Source: a virus
Taxonomy: Duplodnaviria > Caudoviricetes
Length of the DNA stretch: 55,864 nt
Virus record (IMG/VR): IMGVR_UViG_3300018063_000005
Coordinates: 1 to 55,864 of that record
Strand: one strand, 5' to 3'
Positions 1 to 55,864 of this stretch are shown piece after piece. A model generated the notes under the pieces. It saw nothing but the letters and a program-made list of their open reading frames with translations, had not been told where the DNA came from and made no database searches. Position 1 is the first letter of the stretch. The number at the start of each line of letters is the position of its first letter. The position numbers were made by a program, and so were the translations under genes.

Positions 1-123
1 CAGTCCTGCCCCGGGAAGGCATGGCAGCTCGGGCACTCGATCTGCCCGGTCCGGCCGAACGCGCCGGCCTCCATCGCGTTGCGGCGCGCGAGATCCTTGC
101 GCCGGGCGTGGGTGCCTGCGACG
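1..123. repeat. Terminal direct repeat (copy 1), circular-assembly overlap
   Basis: 1-123 is identical to 55742-55864 and falls inside a gene that reads through the junction. Confidence 0.95.
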
Positions 124-230
124 ACGCCGGGGCCGCGGCACAGGACCCCCGCGAACACCTCGCAGTGGGGGCACCGGACCCCGAGCGGCGACGTCGGGTC
201 GAGCTTGGGTGCGGCCGCGCTACGAGCCAT
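1..230 (-). CDS. 5' part of tandem phage zinc-finger protein (continues at 55741-55567 across the circular junction)
   Basis: ATG at 230 is in frame with ORF 55567..55815; two CPxC..C..H repeats (VRCPHCEVFAGVLC...H, IECPSCHAFPGQDC...H). Confidence 0.75.
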   Translation of the reverse strand, partial: MARSAAAPKLDPTSPLGVRCPHCEVFAGVLCRGPGVVAGTHARRKDLARRNAMEAGAFGRTGQIECPSCHAFPGQD

Positions 231-720
231 GGGGCACCTCCGCCGTTCGGCCCGGGTGGCACGTCGGGCAGAACCCCTTGCGCGACGGGTCCAGCTTCGC
301 GCCGCAGTCGGTGCAGACCTCCTCCATCGCGAACATATCGCCGCTGTAGAACCGCACCGCCTTCTCGCCGAGCCACCGCTCGAGCTGCTTCATCGTCGCG
401 GGCGTCGTCTCGAGACACAGCGCGATGACGTTGAGGAGGTGCAGCACGTGGAACTGCTCGGCGATCGTGAGGCTCCGGCACTCGCCTTCCGCGTCGATGC
501 CGGTGACGACGAACGGCCCGGCGACGTAGGTCCTCGGCCCGAGCTGCCGGTTCCACGGGAGGCCGATGAGGAGACCCTCGTCGTGGACGAACGCCACGAT
601 GCCGGGGGCGAGCTTCAGCTCCTCGATGAAGCCGCCGACCGCGGCCTGGAGCGAGGGCAGGTCGCCGGCGATCTCGACCGTCCGGGCGGCCTCGCCCGGC
701 TTGCAGAGGACGGCGATCAT
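220..720 (-). CDS. DUF3846-like phage protein with C-terminal Zn ribbon
   Basis: LPSLQAAVGGFIE...DEGLLIGLPWNR...AGPFVV pattern; C-terminal CxxC...CxxC; overlaps neighbours. Confidence 0.7.
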   Translation of the reverse strand: MIAVLCKPGEAARTVEIAGDLPSLQAAVGGFIEELKLAPGIVAFVHDEGLLIGLPWNRQLGPRTYVAGPFVVTGIDAEGECRSLTIAEQFHVLHLLNVIALCLETTPATMKQLERWLGEKAVRFYSGDMFAMEEVCTDCGAKLDPSRKGFCPTCHPGRTAEVPHGS

Positions 721-2027
721 CGGACGGCCTCCGGCGCCGGCGCCGCCGCGCCCACCACCTCGCCCTCCTCGATCACGAACCCGTCGCCCTCGGTCGAGAC
801 CGTCTCGAGCCAGACCTGGAGGTCCGCCCGCTCCGCCTCCGCCCGGAGCAGCTCGAGCGAGCCCGCGTCGAGCAGCGAGCCGTCACGGACCAGCGTCGCC
901 CGCAGCTTCGGGTTCAGCGCCGCGCCCATCGCGACGCTCACGCGGATCTGCTCGGCCTGCGACGCCTGCTCGAGCAGGCACCCGCCGAACCGCACGCCGG
1001 CCTCGTCGAAGGCGAGCCCCTCGATCGGCAGCTTCGCCCCCTGCAGCGCCTCCGCCTTCTGCTCGTCGATGCCGGCGATCGCGTCGTCGAGCTTCTTCGC
1101 CTCCGCCTCGGCCGCCGCGAGCTCGCCGGCGAGGCCGGCCCGCATCTGCCGTACGCGGACGCGGTCGTTCACCGCCTCCAGCTCGCGCAGCTTCCGCGGG
1201 AGCTCCTCCAGGTCCGGGTCGACGAGCTGCTCGACCGAGGCCTTCAGCGCCACGCCGGCGGCGCGGGCGTCTTCGAGCTGCTGCTCCGCGACCTGATGGG
1301 CCTCCACCGCGGCGTCGAGAGCCAGGCGCGCGCGCGTCATCGCGGCCGCGGCTGCTTCCATCTCGCCCTTCCGCCGCGCGAACACGTCCTTCGCGCGCTG
1401 CAGGTCGGAGCGCTTCAGGTTGTTGGCCGTGAGCTGCTCGGACCGCCGCTGGTGCTCGGCGAGCAGGTCCGCCGAGCTCTGCAGCGCGTCAGGCGCCTCG
1501 ACCGCCGGCGCCGCCGCGAGCCGGGCCCGGAGCTGCGCCACCTGCCGGTGCACGACGGTCCGCGCGTCGTAGGCCTCCTGCCGCTTCGAGTCGAGCAGGG
1601 AGAAGTCGACGCCCGCGAGCTTCCGCAGGGTCTCCGCCTGCTCCTTCGGCGCGAGCCGGAGGAAGGCGAGGGGGTCGAAGGAGAGCCGGCCGATCAGGTC
1701 GTCCAGGCGGCCCTGGGGCTTCTTGTAGATGAGCCCCTCCTTGTTTGTGAGCTTCAGGCTCGAGCCGCCGGCGGCCGTCCACCGGCGCTCCACGATCGTT
1801 CCGTCGTCGAGCTCGACCCGGACGACCGCGCCGTCCGTGCCGCGCCGCACCGGCTCCTTCGGGGCGAGCTTCTCGCCGCCGAGCGCCGCGGCGATCGCGT
1901 CCAGACAACTGGACTTCCCCTGCCCGTTGCGGCCGCGGACCTGGATGACGGGCCGGCCGTCCGGCTCGATCGAGACGGCCTTCACCCGCTTGAAGTTGCT
2001 GATCTCGAGCTTCGTGATCCGGCTCAT
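717..2027 (-). CDS. SMC/RecN-like AAA ATPase of the phage recombination module
   Basis: N-terminal LEISNFKRVK, Walker A GRNGQGKS, long coiled coil, C-terminal ASQAEQ and LVRDGSLLD motifs. Confidence 0.85.
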   Translation of the reverse strand: MSRITKLEISNFKRVKAVSIEPDGRPVIQVRGRNGQGKSSCLDAIAAALGGEKLAPKEPVRRGTDGAVVRVELDDGTIVERRWTAAGGSSLKLTNKEGLIYKKPQGRLDDLIGRLSFDPLAFLRLAPKEQAETLRKLAGVDFSLLDSKRQEAYDARTVVHRQVAQLRARLAAAPAVEAPDALQSSADLLAEHQRRSEQLTANNLKRSDLQRAKDVFARRKGEMEAAAAAMTRARLALDAAVEAHQVAEQQLEDARAAGVALKASVEQLVDPDLEELPRKLRELEAVNDRVRVRQMRAGLAGELAAAEAEAKKLDDAIAGIDEQKAEALQGAKLPIEGLAFDEAGVRFGGCLLEQASQAEQIRVSVAMGAALNPKLRATLVRDGSLLDAGSLELLRAEAERADLQVWLETVSTEGDGFVIEEGEVVGAAAPAPEAVR

Positions 2028-2043
2028 GGTGGTCCTCGGGCCC

Positions 2044-3105
2044 CTACTTGAAGTCTTCGTTGGCCGGCGGGGGCGGGGGCGTCGCGCCCTTCGCCTTCGT
2101 GTCGCGGGCGGTCTGCTTCTCGCGCGCGATCCGGAGCTGCTCCTCCTCGGCCGTCTCGAAGTTGACGTCGTCGGCGGGCTCCTGCTTCTCGCCGGCGGGG
2201 CTCGGCGCCGGCGGGCCGCCCTTCGTCTCGCCGCCGGTCAGCGCGCGCTCCACCTCGTCAGCCGTGTCGGCGCCGGCGTCGGTGGGCACGCCCAGGTCGA
2301 GCTCGATCGGCGCGGTGCTCTGGACGGAGCGGCCGGCCTCGTGGATGTCGGTTTCCTCCTGCAGCCGCTCCTGCAGGCGGCGAGCGGCCTCGCTCTTCCC
2401 GGCGGGGAGCAGGTTCCAGAGCTTCCGGAGGCAGCTTTTCACCGCCATCGCGTCGAAGTCGCTGACCCAGGGCCCGATGATCTTCTCCTGGCGGGTCCTC
2501 GGGGCGCGCTTGTCGCGGAAGGCCTCGGCATCCCGCTTCGACATCGCGGCGATCTGGACCTCGCCGCCCTCGAGCCGCGCGGCCGCGAAGTAGCCGATCA
2601 CCTCGCCGCGGTCCGCGAACACGCCGCCGTCGCCGCCGGGCTCGAACTCGAACTTGGTGATCGACCCACCGCTCGCGTCGAAGCGGAGCTCGAAGCGATC
2701 GTTCTTCCGGACCTCCGTCGCGACGATCGACGACACGAGGCCCGTCTCGCGCGCCTTCTGGATCTGGGCTCGGTAGTCCATGAGGTAGGTGCACTCGAGC
2801 GCGGAGAGCTTGCTGTTCCACCGGGGGACGAGCCACATCCGGCGCTGCGGGAGGGCGCTATCCGGCTCGAGCTCGAGCTCCGCGCACCGCATGAGCGCGA
2901 CGAGCATCGACGCCGGCGTGCACTTCACGAGCTCGGGCTGCCGCGCGAGCGCGCCCTGGGCGAGCTTCACGAGCCGCTCGGGCGAGAAGTGCTTGCCGGC
3001 GACGAGCGCGAACGCCTCCTTGCGCGACTCGATGAGCTTCGCGAGCTGCTTGGTCTTCTCGGTGCCCTCGCGCTTCGCGAGCCCCGTTTCGTTCTCGTTG
3101 GCCAT
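2044..3105 (-). CDS. recT: RecT-family single-strand annealing protein
   Basis: KCTPASMLVALMRCAELELEP...DYR...GPWVSDFDAMAVKSCLRKL are RecT motifs; true start MANENE at 3105; adjacent to YqaJ. Confidence 0.9.
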   Translation of the reverse strand: MANENETGLAKREGTEKTKQLAKLIESRKEAFALVAGKHFSPERLVKLAQGALARQPELVKCTPASMLVALMRCAELELEPDSALPQRRMWLVPRWNSKLSALECTYLMDYRAQIQKARETGLVSSIVATEVRKNDRFELRFDASGGSITKFEFEPGGDGGVFADRGEVIGYFAAARLEGGEVQIAAMSKRDAEAFRDKRAPRTRQEKIIGPWVSDFDAMAVKSCLRKLWNLLPAGKSEAARRLQERLQEETDIHEAGRSVQSTAPIELDLGVPTDAGADTADEVERALTGGETKGGPPAPSPAGEKQEPADDVNFETAEEEQLRIAREKQTARDTKAKGATPPPPPANEDFK

Positions 3106-3107
3106 GG

Positions 3108-4208
3108 CTATTCCTCGCGGGCGAGCAGCTTGCGCGCGCCCTTCCTGGTGGTGACCTGACGGCTGAACTGGGTGATGTCCGCCGCGTCGACCTCGAACCC
3201 GTGCCGCTCCGCGTACAGCCGGAAGAGGCCCTCCCAGTCCGTCACGAACGCGATGCTGTCCTTGTCCTTCTTCCACGTGATCTTGGTGGCGCCGGCGAGG
3301 ATCCCCGTCGCGTCGCCGATGGCGAGCTGCACATGGATCTTCCACTTCTCCTCTTCGGCGAGCCACGCCTCGCGGCTCTTCTTCGACTCGAGCCACTTCG
3401 CGATCGCCTCGGCCTGCTCCTCGTTCGCGAGGACGAACGTCTCGTTCTTCGGCTCGGGATGCTGCAGCTTCAGCCACGCGCGCGCGCGGTCGGAAGGCTC
3501 GATCGGCGGGAGCTCGTTGCCCACCACGTAGCGGTGCCAGACCTCCTCGGAGCGCTCGCGCAGCGCGGCGATGACCTTCTCGTTCGCCTCGAGCTCGTAC
3601 CAGCGCAGCTTCGAGAGCCCGAACTGCGCCACGAGGTCCCACGCCGGGTAGCGTAGGACGCCCATGTAGTGCTGACACTGAACGTAGTAGTCCCTCGGCA
3701 CGCGCAGCGGCGCGCCGGGCTCGCTCCACTGCTCGCGCTTCCACTCGACCGTCTTGACCTCGACGCCCTTGCGGCGGCCCACGACCAGGCGGTCGGGGTG
3801 GCCGGCGAGGAACGGCCGGTCGGCGTCTCGCGCGAACGCGCCGAGCTCGAGCTTCTGCCCGGTGCGCCTCGAGTACTCCTGCGCGATCGGGTCCTCGAAG
3901 AGGTTCCCGAACCGCATGCGCTCGGTCGCGCGGAAGACGGGGAGCATGCCCTTCTTCTCGGCCACCACGTCCCAGAGGTTGCGGTAGGTCGAGAAGCCGG
4001 CGATCGCGGCCGCGTCGGTGCCGCCGATCGACGTGCGCCGCTCCTCGTCGAACTTGGCCTCCTCCGGCGTGAGCTCCACCTCCGCCTCGACGGGCGCGCC
4101 GCGGAACGCCGCGGGGAGCGCCAGGAGCTCGAGCAGCTCCTCGTCGGAGTGGGCCTCGGGGGTCGCCGCGCCGGCGCCGAGGACCTCGGTGGTGGTCGTC
4201 TGCTCCAT
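3108..4208 (-). CDS. YqaJ-like viral recombinase / lambda-exonuclease family
   Basis: RRTSIGGTDAAAI, GNLFE, GHPDR, VEVKT, YYVQCQHYM motifs; start MEQTTT at 4208. Confidence 0.92.
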   Translation of the reverse strand: MEQTTTTEVLGAGAATPEAHSDEELLELLALPAAFRGAPVEAEVELTPEEAKFDEERRTSIGGTDAAAIAGFSTYRNLWDVVAEKKGMLPVFRATERMRFGNLFEDPIAQEYSRRTGQKLELGAFARDADRPFLAGHPDRLVVGRRKGVEVKTVEWKREQWSEPGAPLRVPRDYYVQCQHYMGVLRYPAWDLVAQFGLSKLRWYELEANEKVIAALRERSEEVWHRYVVGNELPPIEPSDRARAWLKLQHPEPKNETFVLANEEQAEAIAKWLESKKSREAWLAEEEKWKIHVQLAIGDATGILAGATKITWKKDKDSIAFVTDWEGLFRLYAERHGFEVDAADITQFSRQVTTRKGARKLLAREE

Positions 4209-4216
4209 CGCAGGCC

Positions 4217-4423
4217 TCAGGCGAGCAGCGCGACGGGGGCGACGCCGAGCGCCTTGCCGAGCAGCTCGAGCGTGTCGAGCGGCGGCGAGCGCTGCGCGCG
4301 CTCGAGCATCGAGATGTACGAGACGGAGAGGCCCGCCTTCGCGGCGAGCGCCTCCTGCGTCAGCTTCTTCGCGCCGCGGGTGCGGAGCAGGTTCTCGGAG
4401 AACTTCTCGGACAGCGTCGCCAT
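4217..4423 (-). CDS. XRE-family HTH regulator
   Basis: LTQEALAAKAGLSVSYISMLERAQRSP; AGGAG RBS. Confidence 0.9.
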   Translation of the reverse strand: MATLSEKFSENLLRTRGAKKLTQEALAAKAGLSVSYISMLERAQRSPPLDTLELLGKALGVAPVALLA

Positions 4424-4456
4424 AGGGTTGGCTCCTGTTTGAACTGCGGGGTGGTG

Positions 4457-5497
4457 CTACGAGGGCAGCCGCTCTCGCCGGAGCAGCTCCATGTAGGCGG
4501 TGCTGATCCAGCGCCAGAAGGCCGCCGGGTGATCGGAATGGGGAAGACCGCACTCGCCAAAGGCGACGTGTCCGAGCTCGTGGAGGAGCGCGGTGTCGAG
4601 CGCGTCCTCGCCCTCGAGAACGACCACCCAGACGTGCGCGCCATCGTCCTCGAGCCACGTGCAGCCGTTCGCCGGCAGGTCGGGGTACGACCCGCAGATG
4701 GCCGGCTGCTCGACGAACGAGAGCCAGCCGCCCCAGCGTTCGACGGGGCACGGGGCCATGTCGCGGCCGACGTCGAGGGCGAGGTCGGTGTGCGGCGGCG
4801 GCGTCCCCTGGATCGTCCACTCCGTCGGCGCGTCCGGGCCGCACCCGGAGAGCGCCGCCGCGAGCAGGATCGGGAGGAGGAGAGAGCTGGCGGCCCGGGG
4901 CTGGGACACCCGAGCCGCCTCCTCGTGCGCCGGCCCACCCGGCGCAGAGGACGAAGGGGAGGAGGGCGCGCCGCGCGCGGCGCAGGCGTTCCCGATCACC
5001 GCGCCCGCGGCGACCGGCTCGGAGCCGCACTCGGGGCAGGGGAGCTTCGCGAGCGCCTCCTGGAGGACGTCGCCGAGGCGGCGTGGCCCGGGCGCGGGAG
5101 CGGCGAGCATCGCGGCGATCCTGCGGTGGTGGTCGCGCTCGTACCGCCACAGCCGCCGCGCGCTGTCCTGGCCGCGGATGGCGAACTCGACGAGGGCCTC
5201 GCGGCGGGCCGCGCGGGCGAGGGCCTCGCTCGCCGCGATGATCGTGCGCTTGCCGCGGGACTGGCGGATGTTCTGGCGCTGGCCGAGTTGCCACTCGATG
5301 AACATCCACCGGCAGACGGCGGCCGTGAGCGCGACGGACGCCGTTCGGCGCGTGCCACGCGCCTTCTGGAGGCGGCGCTCCTGCTCGCGCTCGCGGCGGT
5401 CCGCGCGGATCGCGGCGCGCCCGGCGGCGCCGGCGGAGCAGCCGCAGGGGTGGTCAGCGAGGCGGCCGGTGTCGCCGCAGCGGGGGCACGAGGCCAT
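4457..5497 (-). CDS. Zn-finger protein fused in frame to a lipoprotein HExxH metallopeptidase (internal start at 4909)
   Basis: N-terminal CPRC and CPEC; internal GAGGAGG plus GTG at 4909, lipobox LLAAALSG-C, LLHELGH motif. Confidence 0.6.
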   Translation of the reverse strand: MASCPRCGDTGRLADHPCGCSAGAAGRAAIRADRREREQERRLQKARGTRRTASVALTAAVCRWMFIEWQLGQRQNIRQSRGKRTIIAASEALARAARREALVEFAIRGQDSARRLWRYERDHHRRIAAMLAAPAPGPRRLGDVLQEALAKLPCPECGSEPVAAGAVIGNACAARGAPSSPSSSAPGGPAHEEAARVSQPRAASSLLLPILLAAALSGCGPDAPTEWTIQGTPPPHTDLALDVGRDMAPCPVERWGGWLSFVEQPAICGSYPDLPANGCTWLEDDGAHVWVVVLEGEDALDTALLHELGHVAFGECGLPHSDHPAAFWRWISTAYMELLRRERLPS

Positions 5498-5499
5498 AA

Positions 5500-5775
5500 T
5501 CAGCGGCCCTCCGCCTTCGCGAGGATGAGATGCGCGGCGCGGGTCGTCACGCACCGTGCGCAGTCGCAGGTCAGCGCGCCGTCGTGCGCGCCCTCGGCCC
5601 AAGGGATGAGCTCGCGCACGATCTCGGCGAGCTCCGGCGCCGTGACGATGAGGTGGACCACCGCGAGCGGCTTGCTGGTGACGTGGACGATGACCTGGTC
5701 ATCCTGGTCCATGACCGTGAAGCTGCTCGGGTCGGTGCGGAACGGCTCGGCGCGCCACTTCGTCGCGGCGGTCAC
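5500..5775 (-). CDS. hypothetical phage early protein
   Basis: GC3-biased ORF, start/stop-coupled to neighbours, HLIVTAPEL motif. Confidence 0.65.
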   Translation of the reverse strand: MTAATKWRAEPFRTDPSSFTVMDQDDQVIVHVTSKPLAVVHLIVTAPELAEIVRELIPWAEGAHDGALTCDCARCVTTRAAHLILAKAEGR

Positions 5776-6080
5776 GACCGCACCTCGTCCGCGTCGTCGC
5801 GGTCATAGTCGGGCTCGTCGTCCTCGAGTTCGGTGACCGCCGCGTCCTCGAGCCGCGCGATGTCGCGCTCCGCCGCCTCGACCAGGTCCGGCCGCTCGGC
5901 GCCGCCCGGCGCGTCCTCGCGCACCGAGACGACCTCGAGCTCCGGGCCCTCGGCCGGCTCGCCCGGACCCGCCATGCTCGGCGGCACGCCCTTGCTGCCC
6001 GGGGTCACGTCGAGAGCGACGCGGAAGTCCTCGTCGTTGTGCTGCCAGCCGACCGTCACCCGCTTCCCGAGCGCGCTCAC
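5772..6080 (-). CDS. hypothetical acidic protein
   Basis: coupled GTGA overlaps, codon bias. Confidence 0.65.
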   Translation of the reverse strand: MSALGKRVTVGWQHNDEDFRVALDVTPGSKGVPPSMAGPGEPAEGPELEVVSVREDAPGGAERPDLVEAAERDIARLEDAAVTELEDDEPDYDRDDADEVRS

Positions 6081-6292
6081 GGGAGCCTCGCAACGGTGGC
6101 GCGCATCGCATCGACCGCCCGCTTCATCCGCTCGTAGACTTCGACCGCGCGCCGGGCGTCGCGCATCGCGGGGAGGTGCTCGGCGAGGAGGTTCCCTCCG
6201 CCGTCGCGCCGCCGGATCTCGACGAGGAGCGACAGGAGCGCCATCGCCAGCCCGTCGTGCAGCCCGTCCACCTTCTTCGTGACCATCGCCAT
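6077..6292 (-). CDS. hypothetical protein, first gene of the leftward early operon
   Basis: directly downstream of the PL-like promoter. Confidence 0.65.
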   Translation of the reverse strand: MAMVTKKVDGLHDGLAMALLSLLVEIRRRDGGGNLLAEHLPAMRDARRAVEVYERMKRAVDAMRATVARLP

Positions 6293-6325
6293 CGCGTCCC
6301 CCGTGCTCGCTTGCTCGACGGGCGC

Positions 6326-6362
6326 AACGTAGCTAACTGGCTACGCGTAGTCAAGCAGCTAC
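6326..6362 (-). promoter_or_regulatory. PL-like sigma70 promoter with two operators
   Basis: minus strand TTGACT(6354-6349)-17 bp-TACGTT(6331-6326); palindromes GTAGCTAACTGGCTAC 6329-6344 and GTAGTCAAGCAGCTAC 6347-6362. Confidence 0.8.
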
Positions 6363-6490
6363 CTGCGAGATACACGAAGGCTCTGACGGGCCCTCTCGGG
6401 CGCGCCCGCGTTTCGCTTGTGGAGCTAGGGGGTTACTCCGCGTCCGGTGACCCGGAGCGGCTCGGCCTCGTCTCTAGGCGCGGCGGTTCG

Positions 6491-6796
6491 TCAGCAGATG
6501 CCGCCGGAGACGTACTCGCTCTCGAGCACCCAGGTGCTCCCGGTCCACCGGAACCCGAGCGACACGTACGAGCTCGGCTCGCCCTTGTACGTGGCGCAGA
6601 GCCAGACGCAGTCGAACGTCTGGTAGCCACCATAGGTGAACGAGGTCGTGTCATCTGCGTTCGGGCACCGGATCGTGTCCCCGTCTACGCTCCAGGTCAC
6701 GACCTCCTGCGGCGGATCCTCGGCCTCCCGGGCCCCACCGCAGGAGACGCCTGTGCCAGCGAGGACGCCGACGAGCAGCAATGCGAGCCGGTTCAT
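6491..6796 (-). CDS. small lipoprotein downstream of the repressor (candidate superinfection exclusion)
   Basis: MNRLALLLVGVLAGTGVS-C lipobox; GGAGGGGGAG RBS; extra Cys residues. Confidence 0.7.
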   Translation of the reverse strand: MNRLALLLVGVLAGTGVSCGGAREAEDPPQEVVTWSVDGDTIRCPNADDTTSFTYGGYQTFDCVWLCATYKGEPSSYVSLGFRWTGSTWVLESEYVSGGIC

Positions 6797-6941
6797 GGTC
6801 TCCCCCTCCGTCGTTGAGCTCCGTCATCGACGGCACATCGGTGCGGCGGCGGGATAAGACAGCGCTCGTTACAGATGAAGCACCGCACCCGGATCACCGA
6901 GCCCGCCCCCGGCGGCTCCTCACTTCGCGTGGATGAGGTGG

Positions 6942-7340
6942 TTAGGCTCCGCCCCCCCCTGCCCCGTGCTTCCGGCGCTGGGCGGGCGAACCGGAAGCCG
7001 TACCAGGGACAACAGGGCTCCCACCGCCTCCACCACCAGGGCCGGGGAGATCGTTGGGCAGCTCCCCGTCGCGCGACGCCACGTAGGTGTACCAGCGGTC
7101 ATCGGTCCGCTCGTCGACGAGCGTGTCGAGGCTCACCCCGAAGACGCGGTGCATCCGGATCGCGAGGTCGAGCCCGATGTCCCGGAGGCCCTTGAGGTAC
7201 TTCGGCATCGTGTTCGGGGAGACGCCGAGCTTCTCGGCGAGCGCCTTGGCGGACCGGATCCCGCGCTGACGCTTTATGCGTCGCAAGTGGGCGGCAAGAT
7301 TCAGCCTTGCCCCTTTGTCGATGGCTTCGCGCGCCGACAC
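6942..7340 (-). CDS. cI: CI-like immunity repressor (XRE HTH, no S24 peptidase domain); start could be as far up as 7385
   Basis: SAKALAEKLGVSPNTMPKYLKG HTH; divergent from a Cro-like gene across operators. Confidence 0.75.
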   Translation of the reverse strand: MSAREAIDKGARLNLAAHLRRIKRQRGIRSAKALAEKLGVSPNTMPKYLKGLRDIGLDLAIRMHRVFGVSLDTLVDERTDDRWYTYVASRDGELPNDLPGPGGGGGGSPVVPGTASGSPAQRRKHGAGGGGA

Positions 7341-7365
7341 TGCGAGCGAAGCTACCCGCTGCTGG

Positions 7366-7418
7366 AGAGCCAGTGGGCTACTCACCGGCTTGACCTCGTA
7401 GCTAAGTGGCTACATAGT
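7366..7418 (+). promoter_or_regulatory. PR-like promoter with operators
   Basis: TTGACC(7390-7395)-17 bp-CATAGT(7413-7418); operator GTAGCTAAGTGGCTAC 7398-7413 and degenerate copy 7366-7381. Confidence 0.8.
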
Positions 7419-7426
7419 GCCCGCGC

Positions 7427-7675
7427 ATGGCTCTCCCGACGAAGCTGGCGCAGTACCTGACTGCCCACGACGAGACGAACGCAGCTTTCTCGCGCCGTTG
7501 CGGCATCCGGCGAGAGGTGCTCGGACACTACGTGAACGGTGACCGGCGGCCCGGCCTCGAAAACGCGGTCAGGATCGAGAAGGCGACCGGTGGCGAAGTG
7601 CCGCACACCTACTGGGTGACGTTCGTGCCGCGGAAGCCGCGGCGCCGGGCCGCATCCCTCCGCCGCTCCGCCTGA
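7427..7675 (+). CDS. cro: Cro-like HTH regulator
   Basis: small HTH, GDRRPGLENAVRIEKATGGEV motif of Cro/YdaS-like proteins. Confidence 0.8.
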   Translation: MALPTKLAQYLTAHDETNAAFSRRCGIRREVLGHYVNGDRRPGLENAVRIEKATGGEVPHTYWVTFVPRKPRRRAASLRRSA

Positions 7676-7687
7676 CCGGGTTTCCTC

Positions 7688-7915
7688 ATGGCTCGTAACG
7701 GAGCGGTGGATTACCCGGCGCGGTTCGCTCGCCGGCTGCGGTTGATGCGAGAGGCTCGCGGCCTGACGCTCGAGGTGGTCGCCTCGAGGGCCGACATGGG
7801 CCTCGGCGCCCTCTCGGAGATCGAGAACGGCAAGCGGTGGCGGCACCGCTTCATCGCGCTGGAGCGGCTGGCGAAGGCTCTCGGTGTGACCGTCAACGAA
7901 CTGCTGGACGCATGA
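7688..7915 (+). CDS. XRE-family HTH regulator
   Basis: LRLMREARGLTLEVVA...LSEIENG...LAKALGV. Confidence 0.85.
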   Translation: MARNGAVDYPARFARRLRLMREARGLTLEVVASRADMGLGALSEIENGKRWRHRFIALERLAKALGVTVNELLDA

Positions 7916-8010
7916 GGCTGGGATGCGATCTCGCATACGGACGAGCCTGCACGTAGACCGACCGTCAACGACACTCAACCGTCCGTGCTGCACGTTGCGG
8001 GGGGCGCTCC

Positions 8011-8475
8011 GTGGCTGACCAGACTGGGCTTTTCGACCCGCGGCAGCAGCCTCTCCGAGCGCGCGTGCGCACCGAGACCGAGCGCGAGGGGAGCGCGCTC
8101 GTCGACGCGCTGCTCGAGGACCTCGACTCGTCCGGCCTCATGGACGCCGAGATCTGCGAGCGCACGGGAACCGACCGCGGCCACCTTTCCCGGATCCGCG
8201 CGAAGCAGGCTCACCCCTCGGGCGCGCTCGTCGCGTTCGCGATCGACCACAGCCGCATCCGCCCGCCGCGCTACCTGACCGTCGCTTGCGGGATCGGGGA
8301 CCACGAGCCGAAGCCTCGCCCGCCGCCGTCCGTTGGCGCGGTGCTCGAGGCATACCGCGACGAGCTCGCAGCGTCCGGGCTCGACGAGCACTACCGCGAG
8401 CGCGTGGAGCGCCGGCTCGGCGTCGTCCTCGCGCCCGTGCCCGGCGAACCGGGGAAGGCGGGGGGCCTGCCGTGA
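8011..8475 (+). CDS. CII-position regulatory protein (HTH-like)
   Basis: position between cro and replication genes; DAEICERTGTDRGHLSRI helix-turn-helix. Confidence 0.55.
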   Translation: MADQTGLFDPRQQPLRARVRTETEREGSALVDALLEDLDSSGLMDAEICERTGTDRGHLSRIRAKQAHPSGALVAFAIDHSRIRPPRYLTVACGIGDHEPKPRPPPSVGAVLEAYRDELAASGLDEHYRERVERRLGVVLAPVPGEPGKAGGLP

Positions 8476-8623
8476 ACGGCCACCGCGTCCCCGATCACGC
8501 ACCGTCATCACCACCAGCTTCCCCGTCGTTCCAGGCGATGGGGGCGGAGCACCACGTCGGTCCGGTCCACCCCCCTCCCGGATCGGCGTGGGCTCCGCGT
8601 TGTCTCGACGGACGGAGGGCGCC

Positions 8624-9238
8624 GTGAAGCCGCGCGCAGCCCCCGCCGACAGCAGGTACCCGAGCCGCGGGAGAGGCGCCCCTCCCCGCGGGCGCAACGA
8701 TGGAGCGCGGTCGAGGGCCCGGGACGAAGTGGTGCCCGGGACGTCCATCCAGGCCGGGGAGGCGCCGGCCACCTATCCCAACAGGACCCCGAGCCTAGGG
8801 CAACGGGTGGCAGGCGTTGAAGGGTCCGCCCACGCGAGCAGCACGGTCAGCAACACGGCCGGTAGGACGGCGGGCACCCGCCGGCAACACAGGACCGGAG
8901 ACCAGGGTGCCTCGGTCATCGGGCGGCGCGGTTCCGGGGAGGGTGGGCCACCGACCCCCTCGGCCGCCGCGAAACGCAGGAGCTCGTCGCTCGAGGTCCC
9001 CGGCGACGCCGCGTCTGTCGAGGGCGACGTCGCCCTGGTGCACCTCGCGGCCGCCGCGCGCGAGCTCTGGCGCGCGCAGCGGGCGCGGGGGGCGATGGAC
9101 CGCGCGAAGGCCTTCGAGCGCGCCGCGAGGCAGTTCCGGAAGGCGCAGCTCGCGGCGGGACGCGCGGAGCTCGTGACGCTCGAGCGGGCGCGTGGGGAAG
9201 CGGCCGCGGCGTCACCGCGGCGGGAGACGAGGACGTAA
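8624..9238 (+). CDS. hypothetical protein (only the 3' part has coding-like bias)
   Basis: TAATG overlap with the replication gene; true start uncertain. Confidence 0.4.
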   Translation: MKPRAAPADSRYPSRGRGAPPRGRNDGARSRARDEVVPGTSIQAGEAPATYPNRTPSLGQRVAGVEGSAHASSTVSNTAGRTAGTRRQHRTGDQGASVIGRRGSGEGGPPTPSAAAKRRSSSLEVPGDAASVEGDVALVHLAAAARELWRAQRARGAMDRAKAFERAARQFRKAQLAAGRAELVTLERARGEAAAASPRRETRT

Positions 9239-10281
9239 TGCGCTGGGAAGATGAACGATACGTCCGAGTCTACACGCGGGACACGGCGGACTGGCTCGCG
9301 CTCTCGTTCGACGCGCAGTCGCTGATGGCCCTACTGCTCCGGAAGATCGACCGGGCCGGGCTCCTGGCGCTCGGGAAGCAAGGGAAGAAGGCCGTCGCGA
9401 TCGTCCTCAGCCAGGTGGCGCTGTGGGAGACGCGGATCGCCCCAGCGCTCGAGGAGCTGCTCGTCGATGGGTGCGTACAGATCCGCGGCGAGCACCTCAT
9501 CGTTCCGAACTTCATTGAGGCTCAGGAAGCGACCCAGTCGGAGGCCCAGCGAAAGCGTGAGTCCAGGGCCCGAGCGCGCGACCAAGCGGCAGCAGCCGCG
9601 CTCCTTGAGGACCCCGCCAAGGTCCCTTCGTCACGAAACGTGACCGCCGCGGAACGGAACGTGACCCCAGAGTCACACTCGGTCACAACTGGTCACTCCG
9701 TGCCTAGCCGTGCCGTGCCTAGCCGTGCCGATCCAGATCGATCTCGCGGCGAGAATGGAGCGATGACGCCTGGCGGGGCCAGCCCGGCTCCTCGCCCGGC
9801 TCCGCTCCACCTGCAGGGGACCTGTCCCCGCCTCGGCGAGCTGCTGACCCGGCTCAACTTCGTGGTCGAGGTCGGCAGGAAAGCGACGGACTGGTCCGAG
9901 GCGGACGGCCTCGTGGAGGAGCTCGGGCTCGACGACGCGTTCGAGCTCGCGACGGAGGCAGCTCCTCGCAGCAGGACCCCGGACCGCGTTCCCCTGAGAT
10001 TCCTCATGGCGGTCTGGCGCGAGGCCGCTGAGAACGAGGACCGGCAGCCGACTCCGCCGAAGCGGAAGCCCGGCGAGCTGCCGAAGGTCGGTGATCCGGA
10101 CTTCAACGACTACCGGGCGTGGGGCGCGGACGTGGGCGCGTTCCAGAGGCGCACCGACGGTAAAACGTGGGAGGAGGCGACGGGGCTAAAGAAGCCCGTC
10201 TACGTGCCCCCGAAGAGCTTCGTCGAGGAAGAGGCAGCGAAGCGTGCTGCCGCAGCCGGCGCCGGGAAGGCGGACTCGTGA
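9238..10281 (+). CDS. phage replication initiator protein
   Basis: upstream of DnaB; IVPNFIEAQ...AQRKRESRAR segment followed by iteron-encoded low-complexity region. Confidence 0.75.
   Translation: MRWEDERYVRVYTRDTADWLALSFDAQSLMALLLRKIDRAGLLALGKQGKKAVAIVLSQVALWETRIAPALEELLVDGCVQIRGEHLIVPNFIEAQEATQSEAQRKRESRARARDQAAAAALLEDPAKVPSSRNVTAAERNVTPESHSVTTGHSVPSRAVPSRADPDRSRGENGAMTPGGASPAPRPAPLHLQGTCPRLGELLTRLNFVVEVGRKATDWSEADGLVEELGLDDAFELATEAAPRSRTPDRVPLRFLMAVWREAAENEDRQPTPPKRKPGELPKVGDPDFNDYRAWGADVGAFQRRTDGKTWEEATGLKKPVYVPPKSFVEEEAAKRAAAAGAGKADS
9629..9744. repeat. putative replication origin (iterons) inside the initiator gene
   Basis: GTCAC/GTGAC at 9630, 9640, 9661, 9672, 9682, 9692 and tandem 15-mer CCGTGCCTAGCCGTG at 9698 and 9713. 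Confidence 0.7.
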
Positions 10282-11762
10282 AGACGGCCGGGACCGAGCT
10301 GAGCGCGTACGAGCTCGAGCAGCGGATCGTCGGCGCGATCCTGAACCGCGGCGACGCCGTCTACGACCTGCCGGCAGGCTTCTCCGCGACGGTCCTCCAG
10401 GACCACGTGATGCGCCGGGCGTTCGATGGCATCGAGCGGCTCGCACGCGCGAAGAAGCTCCCGTCCGGCCCCGTCGACCGGACGCTCCTCGCAGCGGAAT
10501 CGGGCCTGACCGACGGCGAGCGCGAGCTCCTCGTCGTCGCCGAGCTCAACGCCGACTCCGTGTCGTTCCGCTTCCAGGGCTTCACGATCCGCGACGACGC
10601 CCGGGCGCTGCTCGATCGCCATCGCCGGGTGAAGACGAAGGCGATGCTGGTCGGCGCGATCGAAGCGCTCGAGTCCGGCGCCGCCGTCGAGGACATCGCC
10701 GCCGGCGTCACCGCGAACCTCCTGGACGTCGAGCAGCACGAGCGGCCAGAGGTGATCTCGTACCGCGACGCGGCGACCGAGACGCTCGAGGTGATGGAGG
10801 GCGTCAAGAGGGGGAAGTCCCCCGTGCTACGCACCGGCTTCACGCGCATCGACAAGGTGCTCCGGATCAGGCCCGGGAACCTGATTGTCGTCGGCGCGCG
10901 CTCGAAGGTCGGGAAGACAACGTGGGCGCGCCAGGTCGCCGACACCGTTGCGCTGCGGGGCGAGCACGTCCTCTTCCACTCGCTCGAGATGAGCGTGCCC
11001 GAGGTCCTCACGCTCGACGCGTCGCGCGAGCTCTCGATCGACTCGACCGAGTTCTTCGACGAGCGGCCGTGGTCGAACGACCAGTGGGGCGAGGTGATGG
11101 GAGCGTTCGCGAAGCGCTCGCCGGAGGGGACCAACGGCTTCCTGCACGCGAACCACTACCACCACTCGCTCGGCGCGATCCTGCGCATCACCGAGAAGAC
11201 GCACCGGAAGCTCCTCGCGCAGAACGGGCGCGGCCTGGTGCTCGTCGTGGTGGACTACCTGCAGCTGGTCGAGCTGCAGCTCGGGAAGAACGCGAACCGG
11301 GAACAGGTCGTCGCGACGATCGCGCGCTCACTGAAGAACCTCGCGATGCGGCTGCAGGTGCCGATCATCGCGCTCGCTCAGCTCAACCGCGACGCGGCGA
11401 AGCGCGGTGAGATGATCCGCCGGCCGCACCGGAAGCCGAAAGCGAAGCCGAAGCGGATCGACCCGATGGCTCCGCTCCCCGGCGTGGAGCCGCCGCCCCA
11501 GGAGCCCGAGCAGCCGGAGACGCCGCCCGAGGACGAGCCCTCGCCGCCGCCTCAGCTGCACGACCTGCGCGAGTCGGGCGCGCTCGAGCAGGACGCAAAC
11601 GCAGTGTGCTTCATCCACCACCCGTTCGACCTGTCGACGAACGAGATCAAGCGCGAGCACGGGCCGTTCTCGTTCATCATCGCGGCGCAGCGGCTCGGGC
11701 CCAAAGGGACGATCAAGCTCTACGCGGAGCGGAACTACTCGCGGTTCAACGAGGTGGACTGA
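10278..11762 (+). CDS. dnaB: DnaB-like replicative helicase
   Basis: GARSKVGKT, SLEMS, VVDYLQL, AQLNR, DLRESGALEQDA motifs. Confidence 0.95.
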   Translation: MKTAGTELSAYELEQRIVGAILNRGDAVYDLPAGFSATVLQDHVMRRAFDGIERLARAKKLPSGPVDRTLLAAESGLTDGERELLVVAELNADSVSFRFQGFTIRDDARALLDRHRRVKTKAMLVGAIEALESGAAVEDIAAGVTANLLDVEQHERPEVISYRDAATETLEVMEGVKRGKSPVLRTGFTRIDKVLRIRPGNLIVVGARSKVGKTTWARQVADTVALRGEHVLFHSLEMSVPEVLTLDASRELSIDSTEFFDERPWSNDQWGEVMGAFAKRSPEGTNGFLHANHYHHSLGAILRITEKTHRKLLAQNGRGLVLVVVDYLQLVELQLGKNANREQVVATIARSLKNLAMRLQVPIIALAQLNRDAAKRGEMIRRPHRKPKAKPKRIDPMAPLPGVEPPPQEPEQPETPPEDEPSPPPQLHDLRESGALEQDANAVCFIHHPFDLSTNEIKREHGPFSFIIAAQRLGPKGTIKLYAERNYSRFNEVD

Positions 11763-11764
11763 CC

Positions 11765-11965
11765 ATGCCCCTGCTCGTGCTGGTGATCCTCGTCCCGTCG
11801 ATCCTTCTCGCCGTCGCGATCGCCGCCGACCTGGTGCTCGAGCACCGGCGCCGGCGACGGCTCTACCTGCGCCCTCCGGAGCGGACCATCACGCTCGCCG
11901 GGCCGACGCGGCGCGAGGTGCTCGACCAGCTCGAGCGCTCGCAGCGGACCGGGAGGCTCTCGTGA
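11765..11965 (+). CDS. small membrane protein
   Basis: N-terminal hydrophobic helix then basic tail. Confidence 0.55.
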   Translation: MPLLVLVILVPSILLAVAIAADLVLEHRRRRRLYLRPPERTITLAGPTRREVLDQLERSQRTGRLS

Positions 11966-12240
11966 TTCCGAACCTCGAGCCCACGCCGCGGCGGCTCGGA
12001 CCACGGCTCGTCCCGATGCTTCTCCGCCTCGATGCCGGTCAGGTCGAGAAGCTGCAGGCGCTCGCCAAGCGCACACGCGTCCCGCAGTCGGTCTACCTGC
12101 GCGAAGCGGTGGCGGACCTGCTCGCGAAGTACTCCGCGCTCGACAGCGAGCTCTGCCCGAGCTGCAGGTCGATCGTGTTGGTCGATCCGAAGGGCCTGCC
12201 CGTGGAGTGCGCCGAACACTGTGGGTGGAGGGCGCCGTGA
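11962..12240 (+). CDS. ribbon-helix-helix DNA-binding protein with C-terminal Zn ribbon
   Basis: LRLDAGQVEKLQALAKRTRVPQSVYLREAVADLLAKY. Confidence 0.75.
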   Translation: MIPNLEPTPRRLGPRLVPMLLRLDAGQVEKLQALAKRTRVPQSVYLREAVADLLAKYSALDSELCPSCRSIVLVDPKGLPVECAEHCGWRAP

Positions 12241-12749
12241 GCGAGCCGGCGAAGCGGAAGAAGCCAGCGGCGCTGACGCCGAGGTCGCTCAAGGTGCTGC
12301 GCGAGGATGGCTGGTACGCCGAGGTGGTCGAGCGGTTCATCCGGCTGCCGAACCACCCAGCTGGAGGCTTCCGGCGCGACCTGTTCGGCTTCGGTGACGT
12401 GCTCGCGCTGAAGGGCGACGTCGCGCTGATCGTGCAGGTGTGCCGCGCGGCCGACGTCGCGACGCGGCTCGATAAGATCCGCGAGACGACGGTCGAGCTG
12501 CAGCGGGGCGACCAGAAGATCGAGGTCCTCGCGCTCTCGCTCGCGCTCGCGGCGCACTTCCGCGTCGAGATCCACGGGTGGGCTTCGCCGACGACGACGA
12601 GGCGCAGGTGGCGGCAGAGGATCGTGGTCGTCGGAGCCGACGACGTTTCCGAGCAGCGCGTGTGGCGGCAGGCAGCGAGGACGCCGGTCACCAGCGAGCA
12701 GCCGGCGCTCTTCGACGACGACCTCGCCGCGGCGGCCGAGGAGGGCTGA
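12237..12749 (+). CDS. putative PD-(D/E)XK nuclease (resolvase-like)
   Basis: LREDGWYAEVVE...DLFGFGDVLALK...IVQV pattern. Confidence 0.6.
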   Translation: MSEPAKRKKPAALTPRSLKVLREDGWYAEVVERFIRLPNHPAGGFRRDLFGFGDVLALKGDVALIVQVCRAADVATRLDKIRETTVELQRGDQKIEVLALSLALAAHFRVEIHGWASPTTTRRRWRQRIVVVGADDVSEQRVWRQAARTPVTSEQPALFDDDLAAAAEEG

Positions 12750-13417
12750 TGCCGGCGGATCTTCAGCGGGCGTTCCACTGCGAACGGTTCGTCGGGATGT
12801 TCGGGCCGAACGGGATGCCGATCCGCGCGTGCCTCCGCCGTCAGCTCGAGCGGAAGCGGGTAGGGGAGGGCGCGAAGGCGCGGTGGGAGCCGCGCGAGGC
12901 CTTCTGCGCGACGAGCTGCGAGCTCGGCCGCGCGAACCTCGCGAGCGTGCCCGAGGGCACAGCGACGACCTGCTCGAGCTGCGGCGCGGCGCTGGTCGGG
13001 GTCGAGGCCTGCGAGGTCTGCCACCCCGAGCCGGCGCTCCCGCGCGAGAAGCCGGCGGCGTCCGCGCGGATCTGGGAACCGGGCCGGCCGGACGTCGCGA
13101 TCGGCCCGCCGCCGGCGACGTCGCCGTTCACGGGGTACCGGTCGAGGTTGCCGGCGAGTCACGTCACGGATCCGGAGCTCGCGGCGAAGCACGCGCGGAA
13201 GCAGCGCGAGAAAGCCGCCGCGGCCGCCGCTTCCGAGCTCGAGGTGGAGCAGCTCGAGGACGACGCGGACGAGGACCTCGAGGAGGACGAGTTCGAGGCC
13301 GAGGAGGAGGAGCAGCACCCGACACCTGTCGAGGCGGAGCTCGCGCTGCGGCACGCGGCCGAGGACGCCCGCGAGGACAAGGGGTGGACGAGCGCGCCGA
13401 TGCCCGGGAGCGCGTGA
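12749..13417 (+). CDS. Cys-rich hypothetical protein with acidic tail
   Basis: TGATG coupling; several CxxC pairs; last gene of the rightward operon. Confidence 0.6.
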   Translation: MPADLQRAFHCERFVGMFGPNGMPIRACLRRQLERKRVGEGAKARWEPREAFCATSCELGRANLASVPEGTATTCSSCGAALVGVEACEVCHPEPALPREKPAASARIWEPGRPDVAIGPPPATSPFTGYRSRLPASHVTDPELAAKHARKQREKAAAAAASELEVEQLEDDADEDLEEDEFEAEEEEQHPTPVEAELALRHAAEDAREDKGWTSAPMPGSA

Positions 13418-13671
13418 GCGCTACGACGCGCCGCAGCATCCAGGGTGGGGCGTGGTGGGAGACCCGGGCGAGGTAATCAGCAGCCGGGAGGTGGGGCGGG
13501 AGGCGCCCGGGCGCTGCGTGGCGCTGGCGCTGTGCGGCGATCGGAGGGCCGCGAGGGGTCCAGTGGCGGGTAGGGGGGGCCGACGCGCCAGGCGGGCGCC
13601 TAGGAGGTCGGCCGGTCGGCCCTCAACCGGCCTCAGGACCCCGCTCACTCCCCCGTTAGGGTCGCGGCGGG

Positions 13672-14013
13672 CTACGCGCGGTCGAGCACGTTGATGGCGC
13701 CGATGATCGCCGTCCGTTCCATCGGCACGCCCGCGGCGCTCCACGCCACCCGAACCGAGAAGTCGCGCTCGCCGACCACCGCTGTGTCCTTCGCGGTCAG
13801 GTGGAACGACCCCTCGCCCTGCCCCGGATCCGTGAACGCCACCTCGTCCGCGACGGAGCTCCGCTTCAGCGTGCGCGCGCCGTTCGCCCGCTCGAGCGCG
13901 ACGGTCACGGTCTTGCCGGTGAGGTCCTCGCGCTGGATGCCGTCCGCGCGGTGGATGACGAACGGCACGTCGATGGCGTCGCCCCGGTAGACGGCGCGCG
14001 CGTTCTCGCTCAT
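13672..14013 (-). CDS. BppU-like (baseplate upper / Ig-like) tail protein
   Basis: YRGDAIDVPF...DLTG...TDPGQGE...LTAKDTA pattern. Confidence 0.6.
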   Translation of the reverse strand: MSENARAVYRGDAIDVPFVIHRADGIQREDLTGKTVTVALERANGARTLKRSSVADEVAFTDPGQGEGSFHLTAKDTAVVGERDFSVRVAWSAAGVPMERTAIIGAINVLDRA

Positions 14014-14849
14014 TCGAGGCTCCCTGTGACCGCGGCGAGCTCGTACATCGTGCCCTCCACCGCGGTCGGGGTGGACGGCATGCTGCCGGTGACCGGCGCG
14101 AGCTCGTAGACGTTCCCGGTCACGGGCTCGAGCTGCACCAGGTCGCCGAGGGGACCGGCCTGGAGAGGCGCGACGGCCGTCCCCAGCCCGACGGCAGCGC
14201 CGCCGGCGACGCCCAGCGCCTGCGCGGTGGGGGTCGCGGCCGCCGGATCGAGCGAGGCGGCGGGAACGCCGAGGTCGTGCGCGATCGCGGGAGCCGATGC
14301 GGTCGGCAGCCCGGCGGCGACGCTGTCCGTGGTCCCGAGGGGGCGCGCTTGCGCGGGCGCGGTGGCAGGCCCGATCCCGACCCACGCCGAGGTCTGCACG
14401 CCGATCGCGGAGGCGCCGACGGGCGCTGCGGCCGGCTCGAGGCCGGGCCCGAGCTCGCGCGCGGCGAGGCCGGCGATCGAGTGGGGACCAGCGAGCCACG
14501 AGAGCCCCGACATCGGCAGCCGCGTGAGGAGCGAGGTGACCGCGATGATCTCGCCGACGTCCGCGCTCGCGGCGGGCGAGAGCGCTGCGCCGGAGAGGCC
14601 CGCGGTCGCACCGCCCGCGCCGCTCGCGCCACCCGCGGCAGCCGGCATCGCGACGCCCACCCCGATGCGCGCGCCGCCGGCGCCGCCCAGCGCTCCCGGG
14701 ACGACCGGCGCGGCCGCGACCGGGAGCTCGACGGCGTCGAGAAGCAGCTCCACACCGGTCAGCCGAACCGCTCCGCCGGAGACGGGCCCGATCGTCAGGA
14801 CCCCCGTCCCCGCGGGCAGCGTCAGCGGCTGATCGATGCGGGTGCTCAT
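14010..14849 (-). CDS. Ala/Gly/Pro-rich putative tail fibre-associated protein
   Basis: coupled overlaps at both ends; imperfect A-x-A-P-A repeats. Confidence 0.55.
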   Translation of the reverse strand: MSTRIDQPLTLPAGTGVLTIGPVSGGAVRLTGVELLLDAVELPVAAAPVVPGALGGAGGARIGVGVAMPAAAGGASGAGGATAGLSGAALSPAASADVGEIIAVTSLLTRLPMSGLSWLAGPHSIAGLAARELGPGLEPAAAPVGASAIGVQTSAWVGIGPATAPAQARPLGTTDSVAAGLPTASAPAIAHDLGVPAASLDPAAATPTAQALGVAGGAAVGLGTAVAPLQAGPLGDLVQLEPVTGNVYELAPVTGSMPSTPTAVEGTMYELAAVTGSLE

Positions 14850-16642
14850 CGGTCGTAGGCTCCCACGTCTGGGCCGCCGATGCGGGCCACCCCGGCATCG
14901 ATGGGCGACCAGGTGACGCTTCCGATCGCGGTCGGCGCGTAGCAGGGCGAGGCGGCCGTGCCGAGGACGGTGCAGGTGCTCGAGCTGGTGCCCGCGTTCA
15001 CGAGCGGCGAGCCCAGCGCGGGGGTGAAGTCGGTCGGCGCGCTCACGAAGGGCGACGAGGAGAGGACCACCCGGTTCGTGTCGTAGGTCGTTCCCCACGT
15101 GCTGTTGCAGGCGTTGTGCGACAGCACGGAGTAGGACCCGGCCGACTGCTGGTAGACGAAGCACAGGTCGCCCGTGCCAGCGTAGAAGACGGCGTTGTTC
15201 GTGGCGTTGTGGCCGGTCCCGGCGTGGTCGATCCCGAACGCGACCCCCCAGTTCGGCGGGCCGGGGAAGAAGATCGTGTTGTTCCGCACCGTCACGCCCG
15301 CGCCGTCCTCGTCGCCGCCGCCTCCGCCACCGTCGCGGTTGACGGAGATCCCTTCCTGGATAGAGCCGGTCGAGGTCTGCACGACCAGGTTGCCCTCGAC
15401 CAGGGAGTTCGGGGCGCTGTCCAGCGCGATGCCGCGGGAGTGCCCGAGGACCCGGTTCCTGCGAACGATCGAGCGGCGGAAATGCTCGGCCGTCGAGTAC
15501 CCGCCGCCCACCTGGATGCCCCACTGGTTGGGGAAGTCGCCCGGGTTGTCGCACTGGATCAGGTTGTTCGTGATCTCGAGGTCCTCATGCTCGCCATGAA
15601 CGACGATGGAGACCGTGCCGGTGCTCATGCCGACCGGGCACCCGTGGATCTCGTTGTTGCGCACCTTCATCCGCAGCGACGCGCCGCCCAGGTAGACCGG
15701 GTGGTCGAACACGCCGGTGCCGCCGCCAGCGGATGACGCGAAGAAGTTGTCCTCGACCAAGCAGTCATCGCAGCCGCCGAGCACACCCATACTCAGGTTT
15801 GCGAATTGCGATTGACGAACCGTGACGCGCGCGCCGGAGGGCTCGGAGAAATAGATCCCCATGTCGCTGTCGCGGAAATAGACGTTGCAAATGTCGATGT
15901 CCGCGGAGCCGATCTCCACGTACGCCGCGCCCTGACCGGTGAAGCTATCGGCCATCTGGAGGTTCAGGTAGCGGAACCCCGAGGAAGGGTGATTGTTCGG
16001 GAGGTACACCAGGCGCCCGCCGCTGATGATCGGGCGCTTGGTCTGGTCGGTGGCCCACTCCGGGTGAGCCGCCGGCGTGTAGTCGCGGACGTCGCACGTG
16101 CTGCTCGCCGAGCATGAGGTGTTCTCGGTGTTGTTCCCGTCCCCGGCGTGCGACCCGCCGCGGCAGAGCGCGACCGTCGAGCCCGCGACCATCGTCGTCG
16201 CTCGGCTCTTCCACCCCGTGCGTCGTGGCGCGCTCGAGTTCGTGCCCGGGTTCGCGTCGTTGCCGACGACGCACGCCGGGTCGGCTCCGGTGCCGCAGTC
16301 GCAGTAGTAGTACGTCGTCCCCGTCGCGCGCATCGACTCGCTCGCGCAGAGCCCTGCGGCCGCCTGGATCGTGTACGTCGCGCAGACGACAGAGCTCGGC
16401 TGGAAACCGGTGCGGAACGCTCTGACGCAGACGGTGCTCGTCGAGCTCACCGGGATCGCCCCCGCGTAGCGCTGCGCGCCGACGCGCCGCGGGGTCGCTC
16501 CGGTCGTCGTGACGTAGAGCGTCGACCCCGGGAAGCGGCTCGAGGCGGTCACGCTCTGCGCGGAGGAGTAGGTCCCGGCGGCGGGCAACAGCGCCGGGGC
16601 GGCAACGCGCGCGGCGAGCAGGAGGGCGACGAGCAAGGTCAT
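14846..16642 (-). CDS. Fn3-associated (CHB_HEX_C-like) plus right-handed beta-helix protein, candidate depolymerase/adhesin
   Basis: PAAGTYSSAQSVT..TLYVTTTGATP domain; repeated VEDNFF/VRNNEI/ITNNLI/VEGNLV strands; C-terminal GSPLVNAG...PDVGAYD; short hydrophobic N-terminus; many Cys. Confidence 0.8.
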   Translation of the reverse strand: MTLLVALLLAARVAAPALLPAAGTYSSAQSVTASSRFPGSTLYVTTTGATPRRVGAQRYAGAIPVSSTSTVCVRAFRTGFQPSSVVCATYTIQAAAGLCASESMRATGTTYYYCDCGTGADPACVVGNDANPGTNSSAPRRTGWKSRATTMVAGSTVALCRGGSHAGDGNNTENTSCSASSTCDVRDYTPAAHPEWATDQTKRPIISGGRLVYLPNNHPSSGFRYLNLQMADSFTGQGAAYVEIGSADIDICNVYFRDSDMGIYFSEPSGARVTVRQSQFANLSMGVLGGCDDCLVEDNFFASSAGGGTGVFDHPVYLGGASLRMKVRNNEIHGCPVGMSTGTVSIVVHGEHEDLEITNNLIQCDNPGDFPNQWGIQVGGGYSTAEHFRRSIVRRNRVLGHSRGIALDSAPNSLVEGNLVVQTSTGSIQEGISVNRDGGGGGGDEDGAGVTVRNNTIFFPGPPNWGVAFGIDHAGTGHNATNNAVFYAGTGDLCFVYQQSAGSYSVLSHNACNSTWGTTYDTNRVVLSSSPFVSAPTDFTPALGSPLVNAGTSSSTCTVLGTAASPCYAPTAIGSVTWSPIDAGVARIGGPDVGAYDR

Positions 16643-18780
16643 GGGACGACCGGGAGCCCGAACTGCCCGACGCCCGGGGAGGTGTCAGCGTCGATCGCCT
16701 TGGCGTACACGCGGATCGCCTCGGTGATGGCGCCGAGCCCCGGAGGCAGCGCGTCCGCGTCCGCGGCGAGGACGTGCTGTGGAACGGTCCCAACCACGGG
16801 AGGGACGTCGCTGGTTGAGAACACGACGCCGAGACGGCCGGCGCCGCCGTCAGGCGTGCACACGGTCACCCGCGTTCGGTTCTCGAGCGGGGCCGGATCC
16901 AGGCGGCGGTACTCCGTCGTGACGCAGGCCACCGTGGTCGGTGCGCTCGCGGTGCTAGCAGGCATCGGGTCCTCCTCCTCCTCGTCGAGATCGCCCCACC
17001 ACTGGATCGTCCCCACCTGCACGCCCTCGAACAGCAGCGGCGCGCTGCCGCCGTTCCGGGAAGCCGCATCGGCGATGAGGCGGAACGAGCCGCCGGCGGC
17101 ATCCAGGGCCCAAGCGGCAGGCAGGTCCGCGTCAACCAGCGGACCGGGAGCGGGGACTCCGACCACGGCCATGGATGCGACGACGACGTCGGAGTACGTC
17201 TCCTCGGCCGAGACGGCGCCGGCGTGAACGACGACCTTCACTTGCTGTGGCGGGCCGCCTGACGAGGCGGTCGTAGCGATCCTCGCGGGCGGGCCGCGGT
17301 AGATGAGCGACTCCCCGACCCAGAGCTCGACCGCATCCACCTCGTCCCCGCTTGCGTAGCCCGTGAGGTCGATCGAGATCGGGCCGTCGAGCGTGGTCGT
17401 CGCGACGCCACCGGAGACAGAGATCAGCGACCACGGCCCCTCGGTGATCGGGAGCCACGCGCTCGTCGGCTCGTCCCAGACGCTCGGCAACGATGCGTAG
17501 GGGGGCGCCTTCCAGAACCCCGCGCACGGGAACACGGTCTGCCCGGCTCTCGCCGGGAAGCGACTCGCCAGGACCGCCGGGGAGAGTGTCGCCAGTGCTT
17601 TCGTGACGGCCTTTGCCGCGTTCACCATCCCGGCGTTTGGGAACCGCGCCGCGAACGTCGGATCGAACGATTCGTCCGCGGTGTCGAGAAGGAGCGCTCG
17701 CACCTGCGCGTTGGTCAGGGCCGGATTGACGGAGAGCACCAGCGACGCCACCGCCGCGGTGATAGGGGACGAGAACGACGTGCCCGTGGCGTAGTGGTAG
17801 ACCGGCTCGTTGAGGGGCCCGAGCGAGGGCGCGAGGCAGTAGGTCCCCGGGGCGCAGAGTTCGACCAAGGGACCGTAGTTAGAGGCGGGGCGCGGGGAGT
17901 CGTTGTGCTGTGTGTTGCCCACCGTGACCTGGGTCGCCTCACCGCTCTCCTGCAGGAAGAACCTGGGGTTGGTCGCGGTGTCCAGGACCACCCCGTTGTT
18001 TCCGGCAGCCAGGAAGACGAGTGCCCCGTGGTCCCATGCGTACTGGAGGGCGGCCTCCGTGTCGGTGTGGGGCCCGGGGTTGTTGTCCGCGAACGCGAGG
18101 CTGGCGTTGATCACCCGTGCGCCCGCGTCGGTCGCCCAGACGAACGCTTCGAGGGCGTCGACGAGGTTATCGCCGACCTCACCGCCGGTCCCGTCGTCCG
18201 GCGCGTACTCGGACACCATCACCACCGGGCAACCAGGCGCGACGCCCGCGACGCCGATGCCGTTGTTCCGCCGGCCCGCCATGTACGACTGAACCCACAG
18301 TCCGTGGGAGTATTTGAGGTTCGTCCCAGGGAACACGTACTGGTCGGGGTTCTGCGGGTCGGGGAGATCCTGGCCCGTGCTGTAGCCATTCCCCGCGGCG
18401 ATCGGGTCGACGTCCGGGTGCGCGTCGTACCCGCAGTCGATGACCGCCTGTTTGATCTCGGGCGATCCCGTAGTGATCTTGTGGGCCTGGAACGCGCCGA
18501 CGCGCTTGAGATGCCAGCACTCGTCGAGAAGCGCGTCGTTCGACGCAACGAGGTGCTCCGCCGACCTCTCCAGTCGCACGTTCCGATAGGCGTGCTCGAT
18601 CTCGGGGTGAGCGTTCGCGGCGGCCAGGACGGCGTCCGCCCGATCGTCGGACGAAAGCGCCACGGCGATCCGGAGCTGCGGGATCACCTTGTCGGGGAGG
18701 CGCTCCGCCCCGCACGCCAAGAGGATCTCGGGCAGGCGCCCGGGCTCCCACGCCCGCAGCCTGACGACGATCCGCGTCAC
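16639..18780 (-). CDS. S8 subtilisin-family serine protease with prodomain and C-terminal beta domains
   Basis: triad AVIDCG / SHGLWV / GTSFSSP; AAGNN oxyanion motif; NNGIGVAGVAP. Confidence 0.92.
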   Translation of the reverse strand: MTRIVVRLRAWEPGRLPEILLACGAERLPDKVIPQLRIAVALSSDDRADAVLAAANAHPEIEHAYRNVRLERSAEHLVASNDALLDECWHLKRVGAFQAHKITTGSPEIKQAVIDCGYDAHPDVDPIAAGNGYSTGQDLPDPQNPDQYVFPGTNLKYSHGLWVQSYMAGRRNNGIGVAGVAPGCPVVMVSEYAPDDGTGGEVGDNLVDALEAFVWATDAGARVINASLAFADNNPGPHTDTEAALQYAWDHGALVFLAAGNNGVVLDTATNPRFFLQESGEATQVTVGNTQHNDSPRPASNYGPLVELCAPGTYCLAPSLGPLNEPVYHYATGTSFSSPITAAVASLVLSVNPALTNAQVRALLLDTADESFDPTFAARFPNAGMVNAAKAVTKALATLSPAVLASRFPARAGQTVFPCAGFWKAPPYASLPSVWDEPTSAWLPITEGPWSLISVSGGVATTTLDGPISIDLTGYASGDEVDAVELWVGESLIYRGPPARIATTASSGGPPQQVKVVVHAGAVSAEETYSDVVVASMAVVGVPAPGPLVDADLPAAWALDAAGGSFRLIADAASRNGGSAPLLFEGVQVGTIQWWGDLDEEEEDPMPASTASAPTTVACVTTEYRRLDPAPLENRTRVTVCTPDGGAGRLGVVFSTSDVPPVVGTVPQHVLAADADALPPGLGAITEAIRVYAKAIDADTSPGVGQFGLPVVP

Positions 18781-20078
18781 GCCGAGACCCCGTTGATCGT
18801 GACGTCATCGATCGTGACGACGTACTCGAGCAAGAGATCCTCTCCATCGACACCGTCCACCACAAAGATCGAGATCGCAACGGGACCCGCCGAGGCGCCG
18901 CCGGGCGGGTTTAGCGTGAGCGTGTGCTCGGCGCCGTCCACGATCAGATTCGCGCCGACGCCGGAGACCCCAGCGTTCGCGATAACCGAGATTCCGTCGC
19001 CGTAGGCGCCGCCGCCCGGCGTCGACGTGCCCGGGAAAACTTGTGTCGCCTTGTACTTGAAGGCGACCGAGGTGATCCCGGAGCGCAGCGAGGTGACCGT
19101 CTTCGACGCGCTGAGGCCCGAGGACGTGCCCGCCCCGGCCACTCGCAGGGAGTAAGCCCCTGCGATGGGCCCGACGGCAGAGCGCGCCAGCGCACCGCCC
19201 AGCGTCCAACCATCGAGCCCGGCCTCGAAGTCGGAGACGATCGAGGCTCCGCCGCCACCGCCCACCGCGCCGAGGCCTTGCGCCGCGACGGGCGAGCTCG
19301 CCGGACCCGCGCCAGACGCTGCCGCGCCGACCGCGCCCAGCACCCCGGGCACCACCGGCGCCGAGATCGGGCCCGCCTCTCCGCTCGCGCCCCCGGGAGG
19401 CGCGCCGATCGTGACCGCCGGCGCCTGCGCGGTCACCGGAGCTGCCGCAGGGCCGACCCCGCCCGCTGCCCCGCCGCTGCCGGTGAGGCCCGGGAGGATG
19501 ACCGGCGACGCCGCGGGGCCGACGCCCGCGCTCGCGCCGACCGGCGAGCCGCCCGAGAGGAGCTGCCACGCCGCGCCGTCCGAGTAGTAGAGCGCGCCCG
19601 CCACGATCGCGAGGTCCGCGGGGCCACCGCGCGTCCACGCGTCCGCGGTCGCCGGGTGCGACCCCTGCAGCGCGGCGAGCGAGCCGTACATGAGCGGGCG
19701 TGCGTACTCCCGCAGCCGCTCCATCCACAGCCGGTGATAGACCGAGCCGCCGCGGTAGTAGTCCACCGAGGGGTTCTGCCCGGCGTCGCTCGAGTGGAAC
19801 TCCAGCACCGGCAGCCACTCCGTCGCCCCGCCGATGATCGCGGTCCACACCCGGAACTGGCCCGCTGCGGGTGCGCCATCCACGCGCGTGCGCGGGGCTC
19901 CGCCGATCGTCACGACCATCGGCGTCGCCGGCTGCGTAGGGTCGGCTGGCGCCTCGGTCAGCGACGCGACGAACGCACCCGAGATCGCGTCCCCCTCGAT
20001 GCTGTCGAGCAGCTCGGGGACCTGCGTGCGGACGTAGACGGCCCGGTAGTCCACCGGGCGCGGGAGGCGTCGGGCCAT
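18777..20078 (-). CDS. putative tail fibre/appendage protein with Gly-Ala-Pro repeats and carbohydrate-binding-like C-terminus
   Basis: four G-x-A-x-G-x-G-P-x-x-x-P-V repeats; SDFEAGLDGWT start of C-terminal domain. Confidence 0.55.
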   Translation of the reverse strand: MARRLPRPVDYRAVYVRTQVPELLDSIEGDAISGAFVASLTEAPADPTQPATPMVVTIGGAPRTRVDGAPAAGQFRVWTAIIGGATEWLPVLEFHSSDAGQNPSVDYYRGGSVYHRLWMERLREYARPLMYGSLAALQGSHPATADAWTRGGPADLAIVAGALYYSDGAAWQLLSGGSPVGASAGVGPAASPVILPGLTGSGGAAGGVGPAAAPVTAQAPAVTIGAPPGGASGEAGPISAPVVPGVLGAVGAAASGAGPASSPVAAQGLGAVGGGGGASIVSDFEAGLDGWTLGGALARSAVGPIAGAYSLRVAGAGTSSGLSASKTVTSLRSGITSVAFKYKATQVFPGTSTPGGGAYGDGISVIANAGVSGVGANLIVDGAEHTLTLNPPGGASAGPVAISIFVVDGVDGEDLLLEYVVTIDDVTINGVSA

Positions 20079-20102
20079 GGAGGGTCACCCCGCGGGCGAG
20101 AG

Positions 20103-20142
20103 GAAAAAGATGGCGCGCCCAGGGGGAGCCCCCGCGCGCGCC
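20103..20142 (-). terminator. Rho-independent terminator
   Basis: minus strand GGCGCGC..GGGGG-CT-CCCCC..GCGCGCC hairpin followed by ATCTTTTT just after the stop at 20147. Confidence 0.65.
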
Positions 20143-20146
20143 CCGG

Positions 20147-20785
20147 TCAGACCTCGCGCTGCAGGTTCATGCGCACCACGGCGTAGACGAGCGCGAGCGC
20201 GACACCGAGGAGCAGCACCGAGGCCAGCATCGGCGCGCTCACAGGCAGCGGCCCGGCGGTGGTCATCGTCACGAGCCCCAGGCCGCTCGCGGGGATCGTC
20301 ACGTCGAACGAACCGCCGCTCGCCGTCTTCGTCGAGCCGAACGAGAACGAGGCCGCGACCACGTCAGTCCCCTCGAGCGTGCCGTTCGCGCCGAGGTCGA
20401 CCAGCGCCGCGCCGTCGGAGCTGAACGTCGCCGCCGGCCAGGAGACGTTGTCGAAGTCGCAGTAGGCGGTGCCCGAGCTCACCCCGGTCGTGCGGTTCGT
20501 GAGCGACGCGCCGCCGGTCGTGTAGCCGTTGCCGTTCGCGACCTCGTCCGACCCGATCGCCGAGTAGGTCGTGGTGCTCGCGCCGTACGTGCCCGTGTGG
20601 CCGCCGCGGATCAGCACCAGGCGGTACGTCCGGCCGGCGATGCAGATGGCGTCGATCGCCGCCTGCTTCGCGGTGTTGCTCACCGCGGTGGTGATGGCCG
20701 CCTGCGAGGCGACCGGGACGAGGAAGACCAGCGCCGCCACGAGGGCGAGGCAGGCCGAGAAGCTGCGGAGGATGCGGGGGGTCAT
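20147..20785 (-). CDS. virion-type beta protein with Sec signal peptide and C-terminal transmembrane anchor
   Basis: MTPRILRSFSACLALVAALVFLVPVASQA-AITTAVSN...EVANGNGYTTGGASL...DFDNVSW...FGSTKTASGGSF; C-terminal MLASVLLLGVALALVYAVVR. Confidence 0.7.
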   Translation of the reverse strand: MTPRILRSFSACLALVAALVFLVPVASQAAITTAVSNTAKQAAIDAICIAGRTYRLVLIRGGHTGTYGASTTTYSAIGSDEVANGNGYTTGGASLTNRTTGVSSGTAYCDFDNVSWPAATFSSDGAALVDLGANGTLEGTDVVAASFSFGSTKTASGGSFDVTIPASGLGLVTMTTAGPLPVSAPMLASVLLLGVALALVYAVVRMNLQREV

Positions 20786-20796
20786 GCGGGGCTCCT

Positions 20797-20979
20797 TCAC
20801 TTCGTGCGGGCGCCGAGCTGGCCGGCGACGGGGGTGGTGTGGATGCGCTCGATCTCGACGCTGACCGAGTCGCGGATGCCGCAGATCGACACGGCACCGA
20901 GCGCGACCGCCGCGATGATGCCGGCGGCGGAGAGCGCGAGCTTGCGCGGCTTCGTGATCGTGACCTTCACCTTCTCCAT
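20797..20979 (-). CDS. small single-pass membrane protein
   Basis: GAGGAGGAG RBS; basic N-terminus plus hydrophobic helix. Confidence 0.55.
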   Translation of the reverse strand: MEKVKVTITKPRKLALSAAGIIAAVALGAVSICGIRDSVSVEIERIHTTPVAGQLGARTK

Positions 20980-21014
20980 GTGCTCCTCCTCGGGGTTCAA
21001 GACTGCGAGTGCTG

Positions 21015-21473
21015 CTACATCGAGGTCCGTCCGACGGGAGTGGCGGGCGGCACGGGGGCCGGCGGGAGCGGCTCCGACGGTGCGTCGCGCACCACTTCGA
21101 GATCGTGGTCCTCGCTCTCCGCGACCAGGAGGCGGACGTCGTAGAGCTGGACGATGCAGCCCTCGCTTCCGGCACCAGGCCTGCGCCGCGAGTCCCCGTG
21201 CAGGAGGAAGCCGCTGCGCTCGAAGGTGTTGGTCCCCGGCTTCGGGATGAGCCGCATCACGAGCTCGCCCTTCGTCGGGTGGGTGAAGGCCGGGCCGATC
21301 ACGTAGAGCCCCACCGGGATCGGGCCGACGTGGCGGCGCTCCTGCTCGTCGGGATCGTTCTTTCCCTCGCCCGGCTCCGGCACGCCGTCGCCGTCGTCCC
21401 ACCCCGAGTAGCCGCGGCCGACGAGGACGCTGTCGCGGAGCAGCTCGCCGGTGCGCTGCCGGTACGTCCACAT
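21015..21473 (-). CDS. Tlde1/DUF2778 (L,D-transpeptidase fold) peptidoglycan enzyme, candidate endolysin
   Basis: GYSG...GPIPVGLY...RSGFLLHGD...SEGCIV with catalytic His/Cys. Confidence 0.85.
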   Translation of the reverse strand: MWTYRQRTGELLRDSVLVGRGYSGWDDGDGVPEPGEGKNDPDEQERRHVGPIPVGLYVIGPAFTHPTKGELVMRLIPKPGTNTFERSGFLLHGDSRRRPGAGSEGCIVQLYDVRLLVAESEDHDLEVVRDAPSEPLPPAPVPPATPVGRTSM

Positions 21474-21492
21474 GGCCTGTCCTCCGGGTGAC

Positions 21493-22863
21493 CTACGGGG
21501 CGGCCGGGAACCGCTCCTCGACGAGGTTGCCCGCGGGCAGCTCGCTGCCGGAGAGCTCGGTGTCGGTCGTCGAGATGCTGCTCCGCGTCCACAGCGGCAC
21601 ACCGCCGGACACGTCCGGTCGGTGGACGAGGACTTCGCGCGCGACGCTCGCCGGAGCCGACGAGAGCAGGTAAGGCTGCCCGACGAAGCTGTAGCCGTAC
21701 CCCGCCGTGCGCGCGACGAGCCAGCGCCGCCGGTTCGCCCAGAGCCAGATCATCCCCTTCACCAGGTCGGCGCGCTGCGACGCATAGACGATGGACTCGC
21801 GGGCGTCGAGCTGCGCGTCGGCCGCGGCGAAGGAGGGGAATGTCGCGGGCACCGTCTGACCACCCGGCAGGGCGGGAACGAGGCCGTCCTCAAGGATGTG
21901 GAGGGTGTCGAACCCGAGGATGGTCGGCGCGGCGTCCGCCACGGTCCTCACCAGGCGCACCTCGAGCTCGTGCTCGACGCCGAGCGTGCTCCCGGCCAGC
22001 GCGTGGTCCCCCCACCCCGCACCCTTGTCCCACCGGAACCACAGGGCGCCGTCGAGGTAGAGGTCGAGCTGGTCGCCGGCGAGCGGGAGCGTCCCGCCGA
22101 TGCGGACCTTCGTTCGCGGCCCGCCCCAGCCCGAGGAGAGGAACTTGAACCGCCCGACCGACTTCGTGCCCGTGTTGCCGGCTCCGGGCACGTAGTTGCT
22201 CGGCAGCCACCAGGCGGAGAGGAACTGCCGCGGCCGCCGCGCCGCAAACGCGTTCATGTGGTCGATCAGCCAGCGGTACAGGTACGTGGCGTCGGGCCGC
22301 CCGTCGGCCGCCCACGTCTGCGAGATCCAGAAGGGCGTCGCGCCGGCCTGGATCGTCACGTCGTCCCGCACGCCCTCCGCCGGCCTCCACCAGCCCGCGG
22401 CGCCGTCGAGGTTGCACGTGCCGCCTGTCGCGGTCCCTCGGATCTGCAGCACCGCGGGCCCCGTCGTCCGCACCGTGAGGGAGACCCAGCCGGTGAAGGC
22501 GGTGCTCGAGACGGTGGCGAGCCCTCCGCCGCCGGCGATCGCCGCGACCTTCAGGGTGAGCGTGCAGCCCGCGGGCGCGCGCACGTAGAACCGGAGCTCG
22601 ACGGTCTGCGAGAGGCCGAGCGACTCGGGCACGTAGATGGTGCCCATCACCTGCTCGCCGTCCGCGGGCGCGACCCAGTTTTCCACCTGCTCGGCGGTGC
22701 CGCCCGTGTAGAGCCCGTCGTCGGGCTGGCCGGGGACGAACGCGCAGTCGCGCGCGTAGGTGAACTGCTCCCACGCGATGAGGCGCCGGATCGTGTCGCG
22801 CAGGTCGGCGCCGCCGCTGTAGGCGTCGCGGTCGGTGAGGAGCGGGCGGGCGGCGGGGATCAC
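21493..22863 (-). CDS. minor tail protein
   Basis: GTG coupled to upstream stop; beta-rich; tail-tip position. Confidence 0.6.
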   Translation of the reverse strand: MIPAARPLLTDRDAYSGGADLRDTIRRLIAWEQFTYARDCAFVPGQPDDGLYTGGTAEQVENWVAPADGEQVMGTIYVPESLGLSQTVELRFYVRAPAGCTLTLKVAAIAGGGGLATVSSTAFTGWVSLTVRTTGPAVLQIRGTATGGTCNLDGAAGWWRPAEGVRDDVTIQAGATPFWISQTWAADGRPDATYLYRWLIDHMNAFAARRPRQFLSAWWLPSNYVPGAGNTGTKSVGRFKFLSSGWGGPRTKVRIGGTLPLAGDQLDLYLDGALWFRWDKGAGWGDHALAGSTLGVEHELEVRLVRTVADAAPTILGFDTLHILEDGLVPALPGGQTVPATFPSFAAADAQLDARESIVYASQRADLVKGMIWLWANRRRWLVARTAGYGYSFVGQPYLLSSAPASVAREVLVHRPDVSGGVPLWTRSSISTTDTELSGSELPAGNLVEERFPAAP

Positions 22864-25151
22864 GAGACGTGCTCCGAGGGCTCGCCGCCGGCGACGGTGC
22901 CGCCGGCCCCGGCCAGGAAGGCGTGGAGCTCGCGCTGCCGCTCGATGACGTCGGCCGCGTCGCCGGGCATCACCACGTCGCCGGCGACCACGCCCGTGCC
23001 TCCCGAACTCGCGACCAGGTCCAGCCGGTTCGCGGGCACGTTCGGGGTGGCGGTGAACGTGCCGCGCTTCGTCAGCAGGTCCGCGGTCCAGATCGCGACC
23101 ACGTCGCCGGCGAGGAAGTGGTCCACGTCGTGCCCGCTGCCGGAGAACATCGACGGGTGCACCAGCGTGACCGACGTCGCCGGCGAGCCCGTGACCGTCG
23201 CCACGATCCCGCTCGGCGCCTTGAAGCGCCCGCGCGTCGTGTACGGGGTCTGCGCGACGGAGAGCGTCACCGTGCACCGGTCGTCGTCGATCGTCTTCCG
23301 GAGCACCTCGAAGATCTCGCCTGTGAGACCGCGCGCGCCGGTCGCGACGTTCGGGAGGTGGGGCAGCTCGAGCCGCACAAGCTCGCCCTCCTGGACGTCC
23401 AGGTCGTCGTAGAGGCACTCGACCCCGAACACCGGGAGCTGCTGCCCGACGCGCTCGCGGAGGACCTCGCCGAGCCGGCGCGCGACCATGTCGGCGTCGG
23501 TGGAGAGGCCGGCCCCGTAGGATCCCCCGCTCGCGCTCCCGCTCCACTGCCCGCTGGTCTCGAACGCCTGGTCGCGCCACGCACCCGCGTAGAGCTCCTG
23601 CGTCTCGGTGAACTCGAAGCGGTACCGCTGGCGGTAAGGCCCGCGTTCGCCGCTGTCGAGCCCGGGGTCGTAGTCGCAATCGAAGAGCACCCGGCCGACG
23701 ATGTCGTCGACGTAGCTCTCCCACGTGGCGACGGCGGCGATCCGCTGGACGTCGAGCGTCCGGACCACGAGGCCCGGGATCGGGGCCGACATGCGGCGGA
23801 TCGTGAGCCGGCCGTCGAGCAGGTGGACGGGGTAGCAGGCGAAGAGGCGGAGCGTCCGCGCGACCCACTCGATGAACGACGCGGGCTCCTCGAGCAGCTC
23901 CTGGTGCCGGACGGAGGGGAGCCAGAGGTCGCGCAGCGCCTCGATCCCCGCCACGTCGACCCGTTCCTGCCCGGCGCCCAGGCCGAACCCCTCCGGCAGC
24001 GTGTCGTAGACGCTGTTCGAGGCGTCGCCCGTCCTCGAGAGCAGGAGCTGCAGGAAGAGGTCGAGCGGGTGATCCCCCTTCGAGAAGTGCGACCCGACGG
24101 CCACGGGGAAGCCCGATGCGCTCTTCCCGATCAGCGCGAGGACCTCGACCACGTCGTCGCCGGCGTGATGCTGGTCCTGCAGCGTGTTCATCTGCCCCCG
24201 GCCGTCCACCGTAGACGATCCGTCGAAGACGATCGTGTCGGCCGCCGTCGCGTGTCCGGACACGAGCTCGTCGCCGATGCGCACGAGGATCGCCTCGCCC
24301 ACCACGAGCGGCGCCGTCAGGCTCGCGGCCTCGATGACGAGGCGGTCGGTGCTGGCGGCGGGCTCGCCCTCGTTCCCGTCGAAGCCGCCGGCGGAGTCGA
24401 CGAGGCCCACGGCGAGGCGGCCCTTCCTCTGGGTGCCGAAGACGCGCCGCTTCAGCTCCGACCCGATCGACTCCATCGTGAGGCGGACGGCGAGGGCATC
24501 GTCGGTGGGGTCGATCCCGACGATGGTCCCAGCCCAACGGATGAAGCCTCCCGCGTCGGTGCCGTCGAAGGTGACGCGGAGCTCGGCGCGGCGCGTCTTT
24601 ACGGCGCGCGGGTAGGGCGTCACGGCATCGCCGGCGGTGTGGGGCAGCGCGGCGGGCGTGCCGAGCATCGCATACGCGCCGCGGGTGAGCCCCGAGAACG
24701 TGCCGCCGGCGAGCGCGGTGTAGCTCGCGGTCTCGCGGCCGACGAAGAGGTCCCCCCCGCCCGCCTCGAAGCCGGCGGCCGAGCCGGTGACACCCAGGGA
24801 CGCCGGGGCGGCGGTGATGTCGGCGGCGAGCCGCGCGGTGCCCGGGCGCGTGGTCCCGAGCAGGAGGAGGGCGCTCCCGTCGTCGTCGTCGAGGACCTCC
24901 GCGGTGAGCTGCCCGATCGAGGAGGTCCCGTCGAGAGGCCGGGCCTCCTGCTCGACGCCGGCGGGGATGGCCATGAGGAGCGGCAGGATCCCGCGGCGCC
25001 GCTCGGCCGCGGGACGGGCCGCGAAGAACGATGCGTCGGCGGCGAACGTCCCGTAGGCGTAGGGCATCCCCTCCACCTCGAGCCAGAACAGTGGGCGCAC
25101 CTCGGCCCGGGCCAGCGCGATCGCGGCGCTGGCGGGGAGGCTCGCGGGCAT
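22860..25151 (-). CDS. tail tip / baseplate hub-like protein
   Basis: 763 aa, second gene after tape measure; LDVQEGELVRLE...FEVLRKTID C-terminal pattern. Confidence 0.65.
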   Translation of the reverse strand: MPASLPASAAIALARAEVRPLFWLEVEGMPYAYGTFAADASFFAARPAAERRRGILPLLMAIPAGVEQEARPLDGTSSIGQLTAEVLDDDDGSALLLLGTTRPGTARLAADITAAPASLGVTGSAAGFEAGGGDLFVGRETASYTALAGGTFSGLTRGAYAMLGTPAALPHTAGDAVTPYPRAVKTRRAELRVTFDGTDAGGFIRWAGTIVGIDPTDDALAVRLTMESIGSELKRRVFGTQRKGRLAVGLVDSAGGFDGNEGEPAASTDRLVIEAASLTAPLVVGEAILVRIGDELVSGHATAADTIVFDGSSTVDGRGQMNTLQDQHHAGDDVVEVLALIGKSASGFPVAVGSHFSKGDHPLDLFLQLLLSRTGDASNSVYDTLPEGFGLGAGQERVDVAGIEALRDLWLPSVRHQELLEEPASFIEWVARTLRLFACYPVHLLDGRLTIRRMSAPIPGLVVRTLDVQRIAAVATWESYVDDIVGRVLFDCDYDPGLDSGERGPYRQRYRFEFTETQELYAGAWRDQAFETSGQWSGSASGGSYGAGLSTDADMVARRLGEVLRERVGQQLPVFGVECLYDDLDVQEGELVRLELPHLPNVATGARGLTGEIFEVLRKTIDDDRCTVTLSVAQTPYTTRGRFKAPSGIVATVTGSPATSVTLVHPSMFSGSGHDVDHFLAGDVVAIWTADLLTKRGTFTATPNVPANRLDLVASSGGTGVVAGDVVMPGDAADVIERQRELHAFLAGAGGTVAGGEPSEHVS

Positions 25152-25157
25152 CTCGGG

Positions 25158-25892
25158 TCACCCCACCTTCAGCAGCTTCAGGTCGACGCTGTAGAGCGCG
25201 AGCCCGCGCGAGACGCGCCGGCGCGGGAGCTCCTTGGCCGTCTCGAGGTCGAACGTGTAGACCCCCGCCGACGTGACGCCGTCCGGGTAGTAGCGGAACG
25301 TGCCCCACTCGTCGAAGAGCCGCTCGAGCGACTCGCCGGAGATGACCTCGTCCGCCTTGAAGACGAAGCGCCCGGGGAGGAGCTCGAAGCTGATCCGCCG
25401 CTCGTACCGCGTCGCGAACGTGAGGCCCTTCACGTTGCCGGCGAGCGAGCGTCGCTGCCGGCGCTCGTAGACGGGCAGGTCGCGCGTGTCGTCCGCGACG
25501 GGCTCCGGGGGGTACCACCCGCTGTCGTGCAGGTTCGGCGCCGTGGTGGGCGTCTGGCCGAAGACCGCCTCGTCCGTCAAGCCGTTGCCGGCTACGAAGC
25601 CCAGGCGCACCCAGTGCGAACCGGCGCGCGGGCGGATGTACATCGTCCGCCCGACGGCGCACGTGAACACGAAGCGCCCGTCCTCAGCGATCACCACCGT
25701 GATGCCCGCCAGCCCCTCCATCGCGCTGAGCGCGTCGTCGACAGCCGTGCACCACGCCTCGGGCGTGTCGTACGTTCCTGGCGCGATCGTCGCCGTCCGA
25801 TCCGGCTCCTGGTCGAACGTGAAGAGCATCTCGTCACGGTCGCCCGGGACTACGGTGACGGGGCGGAAGATCTTCGGGATCGGGAGAGCCAT
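25158..25892 (-). CDS. distal tail-like protein
   Basis: directly follows tape measure; synteny and size. Confidence 0.55.
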   Translation of the reverse strand: MALPIPKIFRPVTVVPGDRDEMLFTFDQEPDRTATIAPGTYDTPEAWCTAVDDALSAMEGLAGITVVIAEDGRFVFTCAVGRTMYIRPRAGSHWVRLGFVAGNGLTDEAVFGQTPTTAPNLHDSGWYPPEPVADDTRDLPVYERRQRRSLAGNVKGLTFATRYERRISFELLPGRFVFKADEVISGESLERLFDEWGTFRYYPDGVTSAGVYTFDLETAKELPRRRVSRGLALYSVDLKLLKVG

Positions 25893-25893
25893 C

Positions 25894-27729
25894 CTACGAG
25901 GCCTCCGTCTTCATGCCGAGCCTGTCGGCGAGCTGCATGCGCCTTCCGGCTCGCCGTGCGGTCTCGGCCGGCGTTTCAAATGGATCTCCGATCACTACGT
26001 AGACGATCTCGCGCGTGACCGTCGCGGCGGCCTGGCCCGTGAAGCCCGGCTGCTCGTAGCGGCCGCCTGACACATCGCTCCCCGAGCTCGTCCCGGCGCC
26101 CTCGTTGCTCTTGCGCGCTGCCTCGACGTCGGCTCGCTCCGCCGCGGTCATCCCGCGGTTCGCCCCGATGAACGCGGCCGCGGTCCCTGCAGCCGCGGCG
26201 ACGAGGCCCCAGGTGCCCGCCGAGGCGAAGTGCTTCGCGGCCGCGTCGGGGTTGTAGATGGCGAGCGAGGCGAGCCCGAGGGCGGTCTCCTTCAGCGCCT
26301 CGACGACGGCCTGCTGCCCGACGCCCGCGAGGGAATCCTGGACCATCGCGGCGATCGAGGCAGCCGAGAGGTCCGCGGTCTCCGCCGTGGTCTGCCCCTG
26401 CGCCCGCATCGCGGCCTCGTAGGCCCGCGAGCCGCGCAGCAGCTTGCCGTACTCCGCCCCCATGCTCGTGCTGAAGGATGACCACGCGCTCTTCGCGGCG
26501 TCCCGGGCGATCCGCTCTGCGGTGGCTTCCTGCGGCACGATGGCGAGGCGCTTGCGGGAGTACTCCTGCTGGATCCTGAGCTTCAGGTCCTCCTGGTCCT
26601 GGACGATCTTCAGCTGCGCGACGTACCACTCGTCCAGCTCCTGCAGCTCGCGCCCCTTCGCTTCGTTGCCGCCCGCCTCATCGAGGTACCGGTAGTGCTG
26701 TCGGAGCGCGGCGAGGTCCTTCTCGCGCTGCAGCATGCGGGCGCCGCGCTCCGACGCAAAGGCGGCCTCGGCGGCGAGCTGCTCGTCGATCTCCTCGTGC
26801 TGCGCTTTCGCCCGCAGCGTCGCCATCTCAGCGAGGCGCTGCTTCTCGCGCTCGGCCTCGGCCTTGGCGCGCTCGAGGCGCTTCTCGGCCTCGCGCTTCT
26901 CCTTCTCCTCGCGCTCCTTCCGCGCCTTCTCCGTTGCCTCCGCGGCAGCCTTGGCTGCCTCCTCCTCCGCGTAGACCTGGATCCGCTTCTTGGCGTCGGC
27001 GAGGCGCTGCTCCGCGGGCCCCATCGCCCGCTCGACGGCCGCGATCTGCGCCATCAGCGCGGCGGCCGCCGAATCCTCCCCGGCCCCGCCACCGATCGAG
27101 AGGACGTCCCGGCGGCCCTTGTGGATCGCGAGCTCGCGGTTGAGCTTCTCGAGCTCCTCGCGCTCCTTCTTCGTCGAGTCGGTGAACTGGCGCTGCGCGT
27201 CGATCATCTCGCGCTGCGACTGCGGGATGCCGGCGAGCGAGAGGTGCAGGTCCTCGAAGTGCCGGGCCTGCTTCGCCATCTCCTCGGTGTGCTTGGCGGT
27301 CGCCTCGGCCGCGGCCTTCGCGGCCTTCTCCTCCGCCTCGAGGTACTCGGTGAACCACTTCACGCCGATCGTGGCGGCCTCGATCGCCAGGCCGAGGCCG
27401 AGGCCGCCGGCGAGCCCGGCGGTGAGCCCCATCACGACGTCGTGCGCCTTCGTACCGATCGGGATGAAGCTCGCGAACTCGGAGACGAAGTACTTCGCCG
27501 TCGCGCCTTCCTGCTTCTGCTCCCGGCGGAAGTCGCGCATCCCGCCAGTGAGCTTCTCGAGGAAGCCGACCGGGTCCTGCGGCGTGCCCGGCTTCGGCAC
27601 CGGCGGCGTGAGCGGCGGGTCGTTCTCGTGCTTCTTGCGGAACCCCTTGAGCGCGGCGTCGGCCTCCTCGGTCGAGAGGCGGAATGGGAGGACGAACTCG
27701 CCGATGGTGATGGAGGCGCCGACGGTCAT
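25894..27729 (-). CDS. tail tape measure protein
   Basis: Ala/Glu/Lys-rich helical protein with hydrophobic Gly/Ala segments after frameshifted chaperones. Confidence 0.8.
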   Translation of the reverse strand: MTVGASITIGEFVLPFRLSTEEADAALKGFRKKHENDPPLTPPVPKPGTPQDPVGFLEKLTGGMRDFRREQKQEGATAKYFVSEFASFIPIGTKAHDVVMGLTAGLAGGLGLGLAIEAATIGVKWFTEYLEAEEKAAKAAAEATAKHTEEMAKQARHFEDLHLSLAGIPQSQREMIDAQRQFTDSTKKEREELEKLNRELAIHKGRRDVLSIGGGAGEDSAAAALMAQIAAVERAMGPAEQRLADAKKRIQVYAEEEAAKAAAEATEKARKEREEKEKREAEKRLERAKAEAEREKQRLAEMATLRAKAQHEEIDEQLAAEAAFASERGARMLQREKDLAALRQHYRYLDEAGGNEAKGRELQELDEWYVAQLKIVQDQEDLKLRIQQEYSRKRLAIVPQEATAERIARDAAKSAWSSFSTSMGAEYGKLLRGSRAYEAAMRAQGQTTAETADLSAASIAAMVQDSLAGVGQQAVVEALKETALGLASLAIYNPDAAAKHFASAGTWGLVAAAAGTAAAFIGANRGMTAAERADVEAARKSNEGAGTSSGSDVSGGRYEQPGFTGQAAATVTREIVYVVIGDPFETPAETARRAGRRMQLADRLGMKTEAS

Positions 27730-27740
27730 CGCTGGTCACC

Positions 27741-28121
27741 TCAGAGGGGAGCGTCGGGGAGAACGACCGGGCGGCGTGGTGCGACCTGCCGGATCCGCTC
27801 CGCCTCGCGGAGGTCGGCGGCGACGTCCAGACACCGGAGCACCTCGAGCAGGAGGGCCGGCGCGCGGACGTACGCGCGCGCGTCGAGCTTCCCGCCCGTG
27901 CGCGCGTGGAAGTCGATCCAGGCATCGAAGGTCGGGTGGAGAGCTGTGCGCGGGCAGCCGCGCCATGTAAACCGCTGGTGGAACGCCCACTCGCGCGGCC
28001 CCTCGCAGGAATCTCGCTTGCCGCTGTTGCTGGCCTGCAGGTCGCCGCTCTTGTCCTTCGCGCAGGCCGCGCAGGAGAACATGCCCCGGTCCATCAGGGC
28101 GGCGACCATCAGCCGTTTTTT
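27741..28121 (-). CDS. tail assembly chaperone, -1 frameshift extension (gpT-like)
   Basis: open -1 frame from slippery A AAA AAC (28121-28115) to stop at 27741. Confidence 0.7.
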   Translation of the reverse strand, partial: KKRLMVAALMDRGMFSCAACAKDKSGDLQASNSGKRDSCEGPREWAFHQRFTWRGCPRTALHPTFDAWIDFHARTGGKLDARAYVRAPALLLEVLRCLDVAADLREAERIRQVAPRRPVVLPDAPL

Positions 28122-28702
28122 CGCACCTCCTCGAGCTGCTGCCCGAGCACGATGAAGAGCGCGAGCTCGGCGAGGATGCGGGAGGCGGCGTAGACCTCGA
28201 TCGTCGCCTTCGCGACGACGTCGAAGGGCTCGCCGTCGAAGCGCTCGGCGGTGGTGGCGAAGGCGACCTCCGTCCCGTCGCGCCGACGCAGGCCGGCGTG
28301 CCCGCGCACGCTCCACCGGACGACCTCGCGCGCCCAGCGGAAGTCGGCGAGGGCGCGCTCCTCCAGGTCGGCGATCCCGCGGACCGAGCGGCCGAGGGCG
28401 TCGATCGCCGCCTTCTTCGCGCCAGGGATGTGCCCGACGAGGAACACCGGGCCCGAGCCGGGGAGGTAGCCAGCGAGCTCGCGCTCGGCCTCCTCGCGCA
28501 CGGCGCGCACGCGGAGCAGCTCCCGGGCAGCTGCGGCATCCGGGGCAGGGTGCTCGGGGGGCGCGGTGGCGCGGACCGCCTCCAGCTTCTCCTCCGCCTC
28601 CTTCTCGATGTGCTTCCGGATCTCGAGCCGCTGCTCGAGCACGGCCTTGCTGAAGTCGAGCTGCCACGTCTCGCTCGGATCGAGCGCGATCACGTTGTCC
28701 AT
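28109..28702 (-). CDS. tail assembly chaperone (gpG-like)
   Basis: between tail tube and tape measure; ends CGA AAA AAC GGC TGA. Confidence 0.75.
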   Translation of the reverse strand: MDNVIALDPSETWQLDFSKAVLEQRLEIRKHIEKEAEEKLEAVRATAPPEHPAPDAAAARELLRVRAVREEAERELAGYLPGSGPVFLVGHIPGAKKAAIDALGRSVRGIADLEERALADFRWAREVVRWSVRGHAGLRRRDGTEVAFATTAERFDGEPFDVVAKATIEVYAASRILAELALFIVLGQQLEEVRKNG

Positions 28703-28737
28703 GGTGGAGGCGCCCTCCGGAGGCGCCGGGGGGAGGA

Positions 28738-29925
28738 TCAGCAGAGCGCGAACGTGAACGACGGCACGCCCGCCAGGGGAGTGCGCAGGATCCGGCAGGT
28801 GAACTCGCGCGCGTCGAGCCCGTTGACCGACGTCGGCTTGACGTCCGCGATCTCGACCGTCGGCGCGACGATGACGATCGAGTTGCCCGGGCCGCCCTGC
28901 GTCATCTCAAGGAGCAGGTCGAAGGAGGTGCGAGCCCGGTACTTCGCCTCCAGCGCTGCGCACCCGTCGTTCCAGAAAGCGGTGAAAGTGAAGCCGAGCT
29001 TCACGCCACGGACGAAGAAGCCGTTCAGCCCGCCGGGACCGCCCGTGTACGGGCGCGGCTGCACGTCGTTCTGGTACGAGAGGGCGAACGAAGCGACCTT
29101 CTGCTCGGCGGCGTCGACCCAGAAACGCGACGACCTGGCGAAGACCGACGCGACGGGCAGATCGACCGCGAGCGCGGGGGGCGTCAGCACCACGCCGTCC
29201 GAGTCCGCGAAGTCGGCGAACTGGAGATCGAACTTGAACCTCATCTGCTCGTTGGCGCTGCCGCCTGCCAGCTCGAACGTCCCGAGGCCGCCGCGCAGGA
29301 ACTTGTGCCAGTTGCCCGCCGCGCCGCTCGGGTCGACGCCCTCGACGTCGGCCCAGACGTGCTGGTGCCCGTACAGCGCGCGGGTGTACCGCGCGGCCCC
29401 GTAGAGGGACGCTCCAGACCCGCCCGTCAGGAACGGGAACGCCCGGCAGACCGTGGCGTCGAGGCCCGCGACCGAACGGACCTGGCGCACGCTGTAGCGA
29501 CCCGTGCCGGGATCGACGTAGCCGATGAGCTTGCCGGGTGCGTCCAGGCGCCCGGCCGTGGCGAGCTTCGGCACGGTCACCGTTCCGCCGGCCGCGCCCG
29601 TGTCGCCCGTGTCGAGGGCCTGGGCGCCGAAGATCGACTTCAGGAGCAGGCCCGCCTCACCGTCCTTCGCCGCGACGGCCGGGCCCGCGGGCGTCCCGAA
29701 GCCGCGCGCGTCCATCTCGAGCGCGAGCGACGCAACGGGCTCTCCGAGGATGGAGGCGCTCTGCTCACCGTCCGAGGAGAGGAAGTTGCGCTCGTAGGAC
29801 TTGCGGCCGTACGCGATCTCCGCCGCGAGGACCTGGGGCTGGACGAAGCCCGTGATCGCGTCCGTGAGGATGTCGGCGGGGGAGGGCGCGATGCGGATGC
29901 GGCGGAGGTCGGTGAGGACGGGCAT
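28738..29925 (-). CDS. major tail (tube) protein
   Basis: synteny; beta-rich 395 aa; no sheath gene seen. Confidence 0.7.
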   Translation of the reverse strand: MPVLTDLRRIRIAPSPADILTDAITGFVQPQVLAAEIAYGRKSYERNFLSSDGEQSASILGEPVASLALEMDARGFGTPAGPAVAAKDGEAGLLLKSIFGAQALDTGDTGAAGGTVTVPKLATAGRLDAPGKLIGYVDPGTGRYSVRQVRSVAGLDATVCRAFPFLTGGSGASLYGAARYTRALYGHQHVWADVEGVDPSGAAGNWHKFLRGGLGTFELAGGSANEQMRFKFDLQFADFADSDGVVLTPPALAVDLPVASVFARSSRFWVDAAEQKVASFALSYQNDVQPRPYTGGPGGLNGFFVRGVKLGFTFTAFWNDGCAALEAKYRARTSFDLLLEMTQGGPGNSIVIVAPTVEIADVKPTSVNGLDAREFTCRILRTPLAGVPSFTFALC

Positions 29926-29943
29926 GACGGGACCTTTCTCGAG

Positions 29944-30396
29944 CTACATCGTGTCGCGGTAGAGGACGACCAGGTCGACGAGCAGGAGCTTCGCGGCCTC
30001 GTCGTCGCCGACGGTGATCGAGGCCTTCGCGCGGCGGACGGTCGTCCCAGCCCAGGCGCCGCGGTTGAGCGCGCGGAGGAGGTGCGCCGTGTCGCTCGCG
30101 AGCTGGCGCTCGAGGGCGCGCTCGCCGCCCCCGACGAACGGGTAGCCGATCTCGATCGCGAGCCGCGTCTCGTGGTCCGCGACGCCGACGTTCAGCACGC
30201 CCTCGCCATCGGACGAGAGGTCCCGCGTTCCGCGGAACTCGATGTCGAAGCTCCGTCGCCGGCGAGCGGCATCGGCCTCGGTGGTCTCCGAGCTCCGACG
30301 GAAGCGCGTCGCGGGATCGACCGTTGGCACGATCGCCGCGAGCTTCTTCACGAGCTCGTCCATGACCTGCTCGATCGCGGGGGGCGCGGAGGGCAT
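29944..30396 (-). CDS. putative tail terminator/completion protein
   Basis: 150 aa directly upstream of tail tube. Confidence 0.55.
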   Translation of the reverse strand: MPSAPPAIEQVMDELVKKLAAIVPTVDPATRFRRSSETTEADAARRRRSFDIEFRGTRDLSSDGEGVLNVGVADHETRLAIEIGYPFVGGGERALERQLASDTAHLLRALNRGAWAGTTVRRAKASITVGDDEAAKLLLVDLVVLYRDTM

Positions 30397-30399
30397 CGG

Positions 30400-31320
30400 C
30401 TACCTCACGATCCGCGCGAAGTGGACGTGCTGCTCGCCCTGCGCCTGCTTCGCGTCCTCGGCCGTGTCGTACCAGTCGGCGGCCTCGAGGGCTTCCTCGA
30501 GGGCGGCCTGGGCCTGCTCGCGCTTCTTCTCGGCCCACTCGACCCAGGTCGGCCCCCAGGTGTCCGCCGCGGTGGCGAGCGTCCGGAGGAGGTGCGCGAG
30601 CCGGAGGCGGTCGGGGTTCATCACCCGGTCCGCGTCCACGCCCGCGGCCGCGAGCCCGTCGAGAACGTCGTCCCAGGCCTCGGCGACGTCGTCGGTGACG
30701 ATCTCGACGTCGCCGGCGGTGCCGGGGACGCGCCCCTGGACGTCGCCCGCAGTGACCACCGGGCGGAGCACCCGGCGGCGGACCTCGTAGAGCTGATCGG
30801 CCGGAGGGTACGCCACACCCCCGAGCGAGTAGGACCACTCCGCCCGGAAGAGATACGCCGCGCCCGGGGAGCCCTGCTTCGCCGCCGTGGTCGCCGGCGC
30901 CGGCGTGTTGCCCGGCGTGAGGACGAAGGAGAGCGCCCAGCCGAGGACCTCGGAGGTCGGGGGGAGGTCGCGCCTCACGCCGCTCCGCAGCCGCACCGCT
31001 CCGTCGGCCGAGACGCCCACCACCTGGACATCCACGAGCTCGCCGTCGTCGGCCGCGCGGACGAGGTACTTCCGCCCGGGCTCCATGCCCGAGGTGTCCG
31101 CGATGATGAGCACCCTCGAACCGGCTTCGGCCTGGACGTCGAGCACCTTGTCGACGGGGTCGATGGTCGCCTCGGCGGCCTGGACCGGCGTGGGGAGCGC
31201 CTCGCCGCTCGAACGCACGCACGTCACCGTCGCCGCGGTCGGCTCGCCGCCGATGGTGGCCTCGGGCGGGTAGAAGACGAGGGTGCCGCCCTTGCCGGCG
31301 ACGAAGCGAGTTCGAGGCAT
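30400..31320 (-). CDS. putative head-tail connector protein
   Basis: position; helical adaptor-like C-terminal half. Confidence 0.45.
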   Translation of the reverse strand: MPRTRFVAGKGGTLVFYPPEATIGGEPTAATVTCVRSSGEALPTPVQAAEATIDPVDKVLDVQAEAGSRVLIIADTSGMEPGRKYLVRAADDGELVDVQVVGVSADGAVRLRSGVRRDLPPTSEVLGWALSFVLTPGNTPAPATTAAKQGSPGAAYLFRAEWSYSLGGVAYPPADQLYEVRRRVLRPVVTAGDVQGRVPGTAGDVEIVTDDVAEAWDDVLDGLAAAGVDADRVMNPDRLRLAHLLRTLATAADTWGPTWVEWAEKKREQAQAALEEALEAADWYDTAEDAKQAQGEQHVHFARIVR

Positions 31321-31339
31321 CGGGGTGTCCCTCCGTGAG

Positions 31340-31663
31340 CTACGGGCGCGGCAGGCGGCGCGGAGCCCGCTTGTGGCCGGGCACGAGCTCGAGGATCTCG
31401 GCGTGGTCGTTCACTGCGTCGCGGAGCTGCTCGACGGTCCGCTCGAGCTCGGCGCGGCCATCGATGGCTCGGAGCGTGAGCTTCCGGATGTCCTCGAGCT
31501 TCCGGTTCGTCTCGCCCTGACGGAGCGCGCTGGCGTTGTCCTCGCGCTTCTCGTGACGGTGCACGATGAGGGCGACGCCGATCGTCCCGAGGGCCACGAT
31601 GGTCAACGCGATCAGCGCGCCCACCGCCACGAGGAGAGCTGCGGGTACGACGGCTGCGTTCAT
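31340..31663 (-). CDS. membrane protein with coiled coil (lysis-cassette candidate)
   Basis: long N-terminal hydrophobic helix. Confidence 0.55.
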   Translation of the reverse strand: MNAAVVPAALLVAVGALIALTIVALGTIGVALIVHRHEKREDNASALRQGETNRKLEDIRKLTLRAIDGRAELERTVEQLRDAVNDHAEILELVPGHKRAPRRLPRP

Positions 31664-32058
31664 GGAGCCCTCGGTCGGATGATGCGGGCCTGCGGCACCG
31701 GGCGCGCGGGGAGCGGCCCCGAGATCCGGTCGAGGAGGATGGCGAAGACGCCCGCCTGCTCGTCGGCGACGCGCTCGAGCGCCTGCGTCTGGCGGCCGAT
31801 CGCCTCGGTCTGCTTGTCCATCGCCTGGACGATGGTCGCAACCTGCGCTCGATGTTGGTCCCGCTCGTCGTAGATGCTGGCTTTCGTGACGCCCCACATC
31901 TCGACGACGAGCCAGAGGACGAGGCTCGCTGCCGAGCCCGACGCCACGAGCCGGCGGGCCTTCTTGCGCGCGCCCTCATCCTGTGGGCGTTGCCCGTAGA
32001 GGATCGCCCCGAGGAGGCGCGCCAGCGACGCCCAGCCGCCAGTCGTCCGGGTCGTCAC
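31660..32058 (-). CDS. membrane protein with coiled coil (lysis-cassette candidate)
   Basis: hydrophobic AASLVLWLVVEMW segment; coupled overlaps. Confidence 0.5.
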   Translation of the reverse strand: MTTRTTGGWASLARLLGAILYGQRPQDEGARKKARRLVASGSAASLVLWLVVEMWGVTKASIYDERDQHRAQVATIVQAMDKQTEAIGRQTQALERVADEQAGVFAILLDRISGPLPARPVPQARIIRPRAP

Positions 32059-32288
32059 CGCTCGGGCTCCACCTCGACGACCGGCGGGCCCGCGATCCAC
32101 CAGCCCTTGAGAAGCCGGACCTTGACTCGCGTGAGCCGCCCGTCAGGAAGCCGGACCCACACCTCCACCTCAGCCTCCTTCGCCACCCGGTGCGGGATCG
32201 TGGGGTCCGGGATCGCCGCCCGCCTGAAGCAGCCGCTCGCGGGCGACAGCATCACCGAAGCGATGACCACGAGCACGATCTTCCGCAT
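32055..32288 (-). CDS. lipoprotein, o-spanin-like
   Basis: MRKIVLVVIASVMLSPASG-C lipobox; starts inside the upstream gene in another frame. Confidence 0.6.
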   Translation of the reverse strand: MRKIVLVVIASVMLSPASGCFRRAAIPDPTIPHRVAKEAEVEVWVRLPDGRLTRVKVRLLKGWWIAGPPVVEVEPER

Positions 32289-32388
32289 TGGGCTTCTCCT
32301 CCTCGGCAATCCTGCGCTCGGCGAGGACGTCGAGATACGCCCGCGTGCACCCGCGGGCGATAGCGTAGGCGAGGTTCTCGAGGGTCAC
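32170..32388 (-). CDS. small protein overlapping the lipoprotein gene (Rz-like arrangement)
   Basis: follows holin candidate; overlapped architecture. Confidence 0.45.
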   Translation of the reverse strand: MTLENLAYAIARGCTRAYLDVLAERRIAEEEKPNAEDRARGHRFGDAVARERLLQAGGDPGPHDPAPGGEGG

Positions 32389-32394
32389 GGCCAG

Positions 32395-32643
32395 TCAGCC
32401 CTGCGTCGGGGGAGCCTGAACGCGCGCGGCCGCCTCGGGCGTCTCGGGCACGGTGCCGCCGGTCGACTGCGCGCCCTTCGCGAAGATCATGCCCACGCCG
32501 GCCATGACGGAGGTGATGAGGACGCCGAAGTCCACGGTGGTGCTCGGGGTGCCGTCGAAGAACGCGCCGGCCGCGAGAGCGAGAGCCTGGACGATCATCA
32601 CGATGCCCAGGACGGTGAGGTTCTTCGAGGTTGCGAGCGTCAT
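32395..32643 (-). CDS. holin-like two-TM protein
   Basis: two hydrophobic helices, AAGGAG RBS. Confidence 0.65.
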   Translation of the reverse strand: MTLATSKNLTVLGIVMIVQALALAAGAFFDGTPSTTVDFGVLITSVMAGVGMIFAKGAQSTGGTVPETPEAAARVQAPPTQG

Positions 32644-32678
32644 TGCGGGGGCTCCTTGCGTGGGGAAGGTGAGACGCA

Positions 32679-33269
32679 TCACTCCTCGACGAGCTCGATG
32701 AAGGCGGCGAAGCTCGCGCCGCCCGTGGCGCCGGGGTCGCGGAGCGCGATCCCGTTCGCCGTTCCCGGCGGGACGCGGGGCGGCCGCGCGAAGCGGTGCG
32801 TGAAGTCGATGCAGATCGGCACGAAGGCCGCGAGCGCCGTGGGCACGTAGACGGGGAGGGCGGCGATCGTCGCCCCCTGCGTCCCGAGCGCAGTGGGCTT
32901 CGCCCGGATCACGCCCGAGAACGCGGCGCCGAGCCCCGCGTCCTCCCTCCCGGCCGCGGCGGTGGGCGCGCCCGCGGCCTCCGGCGTCACCGCGCCGGCC
33001 GTGCCCGCGGCGGTGGTCCGCTCGAGCAGGAGGACGCGCAGGCCGGCCGTGGTCTGGATCCCGGGCTGCGTCACGCACACGCGCAGGATGCGGACCCCCT
33101 TCTGCGCGCCGGCCTCGATGGCGATCGCGTGCGAGGCGGCCGTGTTCGCCTGCCCGGACACGGCCACGATGTAGGGCGTGCCGAGCTTGAGCGTGTCCAG
33201 GGGCTCGGCGAGGGCGGGCTGGGCGAGCGTGCACACCGCGGCGATCGCGGCGAGGAGGAAGCGGCGCAT
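32679..33269 (-). CDS. signal-peptide-bearing beta protein in the head module (decoration-like)
   Basis: MRRFLLAAIAAVCTLAQPALA-EP Sec signal; two genes after major capsid. Confidence 0.65.
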   Translation of the reverse strand: MRRFLLAAIAAVCTLAQPALAEPLDTLKLGTPYIVAVSGQANTAASHAIAIEAGAQKGVRILRVCVTQPGIQTTAGLRVLLLERTTAAGTAGAVTPEAAGAPTAAAGREDAGLGAAFSGVIRAKPTALGTQGATIAALPVYVPTALAAFVPICIDFTHRFARPPRVPPGTANGIALRDPGATGGASFAAFIELVEE

Positions 33270-33307
33270 GGGGACCTCTCGGGCTGCAGACGGGGTGCGG
33301 CGGTGGG

Positions 33308-33688
33308 CTACCGCTTGGCGACGGCGTCCTGCAGCGCCTTGCGCCGCTCGAGCGCCGCCTTGTTCCGCGCGACCTGGCGGGTCTCCCACTCGGCGCGGTC
33401 GTCGTCGTGGAAGAAGTGGCCGCTCTCCTCCATGTACGCCGCGAGCTCCTCCGGCTCCGCCTCGCGGTACCAGTCCTTCGGCTTCATCTTCGGCGGGCGC
33501 TGGGTGACGAGGAGGTCCTCGAACCGCTCGGTGCTCGCCGGGTCGAGGTTGAAGGGGATCATCCCGCCCTGGGGGTTCACGAGCAGGCGGAACTTCGGCT
33601 CGCGCTGGTGCGGGAGGACCTTCGCCGGCGTCTTCGCCTCGACGTCCTCCGCCTTCGCGCCATGCGTCGTCTTCGTCGGGTCTGCCAT
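33308..33688 (-). CDS. hypothetical head-region protein
   Basis: GGAG RBS, codon bias. Confidence 0.65.
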   Translation of the reverse strand: MADPTKTTHGAKAEDVEAKTPAKVLPHQREPKFRLLVNPQGGMIPFNLDPASTERFEDLLVTQRPPKMKPKDWYREAEPEELAAYMEESGHFFHDDDRAEWETRQVARNKAALERRKALQDAVAKR

Positions 33689-33870
33689 CGTCGTTCTCTC
33701 CGTTCTCAGGTCAAGCATCGGCAGCCGTCCTCCAGGAAGGTCTGCCGACGCGGGGGGTGCAGGTGAAGCAGTTCCAGGACGATCGCGGCCGGGGCCGGGC
33801 GGAGGTGAACCGCCGGAGACCGGAGGGGTCGCGCGATCGTCCTGGAGCCTGGGGGGAAGCGCGGGGCGGG

Positions 33871-34794
33871 TTAGCCGCGGAGCAGCTGCACCCACTCCGG
33901 CCGCGTCACCTTGATGCCGTAGAGCACGTCGCAGTTGCAGGCGAGCGCCATGGCGTCGATGTCGTACTGCATGACCACGCGGACCGCGAGGCCGCTCTCC
34001 TCGTCGAACGTCACGGAGCCCTTCGCGCCCACGCCCTCGGGCGGCGACTCCATCGGGCGCACCGCGACCTGCACGGCCTCGGGGACGAGGCCGACGTTCT
34101 GCACCGTGGCCGGCGCGCCGGCGACCACGTTGATGAGCTGCGACTCGAAGTGCTCGATGCCGTAGAGCCGGCCGACGTGGCCCTCACGGAGCGCCGAGCC
34201 CGCGTCACCGCGGGTGTTGGCGTTCGTGAACTTCGACGAGCTCGTGGTGAGCAGGGCGTTGTTGTCCTTCGTGCCCCAGATCGCCGCCTTCATGGCGGCC
34301 TGCGGGACCTTGTTGTCCGCGAAGGCCTTGCGGCTGCCGAGGACGAGCGCCTCGTCGGCCGCGGCGCCGGCGGCGCCCATGATGTTGCCGCCCGCCGCCG
34401 CGGCGACGATCGCCGCGAGCACGTCCGACTCGTACTGCTCGGCGAGCGCCCGGCCCGCCTCGAGCATCTGCTCGTCCATCGCCTTCGGGTTCGCCTGGCC
34501 GCGCGCCACGTCCTCGATCGAGAAGGGGACGACCTTGTGCTTGTTGAGCACCAGGTCCTGCCCGGTCGCGGTCGTGGTCTGGCGGGTGACGCTGGTCCCG
34601 GCGACCTTGTCGGCCGCGGTGAGCGCGCCGACCTTGTTGATCTTCACGGTGTCGCCGAGCTTCTTCACCTCGTTCTCGAAGTCGTGCTTCACGAGGCGCG
34701 CCACGATGATGTTGGCGCGGAGCTGCCGGAGGATCGAGTCGGCCCACATCGACGGGATGAGGGTCGCCCAGTCCACCTTGGTGGTGACGGCCAT
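33871..34794 (-). CDS. major capsid protein (HK97 fold)
   Basis: IPSMWADSIL, GDTVKI, GHVGRLYGIEHFES, DVLYGIKVTRPE; follows scaffold. Confidence 0.92.
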   Translation of the reverse strand: MAVTTKVDWATLIPSMWADSILRQLRANIIVARLVKHDFENEVKKLGDTVKINKVGALTAADKVAGTSVTRQTTTATGQDLVLNKHKVVPFSIEDVARGQANPKAMDEQMLEAGRALAEQYESDVLAAIVAAAAGGNIMGAAGAAADEALVLGSRKAFADNKVPQAAMKAAIWGTKDNNALLTTSSSKFTNANTRGDAGSALREGHVGRLYGIEHFESQLINVVAGAPATVQNVGLVPEAVQVAVRPMESPPEGVGAKGSVTFDEESGLAVRVVMQYDIDAMALACNCDVLYGIKVTRPEWVQLLRG

Positions 34795-34834
34795 TCAGAC
34801 ACTCCTTCTGCTGGTAGCTGCGGGGTGACCCCGG

Positions 34835-35485
34835 CTACGCCTTGATCCGGCCCTCCTTCATCGCCGCGCGGATCTCGTCGCCCGCCTTCTCCCGCTCGGA
34901 GAAGGTCATGGCCTCGATCTCGGCGACGGTGAAGGTGCGCTTCCCGCCCGGCGGCGCCGGGGTGGTCGGAGGGCGGGGCGCCGGCGCGCCGGGGTTCTGC
35001 GCGCGCAGGCCTGCGAGGAACAGCTCCTTGGACTCCAACGCCACGTCGGACGGGACGAGCTTGCGCACGTCCTCGGGCAGGGCAGCCAGATCGGCGGCGA
35101 GCTTGTCCTCGCGGGCCTTGCGGTCCGCGGCGACCTCGTCGTCGATCTCCTTCTTCAGCGTGCGCAGCTCCGTGAGCTCCTTCAGCTCGGCCGCGCGGTC
35201 GCTGGTCTGCTTCTCGTACAGCTCCTTGAACTTGCCCTGCTCGGCGAGCAGCGCGGCCGCGTCCTGCTTCTGCTTCTCCTCGATGTCGTGGAGTCGCTTG
35301 CGCAGGTTCTGGGCCTCGCGGTTCGCCTCCTGGCGATCCTTCTGCTCCCGGTCGAGCCGCGCCTTCAGCTGCTCGACGGTCTCGGCCACCGGGGCCGGGG
35401 GTGGAACCGGCTCGGGAACCACCGGCGCCGGGGCCGGAGGAGGAGTCGGGGGGGGGACGGGCGGGATCGGATCGGCTGGCGGCAT
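34835..35485 (-). CDS. capsid scaffolding protein
   Basis: Pro-rich N-terminus, coiled coil with EQGKFKELYE, IRAAMKEGRIK end. Confidence 0.85.
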   Translation of the reverse strand: MPPADPIPPVPPPTPPPAPAPVVPEPVPPPAPVAETVEQLKARLDREQKDRQEANREAQNLRKRLHDIEEKQKQDAAALLAEQGKFKELYEKQTSDRAAELKELTELRTLKKEIDDEVAADRKAREDKLAADLAALPEDVRKLVPSDVALESKELFLAGLRAQNPGAPAPRPPTTPAPPGGKRTFTVAEIEAMTFSEREKAGDEIRAAMKEGRIKA

Positions 35486-35527
35486 GGTGCTTGTCTCCCT
35501 CCAGGGGCGACGGGTGGGGTGGGACGG

Positions 35528-36085
35528 CTACTGCCGCGGCTTCTCCCGCAGCAGTTTCGACGCGAACTTCCCGAGCTCGCGGTGCAGCTCGGCCTGCTCA
35601 TCTGGCGTCAGGCCGAAGAACGGACGTCGGTCGTGGTTCGCCGCGGCCTTCACCGCGTTCGCGACCACCTTGCTCGAGCTCTTCGAGACGGAGCGGGTGA
35701 GCCGGCGTCGGCGCGTGATGCCGCCGACCCGCCTCTCCACCCACCTCGAGGACTTCTTGAACCTCGTCGCCGGCGCCGCGCCGACGAACCCCACGATCGC
35801 GAAGCTCGGCCCGCTCCGGACGACCTGCAGGCCGTTCAGCATCGCGCCCGACAGCGTGAGGTTCGGCGGGTCCACGCGCCGGCCGGCTGCCTTCCGCAGC
35901 GCGGCGTAGCCCTTCGTGTACGGCTTGAACCGGCCTTCGAGGCCGCGCCCCTGCTCCGTGCGCCGCTGGATGATGCCGATCGCCAGCAGCGCCGCGTGCC
36001 GTGCGAGCTGCTCGAGCTGCTCGCTCGCGAAGAGCGTCGTGTCCATCCGGAGCAGCGCTCCGGCGCCTGGTGCTCGTCGGGCCAT
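35528..36085 (-). CDS. virion morphogenesis protein (gpG/gp10-like)
   Basis: GRFKPYT..Y, NLTLSGAML, RRPFFGLT motifs. Confidence 0.7.
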   Translation of the reverse strand: MARRAPGAGALLRMDTTLFASEQLEQLARHAALLAIGIIQRRTEQGRGLEGRFKPYTKGYAALRKAAGRRVDPPNLTLSGAMLNGLQVVRSGPSFAIVGFVGAAPATRFKKSSRWVERRVGGITRRRRLTRSVSKSSSKVVANAVKAAANHDRRPFFGLTPDEQAELHRELGKFASKLLREKPRQ

Positions 36086-36113
36086 CGAGAGGAGCCTCCC
36101 GCGCGAGGGGCTG

Positions 36114-36995
36114 CTACCCCGCCGCGCGAGCTCGCGCGCGGACGATCTTGCCGCCGACGACCTTGCCGCGGTTCCTCGCCACCCATACCGCCTCGTTCCG
36201 GCCGAGCCGGATGCCCTTTACGATCGCGCGCGCCTCTCGGCCGCCGATGCGGTGCGCCGGCAGCGCGCGCGCGGCCGTCACGGAGATCGGCTCGAGCCGG
36301 TGCCTGCAGCCGTACCCGCCCAAGAACCTCGAGGTGGGCGCCAGGTCCTGGCCGTTGTCCTCCTCGTCGAGGTCGCTCGACGTGTAGACCTTGTGGACGT
36401 GGTCGGCGCAGAACGGCCTGGTCACCTCGTCGTCCGGCCCGCCGTATGTGAAGAGGTCGATGCCGCTCGCCTCGGCCTGCGAGACGAGCCCCTCCCGGAG
36501 GAAGGCGTGGAAGGAGGTAGCGACCTCCGTCACGATCCTGCCGAGCTTCGCCCGCGCGGCCTCCGCCACCGCCTGCAGCGCGTCCTCGCGCGGCCGGCCC
36601 GCCGCCACCATCGCGAAGAGGACCTCGCGCGCCCGCGCGCCGGCGAGCCCCTGCTGCACGATGAGCCCCCGGGCGACGCGGCTGACGAGCGGCCGCAGCC
36701 CGTCCAGCGAGACGCTCGTGAACGACGCCCCGAGCTCGGAGCGGAGGTCGCGCCGGACCTGCGCGGCGATCCACTCGAAGGACGTCAGCACGCGCTGGGA
36801 CGCGTCCTGGAAGCCGAGCCGCCCGAGCTGCTCGCCGAGCTCCTGCCCGATGGCGAGCGCGTGGGCCCGGTCGAGCGTGTCGTAGCGGTCGCCGACCTTC
36901 TCCCTCAGCCACCGCAGGAGGTTCGCGGCGGTGCGCTCGATGTCGCGCCGGAGCTGGTCAGCCGCGGCGTCGGCGAGGTCCTCGGCGCGGCTCAT
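36114..36995 (-). CDS. minor capsid protein (MuF/SPP1 gp7-like)
   Basis: GPDDEVTRPFC...GYGCRHRL motif; near portal. Confidence 0.8.
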   Translation of the reverse strand: MSRAEDLADAAADQLRRDIERTAANLLRWLREKVGDRYDTLDRAHALAIGQELGEQLGRLGFQDASQRVLTSFEWIAAQVRRDLRSELGASFTSVSLDGLRPLVSRVARGLIVQQGLAGARAREVLFAMVAAGRPREDALQAVAEAARAKLGRIVTEVATSFHAFLREGLVSQAEASGIDLFTYGGPDDEVTRPFCADHVHKVYTSSDLDEEDNGQDLAPTSRFLGGYGCRHRLEPISVTAARALPAHRIGGREARAIVKGIRLGRNEAVWVARNRGKVVGGKIVRARARAAG

Positions 36996-37426
36996 CGGAT
37001 CCCGCGCCGCTTCTTGTAGGCGGCCACCAGGTGCTTGCCGTCGTCGAGCTGGAAGTCGCTCGGCACGTACGACTTGCCGGTCACCCGGGTCGCGTGGTCG
37101 TACATCGCGGTGGCGACGCCCATCCGCCGCATGTCGTCGGCGACACGGACGGTGCCGCCCTTGATCTTGTCCTTCGCGACGCCCTCGGTGACGAACTCCG
37201 CGCGCGCCACCAGGCGGTCGCCTAAGTGCGCCTCCACGGTCGGGGTCCGGCCGACCATCTTGTACGTGAGAACGACCTTCCCCTTCGCCGTGACGTGCTC
37301 AGCGGTCGTGGGCGCGGTGGGCGTGCGCGGCAGCTTCTTCGCGAGCTTCTTCACCGCGCGCTTTCGGGCGCCGGCCTCCGTCCACTGCCCCTCCTCGTCG
37401 CGGGTCTGGCTGGGGTCGTAGGACAC
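36992..37426 (-). CDS. GNAT-like protein with N-terminal YDPSQTRDEEGQWT motif
   Basis: VRVADDMRRMGVATAMY acetyl-CoA-binding-like motif; AAGGAG RBS. Confidence 0.6.
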   Translation of the reverse strand: MSYDPSQTRDEEGQWTEAGARKRAVKKLAKKLPRTPTAPTTAEHVTAKGKVVLTYKMVGRTPTVEAHLGDRLVARAEFVTEGVAKDKIKGGTVRVADDMRRMGVATAMYDHATRVTGKSYVPSDFQLDDGKHLVAAYKKRRGIR

Positions 37427-37436
37427 GGGAGCTCCT

Positions 37437-37703
37437 TCACCTGGTCCGCGTCGCCGTCTCTTCCGTGAAGCGCGAGAGGAACGTGTGGCGGAGGACCTCG
37501 AGCCGGCCGATGAGCCGGACCTCGTCGAGGTTCGTGGTCGCGCCCGACATGCCCCACGTCATCCGGACGCTCGTGGCGTCGTCGGCGAACCACAGGAGCG
37601 ACTCGAGCTCGCCGGCCCGCGCGCGCTCGAGCAGCATCTCGAGGTCCCGGAGGATGGTCTGCTGGACCTCGGACTTGACCGTCTTCAGCTCGATGAGGGC
37701 CAT
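37437..37703 (-). CDS. hypothetical protein
   Basis: GGAG RBS; LEMLLERARAGEL pattern common in phage small proteins. Confidence 0.65.
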   Translation of the reverse strand: MALIELKTVKSEVQQTILRDLEMLLERARAGELESLLWFADDATSVRMTWGMSGATTNLDEVRLIGRLEVLRHTFLSRFTEETATRTR

Positions 37704-37709
37704 GGGCTG

Positions 37710-39323
37710 CTACTCCTCCCCCGCGGGCTTCGGCGGCTCGGGCGGCTCCGGAGGCTCGACGGGCGGCTTCTCGCCGGGGTCGAGCTGGTCGTCCTCGCCG
37801 CCGGGCGCGCCGGGCACCGCCGGGGCCTTCGGCTTCGTCCGCTCGTTCGTCTCCCGGTGCCGCTCGAGCAGCTTCTCGGCCTCGTCCTCGGTGATGCCCC
37901 GCCGCTTCGCCAGGATCGCGGGAAGGGTCGTGAGGTCCTTCTCCAGGTCCGCGAAATCGATGTCCTGCTCGACCTGCGGGGAGAACGGGATCCGAAGGTC
38001 CCCGGGCTCCCACGTGATGCGCGCGGCCTTGGGCAGCTGCTTCAGCGTAGGCGCGTGGTGGTTCACCACGATCCGGAGGAGCTCGAAGAGCCGTTCCACC
38101 GGCGCGCGGTAGCGTTCCACCTGGTCCTCGCGGGCCTCGAGTTGCGGCTCCCGCTCCACCACCAGCGCCTCGGCCGAGGCCACCGTCCTCGAGTCCGCGA
38201 GCACCGTGCCGGCGGGCACGTCCCAGAGCGTCGTCACGCGGCGCGCGTCCGCCGTCACGATCGCCTCGAGCGCGTCCAACTGCGGGTTCGTCGACAGGAC
38301 GCCCGCCTCCTCGCCGCGGTTCAGGTAGACGGCCTTGTCCGGGCCGAAGTGGAGCTCGGCCTTCGGCGCCGCCTCTCCCCCCGCCGAGGTCGTCCGGCTG
38401 ATGTACGTCTGCCCGAACCCCTGTAACCGGGCGATGTGGTGCTCGTCGGTCAGCGTGACGTTGATCGAGCGGTTCGAGCGGACGAGGTCGCCGTTCGCCG
38501 CCGTGAAGAAGCCGAGCTCGAGCTCCTCCGAGTGAAAGGCGACGAGCGGCACGACGGGCTTCCCGTCCGCGGCGCGGTAGGGGTTCTCGCCGTTCATGCT
38601 CGCGACGGTGACGAGCTCGCCCGAGCCGTCGATCACGTAGTGCTCGGGGCGCGCCTCGGCCGCGCTCCAGTACTCGAAGCGCTTCTCCTCGAGCTTCCGC
38701 GACGAGCTCGCCACGCCGGCCGGGCCCGCCACCTCGAGGAGGATCCCCTTCGCCTTGTCGAGGTCGGTCGGGTGGTCCGGGTCGAAGTCCACGTGCACGA
38801 ACTGCGGAGGGAAGATCGTGAGCGTCGCTGCCTGCGCGCGCTCGTCGTAGCCGACCGCGACGACCACCGTGTTGAGCGCCTCGGTCCAGCGGTTCACCGT
38901 GCGCAGCCGCCGCTTGAAGTCGGCCACCTTCTGCAGCTCGGCCCAGCGCCGCGCCTCGGCCGAGTCGGCGGGGTAGGGATCCCCGATCTCGCCCGTCGTT
39001 TCCTGCGCGCGCCGGATGGTGAACCTGGAATCCTTCCCGAAGAGCTTCGATCGCGCGTCCACGACTTTCCGCATGATGCGGACGGTGTGCGGGACCATCT
39101 GCCCGTACGACAGCGGGAACGCGATCCGCAGGTGCGCGACGAGGTCCTGCTCCTGGTCGCCCAGGTAGTAGGCGAGCCGGACGTTCATCTCCTCGTCGAA
39201 GCCGGCCGGCTTCCACTTCGCCGCGCGAGCCAGGAACTCTTTCAGCTCGACATCGTGCTTCCCGCGCATCGCCTGGGCGAGCAGCTCGGAGACGCGGCGG
39301 AGCGGGTTCAGCATCGGTGGCAC
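37710..39323 (-). CDS. portal protein (SPP1-like)
   Basis: follows terminase; YYLGDQ, NPY...VPLV, ASAEAL motifs. Confidence 0.85.
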   Translation of the reverse strand: MPPMLNPLRRVSELLAQAMRGKHDVELKEFLARAAKWKPAGFDEEMNVRLAYYLGDQEQDLVAHLRIAFPLSYGQMVPHTVRIMRKVVDARSKLFGKDSRFTIRRAQETTGEIGDPYPADSAEARRWAELQKVADFKRRLRTVNRWTEALNTVVVAVGYDERAQAATLTIFPPQFVHVDFDPDHPTDLDKAKGILLEVAGPAGVASSSRKLEEKRFEYWSAAEARPEHYVIDGSGELVTVASMNGENPYRAADGKPVVPLVAFHSEELELGFFTAANGDLVRSNRSINVTLTDEHHIARLQGFGQTYISRTTSAGGEAAPKAELHFGPDKAVYLNRGEEAGVLSTNPQLDALEAIVTADARRVTTLWDVPAGTVLADSRTVASAEALVVEREPQLEAREDQVERYRAPVERLFELLRIVVNHHAPTLKQLPKAARITWEPGDLRIPFSPQVEQDIDFADLEKDLTTLPAILAKRRGITEDEAEKLLERHRETNERTKPKAPAVPGAPGGEDDQLDPGEKPPVEPPEPPEPPKPAGEE

Positions 39324-39326
39324 CTC

Positions 39327-40694
39327 TCAGCGGATCCGCACGTACCGCGGGCCGGACAGACCGCGCTGCTCGACGAGGTTGATCACCAGGTAGCGCACGC
39401 AGTCACATGCATGATCCGTCGTGCCGTCTTTGATCGGAACATCCGAGACCGGCCGGCCCTGCCTCGCCTCGGGATACGCGTACGACTCCATCGATCGCAC
39501 GATGCCGCGCGGGCCCCACTCGTCCTCGGCGAGGTCCTTCGCGACGAAGAGCCGGGTCTCGTCGAGCGTGTTGAGCAGCATCCCGTCGACCAGGTCGACG
39601 CCGTTCGGGATGTGCGTGAGCTCGTCGTCCGTCGTGAAGTTGACGGGGCGGAGCCCGTGGTTCTCGAGCACGTGGACGTCGGAGATCCCGGCCGACGTCG
39701 TCGCGTTGCCGGCCGGGTCGCAGAACCACTGCGCGACCTTGATCTTCTTCTGCTCGAGGTCCTCGCGGACGTGGTCGGCGAGCTGCGCCGTCGAGACCTG
39801 CGAGAGGTGGTACTGGCGGAAGCACACCCACGAGTTGTCCAGCGCCCTCTTCCCGTTCGAGAGCTTCCAGCCGAAGGGGATCTCCTGCCACAGCGTGACG
39901 GCCGGGCGCCGGCGGCCGAAGTCGATCACGCCCACCGTCTGGAAGCGCGCCTCGTACTTCCACGCGATCCCGTGCACCGTGTCCATGTCGAACGTCGGGT
40001 AGACCGCGTTCTCCGAGGAGCCCCACTGCCCCTCGATCAGGCTCTTCGCGAGCCTCTTCGAGTAGGTGCGCTCGAGCGAGGCGATGTACCCGGGCGCGAG
40101 GTGCGGCGCGTTCTCCCGCGTCGACATGTGGAACGCGCGCCGGCTGCCCTCGGCCTTCTTCCCCGCGAACTCGTCGTGGAGCCAACCCCAGCTCGGCGTC
40201 GTCGTCAGGACGCCCTGCAGCCGCTTCGCGGCGGAGAAACGGAGGCGGCCGACGATGATCTGCCAGGCCTCCTTCGAGTAGAGGCGCGCCTCGTCGCCCC
40301 AGATCCACGAGAGGTTCGCGCCCTCGAGTGAGCCCGGGTTGCCGGCCGAGCCGAGGAAGACCCTCGACCCGTTCACGAGCAAGATGTTCGGCGCCTTCGC
40401 GCCTCGCCGGTCTTCTGCGACGAGCTGCCCCGGGCACGCGCCTACCCAAGGCCTGTCCTTATCCACGAACGCGGGCAGCGTCACGCGGTAGAGCAGGCCC
40501 CACGTCGGGGCGACGATCATCCCGTCCTGGCCCGCGTTCGCGGCCGCGAGGTCGAGGGCGATCTCGGCCCCGGTCGACGTCTTCCCCGAGCCGTACCCGC
40601 CAAGGAGCGCCACCCATTCGTCGCGCGCGTCCATTGCGCGCTGCTGGCTCGGCGTCGGGACGCGGTCGCTCGCCCTGACGATGACCCGGGCCAT
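39327..40694 (-). CDS. terL: terminase large subunit
   Basis: Walker A GGYGSGKT, Walker B WIWGDEA, TTTP, nuclease IDFG and DHACDCVRY. Confidence 0.95.
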   Translation of the reverse strand: MARVIVRASDRVPTPSQQRAMDARDEWVALLGGYGSGKTSTGAEIALDLAAANAGQDGMIVAPTWGLLYRVTLPAFVDKDRPWVGACPGQLVAEDRRGAKAPNILLVNGSRVFLGSAGNPGSLEGANLSWIWGDEARLYSKEAWQIIVGRLRFSAAKRLQGVLTTTPSWGWLHDEFAGKKAEGSRRAFHMSTRENAPHLAPGYIASLERTYSKRLAKSLIEGQWGSSENAVYPTFDMDTVHGIAWKYEARFQTVGVIDFGRRRPAVTLWQEIPFGWKLSNGKRALDNSWVCFRQYHLSQVSTAQLADHVREDLEQKKIKVAQWFCDPAGNATTSAGISDVHVLENHGLRPVNFTTDDELTHIPNGVDLVDGMLLNTLDETRLFVAKDLAEDEWGPRGIVRSMESYAYPEARQGRPVSDVPIKDGTTDHACDCVRYLVINLVEQRGLSGPRYVRIR

Positions 40695-40697
40695 CCG

Positions 40698-41186
40698 CTA
40701 CGCCTCCTTCTGCGGCGGCGCCGGCTGGGCGGGCATGGCGGTGAGCGCCGCGGGCGGCGGCACGTCGGGGTTGCGGTTCCGCTCGATGACGATGTCGACC
40801 GCGCCCGCGCCGGCGAGGTCGTCGGTGGGCATGTAGCCCGTGCCCTCGATGCGGTGGAGGAGCTCCTCGACGCGGAGCATGGCGCGGAAGTGCGGGCCGC
40901 CCTTCTGCACGTCCGCCCTGGTGTAGAGCCTCATCAACCGCCGGATCTGCCGCTCACGCGCGGCGGGCCGGTCGCGGTGTCGCTCCGCCTTCCACCGCTC
41001 GTAGACCTTGGCGATGTACTCCGCGGCCTGCGAGGGCGAGATGCCCCAGCGCTTGCCGCACGTCCGCTGGATCGAGCTCGACGGCTCACCCGACGCGATC
41101 CACTTCTCGACCTGGTCAAGCCGCTGCTCGAGCTTCACGCCGCGGGTCTTCGGCCTCTTGGCCCCGCCCTTGTTGCCGCCTGCCAC
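40698..41186 (-). CDS. terS: terminase small subunit
   Basis: HTH-like basic protein directly upstream of terL. Confidence 0.65.
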   Translation of the reverse strand: MAGGNKGGAKRPKTRGVKLEQRLDQVEKWIASGEPSSSIQRTCGKRWGISPSQAAEYIAKVYERWKAERHRDRPAARERQIRRLMRLYTRADVQKGGPHFRAMLRVEELLHRIEGTGYMPTDDLAGAGAVDIVIERNRNPDVPPPAALTAMPAQPAPPQKEA

Positions 41187-41411
41187 GATGCGCGCCTCTC
41201 CCGCACCGCGGCGCGCCGCCCAGGGCGCGGCCTACCGCGGAGCCTCCGGGGCCCGCGAGACGGCGCAGCGTGATGAGGGAGCCCCGAGGGCCGGAACGAG
41301 GAGCGGCCCGCCAACCCCAGGGAGCAGGTCAGCGGGCCGCGAGGAGGACGACGACCAGCGTGCCGGCTTCTTCGCACGAGCCGGTGCGCGGTGGCAACCG
41401 CATTGAGTTCG

Positions 41412-41462
41412 ATTGTCGCCGAAACCTTCTGGAAACAACCGTGCATTGCCCTGCGCAATGCA
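41412..41462 (-). promoter_or_regulatory. putative late promoter with upstream palindrome
   Basis: AT-richer intergenic; TGCATTGC-N5-GCAATGCA at 41442-41462; -10-like GACAAT at 41417-41412. Confidence 0.45.
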
Positions 41463-41478
41463 GGTAGGGAATGATGCG

Positions 41479-41793
41479 CTACGGCGCGCGGATCCGGTCT
41501 CGGCCGGTCTCGCCGCTCAGGAAGATCCTCGATCCGTTCGCGAGCGGGAAGACCCGTGCCGGCGCGCGCGGGACGGGCGGCAGCAGGTCCACGAGCTCGA
41601 ACGAACGGCGTCGCTCGAGGGAGACGCGGATCGCCTCGACGGTGAGCGCGAGCGCATTGTCGGGCTCGGCGACGAGCAGGCAGGGCGGTCGGCCGGCGTG
41701 CAGGAAGAGGAGCTCCACGACCTCGCCTCGCGGGCGGCGCGCCAGCACGGAGGAGGGCTCACCGCAGACGCGGCAGCAGAAAGGCGTGCTCAC
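41479..41793 (-). CDS. hypothetical protein
   Basis: GTGA coupling; CxxC near N-terminus. Confidence 0.55.
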   Translation of the reverse strand: MSTPFCCRVCGEPSSVLARRPRGEVVELLFLHAGRPPCLLVAEPDNALALTVEAIRVSLERRRSFELVDLLPPVPRAPARVFPLANGSRIFLSGETGRDRIRAP

Positions 41794-42032
41794 GTCGCGG
41801 ACCTCTTGCTCTCCGACGAGAAGAGCTGGAACTGCTGCTGGGTCTGCTCGCGCATCCGCTCGATGTACGCGAGCACGGAGCTCTCCGGGATCCGCCACCC
41901 CTGGTCTCGATACGCGCCCGCGAACGTCCCGTCCCGACACCTCTGGAGGACCCAGTCCCTGTGATGGGCGAGCCGCCGCGCGACGGTGCGCGCGCTCAGC
42001 ATCTGCGGGACCGCGATCGGTGCGCTGCTCAT
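41790..42032 (-). CDS. HTH_17 / excisionase-MerR-like DNA-binding protein
   Basis: MLSARTVARRL...WRIPESSVLAYI. Confidence 0.75.
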   Translation of the reverse strand: MSSAPIAVPQMLSARTVARRLAHHRDWVLQRCRDGTFAGAYRDQGWRIPESSVLAYIERMREQTQQQFQLFSSESKRSAT

Positions 42033-42553
42033 TCGAGGAAGCCTCCTTCGGCGAGCCGCTCCCGGATGACCCGGTGCGCTCGCGACATGCGCCGCTTCAT
42101 CTGGTCCAGCGAGTACCGACCGCCGGCCCCTTCCTGGATCCACGCGTACGCGCGGCCGCGGCCGTGGTGCTCGAACAGCCAGCGGGCCACGAGCTCGCCG
42201 GCGCCGGCGTCGCGCGCCTCTGCGTCCTGGGCCGCGAGCTTCATCGCCCACGCGATCGCCGCGAACGCCCTGCGCTTCGGATCGTCGGCGCCGCGGTTCG
42301 GCGTCCCGTCGCCGCCCTCGAGGCCGCGCGCGAGCGGCAGCGCTTTCGGGCTCGCCCACGCCTCACGCGTCTGGAAGTACCAGGCGAGCGCGTGGCTCTC
42401 GTGGCGGAAGATGCGGACGCCGCTCGCGCGCCGCTTCATCCTCTCGAGCACGGCGGCGAGCAGCTCCTCCGCGTCGGCCTTCCGCTCCACCTCGAGCTCG
42501 CACCATCCCGCGTGCGGGGTCTCGCCGCACGTGCAGGGCTTCGGGAGCGTCAT
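42029..42553 (-). CDS. putative late-gene regulator (Q / sigma region-4-like C-terminus)
   Basis: C-terminal YSLDQMKRRMSRAHRVIRERL helix; upstream of terminase. Confidence 0.5.
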   Translation of the reverse strand: MTLPKPCTCGETPHAGWCELEVERKADAEELLAAVLERMKRRASGVRIFRHESHALAWYFQTREAWASPKALPLARGLEGGDGTPNRGADDPKRRAFAAIAWAMKLAAQDAEARDAGAGELVARWLFEHHGRGRAYAWIQEGAGGRYSLDQMKRRMSRAHRVIRERLAEGGFLE

Positions 42554-43044
42554 GGTGCGGGGAGCGCCTCCCCGCGCTCGAGGGCCCCGTGGATCCGGAT
42601 GGCGAGCTCCACCGCCCTGCACACCCGGGCGTCCGTCGGGACGTCGCCGAGGAAGAACCGCGCGAACGCGGCCGCGATGCCGCTCTCCTCGAGCCGCCAG
42701 AGCGCGCGGTCGATGGGCAGGTAGAGCACCACCCCGTCCCCGGCCGCGTAGGCGGCGGCGTGCCCCTCCTCGATGGAGACCACCGGGCGGCGCCAGGCGG
42801 CCCAGGCCGCGACGTCGAGGCGGGTCCAGAGCTCGAACCGCTCGCCGGCGAGCGCGAGCGCCCAGAGGCCGTCCTCGATGCGGACGACGAGCCCGGGCGG
42901 CACTGGGCGGTCGGAGTAGACCCGGAGCTCGTAGGTGCTCGAGACGGCGGCGGGGGGCGGCTCCGGCGGGGTCAACGCGGCGCGCGCGCGGGTGCCCGCG
43001 ACGGCGAGGGCGCCCAGGACGAGCGCCAGGAGAACGGCAACCAC
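42550..43044 (-). CDS. exported hypothetical protein
   Basis: MVAVLLALVLGALAVAGTRARA signal-like N-terminus. Confidence 0.55.
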   Translation of the reverse strand: MVAVLLALVLGALAVAGTRARAALTPPEPPPAAVSSTYELRVYSDRPVPPGLVVRIEDGLWALALAGERFELWTRLDVAAWAAWRRPVVSIEEGHAAAYAAGDGVVLYLPIDRALWRLEESGIAAAFARFFLGDVPTDARVCRAVELAIRIHGALERGEALPAP

Positions 43045-43156
43045 GGGTGCTCCCGGCCCGGAGCGGCGCGCGCGCGGCCCCTCACGGCGCGCCCGACCAG
43101 AACCGAGTCGGGCCGGATGCTATCACCAGGAACCGGCCGGAACCGAATGGAAGTCC

Positions 43157-44788
43157 TCAGAGACCGACGCTGACGACGTACCGGGCAAGCCCGGCGGCGA
43201 GCTCCGGGGCGTCCGCAGAGAGCGCCTCGGCTTCCCGCATAGCGCAGTCGCGCTGGCCGGTCGCGACGTAGGCGACGCCCAGGTTAAACCGGCCCTCGGG
43301 TAGAAGCGCGCTCGCGCGGAGCACCGCGATGGTCTCGTGGAACCGGCCGAGCTGGTTGAGCGCGCCGCCCAGGTCGCCGCGGGCCGCCGCGTGCATCGGG
43401 TCCGCCATGAGCGCTCGGGAGAAGTGCCCGACGGCCTCTTCATGACGGCTCGAGCGGAAGCACCACCGCCCGAGCTCGTTGTGCGCCCCCGCGTGCCCGG
43501 GCGCCAGCCCGACCGCCTCGAGGAGGTACGCCTCGCCCCGGCCGTCGCCGGCGTCGAGCAGCCCCTTGCCGAGCCCGAAGCAGATCGAGGGGTCCGCGCC
43601 CTGCGTCTCGCGCGCTCGCGCGAACAGCGTGACCGTGTCGCGCCACGTCTCGACCTGGAGCGTCGTGAGGACGGCGCACGCGGCGACGGCGGCCGCGCCG
43701 ACGACGAGCTGCAGGCGCGCGGGAACCCGGCGCGCGAGCTCGGCGCCGCCCCAGACCACCGCGACGAGGAGCCCCAGGACGGCGACGTAGGCGTGCCGGT
43801 CCGCCACGGCCGCCCACTGGCCGGCCTGCGTGATCCCGAGCGTCGGGACGAGGGCCGCGAGGAACCACATCCACCCGGCCAGCGCGTAGGGCGCCCGCGC
43901 GCGTAAGCGGACGACCGCGACCGTCACGCCGGCGAGCCCTACAGCCGCGGCGATGGGCAACCAGAGGGGCAGGGCGAGGGGGTACGGGTAGAAGACGGCA
44001 AGCTCGAGCGGCCACGCGACGTGCAGGATCTGCCGCCAGGGCACGAGCGCGGCGTTGCCGAGCCGCAGCGCAAGGGCCGGCAGCTCGCCTCGCGGCAGCC
44101 CGCGCAGCGCCGCCATGATGACCGCGGCCACCCCGACGCTGAGCAGCGCGACCGGGATCTTCTCGAGGAGGAGCGCCCACGTCCACCGGCGCTGCAGCGG
44201 CCACACGTCGAGCGCGAGCAGCAACGCGGGGAGGGGGAGAAGGATCGGCTTCGCCGCGAGGGACACCGCGGCCGCGGCGAGCATGGCCGCGTACGCCCAG
44301 CGCGAGCGGGTCCGCGCGAACCGCAGGTACAGCCCGACCGCGAGCAACCCGAAGAACGCCGCGAGCACGTTCTTTCGCTCCACCGCCCAGGCGACCGACT
44401 CGACGTTGAGCGGATGGACGGCGAAGAGGAGCGCCACGAGCGCCGAGCGGCCGCGCGCGCCCGTCGCCGCCCGGAGCCCGAGGAACACGAGGAGCGCCGA
44501 CGCGACGTGCCACGCCAGGTTCTCGAGGTGGAACGCCACCGGGTCGAAGCCGAAGACCGCGTGCGTGACGGCGAGCGAGACGACGGTGATGGGCTGCCAG
44601 TAGACGCCGTCGCGCGAGAGCTCGAGCGCGCCCTCGAGCGTGCTGAGGCCGAGCGGCGCGCCGACGACGGCGTCCGCGACGACGTGCGCCTGGTCGTCGA
44701 AGTCGACGAACGCGTTGTGGCGCAGGGGAGCATAGGCCCCGAGCGCGAGCCCGGCGATGAGCAGGTAGATCCAGAGGTCCCTATGCAT
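43157..44788 (-). CDS. TMTC-like GT-C protein O-glycosyltransferase with C-terminal TPRs
   Basis: FVDFDD acidic loop, YWQP, FHLENLAWH, LFAVHPLNVESVAWAVERKNVL, ADRHAY, WRDTVTLF, many TM helices, TPR repeats. Confidence 0.9.
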   Translation of the reverse strand: MHRDLWIYLLIAGLALGAYAPLRHNAFVDFDDQAHVVADAVVGAPLGLSTLEGALELSRDGVYWQPITVVSLAVTHAVFGFDPVAFHLENLAWHVASALLVFLGLRAATGARGRSALVALLFAVHPLNVESVAWAVERKNVLAAFFGLLAVGLYLRFARTRSRWAYAAMLAAAAVSLAAKPILLPLPALLLALDVWPLQRRWTWALLLEKIPVALLSVGVAAVIMAALRGLPRGELPALALRLGNAALVPWRQILHVAWPLELAVFYPYPLALPLWLPIAAAVGLAGVTVAVVRLRARAPYALAGWMWFLAALVPTLGITQAGQWAAVADRHAYVAVLGLLVAVVWGGAELARRVPARLQLVVGAAAVAACAVLTTLQVETWRDTVTLFARARETQGADPSICFGLGKGLLDAGDGRGEAYLLEAVGLAPGHAGAHNELGRWCFRSSRHEEAVGHFSRALMADPMHAAARGDLGGALNQLGRFHETIAVLRASALLPEGRFNLGVAYVATGQRDCAMREAEALSADAPELAAGLARYVVSVGL

Positions 44789-44793
44789 CCGGT

Positions 44794-45048
44794 TCAGCGC
44801 CGCGCCGGCAGGGAGTAGAAGGCCTCGCGCCCGCGCTCCTCGCGCTCGAGCGGGAGACCCGCGTCGGCGATGGCGCCGAGGATCCGCTGCGCGGTGCGGA
44901 GCGAGACCCCGAGATCGTCTGCGAGCTCGCCGCGACGGCGGGGCGCCTCTCCGAGCAGCCGGATCGCAACGAGCCCCTGGCGGAGGATGTCGCCGCGCGG
45001 GCGCGGGCCGGGAGGCGTCGCGCGCGCGGGCGTGGTGCGGCGAGGCAC
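44794..45048 (-). CDS. stand-alone HTH_11 winged-helix protein (WYL-regulator N-terminus-like)
   Basis: ELADDLGVSLRTAQRILGAIADAGLPL. Confidence 0.75.
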   Translation of the reverse strand: MPRRTTPARATPPGPRPRGDILRQGLVAIRLLGEAPRRRGELADDLGVSLRTAQRILGAIADAGLPLEREERGREAFYSLPARR

Positions 45049-45321
45049 CTACTCCTCCTCGTCGGCCAGCGTCACACCGGAGCGCGAGACGGAGAGGAGC
45101 CGTGAGGGCGCGCCGCCGATGGAGCCGATCATCTCGGCCGCGGCGGCGGAGCAGGGGACTGTCGCGAGGCCCTGGCGCTCGTCCGCGGGGACGCCGGCGC
45201 GCTCGAACTCGCGGGCGGCGTCGGCTTCCGCCTCGGCCGGCGTGGTGCCGATGCCGTAGACGGTGGCGGTCTCGAGCTGGACGGCGGCGTAATGGGTCGT
45301 GGTCGTCATGGCGGCGGTCAT
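45049..45321 (-). CDS. hypothetical protein, first gene of attP-adjacent cassette
   Basis: AGGAG RBS; VYGIGTTPAEAEADA motif. Confidence 0.65.
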   Translation of the reverse strand: MTAAMTTTTHYAAVQLETATVYGIGTTPAEAEADAAREFERAGVPADERQGLATVPCSAAAAEMIGSIGGAPSRLLSVSRSGVTLADEEE

Positions 45322-45372
45322 CGATTCGCTCCTGGCTGGCGTCCGGCTCCAATGCCGTCCGTCGATGGAGAG

Positions 45373-45401
45373 AAAATAGGACGACCACGGACCCGGGTCA
45401 A
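45373..45401 (-). promoter_or_regulatory. sigma70-like promoter of the attP-adjacent cassette
   Basis: TTGACC(45401-45396)-17 bp-TATTTT(45378-45373). Confidence 0.6.
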
Positions 45402-45515
45402 GTACGGGCCCGTGTGTCTGATGGGGCTGCGCGGGCGAGCGCGTGCCCTGCGCCTGCCCTGCAGCCGGGTCCCTCGGACATCCCAGCGGGCCACCGGTGC
45501 ACGCCGCGCGGTTGC

Positions 45516-46907
45516 TCAGGTGCCGTGCTTTCGCAGGGATGCGCTGGGGGGCGACCGCTGCACACCCCGGGCACCGAGTTCACACGGCTGGGGTCGCAGG
45601 TTCGAAACCTGCAGCGCCCACTCGGAAGGGCCGGACGTCTCAGGGGTTTTCTGAGGCTCCGGCCCTTCCGCTTTCCCGACCCCCATCACCTGCCCTACGC
45701 CTGCCCCACGACGGCGGCGCCCGCCCTCGGTCGGCTGCACCAGCTCGAGCGCGTCGCGCAGGTCCTCGACGACCATGTGGCCGTAGAGGTCGACGGTGGT
45801 CGAGACCTGAGCGTGCCGGAGGATCCGCTGGACGTGCTGCGGCGGGACGCCCTTGCGCAGGAGGATCGTCGCCGTCGAGTGCCGCAGGTCGTGGAACCGC
45901 ATCGGCCGGGGCAGCGCGCGCGCCCAGAGCCGCATCCCGCACGTCGAGCAGATCGAGTCCGCCGCGGGCTTCGCCGAGCTCCACGCGGTGTGCCCCGGGC
46001 GGCCCGCCCCCTTGCAGCGACGACAGACGAGCTCGTACCCGACCACCATGCCGGCCCGCGCGAGCGCCCGCCGAAGGACCTTCTGCGGGTCCGCCTCCTT
46101 CGTCCGCATCTGGCCCTTGCGTCCGGGGAAGACGAGCTCGCCGGGCGCGTGCTCGAGCGCCCACGCGAAGTAGGGCACCAGGTCCTGCGGGATGGGGAGG
46201 ATCGCGTCGTGCCGCGCCTTCGTGAGGTCGACGTTGAACGACCACCGTACGCGCACCAGGCGCGACTCGAGGTCGACGTCCGCCTTGCGCAGCCCGAGGA
46301 TCTCGCCCTTGCGGAGAGCGAGGAAGGCGGCTGTCGCGTGCTCGCCGCGCCACGCGCGCGGGACGAACGGGAGCAGCCGCTCCACCTCCTCGGCCGAGAG
46401 GACCTCGTAGGTGCGCTTCGGCACGCGCCGCGGCTCGACGAGCTCCACCGGGTTCGGGCCGATCCAGATCTTCGCCTGCGTCGCGCGGTGGATGACGGTC
46501 GAGAGGACGCTGCGGACCTTGTTCACCGACGCCGGCGACGCGCCCTCCTTGCGCTCGAGCTCGTAGAGGCGGGCGTCGATCGCGGCCGAGTCGACGTGCG
46601 CGAGGCGCAGCTCGCCGAGCTTCGTCCGGAGCACGTGCTTCCCGAGGCGCTTGGTCTCGTCGTAGCGGGTCGCCGGCGGGCAGCGGTTGTCGAGCCACCA
46701 GGTGCAGAGCTCGCCGAACGTCATGGAGGCGTCGGCGGGGAGCGGCTCGAGGCCCAGGCGCTGGCGTTCGACCTTCCGCTCGAGCTCGCGGCAGAGGCGG
46801 TCGGCCTCGCGCTTCGTCGTCGCGGTGCTGGCGGTCTCCTGCCACGCGCCGAGGGCGTCCTTCCAGCGGACCGACCAGGTCTTGCCGCGGAGCCGCGCGT
46901 AGGCCAT
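45516..46907 (-). CDS. int: tyrosine integrase
   Basis: LRKGE, TKAR, HDLRH, LRHA, LYGH catalytic set; next to xis and attP. Confidence 0.95.
   Translation of the reverse strand: MAYARLRGKTWSVRWKDALGAWQETASTATTKREADRLCRELERKVERQRLGLEPLPADASMTFGELCTWWLDNRCPPATRYDETKRLGKHVLRTKLGELRLAHVDSAAIDARLYELERKEGASPASVNKVRSVLSTVIHRATQAKIWIGPNPVELVEPRRVPKRTYEVLSAEEVERLLPFVPRAWRGEHATAAFLALRKGEILGLRKADVDLESRLVRVRWSFNVDLTKARHDAILPIPQDLVPYFAWALEHAPGELVFPGRKGQMRTKEADPQKVLRRALARAGMVVGYELVCRRCKGAGRPGHTAWSSAKPAADSICSTCGMRLWARALPRPMRFHDLRHSTATILLRKGVPPQHVQRILRHAQVSTTVDLYGHMVVEDLRDALELVQPTEGGRRRRGAGVGQVMGVGKAEGPEPQKTPETSGPSEWALQVSNLRPQPCELGARGVQRSPPSASLRKHGT
45579..45621 (+). other. attP core: 3' half of a tRNA-Val(CAC)
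   Basis: TTCACAC anticodon loop, variable loop, GCAGG-TTCGAAA-CCTGC T arm, acceptor strand AGCGCCCA; no 5' half present. Confidence 0.85.
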
Positions 46908-46942
46908 GAGGAGCGGAGCCTTCCTTCACCCGGAAGCAAACG

Positions 46943-47179
46943 TCAAGGCTTGACGGAGACGAGGACGCGCCCGGGCTTCCGCTTCAGCTTCTCCTTCAGC
47001 GCGCGGATGTCGGCGGGGTCGTAGCGGCGCATGCCGAAGAGGTCGACCGTCGGGATGAGGCCGGCGCTCGTCTTCGTGTAGACCCAACGCCGCGAGGCCT
47101 TCAGGTAGCGGGCCACGTCGGCCGCGGTCCAGAGCTCCTCGTCGGGCGAGGGCGCCATCACGTTGGTCGAGTCGTTCAT
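46943..47179 (-). CDS. xis: excisionase (HTH_17)
   Basis: LWTAADVARYLKASRRWVY...RRYDPADI directly upstream of int. Confidence 0.8.
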   Translation of the reverse strand: MNDSTNVMAPSPDEELWTAADVARYLKASRRWVYTKTSAGLIPTVDLFGMRRYDPADIRALKEKLKRKPGRVLVSVKP

Positions 47180-47436
47180 ACGGCGCTCTCCTCCATCCGC
47201 CGGAACGACGCGGCGCGCTCGTCGCCCGGCTTCGCGCGGCAGCGTTTGCACCAGGGGCAGTTGCGGATCTGGCCGTTGCCCATGCGCCGCAGGCCGAACT
47301 GCGCGAGCGGCGCCGACCTCCCGCACGCCGGGCAGGTCAGCGTGATGAAGACCTCGCGCCCCTCGGTGTCGAAGACGCGGGCCGGCCGGGGCGCGCGCGG
47401 CCGGCGCTCCTTCGGGAAGAGGGCGAGGTCCGTCAC
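47176..47436 (-). CDS. small Zn-finger protein
   Basis: CPAC...WCKRC; coupled overlaps. Confidence 0.6.
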   Translation of the reverse strand: MTDLALFPKERRPRAPRPARVFDTEGREVFITLTCPACGRSAPLAQFGLRRMGNGQIRNCPWCKRCRAKPGDERAASFRRMEESAV

Positions 47437-47813
47437 GCGGACGCTTCCTTTCGGACGCCGACCAGGGCGGCGAGATGCTCGAGCCGCGCGAGCGCCTCGG
47501 CGTCCGGCTGGCCCGGCGCGAGGACCTGGCGGACGGCGCGCTCGAGCGAGTGGAGCCGCTCGACGATGGTCGGAGCCATCGGCCCGCCCGCGCGCTCCGC
47601 CTTCAGGTTGGCGACGAGCTCCTCGAGGGCCTCGATCATCGAGTCGCGCTCGGCGGTCGACAGGTACGCGATGCCGCCGCGCTCGCCGTACCCGAAGACG
47701 AGCAGGGTCATGCCGGTTCCGGGCGGGAGGTGCTCGGCGAGGAGCGGCTTCAGCGCGCCGGCGACGCGCTGGGCGGCGGCCTCGAGCGCGGGGTGGTCGC
47801 TGCGGGTTGTCAC
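47433..47813 (-). CDS. hypothetical protein
   Basis: GGAGG-GTG start; LLVFGYGE...YLSTAER conserved-looking core. Confidence 0.65.
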   Translation of the reverse strand: MTTRSDHPALEAAAQRVAGALKPLLAEHLPPGTGMTLLVFGYGERGGIAYLSTAERDSMIEALEELVANLKAERAGGPMAPTIVERLHSLERAVRQVLAPGQPDAEALARLEHLAALVGVRKEASA

Positions 47814-48089
47814 CTCCGAGCCTCCCGCGTCCACGCGCGGTACTCCGCGAGCACGCCCAGGACGTAGCCGCGCTCGAACGGCGTGAGCGGCGCCAGGGCG
47901 GCGTCGGTGGTCTTCGGCGGCGGGGAGTACTCGGCGACCTTCTCGAGAGCGGAGAGGACGCGCCGGGGGTCGCACTGCTCCGGCATCGGGTCCTTCGTGA
48001 CGAAGCCCGGTGTGGCGGAACCGCTCCGCCGAGGGCGCCGCGGTAGGCGCGAGGTCGTCGTACATGTGAATGCGGCCGGTCGAGTCCAT
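47810..48089 (-). pseudogene. frameshifted small gene
   Basis: GC3-biased frame changes around 48050-48005; final frame ends with TGA coupled to next GTG. Confidence 0.5.
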
Positions 48090-48104
48090 GGTGGTGCCCT
48101 TTCC

Positions 48105-48443
48105 TCAGTGCTTCGTGGTGTCGCGGCGGATCGGGATGACCGTGGCGACGCTCTCGAGGACGCGGCGGAGGTCCTCGGGCGAGTGGAGCGTGGCGATGTG
48201 GAGCGCGCGCGGCGAGAGGACCGCGGACGCGAGCGGCGCGGGGAGGAGCGCTCGCACGCGCATCTCGAGCGTGTGGCGGGCGGTCATCGCCTCCGCGGCC
48301 TTCTGCGCGAGCTCGGCGCCGTGTACGCGTTCGCGGGCGAGCAGCTCCTCCGCGTCGGCGAGGCGGCGCCAGAGGACGGCGGCGGTCCAGATCGCGGAGA
48401 GGAGGAGGCAGGCGGCGAGCCAGCCGACGATCCAGAGCATCAC
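48105..48443 (-). CDS. membrane-anchored hypothetical protein
   Basis: N-terminal TM helix plus coiled coil. Confidence 0.6.
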   Translation of the reverse strand: MMLWIVGWLAACLLLSAIWTAAVLWRRLADAEELLARERVHGAELAQKAAEAMTARHTLEMRVRALLPAPLASAVLSPRALHIATLHSPEDLRRVLESVATVIPIRRDTTKH

Positions 48444-49363
48444 GGGGACGCCTCACGGGTCGGCGCGCGGGCCGTGTCCGGTCCGACCATGTCGGCCGGC
48501 GCTGGCGCGGGCGTGCAGATCGCCTCCGTGTGCAGCACGCCGTCCTGCCAGCACCAGCAGCCCGGGTTCATCTTCGCCAGCAGGCCGCAGCGGCAACGGG
48601 GCGCGTCCTGGTGGTCCCTCGCGTCCGAGGGGGCGTGGTCGGCGCAGGCGTCCTCCTCGTAGCGACAGGCGCAGCATCGACCGTCGGCGCCCACGAAGTC
48701 CCCGGGCTCCCCCGGCCTCGCGTCCGAGGGGGCGGCGAGGGCGCGGCGCAGGGCCTTGTGCTCGGGGCTCTCCCGCTGCTCGCGCGGCAGGAGGCGCTGC
48801 CCCGGGGACGACGGCGCGTTGTCGAGCGCGTCCTGTAGCCGGTCGAGCTTCGTGAGCATCGCCCGCGCGGACTCCTCGATCGCCCTCGCCCTCTCGTCCC
48901 CCGTCCCCGTCGCGGGAGCGGCGCGCTGGTAGCGGTTGCCGTGGCTCCACGCCTCCACCAGCCACCGGCGCACCGCCGGGTCGGCCTTCATGTCGAGGCC
49001 GAGTTCTTCCATGAGGGCGTCCGCGAACGCATAGACGGCCTCTCTCGGCTGCTTTTCGGGCGTCGCGGGGGCCGCTCCCGCGAGGCGGCGCACCGCGGAG
49101 AGGAGGGCGGCGCGGGCGGTCTTCCTTTCCTGCCACGTTCCGCGCCCTGAGTGCGTCACACACCGTTCTAGCCGCAGTAGCTCGTCGATCAGCTCCTCCA
49201 CCTCCGCGAGGTCGGGCGGGGGAGCGGCCCGGGAGGCGCGGACGGCTGTGACGACCTCTCCCGCGCAGGCGAGGATGTCGGCCCCACGGTCCTCGCTGGG
49301 CAGTCGCGCACGGGTGAAGGCGTTCTCCAAGTGGGCCAGCGCGTCGTTGAGTCGGGTCGTCAT
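48440..49363 (-). CDS. mosaic hypothetical early protein
   Basis: short domains joined by Ala/Pro linkers; Cys clusters. Confidence 0.6.
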   Translation of the reverse strand: MTTRLNDALAHLENAFTRARLPSEDRGADILACAGEVVTAVRASRAAPPPDLAEVEELIDELLRLERCVTHSGRGTWQERKTARAALLSAVRRLAGAAPATPEKQPREAVYAFADALMEELGLDMKADPAVRRWLVEAWSHGNRYQRAAPATGTGDERARAIEESARAMLTKLDRLQDALDNAPSSPGQRLLPREQRESPEHKALRRALAAPSDARPGEPGDFVGADGRCCACRYEEDACADHAPSDARDHQDAPRCRCGLLAKMNPGCWCWQDGVLHTEAICTPAPAPADMVGPDTARAPTREASP

Positions 49364-49393
49364 CGGGTCGGCTCCTTCTCCGAGGTCATCGTG

Positions 49394-49594
49394 TCAGCCA
49401 CGCGCGGGGGTGCGAACGGTGTCGAGCCATCGCCGGATCTGGAAATTGAAGAAGCGGTGCGCCTTCTCGTGGGCTTCGCGCTCCTCGGCAGTCAGGATGG
49501 TGCTTCCGCCACCCCCGTCGCCGTGTTCAGGGGCCCGATCCACGAATGCCAGCAGCCGATCGAAATCGTCGTCTTGCAGCAGGTAGACCTTCAC
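49394..49594 (-). CDS. hypothetical protein
   Basis: AAGGAGG RBS, coupled GTG. Confidence 0.6.
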   Translation of the reverse strand: MKVYLLQDDDFDRLLAFVDRAPEHGDGGGGSTILTAEEREAHEKAHRFFNFQIRRWLDTVRTPARG

Positions 49595-49839
49595 ATCTCC
49601 TCCTTCGTTGCGTTGGCGGCCGTCTCGCTCTCCGGCGCGGGGGCGCGGGCGAGCGCTGAGACGAAACTCTGGCACTCGCACCCCAGGTAACCGCACGTCG
49701 AGCCCCCGGCCTCCCCGTGACGGTGCATGGCATGGCCGCAGCAGCACGGGTGCCGGACGCCTCTCACCCAGGCCGTGATCCCGGGGCCGTTCGCTCCGCT
49801 GAGTGTCGCCAGTTCCTCTTCGGTCGGAATCTCGCTCAC
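49591..49839 (-). CDS. small Cys/His-rich protein
   Basis: CCCGH...H...C...CEC; coupled overlaps. Confidence 0.55.
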   Translation of the reverse strand: MSEIPTEEELATLSGANGPGITAWVRGVRHPCCCGHAMHRHGEAGGSTCGYLGCECQSFVSALARAPAPESETAANATKEEM

Positions 49840-50489
49840 GACTTCGCTCCCGTCTCGCTCTCGGGCGCGGACGAGGGGGCAGGGGAGGGAGAGCGGCGGT
49901 CGGACTTCGCGCAGAACGCCGGGGTACACCGCTGGTAGTGGCCAGGGCGCAGCGACCACCCGGCGAAGCCACACACCGGGCACAGCCACGTGTGCGTCCC
50001 GTCCTCGGGTCGCGTCTCGGGGGCGGGGGCGGGCGGGACGACCTCGACCCGAGAGAGCAGCAGCGCCGCGGTGTTCTCGAAGGCCCGCTGGAGAACGGCC
50101 GGATCGAGCGTGAGCGGGCGGACAGAACCGGACCGCGCCATCCCGGCCATGGTGCAGTCGGTGATGAAGTCGAGCACGTCGATCAGGTTCACGTCGGCGG
50201 GGATGCCGTCCGCTTCGGTGAGGTGGTGGCGGTTCACCTTCCGGTGGTTGTCCCACCAGCCGGTCTGCTTGAAGCCCGTTCGGAAGTCCGCGTGGAAGGC
50301 GTCGATCGCGGTGACCTTGTCGTGGTCGTGGCGAAGCCCCGCCTCGCCCAACATCTCGGCGAAGAAGGCGAGGCCCGCGCGGATGTCGCGGATGTGCTGC
50401 TCGCTGCTGGCGAGGAGCGTCTCCCTGGTCACCTTCGACCAGTCGCAGGTGCGGGTGTCGGCGGTGGGGCTCGGGTGGATCTTGATCAT
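49836..50489 (-). CDS. HD-fold (DUF5662-like) phosphohydrolase
   Basis: H...HDHDK...NHRKVNRHH...DVLDFITDC metal-ligand pattern. Confidence 0.7.
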   Translation of the reverse strand: MIKIHPSPTADTRTCDWSKVTRETLLASSEQHIRDIRAGLAFFAEMLGEAGLRHDHDKVTAIDAFHADFRTGFKQTGWWDNHRKVNRHHLTEADGIPADVNLIDVLDFITDCTMAGMARSGSVRPLTLDPAVLQRAFENTAALLLSRVEVVPPAPAPETRPEDGTHTWLCPVCGFAGWSLRPGHYQRCTPAFCAKSDRRSPSPAPSSAPESETGAKS

Positions 50490-51319
50490 CGGTCGTTCTC
50501 CTTGGGGTCGGGGCGCGGGGACGCGAGGGCGGCGCGGCGCTTGCGGGCGAGGGCCGGCTCAAGGCACTCCGTCGGCGAGTGGTACTCAAGCCTCGGGTCG
50601 GGCGTCCCCCCGTTCAGCCACGCGCAGGGGCACGGGTCATACGCGCGACCGATGAACGTCGTCCCCGACTCACGGGCCGCCTTGTCGATGCTGGCTTGGG
50701 AGGCATCGAGCATCTCGCGCACCTCGGCCGCCGCCGCCCGGAGCGCCTCCTCTCGCGGCGCGACGGGGGACGGGGAGGGCGCGGCGCTCGCGGCCAGGGC
50801 GCGGTCGCGTTCGGTGAATGCGTCGTCACAGAGAACGTCGGCCTCGGCGTCTGCCTGCCGCGCTCGCTCCTCCGCGGCCCGCCGCTGCTCGACGAGCTCG
50901 GTGTTCCTGCCCTGGAGGTCGTCCCGCTGCCAGCGCAGGTGCGCGACCTCCTGCTCCGCCGCGAGCCGCGCCTCCCGCTCCTCGCGGGCTGCCTTCTCGG
51001 CGACGGCGAGGCGGTCCCCGGACGCCGACACGCGGACCGCCTCCTCGCGCTGCAGCTCGCGGTAGCGCGCCAGCCCGGCGTTGATCGCGTTGAGGTTCTC
51101 CTCCGGTGCGGGCACCGCGCGCAGCGTCGCCGGCGCGCCCTCGCGCTCGCCCTCGGTTACCTCGATCCGGAGCGTCGCGGCCCGGTGCTCCGACACCACC
51201 ACGACGAGCGCGTTGCCGCGCAGGTGCCAGCGGAACCCGGCCGCGCGCGCGACGTCGCGCAGGATCGCGTCGAGCGCACGATCCGCCGTCTCGATGTAGA
51301 CCTCGCGTTCAGCGGCCAT
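50486..51319 (-). CDS. coiled-coil hypothetical protein
   Basis: codon bias, overlaps. Confidence 0.6.
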   Translation of the reverse strand: MAAEREVYIETADRALDAILRDVARAAGFRWHLRGNALVVVVSEHRAATLRIEVTEGEREGAPATLRAVPAPEENLNAINAGLARYRELQREEAVRVSASGDRLAVAEKAAREEREARLAAEQEVAHLRWQRDDLQGRNTELVEQRRAAEERARQADAEADVLCDDAFTERDRALAASAAPSPSPVAPREEALRAAAAEVREMLDASQASIDKAARESGTTFIGRAYDPCPCAWLNGGTPDPRLEYHSPTECLEPALARKRRAALASPRPDPKENDR

Positions 51320-51533
51320 GGCGGAGGTCCTCGTCGGTCGGGGTGGTGAGGTTGACGCCGGCGGCGCGCTCCGCCTCATCGAGCTCGTACAGCGCGCAGG
51401 TCAGCGCGGTCGTGCCGGCGTGGCACCGCGCTTCGAGGTGCGCGCGCGCCATCTGGGCGACCTTCAGCAGCGCGCCCATCAGACGGCCGTCGCGGTACGC
51501 GCGCTCGGCCGGGGAGAGAGGCTCAGCGGGCAT
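51309..51533 (-). CDS. hypothetical protein
   Basis: RBS AAGGGG, overlaps. Confidence 0.5.
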   Translation of the reverse strand: MPAEPLSPAERAYRDGRLMGALLKVAQMARAHLEARCHAGTTALTCALYELDEAERAAGVNLTTPTDEDLRHGR

Positions 51534-51900
51534 CGGGGTTCCCCTTCCGCTCCCGCGGCTCGACGAGCTTCCAGACGGCCTCGCAGAGGGCGCAGGAGCA
51601 CGGCCGGGTGAGGTGGTGCCCGTCCGCCTGGAGGTACGCCACGCGCGAGACCTCGAGCAGCCGCCGGAGCTCCTCGGCGGCGATCCGGAGCACCTGGGCA
51701 TCGCCGGCCTGGGTCTGCGCCGGTCGCGCGCGGTTCTTCGCGCGGAGGTCGGCGACCAGCGCGACGAGCACGGGCGCGAACCGCTGCGCGCGCTTGAGCT
51801 GGTCGATCACGTTGCGCCTCGTCGGCCCGGCGAGCGTGATGGTCCGCTTCCGCTTCGGGGCGGCCTTCCCCTCGGCCATGATCGTGTCGATCGATCTCAC
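51523..51900 (-). CDS. hypothetical protein sharing a module with gene 11765-11965
   Basis: TITLAGPTRR module; C-terminal H..CSC..C. Confidence 0.55.
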   Translation of the reverse strand: MRSIDTIMAEGKAAPKRKRTITLAGPTRRNVIDQLKRAQRFAPVLVALVADLRAKNRARPAQTQAGDAQVLRIAAEELRRLLEVSRVAYLQADGHHLTRPCSCALCEAVWKLVEPRERKGNPDAR

Positions 51901-52109
51901 CAGTTGCCTCCCATCGTTTCCGCCTCGCCGAACGTGCACGGGCCGCAGAGCCCGGTGATCGGCATCACGGGCGTCGCGCCGCACGTGATGCACTTCATCG
52001 ACCAGTTGGGCTCGACGTCGGCCGAGCATGTCGGGTGGTCCTTCGCCGCCGGCCGCGCGAGCTCGCGCGCGACGTCCTCCCGCGTCGGCGAGCGCACCGT
52101 CTTACCCAC
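51897..52109 (-). CDS. small Zn-finger protein
   Basis: CITC...CGPC. Confidence 0.6.
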   Translation of the reverse strand: MGKTVRSPTREDVARELARPAAKDHPTCSADVEPNWSMKCITCGATPVMPITGLCGPCTFGEAETMGGNW

Positions 52110-52971
52110 GGGTCACCTCCGGAAACTGCTGCATGCGCAGGTCGGCCGGCCACTCCGCCGGTTCGCCGCCCTTCGGATCGGTCTGCGCGAGCACCTCGAG
52201 GCCCGCGGGCGTACGGCCGCGCTTCCCCACGCTGGCGCTGAGGAGCGGCGTGGGGCGCGCCGCGCGCCAGGCTGCCTCGGTCATCACCGGCACTGCGCCG
52301 AGCTGCTTCACGAACACCGCTACGTCGGCGTGGCAGCACTGGTCGACGAGCTCGCGGATCCACGCGACGTCGCACGGCCGCGCTCGGTCCCCGCTCTCGC
52401 CGCCGACGATCACCCAGTGGAGGAGTCCGATCCGCGCCCGACCGCGCGCGCCGAGATCCGCGATGAGCCAGGGTGAGAGGTCCACCGGCCCGAGCAGCGG
52501 CTCGGCCGAGACGAACCGAGCTGTCGCCGGGGCCTCGATGAGGGGCGGGAGACGCTTGAACGCGGCCTCCTGGTTTTCCACGCTCACGCCGAGCCACACG
52601 TTCGGCCAGCCCGCGCCCCAGTCCGCCGGCAGCGCGGCCGCGATCCGCTCCGGGCGCTTCGTGAGGATCTGGTACGTGAGGTGCGGCGTCCGCCGGATGA
52701 TGTCCCACGCGTCCGCGCGCCAGGCGTCGGCCTCCTCGATGAAGAAGTCCGACCAGGAGCACGTGAAGACGCGCGCGGGCTCGGCCCACTTCTTCGACAG
52801 AGGCGCGTTGAAGGTCGGCGGCTTCGAGCGGACCACCTCGTTCGGTCGCTGCCCGTAGCGGATCTTCTCTGAGTACATGTAGCAATTGGCGCAGCCGGCG
52901 GAGACCTTGTGGCAGCCCTGCCACGGGTTCCAGCTATGGTCACACCAAGAGATTGCGGTCTTCTCACCCAT
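52102..52971 (-). CDS. DUF5131 (phage gp37/gp68, radical-SAM-like) protein
   Basis: WNPWQGCHKVSAGCANCY, SWSDFF, LTKRPER, SAEPLLG, WVIVGGESG, FVKQLG. Confidence 0.93.
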   Translation of the reverse strand: MGEKTAISWCDHSWNPWQGCHKVSAGCANCYMYSEKIRYGQRPNEVVRSKPPTFNAPLSKKWAEPARVFTCSWSDFFIEEADAWRADAWDIIRRTPHLTYQILTKRPERIAAALPADWGAGWPNVWLGVSVENQEAAFKRLPPLIEAPATARFVSAEPLLGPVDLSPWLIADLGARGRARIGLLHWVIVGGESGDRARPCDVAWIRELVDQCCHADVAVFVKQLGAVPVMTEAAWRAARPTPLLSASVGKRGRTPAGLEVLAQTDPKGGEPAEWPADLRMQQFPEVTRG

Positions 52972-53458
52972 GGAGCTTCGCCTCGCCGTACTTCGCCGTG
53001 AGGGTCGCGACCGCGCACGCCGCGTCGAACTTCTTCGCGATCAGAAGCGGGCATAGCGCACGGCAGAGAGCGAAGACGTCCCTCGCCCCGGAGACTCGCC
53101 ACGCCCAGCACGGACGGCGACCCCGTTTGTCGTGGGCCGCCGCGTGCCCGCCGACGTTACCGATCAGCCACCGGATGATCCCCGCGTCCGTGTTGTAGAC
53201 CGCGACGAATGGCCGGCCGCGCCGAGCGCGGATGCTCCCCTCGCCGTCTACGAGGCCCGCCAGGTAGCCGAGATCGACGCCGTCCGGGATCCTGACGGAG
53301 ACGCGCGAGATGTCGTACTCGCGGGTCTCGTTCGCGACGCGCAGTATCCCGGCGAGCTTCGCCTTGGTCTCGAGCGTATGCTTCCGCCCGAACATCGGGT
53401 TGAGAGCGCCGCTCCGCATTGTGGAAAGTTTTCGCTTCGTCGCTTCGGTGTGCCTCAC
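52964..53458 (-). CDS. LAGLIDADG homing endonuclease with NUMOD3 motifs
   Basis: HTEATKRKLS and NPMFGRKHTLETKAKL (NUMOD3); YLAGLVDGEGSI; PLLIAKK. Confidence 0.88.
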   Translation of the reverse strand: MRHTEATKRKLSTMRSGALNPMFGRKHTLETKAKLAGILRVANETREYDISRVSVRIPDGVDLGYLAGLVDGEGSIRARRGRPFVAVYNTDAGIIRWLIGNVGGHAAAHDKRGRRPCWAWRVSGARDVFALCRALCPLLIAKKFDAACAVATLTAKYGEAKLHG

Positions 53459-53496
53459 GTCCTGTCCGTCCACGCGATGCCCGTCGTCTCGCCCAT
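53455..53496 (-). pseudogene. orphaned 13-codon 5' end of the DUF5131 gene
   Basis: MGETTGIAWTDRT* parallels MGEKTAISWCDHS at the start of the downstream DUF5131 gene. Confidence 0.75.
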
Positions 53497-53504
53497 CGTG
53501 CGCC

Positions 53505-53735
53505 TCAGAGGACCTGGCGGAGGTCGATGATCCGGGAGCCGTTGCGCAGCTCCGTCGGCGGCGCCGTCTCGCGCAGCTCGCGCTCGAAGGCGGACGCGTC
53601 GGCGGTGAGCGGCACCGCGAGGCCCGTGACAAAGACGTGCACCTCAATCCCGCCGTCGGTCGTGCCCTTCCAGAGACGCGCGGGCGCGCCGTTGTAGGTC
53701 GTGAGCTTCTCCGTCGGCTCGATGGTGATCCGCAT
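53505..53735 (-). CDS. hypothetical protein
   Basis: RBS; ARLWKGTTDGGIEVH pattern. Confidence 0.65.
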   Translation of the reverse strand: MRITIEPTEKLTTYNGAPARLWKGTTDGGIEVHVFVTGLAVPLTADASAFERELRETAPPTELRNGSRIIDLRQVL

Positions 53736-53820
53736 CTCTCTCTCCCGTGTGAAGACGGCCGCGCCCCGGCCCGTTCGCCGCCGCAGGTTCCCGCCCGCGG
53801 ACCGAGGCGCGACCGAGCTG

Positions 53821-54066
53821 CTAGGCCGCCTTGGACGCTGCCGGCAGGCGCTTCCGCCCAGGCTTCTGCGGCTTGACCGGGGTCGCGTCGCGGAGGAGCA
53901 GCCGCTCCAACCGGATCCCGCTGTAGACCATCCCGATGGCCCTGCAGGCCGCGTTGCCGCGCGAGGGCGTCATCTTGTCGTTCGACAGCAAGCGACGCGT
54001 CTCGCGAGCAGCCTCGATCTCCTCGTTGACCTGCGACATGCGGTTCACCACGGTCATGCCCTTCAT
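53821..54066 (-). CDS. hypothetical protein
   Basis: ATGA coupling. Confidence 0.55.
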   Translation of the reverse strand: MKGMTVVNRMSQVNEEIEAARETRRLLSNDKMTPSRGNAACRAIGMVYSGIRLERLLLRDATPVKPQKPGRKRLPAASKAA

Positions 54067-54431
54067 GCGCCGTTCCTTTCCTCGGCCGCCTTCACGGCCC
54101 GCCTGAGCTGCGACACCTCTTCGCGGAGCGGAAAGAGGAACTCCATCCCGCGCCAGTAGCGCGCCCCGTTGACGCGCACGACGTATCCGCTGTGACGCGC
54201 GTAGGACTTCCGCGCCTGCTCCCGGAGCTTCTCCGGCTCGCGCTCGCGCGCGGCGTGCTTGCGCCCTAGGACCGCGGCCCGATGCGCCTCGTACTGGTCG
54301 CGGTCCTGCGCCCTGAGCTGGTCCACCCGCTCGCTCGACACCGCGCCACGCCGCCGCCGCGAGCGGATCCTCTCCGCGTTCCGCTCGTAGTAGGCGCGGT
54401 CCTTCGCGCGGCGCTTGTCGAGGTCCCTCAC
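54063..54431 (-). CDS. basic helical hypothetical protein
   Basis: RAYYERNAERI repeats; GTGA coupling. Confidence 0.55.
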   Translation of the reverse strand: MRDLDKRRAKDRAYYERNAERIRSRRRRGAVSSERVDQLRAQDRDQYEAHRAAVLGRKHAAREREPEKLREQARKSYARHSGYVVRVNGARYWRGMEFLFPLREEVSQLRRAVKAAEERNGA

Positions 54432-54643
54432 CCGTCGAGCCCTCTCGACTTCGCCCACCACGCGGTGACGAGGATGTCGCCCTCCGCGCCCTCCTCCGCG
54501 TCCGCGTCGAGCGTGCCTCCCGCCATGATCTGCGAGAGAGGCAACCAGTGGTCCACGCCGTCGATCACGACGAGCAGCGCCTTCCCGGCGACGCGCTTCA
54601 CGAGCTCGACCTCGAGCGCGACGGTCAGGTCCGCTGCCTTCAC
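54428..54643 (-). CDS. small beta-barrel phage protein
   Basis: KALLV...WLPLSQI...WWAKSRGL pattern. Confidence 0.6.
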   Translation of the reverse strand: MKAADLTVALEVELVKRVAGKALLVVIDGVDHWLPLSQIMAGGTLDADAEEGAEGDILVTAWWAKSRGLDG

Positions 54644-54837
54644 ATCGCTCTCCCCAGGCACGCCGCCGCCATCGCGTCGTGCCACGTCTTCGCGCCGATC
54701 CCCCGGAACCCCGTGAACCGGACGCCGTCGTGCTGCAGCTCGTCGATCCGCCCGTCAGAGTCGCGGTAGAGGACGCGGTGCCCCGCGGCGCCGCCCTCCA
54801 CCGCGGTCGAGTAGCGGGCGCGCCGCCCAGCGCTCAC
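54640..54837 (-). CDS. hypothetical protein
   Basis: coupled overlaps. Confidence 0.45.
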   Translation of the reverse strand: MSAGRRARYSTAVEGGAAGHRVLYRDSDGRIDELQHDGVRFTGFRGIGAKTWHDAMAAACLGRAM

Positions 54838-55265
54838 GGCCGGTCCTCGCCGCGGTGCTTCCGCGCGGGAGGGAGCGCCTTCTGCCCCGGGCGCGGCGTC
54901 ACGTCGATCGCCTCGTCCCCGGCCTTCCCCTTCGCCTTGCCCTTGCGGCGGAGCTCCTCCTTCGCGGCCGCGACCTCGCCCGGCGGGACTCCGACGCCGT
55001 TGTCCGCCATCGCGATCGAGAGCCCCGGGCCCCGCGCTCGGGGGCGCCCGGCGTGGTCCGGCTCGTCGAAGGGCAACTCGTCCTCCTCGTGCTCGCGCCC
55101 GGCGAGCAGGTCGCGGTTGCGCTTCACCTCCGCCTTCGCGTCCTTGATCTCCTCGCGCTTGTCCTTGCCAAGCTCCTTCAGCTCGAGCTCGAGCCTCTCC
55201 TGCTTGTCGAGCGCCTTCAGCAGCGCCGCCTCGTGCTTTTCCTTCATGGCTCCGGTGGGCTTCAC
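54834..55265 (-). CDS. coiled-coil hypothetical protein
   Basis: Lys/Glu-rich helix; coupled start. Confidence 0.55.
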   Translation of the reverse strand: MKPTGAMKEKHEAALLKALDKQERLELELKELGKDKREEIKDAKAEVKRNRDLLAGREHEEDELPFDEPDHAGRPRARGPGLSIAMADNGVGVPPGEVAAAKEELRRKGKAKGKAGDEAIDVTPRPGQKALPPARKHRGEDRP

Positions 55266-55570
55266 GACTTGTCGTCCTCCTTCGCGGGCGCGTCGGCGCC
55301 CGGGTCCTGGGTGGTGATGGGGGTGGGGGAGGCGAGGGGGATGAACGGGCACTCGGCCTGGATCGCGACGACCGGGTGGCCGCGCCCGAAGACGCTGAGC
55401 CAGATCGGCGCGCCGCCGGCGATGGCCACGCGCTCCTCCTCGGTCGGCTGCCAGCACGAGATCAGGACCGACCCGCTGTCGTGGACGGGGAGCCCGCCGA
55501 CCTCTTCCTCGGTCATGCCATCGGGCGCCACGAACAGGCGGTTCGCCTGCGGGAAGGGGACGGGGTTCAC
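55262..55570 (-). CDS. conserved hypothetical phage protein
   Basis: ISCWQPTEEERVAIAGGAPIWLSV...HP. Confidence 0.7.
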   Translation of the reverse strand: MNPVPFPQANRLFVAPDGMTEEEVGGLPVHDSGSVLISCWQPTEEERVAIAGGAPIWLSVFGRGHPVVAIQAECPFIPLASPTPITTQDPGADAPAKEDDKS

Positions 55571-55864
55571 GGCTGGTCCCTCCTGCGTTCCGGGTTCGTG
55601 ACGAGTTCCTCCACGAGCCGCCGGCCGCCCTCGCCTGCGGGCCGGGTCAGCTTGCGCGTCGTCGTGCGGGCCTCAGCGATCCGCTCGTTGTGGAAGAGCG
55701 GCTGCAGTCCGGCGCGGCGGTCGCGCCCCGAGGGCGAGCGGCAGTCCTGCCCCGGGAAGGCATGGCAGCTCGGGCACTCGATCTGCCCGGTCCGGCCGAA
55801 CGCGCCGGCCTCCATCGCGTTGCGGCGCGCGAGATCCTTGCGCCGGGCGTGGGTGCCTGCGACG
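55567..55864 (-). CDS. 3' part of tandem phage zinc-finger protein (starts at 230)
   Basis: open frame across the circular junction. Confidence 0.7.
   Translation of the reverse strand, partial: VAGTHARRKDLARRNAMEAGAFGRTGQIECPSCHAFPGQDCRSPSGRDRRAGLQPLFHNERIAEARTTTRKLTRPAGEGGRRLVEELVTNPERRRDQP
55742..55864. repeat. Terminal direct repeat (copy 2)
   Basis: identical to 1-123. Confidence 0.95.

Follow-up and report, generated by a model that had tools for sequence, protein, structure and literature searches.

What do the export-tagged late proteins, the membrane glycosyltransferase and the subtilase encoded in this stretch of DNA do, and do they act together? The initial annotation joined them into one virion-maturation system. 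The window (the whole stretch analysed, 55,864 nucleotides) is a complete 55.9-kb temperate phage, with terminal repeats in the record and an integrase, a xis-like gene and a CI-like repressor as temperate markers. In a GC3-based gene map with inspected N-termini, all six features claimed for it lie on the minus strand and keep their coordinates. The reading that we hold to be somewhat better than evenly probable is that these features are real but form at least four independent host-envelope modules, not one virion-maturation pathway; the modules would most likely serve lysogenic conversion, exclusion, lysis and matrix degradation. What the sequences show are the export signals, the protein families, the order of the genes and the missing co-occurrence; every biochemical role assigned below is a predicted one. 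What speaks against independent modules is that two of the exported proteins, g32679 and g20147, have virion-type folds and structural-gene positions.

Candidate export signals of four proteins

32679..33269, minus strand: g32679, Sec-exported jelly-roll protein with a family-specific Cys65/Cys153 pair (family signals, AF2 model, fold matches)
20147..20785, minus strand: g20147, exported, C-terminally membrane-anchored copy of a phage fibre/tail-accessory domain of about 140 aa (phrog_644)
14846..16642, minus strand: g14846, Sec-exported right-handed beta-helix with 18 Cys and an N-terminal CHB_HEX_C_1 domain
42550..43044, minus strand: g42550, 164 aa, its N-terminus hydrophobic (a signal or an anchor), its linker rich in Pro

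The signal-like beginnings of these proteins had been proposed from the DNA alone, and they could be an artefact of annotation, namely mis-called starts in high-GC open reading frames. Chance upstream extension of reading frames in high-GC DNA would favour such an explanation, as would the lack of a basic n-region in the hydrophobic N-termini of g14846 and g42550. However, each of the four N-termini argues against it. The g32679 N-terminus, MRRFLLAAIAAVCTLAQPALA|EP, lies behind a GAGAGG ribosome-binding site, and a Sec signal peptide is present in 17 of the 27 family members found, its architecture kept while the sequence diverges; judged by this family-wide conservation, the signal peptide is of the genuine Sec type. 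For g20147 the ATG at 20785 chosen by the initial annotation is the best start, with AAGGAG 7 nt upstream; the N-terminal extension has a GC3 of 34/34, and there is no usable internal start ahead of the domain. Signal-like N-termini occur in 45 of 62 homologues of g14846 (30 of those 45 also have a lipobox-like motif), and these family signals support its predicted export. The hydrophobic N-terminus of g42550 is real, since no upstream start codon is available, and may be a signal peptide or an anchor; its supposed place in the late operon did not hold, as the gene lies outside it. Taken as an explanation of all four, mis-called starts are hardly credible.

Oxidation of some exported late proteins, also suggested earlier, is probable: the Cys pair of g32679 tracks the signal peptide (16 of 17 signal-bearing members, 0 of 10 signal-less ones), and in the g14846 family ten Cys positions are shared by 15 or more of 19 sequences.

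Exported proteins with virion-type folds and their possible roles

31340..32643, minus strand: four small membrane-protein genes (2-TM holin-like, lipobox lipoprotein, two TM proteins; by topology)
21015..21473, minus strand: Tlde1-like L,D-peptidase, candidate endolysin (PF10908, phrog_24118)
20797..21000, minus strand: 67-aa single-TM protein, holin-like by topology only, without a family match
41442..41462, minus strand: hairpin resembling a terminator, between the small terminase gene and g41479

The AF2 model of g32679 (pLDDT 81) finds jelly rolls as its structural matches, with Z up to 8.3. Among them are the phage cement and turret proteins 7dou_4 (Z 6.7), 7eel_H (6.3), 3j4u_H (5.6) and 8qpg_TD (7.1), but capsid proteins of unrelated viruses match equally well, so that the likeness in fold is generic (Z <= 8.3). 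The core of g20147 (phrog_644, E 1.4e-11) is more specific: the seven structures that match it best all belong to virion accessory proteins (Z 6.3-8.8; next unrelated match 4.9), including the GP4 fibre-tail adaptor 8jou_a, the 7-7-1 tail-fibre chain 9rkv_A and the Bxb1 tail tip 9d93_Ra. Going by the size given in PMC12796354, the garland protein gp014 is the probable identity of the 7-7-1 chain (139 aa). Those proteins are soluble components of the virion; g20147, in contrast, has in addition a signal peptide and, towards its C-terminus, a strong transmembrane segment (KD 2.65; residues 191-209, with the GTG as residue 1), which the initial annotation had missed. Nearly all of the 593 homologues consist of the core domain alone; among 150 family representatives a signal-like N-terminus occurs in just four, and an anchor of this kind in none. 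In g20147, a phage domain that is otherwise soluble has acquired both an export signal and, at the C-terminus, a membrane anchor.

These resemblances raise the question of whether g32679, and possibly a cleaved g20147, are true virion decoration or accessory proteins, routed through Sec for the sake of a disulfide and bound to particles at or after lysis, the glycosyltransferase and the subtilase being uninvolved. The g32679 gene follows the capsid gene both in this phage and in its relative G001; like the cement and turret proteins of BPP-1, Pam1, KHP40 and HFTV1 and the PBSX protein XepA, whose genes lie near the capsid gene or beside lysis genes, it is a single jelly roll of similar size. 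Signal-less family members exist, the Cys pair appears only together with the signal peptide, and the g20147 core matches fibre and tail accessory proteins. On the other hand, the similarity of g32679 to the cement, turret and XepA proteins is of the generic kind (Z 5.6-7.1), and the subgroup of the family to which it belongs differs from them in having a cleavable signal and the Cys pair. The G001 homologue, which also has a signal peptide, is 70% identical, whereas the major capsid proteins are only 31% identical, which argues against a partner co-evolving with the capsid. Considering also the strong membrane anchor of g20147, and that no tailed-phage precedent was found in the literature searched, we regard decoration as quite unlikely.

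Could the exported proteins instead be parts of the lysis machinery, with g20147 a periplasm-spanning spanin-like or antiholin-like protein and g32679 an exported accessory like XepA? The lysis-cassette position holds the Tlde1-like L,D-peptidase (PF10908 30.7 bits against a cut-off of 30.1; phrog_24118 E 5.7e-30; HG...SEGC motif), the small TM protein and g20147, and in the relative G001 the place of g20147 is taken by a protein of 108 aa that likewise has a signal peptide as well as a C-terminal TM. The unimolecular spanin T1 gp11 likewise combines an N-terminal export signal and a C-terminal TM in the lysis-cassette position. However, g20147 has no lipobox, the defining feature of unimolecular spanins, and its periplasmic part is a folded virion-type domain, unlike that of T1 gp11. 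In favour of a lysis role for g32679, the genes of 31340..32643, a probable holin and spanins with weak Rz-like spanin PHROG matches (E 0.01 and 0.037), come directly after it. Against such a role for g20147, a two-component spanin pair is probably already encoded. These genes are missing at the corresponding position of G001 (a synteny gap), where the g32679 homologue does not lie beside lysis genes. XepA, an exported lytic-cassette protein of PBSX (PMC6834076), is among the g32679 matches (6i56_D, Z 7.1), but scores no better than many unrelated jelly rolls. A role in lysis for both proteins is in our judgement unlikely.

In the preferred reading of independent modules, g32679 would leave the cytoplasm through Sec, carry a disulfide and work in the envelope or periplasm; the likeliest role that we infer for it is receptor masking or exclusion. 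Together with the Tlde1-like L,D-peptidase and the small TM protein, g20147 makes up the module at the lysis-cassette position. Its fibre-accessory domain would be redirected into the periplasm and held there by an anchor in the inner membrane. It may be a decoy for incoming tails or a sensor of them; alternatively it may assist in lysis. The lambda proteins lom and bor and the phi80/N15 protein cor are envelope-targeted and encoded among structural genes, and g32679 and g20147 resemble such late-operon morons and exclusion proteins of temperate phages in both respects. HK97 gp15 is of the same kind: PMC3594210 describes it as an exclusion protein inserted in the inner membrane, its gene lying within the tail operon, which gives a precedent for envelope proteins encoded within late operons. 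The differences are that g32679 and g20147 both lack evident promoters and terminators of their own, and are therefore not classical morons; that their homology is to virion-type domains and not to proteins of the host; and that g32679 is syntenic in a relative, its exclusion role being predicted. Signal-tagged virion-type domains stay unusual. The region has no excess of terminator-like sites (4 against an expected 3.9), and the hairpin at 41442..41462 accordingly lacks statistical support as a terminator.

Distal block and glycosyltransferase cassette

18777..20078, minus strand: possible fibre of 433 aa, with a carbohydrate-binding-like jelly roll at its C-terminus (a lead only)
16639..18780, minus strand: 713-aa subtilase, S8 domain at residues 112-377, C-terminal region of about 330 aa without assigned function
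13672..14849, minus strand: end of the translationally coupled distal block, two genes (279 and 113 aa, 4-nt overlaps)
46943-47179: xis-like HTH_17 gene (E 4.1e-7), just upstream of the integrase
45516..46907, minus strand: tyrosine integrase (Phage_integrase E 7.9e-20, phrog_1 E 1e-50)
45373..45401, minus strand: sigma-70-like promoter (TTGACC, 17-nt spacer, TATTTT) ahead of the GT-C operon
44794..45321, minus strand: g45049 (90 aa) and g44794 (84 aa, weak HTH), the small genes with which the operon begins
43157..44788, minus strand: GT-C/PMT-clan membrane glycosyltransferase with a C-terminal TPR domain, TMTC-like architecture

The distal coupled block includes the fibre-like protein, the subtilase and the Cys-rich beta-helix g14846. 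The first of these, encoded just downstream of g20147 (a homologue of g20147 in Roseobacter phage CRP-902 is placed alike), has no family match, and its structural matches in the Atlas stay below a TM of 0.5. The subtilase is intact, as had been claimed: its Peptidase_S8 match reaches 104 bits (cut-off 21.8), and alignment to thermitase-type enzymes recovers the catalytic residues Asp, His, Asn and Ser. It has no signal peptide, and its reading frame can be extended upstream by only 8 codons; periplasmic action before lysis is therefore not expected, and the enzyme would stay cytoplasmic until then. g14846 belongs to a family of cellular, secreted or lipoprotein Cys-rich beta-helices, not to a virion family, and the phage would have acquired it from there. 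Both enzymes of the block would probably be released and would degrade host matrix or surface layers. The 113-aa protein at the end of the block matches phrog_1084 (E 7.7e-5).

The glycosyltransferase gene lies outside the late operon, next to xis and int, and behind its own promoter-like site, the only one in 30000-47500 (17.5 kb; 1 found, 0.2 expected). An AGGAG ribosome-binding site precedes g45049; the HVO_A0261_N and HTH_11 matches in this gene pair are below their cut-offs, and g42550 has no Pfam, NCBIfam or PHROG match. The TMTC-like assignment was borne out by a multi-TM domain followed by TPRs and by D31 and D32 (the DD motif), invariant across 29 homologues. PMT_2 was detected in 11 of these 29 and not in the window protein itself. 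The 223 homologues (best 55% identical), some named protein O-mannosyl-transferase by JGI, are overwhelmingly cellular, and none was found in 50,697 cultured-phage records.

The Gtr cassettes of P22 and Shigella flexneri phages carry GtrA, GtrB and GtrC beside int and attP. They share with this locus a polytopic membrane glycosyltransferase using a lipid-linked sugar, the place beside xis-int and the position outside the late operon. In contrast to them, no GtrA, GtrB or further glycosyltransferase was found among all 84 called proteins, and the enzyme has TPRs and belongs to a PMT/TMTC-like branch, which points to a protein substrate and not O-antigen. As the O-mannosyltransferases TMTC1-4 are described in PMC7801869, it shares with them the N-terminal GT-C domain, the strictly conserved first-loop DD, an LFAVHP-type motif and C-terminal TPRs. 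It differs from these eukaryotic enzymes in being bacterial or phage-borne and in the DUF1736 loop signature of TMTCs, which was detected neither in the window protein nor among the 25 commonest Pfam families of the 29 homologues. Xis, int and a promoter-led operon with the glycosyltransferase and a small membrane protein most likely represent a lysogenic-conversion cassette. At the outer face of the inner membrane the enzyme would draw on a polyprenyl-phosphate sugar of the host; an envelope protein or glycan would be selected by the TPR domain, and the modified surface would change phage adsorption.

Co-occurrence of the parts in relatives

The only substantial relative found, G001, is an estimated 57% complete, which makes the co-occurrence test thin; positive controls with the window's own genome were successful. 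Gene order is common to both phages from the small terminase gene through g21493, after which G001 has unrelated genes. It keeps the exported g32679 homologue, yet lacks the S8 protease, the beta-helix, g20147 and the GT-C gene. Among five other GT-C-bearing viral records, one has S8, a different one has the g20147 family and none has the g32679 family. The expected co-occurrence of signal-bearing homologues with GT-C and S8 genes thus fails in the few relatives available.

This bears on the full proposal of one system in which late proteins are exported and oxidised, the GT-C enzyme glycosylates them, and S8 releases them for addition to particles. All components are found within one genome, export and oxidation are plausible for two or three proteins, and by analogy with TMTCs (as presented in PMC7801869) the active-site loop and TPRs of the GT-C enzyme would be expected in the periplasm. 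Against a single system stand the lack of co-occurrence, the separate unit of the glycosyltransferase beside int, the missing signal peptide of the protease, the membrane anchor of g20147 and the cellular secreted family of g14846. We consider the linked system very improbable; the fallback offered with it, independent conversion genes, fits better.

As to the host, the g32679 family has a sole GTDB match, on a contig of 2.7 kb that was placed by binning in an Actinomycetes MAG, which would argue for a monoderm; the host of this phage is probably a diderm with high GC.

Candidate exported proteins with virion-type domains

The initial annotation had proposed that exported late proteins, a membrane glycosyltransferase (GT-C) and a subtilisin (S8) form one extracytoplasmic virion-maturation system, and the coordinates it gave all correspond to real genes on the gene map. 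Because raw ORF lists are unusable at the 72% GC content of the window, genes were called by third-position GC, which yielded 84 genes. They are named here by their lower coordinate.

32679-33269, minus strand: g32679, predicted jelly-roll protein with a signal-peptide-like start
20147-20785, minus strand: g20147, predicted tail-accessory-type domain with a signal-like start and a C-terminal TM segment
14846-16642, minus strand: g14846, Cys-rich protein with a hydrophobic N-terminus
42550-43044: g42550, protein with a hydrophobic N-terminus
16639-18780, minus strand: S8, subtilase
43157-44788: GT-C, membrane glycosyltransferase

A cleavable Sec signal consists of a basic n-region, a hydrophobic core of 7-15 residues and a small-x-small cleavage motif, and it is kept in evolution as a property and not as a sequence. 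The N-terminus of g32679 (196 aa; MRRFLLAAIAAVCTLAQPALA before the predicted cleavage point and EP after it, with a GAGAGG ribosome-binding site upstream) has these three parts in order, MRR, FLLAAIAAVCTLAQ and PALA/E, and is of the Sec type. This tripartite architecture, together with a signal-like N-terminus in 17 of the 27 family members (query included), bears out the signal-peptide-like start that had been noted. In 15 close relatives (58-72% identity) the signal sequence varies freely and the order basic, hydrophobic, A-x-A is kept, a combination typical of a signal peptide under selection; the N-termini of distant members are unrelated and non-hydrophobic, and one distant member, P0136, is a fragment without its N-terminus. 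The family has two forms, one without both signal and Cys pair and one with both: of the 17 signal-bearing members, 16 carry Cys65 and Cys153, and of the 10 others none does. Since the Cys pair tracks the signal, export and a probable Cys65/Cys153 disulfide would have been gained together, and this tie serves as a clean sign that the protein moved to another compartment in evolution.

The AF2 model of g32679, built on the family alignment (pLDDT 81, pTM 0.74), shows one jelly roll preceded by an N-terminal helix. Foldseek gave no match to it in the PDB at E <= 0.001. In an exhaustive VIA search the best match (Z 8.3) was a satellite-virus coat protein, followed by a broad plateau at Z 5.5-7.7 that includes cement and turret proteins (7dou_4, 7eel_H, 3j4u_H, 8qpg_TD), XepA, which is an exported lytic-cassette protein of PBSX, and TNF/C1q domains. 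On this model the fold evidence establishes a jelly roll and nothing more specific, and the structural matches to phage cement or decoration proteins are generic jelly-roll matches only. A secreted endolysin was also considered for g32679 and dropped, given the jelly-roll fold and the lack of any enzyme-family match. The search with the family alignment found members on one 31.8-kb viral record, one 2.7-kb genome contig and three metagenome contigs (1.4-1.7 kb).

For g20147 the best start is the ATG at 20785, which had also been the initial choice, with AAGGAG 7 nt upstream; all 34 codons preceding the domain (34/34) have G or C at the third position, and no usable start lies between signal and domain. 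The N-terminus (MTPRILRSFSACLALVAALVFLVPVASQA, followed by AITT) forms a tripartite, Sec-type signal before a complete domain, and on these grounds the signal-like start claimed for this gene was confirmed as well. The predicted cleavage, ASQA/AITT, lands exactly on the family N-terminus MAITTA in the alignment. An exhaustive HMMER search gave 593 relatives at E <= 0.001, and in nearly all of them query residues 35-178 correspond to positions 2-140 of a protein of ~140 aa; as aligned, the family is normally the core domain alone. By inspection, only 4 of the 150 family representatives listed (P0265, P0296, P0347 and P0343) have a signal-like N-terminus, and none of the 150 has a C-terminal extension comparable to the strong C-terminal TM segment of g20147. 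This segment, overlooked initially, is a putative anchor by which the protein is predicted to be held in the membrane.

The AF2 model of g20147 has a pLDDT of 79, with values >90 across most of the core, and Foldseek found no PDB match to it at E <= 0.001. Each of its top seven VIA matches, which span Z 8.8 to 6.3, is a small accessory component of a phage tail, neck, baseplate or fibre; they are to the Bxb1 tail tip, KP1 baseplate, Sf14 neck, phi812 baseplate, HFTV1 tail and 7-7-1 tail fibres, and also to the GP4 entry 8jou_a, titled 'Fiber I and fiber-tail-adaptor', and the eighth is an unrelated enzyme at Z 4.9. In Roseobacter phage CRP-902 a soluble homologue lies directly upstream of a tail-fibre gene, and in the window g20147 is immediately followed by g18777, a possible fibre by weak structural leads only. 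Two exported proteins, g32679 and g20147, are built from phage-specific, virion-type domains.

A lysis role has to be weighed for g20147. A unimolecular spanin has a lipobox Cys after the signal core and a C-terminal TM segment; g20147 has the latter, but its sole early Cys precedes the hydrophobic core, so that the lipobox is missing. On the other hand, the lysis cassette of G001, a viral relative, includes a protein with a signal peptide and a C-terminal TM segment, and for this reason g20147 may have a lysis role. It was also considered as a PEP-CTERM or VPLPA-CTERM sorting substrate, which was dropped as there was no NCBIfam match.

The Cys-rich protein, the subtilase and the glycosyltransferase

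The protein g14846 (598 aa, 18 Cys) has a hydrophobic N-terminus, then a CHB_HEX_C_1 domain and then a right-handed beta-helix. Its homologues are Cys-rich, up to 53% identical and located on contigs of up to 380 kb. Among the 62 examined, about a dozen of which match through the CHB_HEX_C domain only, the N-terminus is signal-like in 45, of which 30 also show a lipobox-like motif; 10 of the 18 Cys are kept in at least 15 of 19 aligned members. As judged from these sequences, the family is one of cellular, exported, disulfide-rich proteins. Two paralogues of the Cys-rich beta-helix family, P0154 and P0158, lie on one 86.5-kb contig, which is consistent with a cellular multigene family. The second protein, g42550, has a hydrophobic N-terminus (candidate signal or anchor) upstream of which no start is possible, and no relatives or family matches were found for it in Pfam, NCBIfam or PHROG. 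Both proteins start with a hydrophobic core that is preceded by no Lys or Arg, in contrast to the basic n-region of a Sec signal. The signal-like starts attributed to them are candidates: the hydrophobic N-termini are real and the homologues of g14846 are mostly signal-like, but the basic n-region is missing from both proteins. The suggested oxidation of exported proteins agrees with the Cys pair that accompanies the signal in g32679 and with the conserved Cys of g14846, and a disulfide is probable.

The subtilisin is intact, as had been stated. Its Pfam score of 104.2 bits versus a cut-off of 21.8 places it among the subtilases, and the catalytic Asp, His and Ser and the oxyanion Asn (IDCG, SHG, AAGNNG, GTSFSSP) align with AK.1 protease (1dbi_A) and thermitase. 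Secreted pre-pro-subtilisins carry an N-terminal signal peptide, and S8 does not have this make-up: its N-terminus (VTRIVVRLRAWEPGR) contains no hydrophobic core and its ORF extends at most 8 codons upstream. By this prediction the protease cannot reach the periplasm before lysis, and the release of exported proteins by S8, which had been part of the proposed system, is not supported, the enzyme having no signal peptide. An I9-type propeptide, suspected from the sequence pattern alone, was dropped, there being no Pfam match. A search for relatives in IMG/VR with S8 gave none. S8 genes are rare in cultured phages (3 records), and in the one record that was inspected the gene has lysis genes on one side and the integrase on the other, away from tail genes. 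The five distal genes of the window (20078-13672) overlap by 4 nt each, and they look like a host-recognition and enzyme block.

The GT-C superfamily (PMT/ArnT-like) is characterised by a polytopic N-terminal domain whose first extracytoplasmic loop bears a conserved acidic motif. The GT-C of the window belongs here by its at least six strong TM segments and by its first loop, whose D31 and D32 do not vary across 29 aligned sequences; an LFAVHP...E.V.W block is also conserved. The window protein itself matches no GT-C Pfam model, its Pfam matches and likewise those of a PDB sequence search being to the C-terminal TPRs only, and 11 of the 29 homologues match PMT_2 (best E 3.2e-8). Residues 1-400 have 223 homologues among 8000 candidates scored, the best of them 55% identical. 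Some are named protein O-mannosyl-transferase by JGI, and the named homologues come from Terriglobales, Planctomycetes, Nitrospirae and Anaeromyxobacteraceae. In a study of TMTCs, the TMTC signature is a DUF1736 loop between TM7 and TM8, and human TMTCs carry a DD motif and a TM3 motif, which correspond to D31/D32 and the LFAVHP...E.V.W block (PMC7801869). The window protein gave no DUF1736 match at any E up to 10, and this family is absent among the 25 commonest of the 40 Pfam families matched by the 29 homologues. A TMTC proper also has its C-terminal TPR domain on the membrane side of the catalytic loop, and TPRs do occur in the window protein. The description of the enzyme as TMTC-like therefore holds for architecture (DD motif, LFAVHP motif, C-terminal TPRs) but not for family membership; because DUF1736 was not detected, and given the DD and TM3 motifs and the PMT_2 matches of homologues, we file it as a GT-C/PMT-clan enzyme with TMTC-like architecture and not as a TMTC.

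The block to which the GT-C gene belongs runs from g45049 to g41479, outside the late operon and directly after xis-int. It is preceded by the one sigma-70-like site that turned up in 17.5 kb (versus 0.2 expected), and a hairpin closes it ahead of the small terminase gene, terminator-like sites not being enriched (4 found versus 3.9 expected). Serotype-conversion genes of P22 and Shigella phages sit beside int and attP, and the GT-C block occupies the corresponding position. In a Gtr cassette the GtrA flippase and the GtrB bactoprenol glucosyltransferase lie next to the specific transferase; neither Pfam family occurs in the 84 called proteins, and the block is accordingly no Gtr serotype-conversion cassette. 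Most likely it would modify a protein or a glycan of the host envelope. Homologues of GT-C are located on five other IMG/VR contigs, and none was found in cultured phages (0 of 50,697 records). A TMTC-like GT-C/TPR enzyme at the conversion position, combined with this absence from cultured phages, suggests that envelope glycosylation, of protein or glycan, may be an unexplored conversion route in environmental bacteria. On L012 (6281-14151), an IMG/VR contig with a GT-C relative at 7980-9443, genes for several small signal-bearing proteins and a lysis cassette with lysozyme and lipoprotein flank the relative; no such neighbour is homologous to the exported proteins of the window.

Association between the parts and possible roles

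The only substantial relative found, G001, is syntenic with the window from the small terminase gene through g21493. It keeps a g32679 homologue with a signal peptide at 70% identity, versus 31% for the adjacent capsid protein (33871-34794), 33% for the portal-position protein and 39% for the tube, and the difference from the capsid suggests that g32679 was exchanged recently or is constrained by a conserved partner other than the capsid. This 31.8-kb record, estimated to be 57% complete, lacks S8 and GT-C as well as any counterpart of the genes in 21473-13672, and its replication genes abut the g42029 homologue where the window has the GT-C block and integrase. The head module of G001 holds a third case of a signal-bearing protein, which starts with MKRLLVAALAALSLLAPSLGSAG and has a weak match to a tail-sheath beta-sandwich domain and no homologue in the window.

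L006 (locus of G001) 4586-5428 (record 20586-21428), minus strand: 280-aa signal-bearing protein, phrog_28344 (E 1.3e-16)

Among the five other GT-C-bearing viral records, S8 is found in one, the g20147 family in a different one and the g32679 family in none, and in the two that are at least 90% complete all three are absent; as a positive control, the S8, g20147 and g32679 profiles find their own targets in the window. The expected co-occurrence of signal-bearing genes, GT-C and S8 is thus found neither in G001 nor in these five records. Genes that could link the parts (another glycosyltransferase, a Dsb protein, a peptidase) were not found in the 84 proteins. Taken together, the proposal of one linked system is not sustained: the GT-C gene is apart from the late operon, co-occurrence is absent, S8 has no signal, g20147 is predicted to be anchored and g14846 is of cellular type.

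What function(s) could the exported proteins then perform? On the one hand, we think it on balance probable that the genes serve independent functions in exclusion, conversion, lysis and depolymerization. A precedent for envelope proteins in late operons is HK97 gp15, a tail-operon product that becomes inserted in the inner membrane (PMC3594210). On the other hand, virion-type proteins might fold outside the cytoplasm and then, either in the periplasm or at lysis, be added to particles or act upon them, in a disulfide-hardened and possibly glycosylated maturation step, which we regard as improbable. For such a step the g32679 family would have gained a signal and a disulfide pair, and g20147 a signal and an anchor. 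To our knowledge, tailed-phage virion proteins are assumed to be cytoplasmic, and a keyword search of the literature, which was not exhaustive, gave no precedent for a tailed phage that exports its structural proteins. Both outcomes would be new: the proteins would be exclusion decoys or lysis accessories made from virion parts, or else the first post-cytoplasmic virion components of a tailed phage.

Genome organization, lysis genes and host

The window (55,864 bp) comprises an entire IMG/VR virus record, has direct terminal repeats and is estimated to be 100% complete. Its main landmarks, of which the integrase, xis-like and repressor genes indicate a temperate lifestyle, are the following.

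41186 (small terminase) to 13672, minus strand: late operon on the gene map, with large terminase, P22-type coat protein and tail-tube-like protein
31340-32643, minus strand: 2-TM holin-like protein, lipobox lipoprotein (MRKIVLVVIASVMLSPASGC) and two TM proteins, assigned by topology
21015-21473, minus strand: g21015, Tlde1-like L,D-peptidase with an HG...SEGC motif, at the lysis-cassette position of G001
45516-46907: tyrosine integrase
46943-47179: xis-like HTH_17 gene
6942-7340: CI-like repressor

Two genes of the late operon, of 534 aa in the portal position and 611 aa in the tape-measure position, have no family match. The phage has no close cultured relative (TerL identity of ~26% as the best among the matches listed), and its capsid protein has IMG/VR matches at 28-29% identity only.

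The genes at 31340-32643 are inserted between g32679 and g30400 and are missing at that position in G001. Weak PHROG matches link them to Rz-like spanins (E 0.01 and 0.037), and they are probably a holin and a two-component spanin amid the structural operon, a reading that suggests a diderm host. Tlde1 is a type VI effector family, and g21015 as the endolysin would be of an unusual type. A diderm host is suggested by the spanin-like genes, the short signals and the taxa of the GT-C homologues, but the 2.7-kb contig with a g32679 family member is binned to an Actinomycetes MAG.

This phage or a near-identical one is present in two freshwater-sediment metagenome runs (X1 and X2) from two studies, where contigs were read as presence only and short joints (20-23 letters on the shorter side) were taken as noise; the record may derive from one of these runs. 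The contigs of run X1 break exactly at 45579-45621. Two hairpins, the first GC-rich and the second T-arm-like (GCAGGTTTCGAACCTGC), succeed one another at 45569-45669 (minus strand), inside the 3' end of the integrase ORF. This region may be the attP core, which would place the GT-C operon and int at opposite ends of the prophage. A tRNA-derived attP core at 45569-45621 was dropped, since the T-arm-like hairpin comes without a significant tRNA match. A 101-aa lipoprotein-like protein with 5 Cys (MNRLALLLVGVLAGTGVSCGG) is encoded at 6491-6796 (minus), immediately after the CI-like repressor gene and in the same orientation; its gene is a candidate for exclusion or conversion that would be expressed from the prophage.
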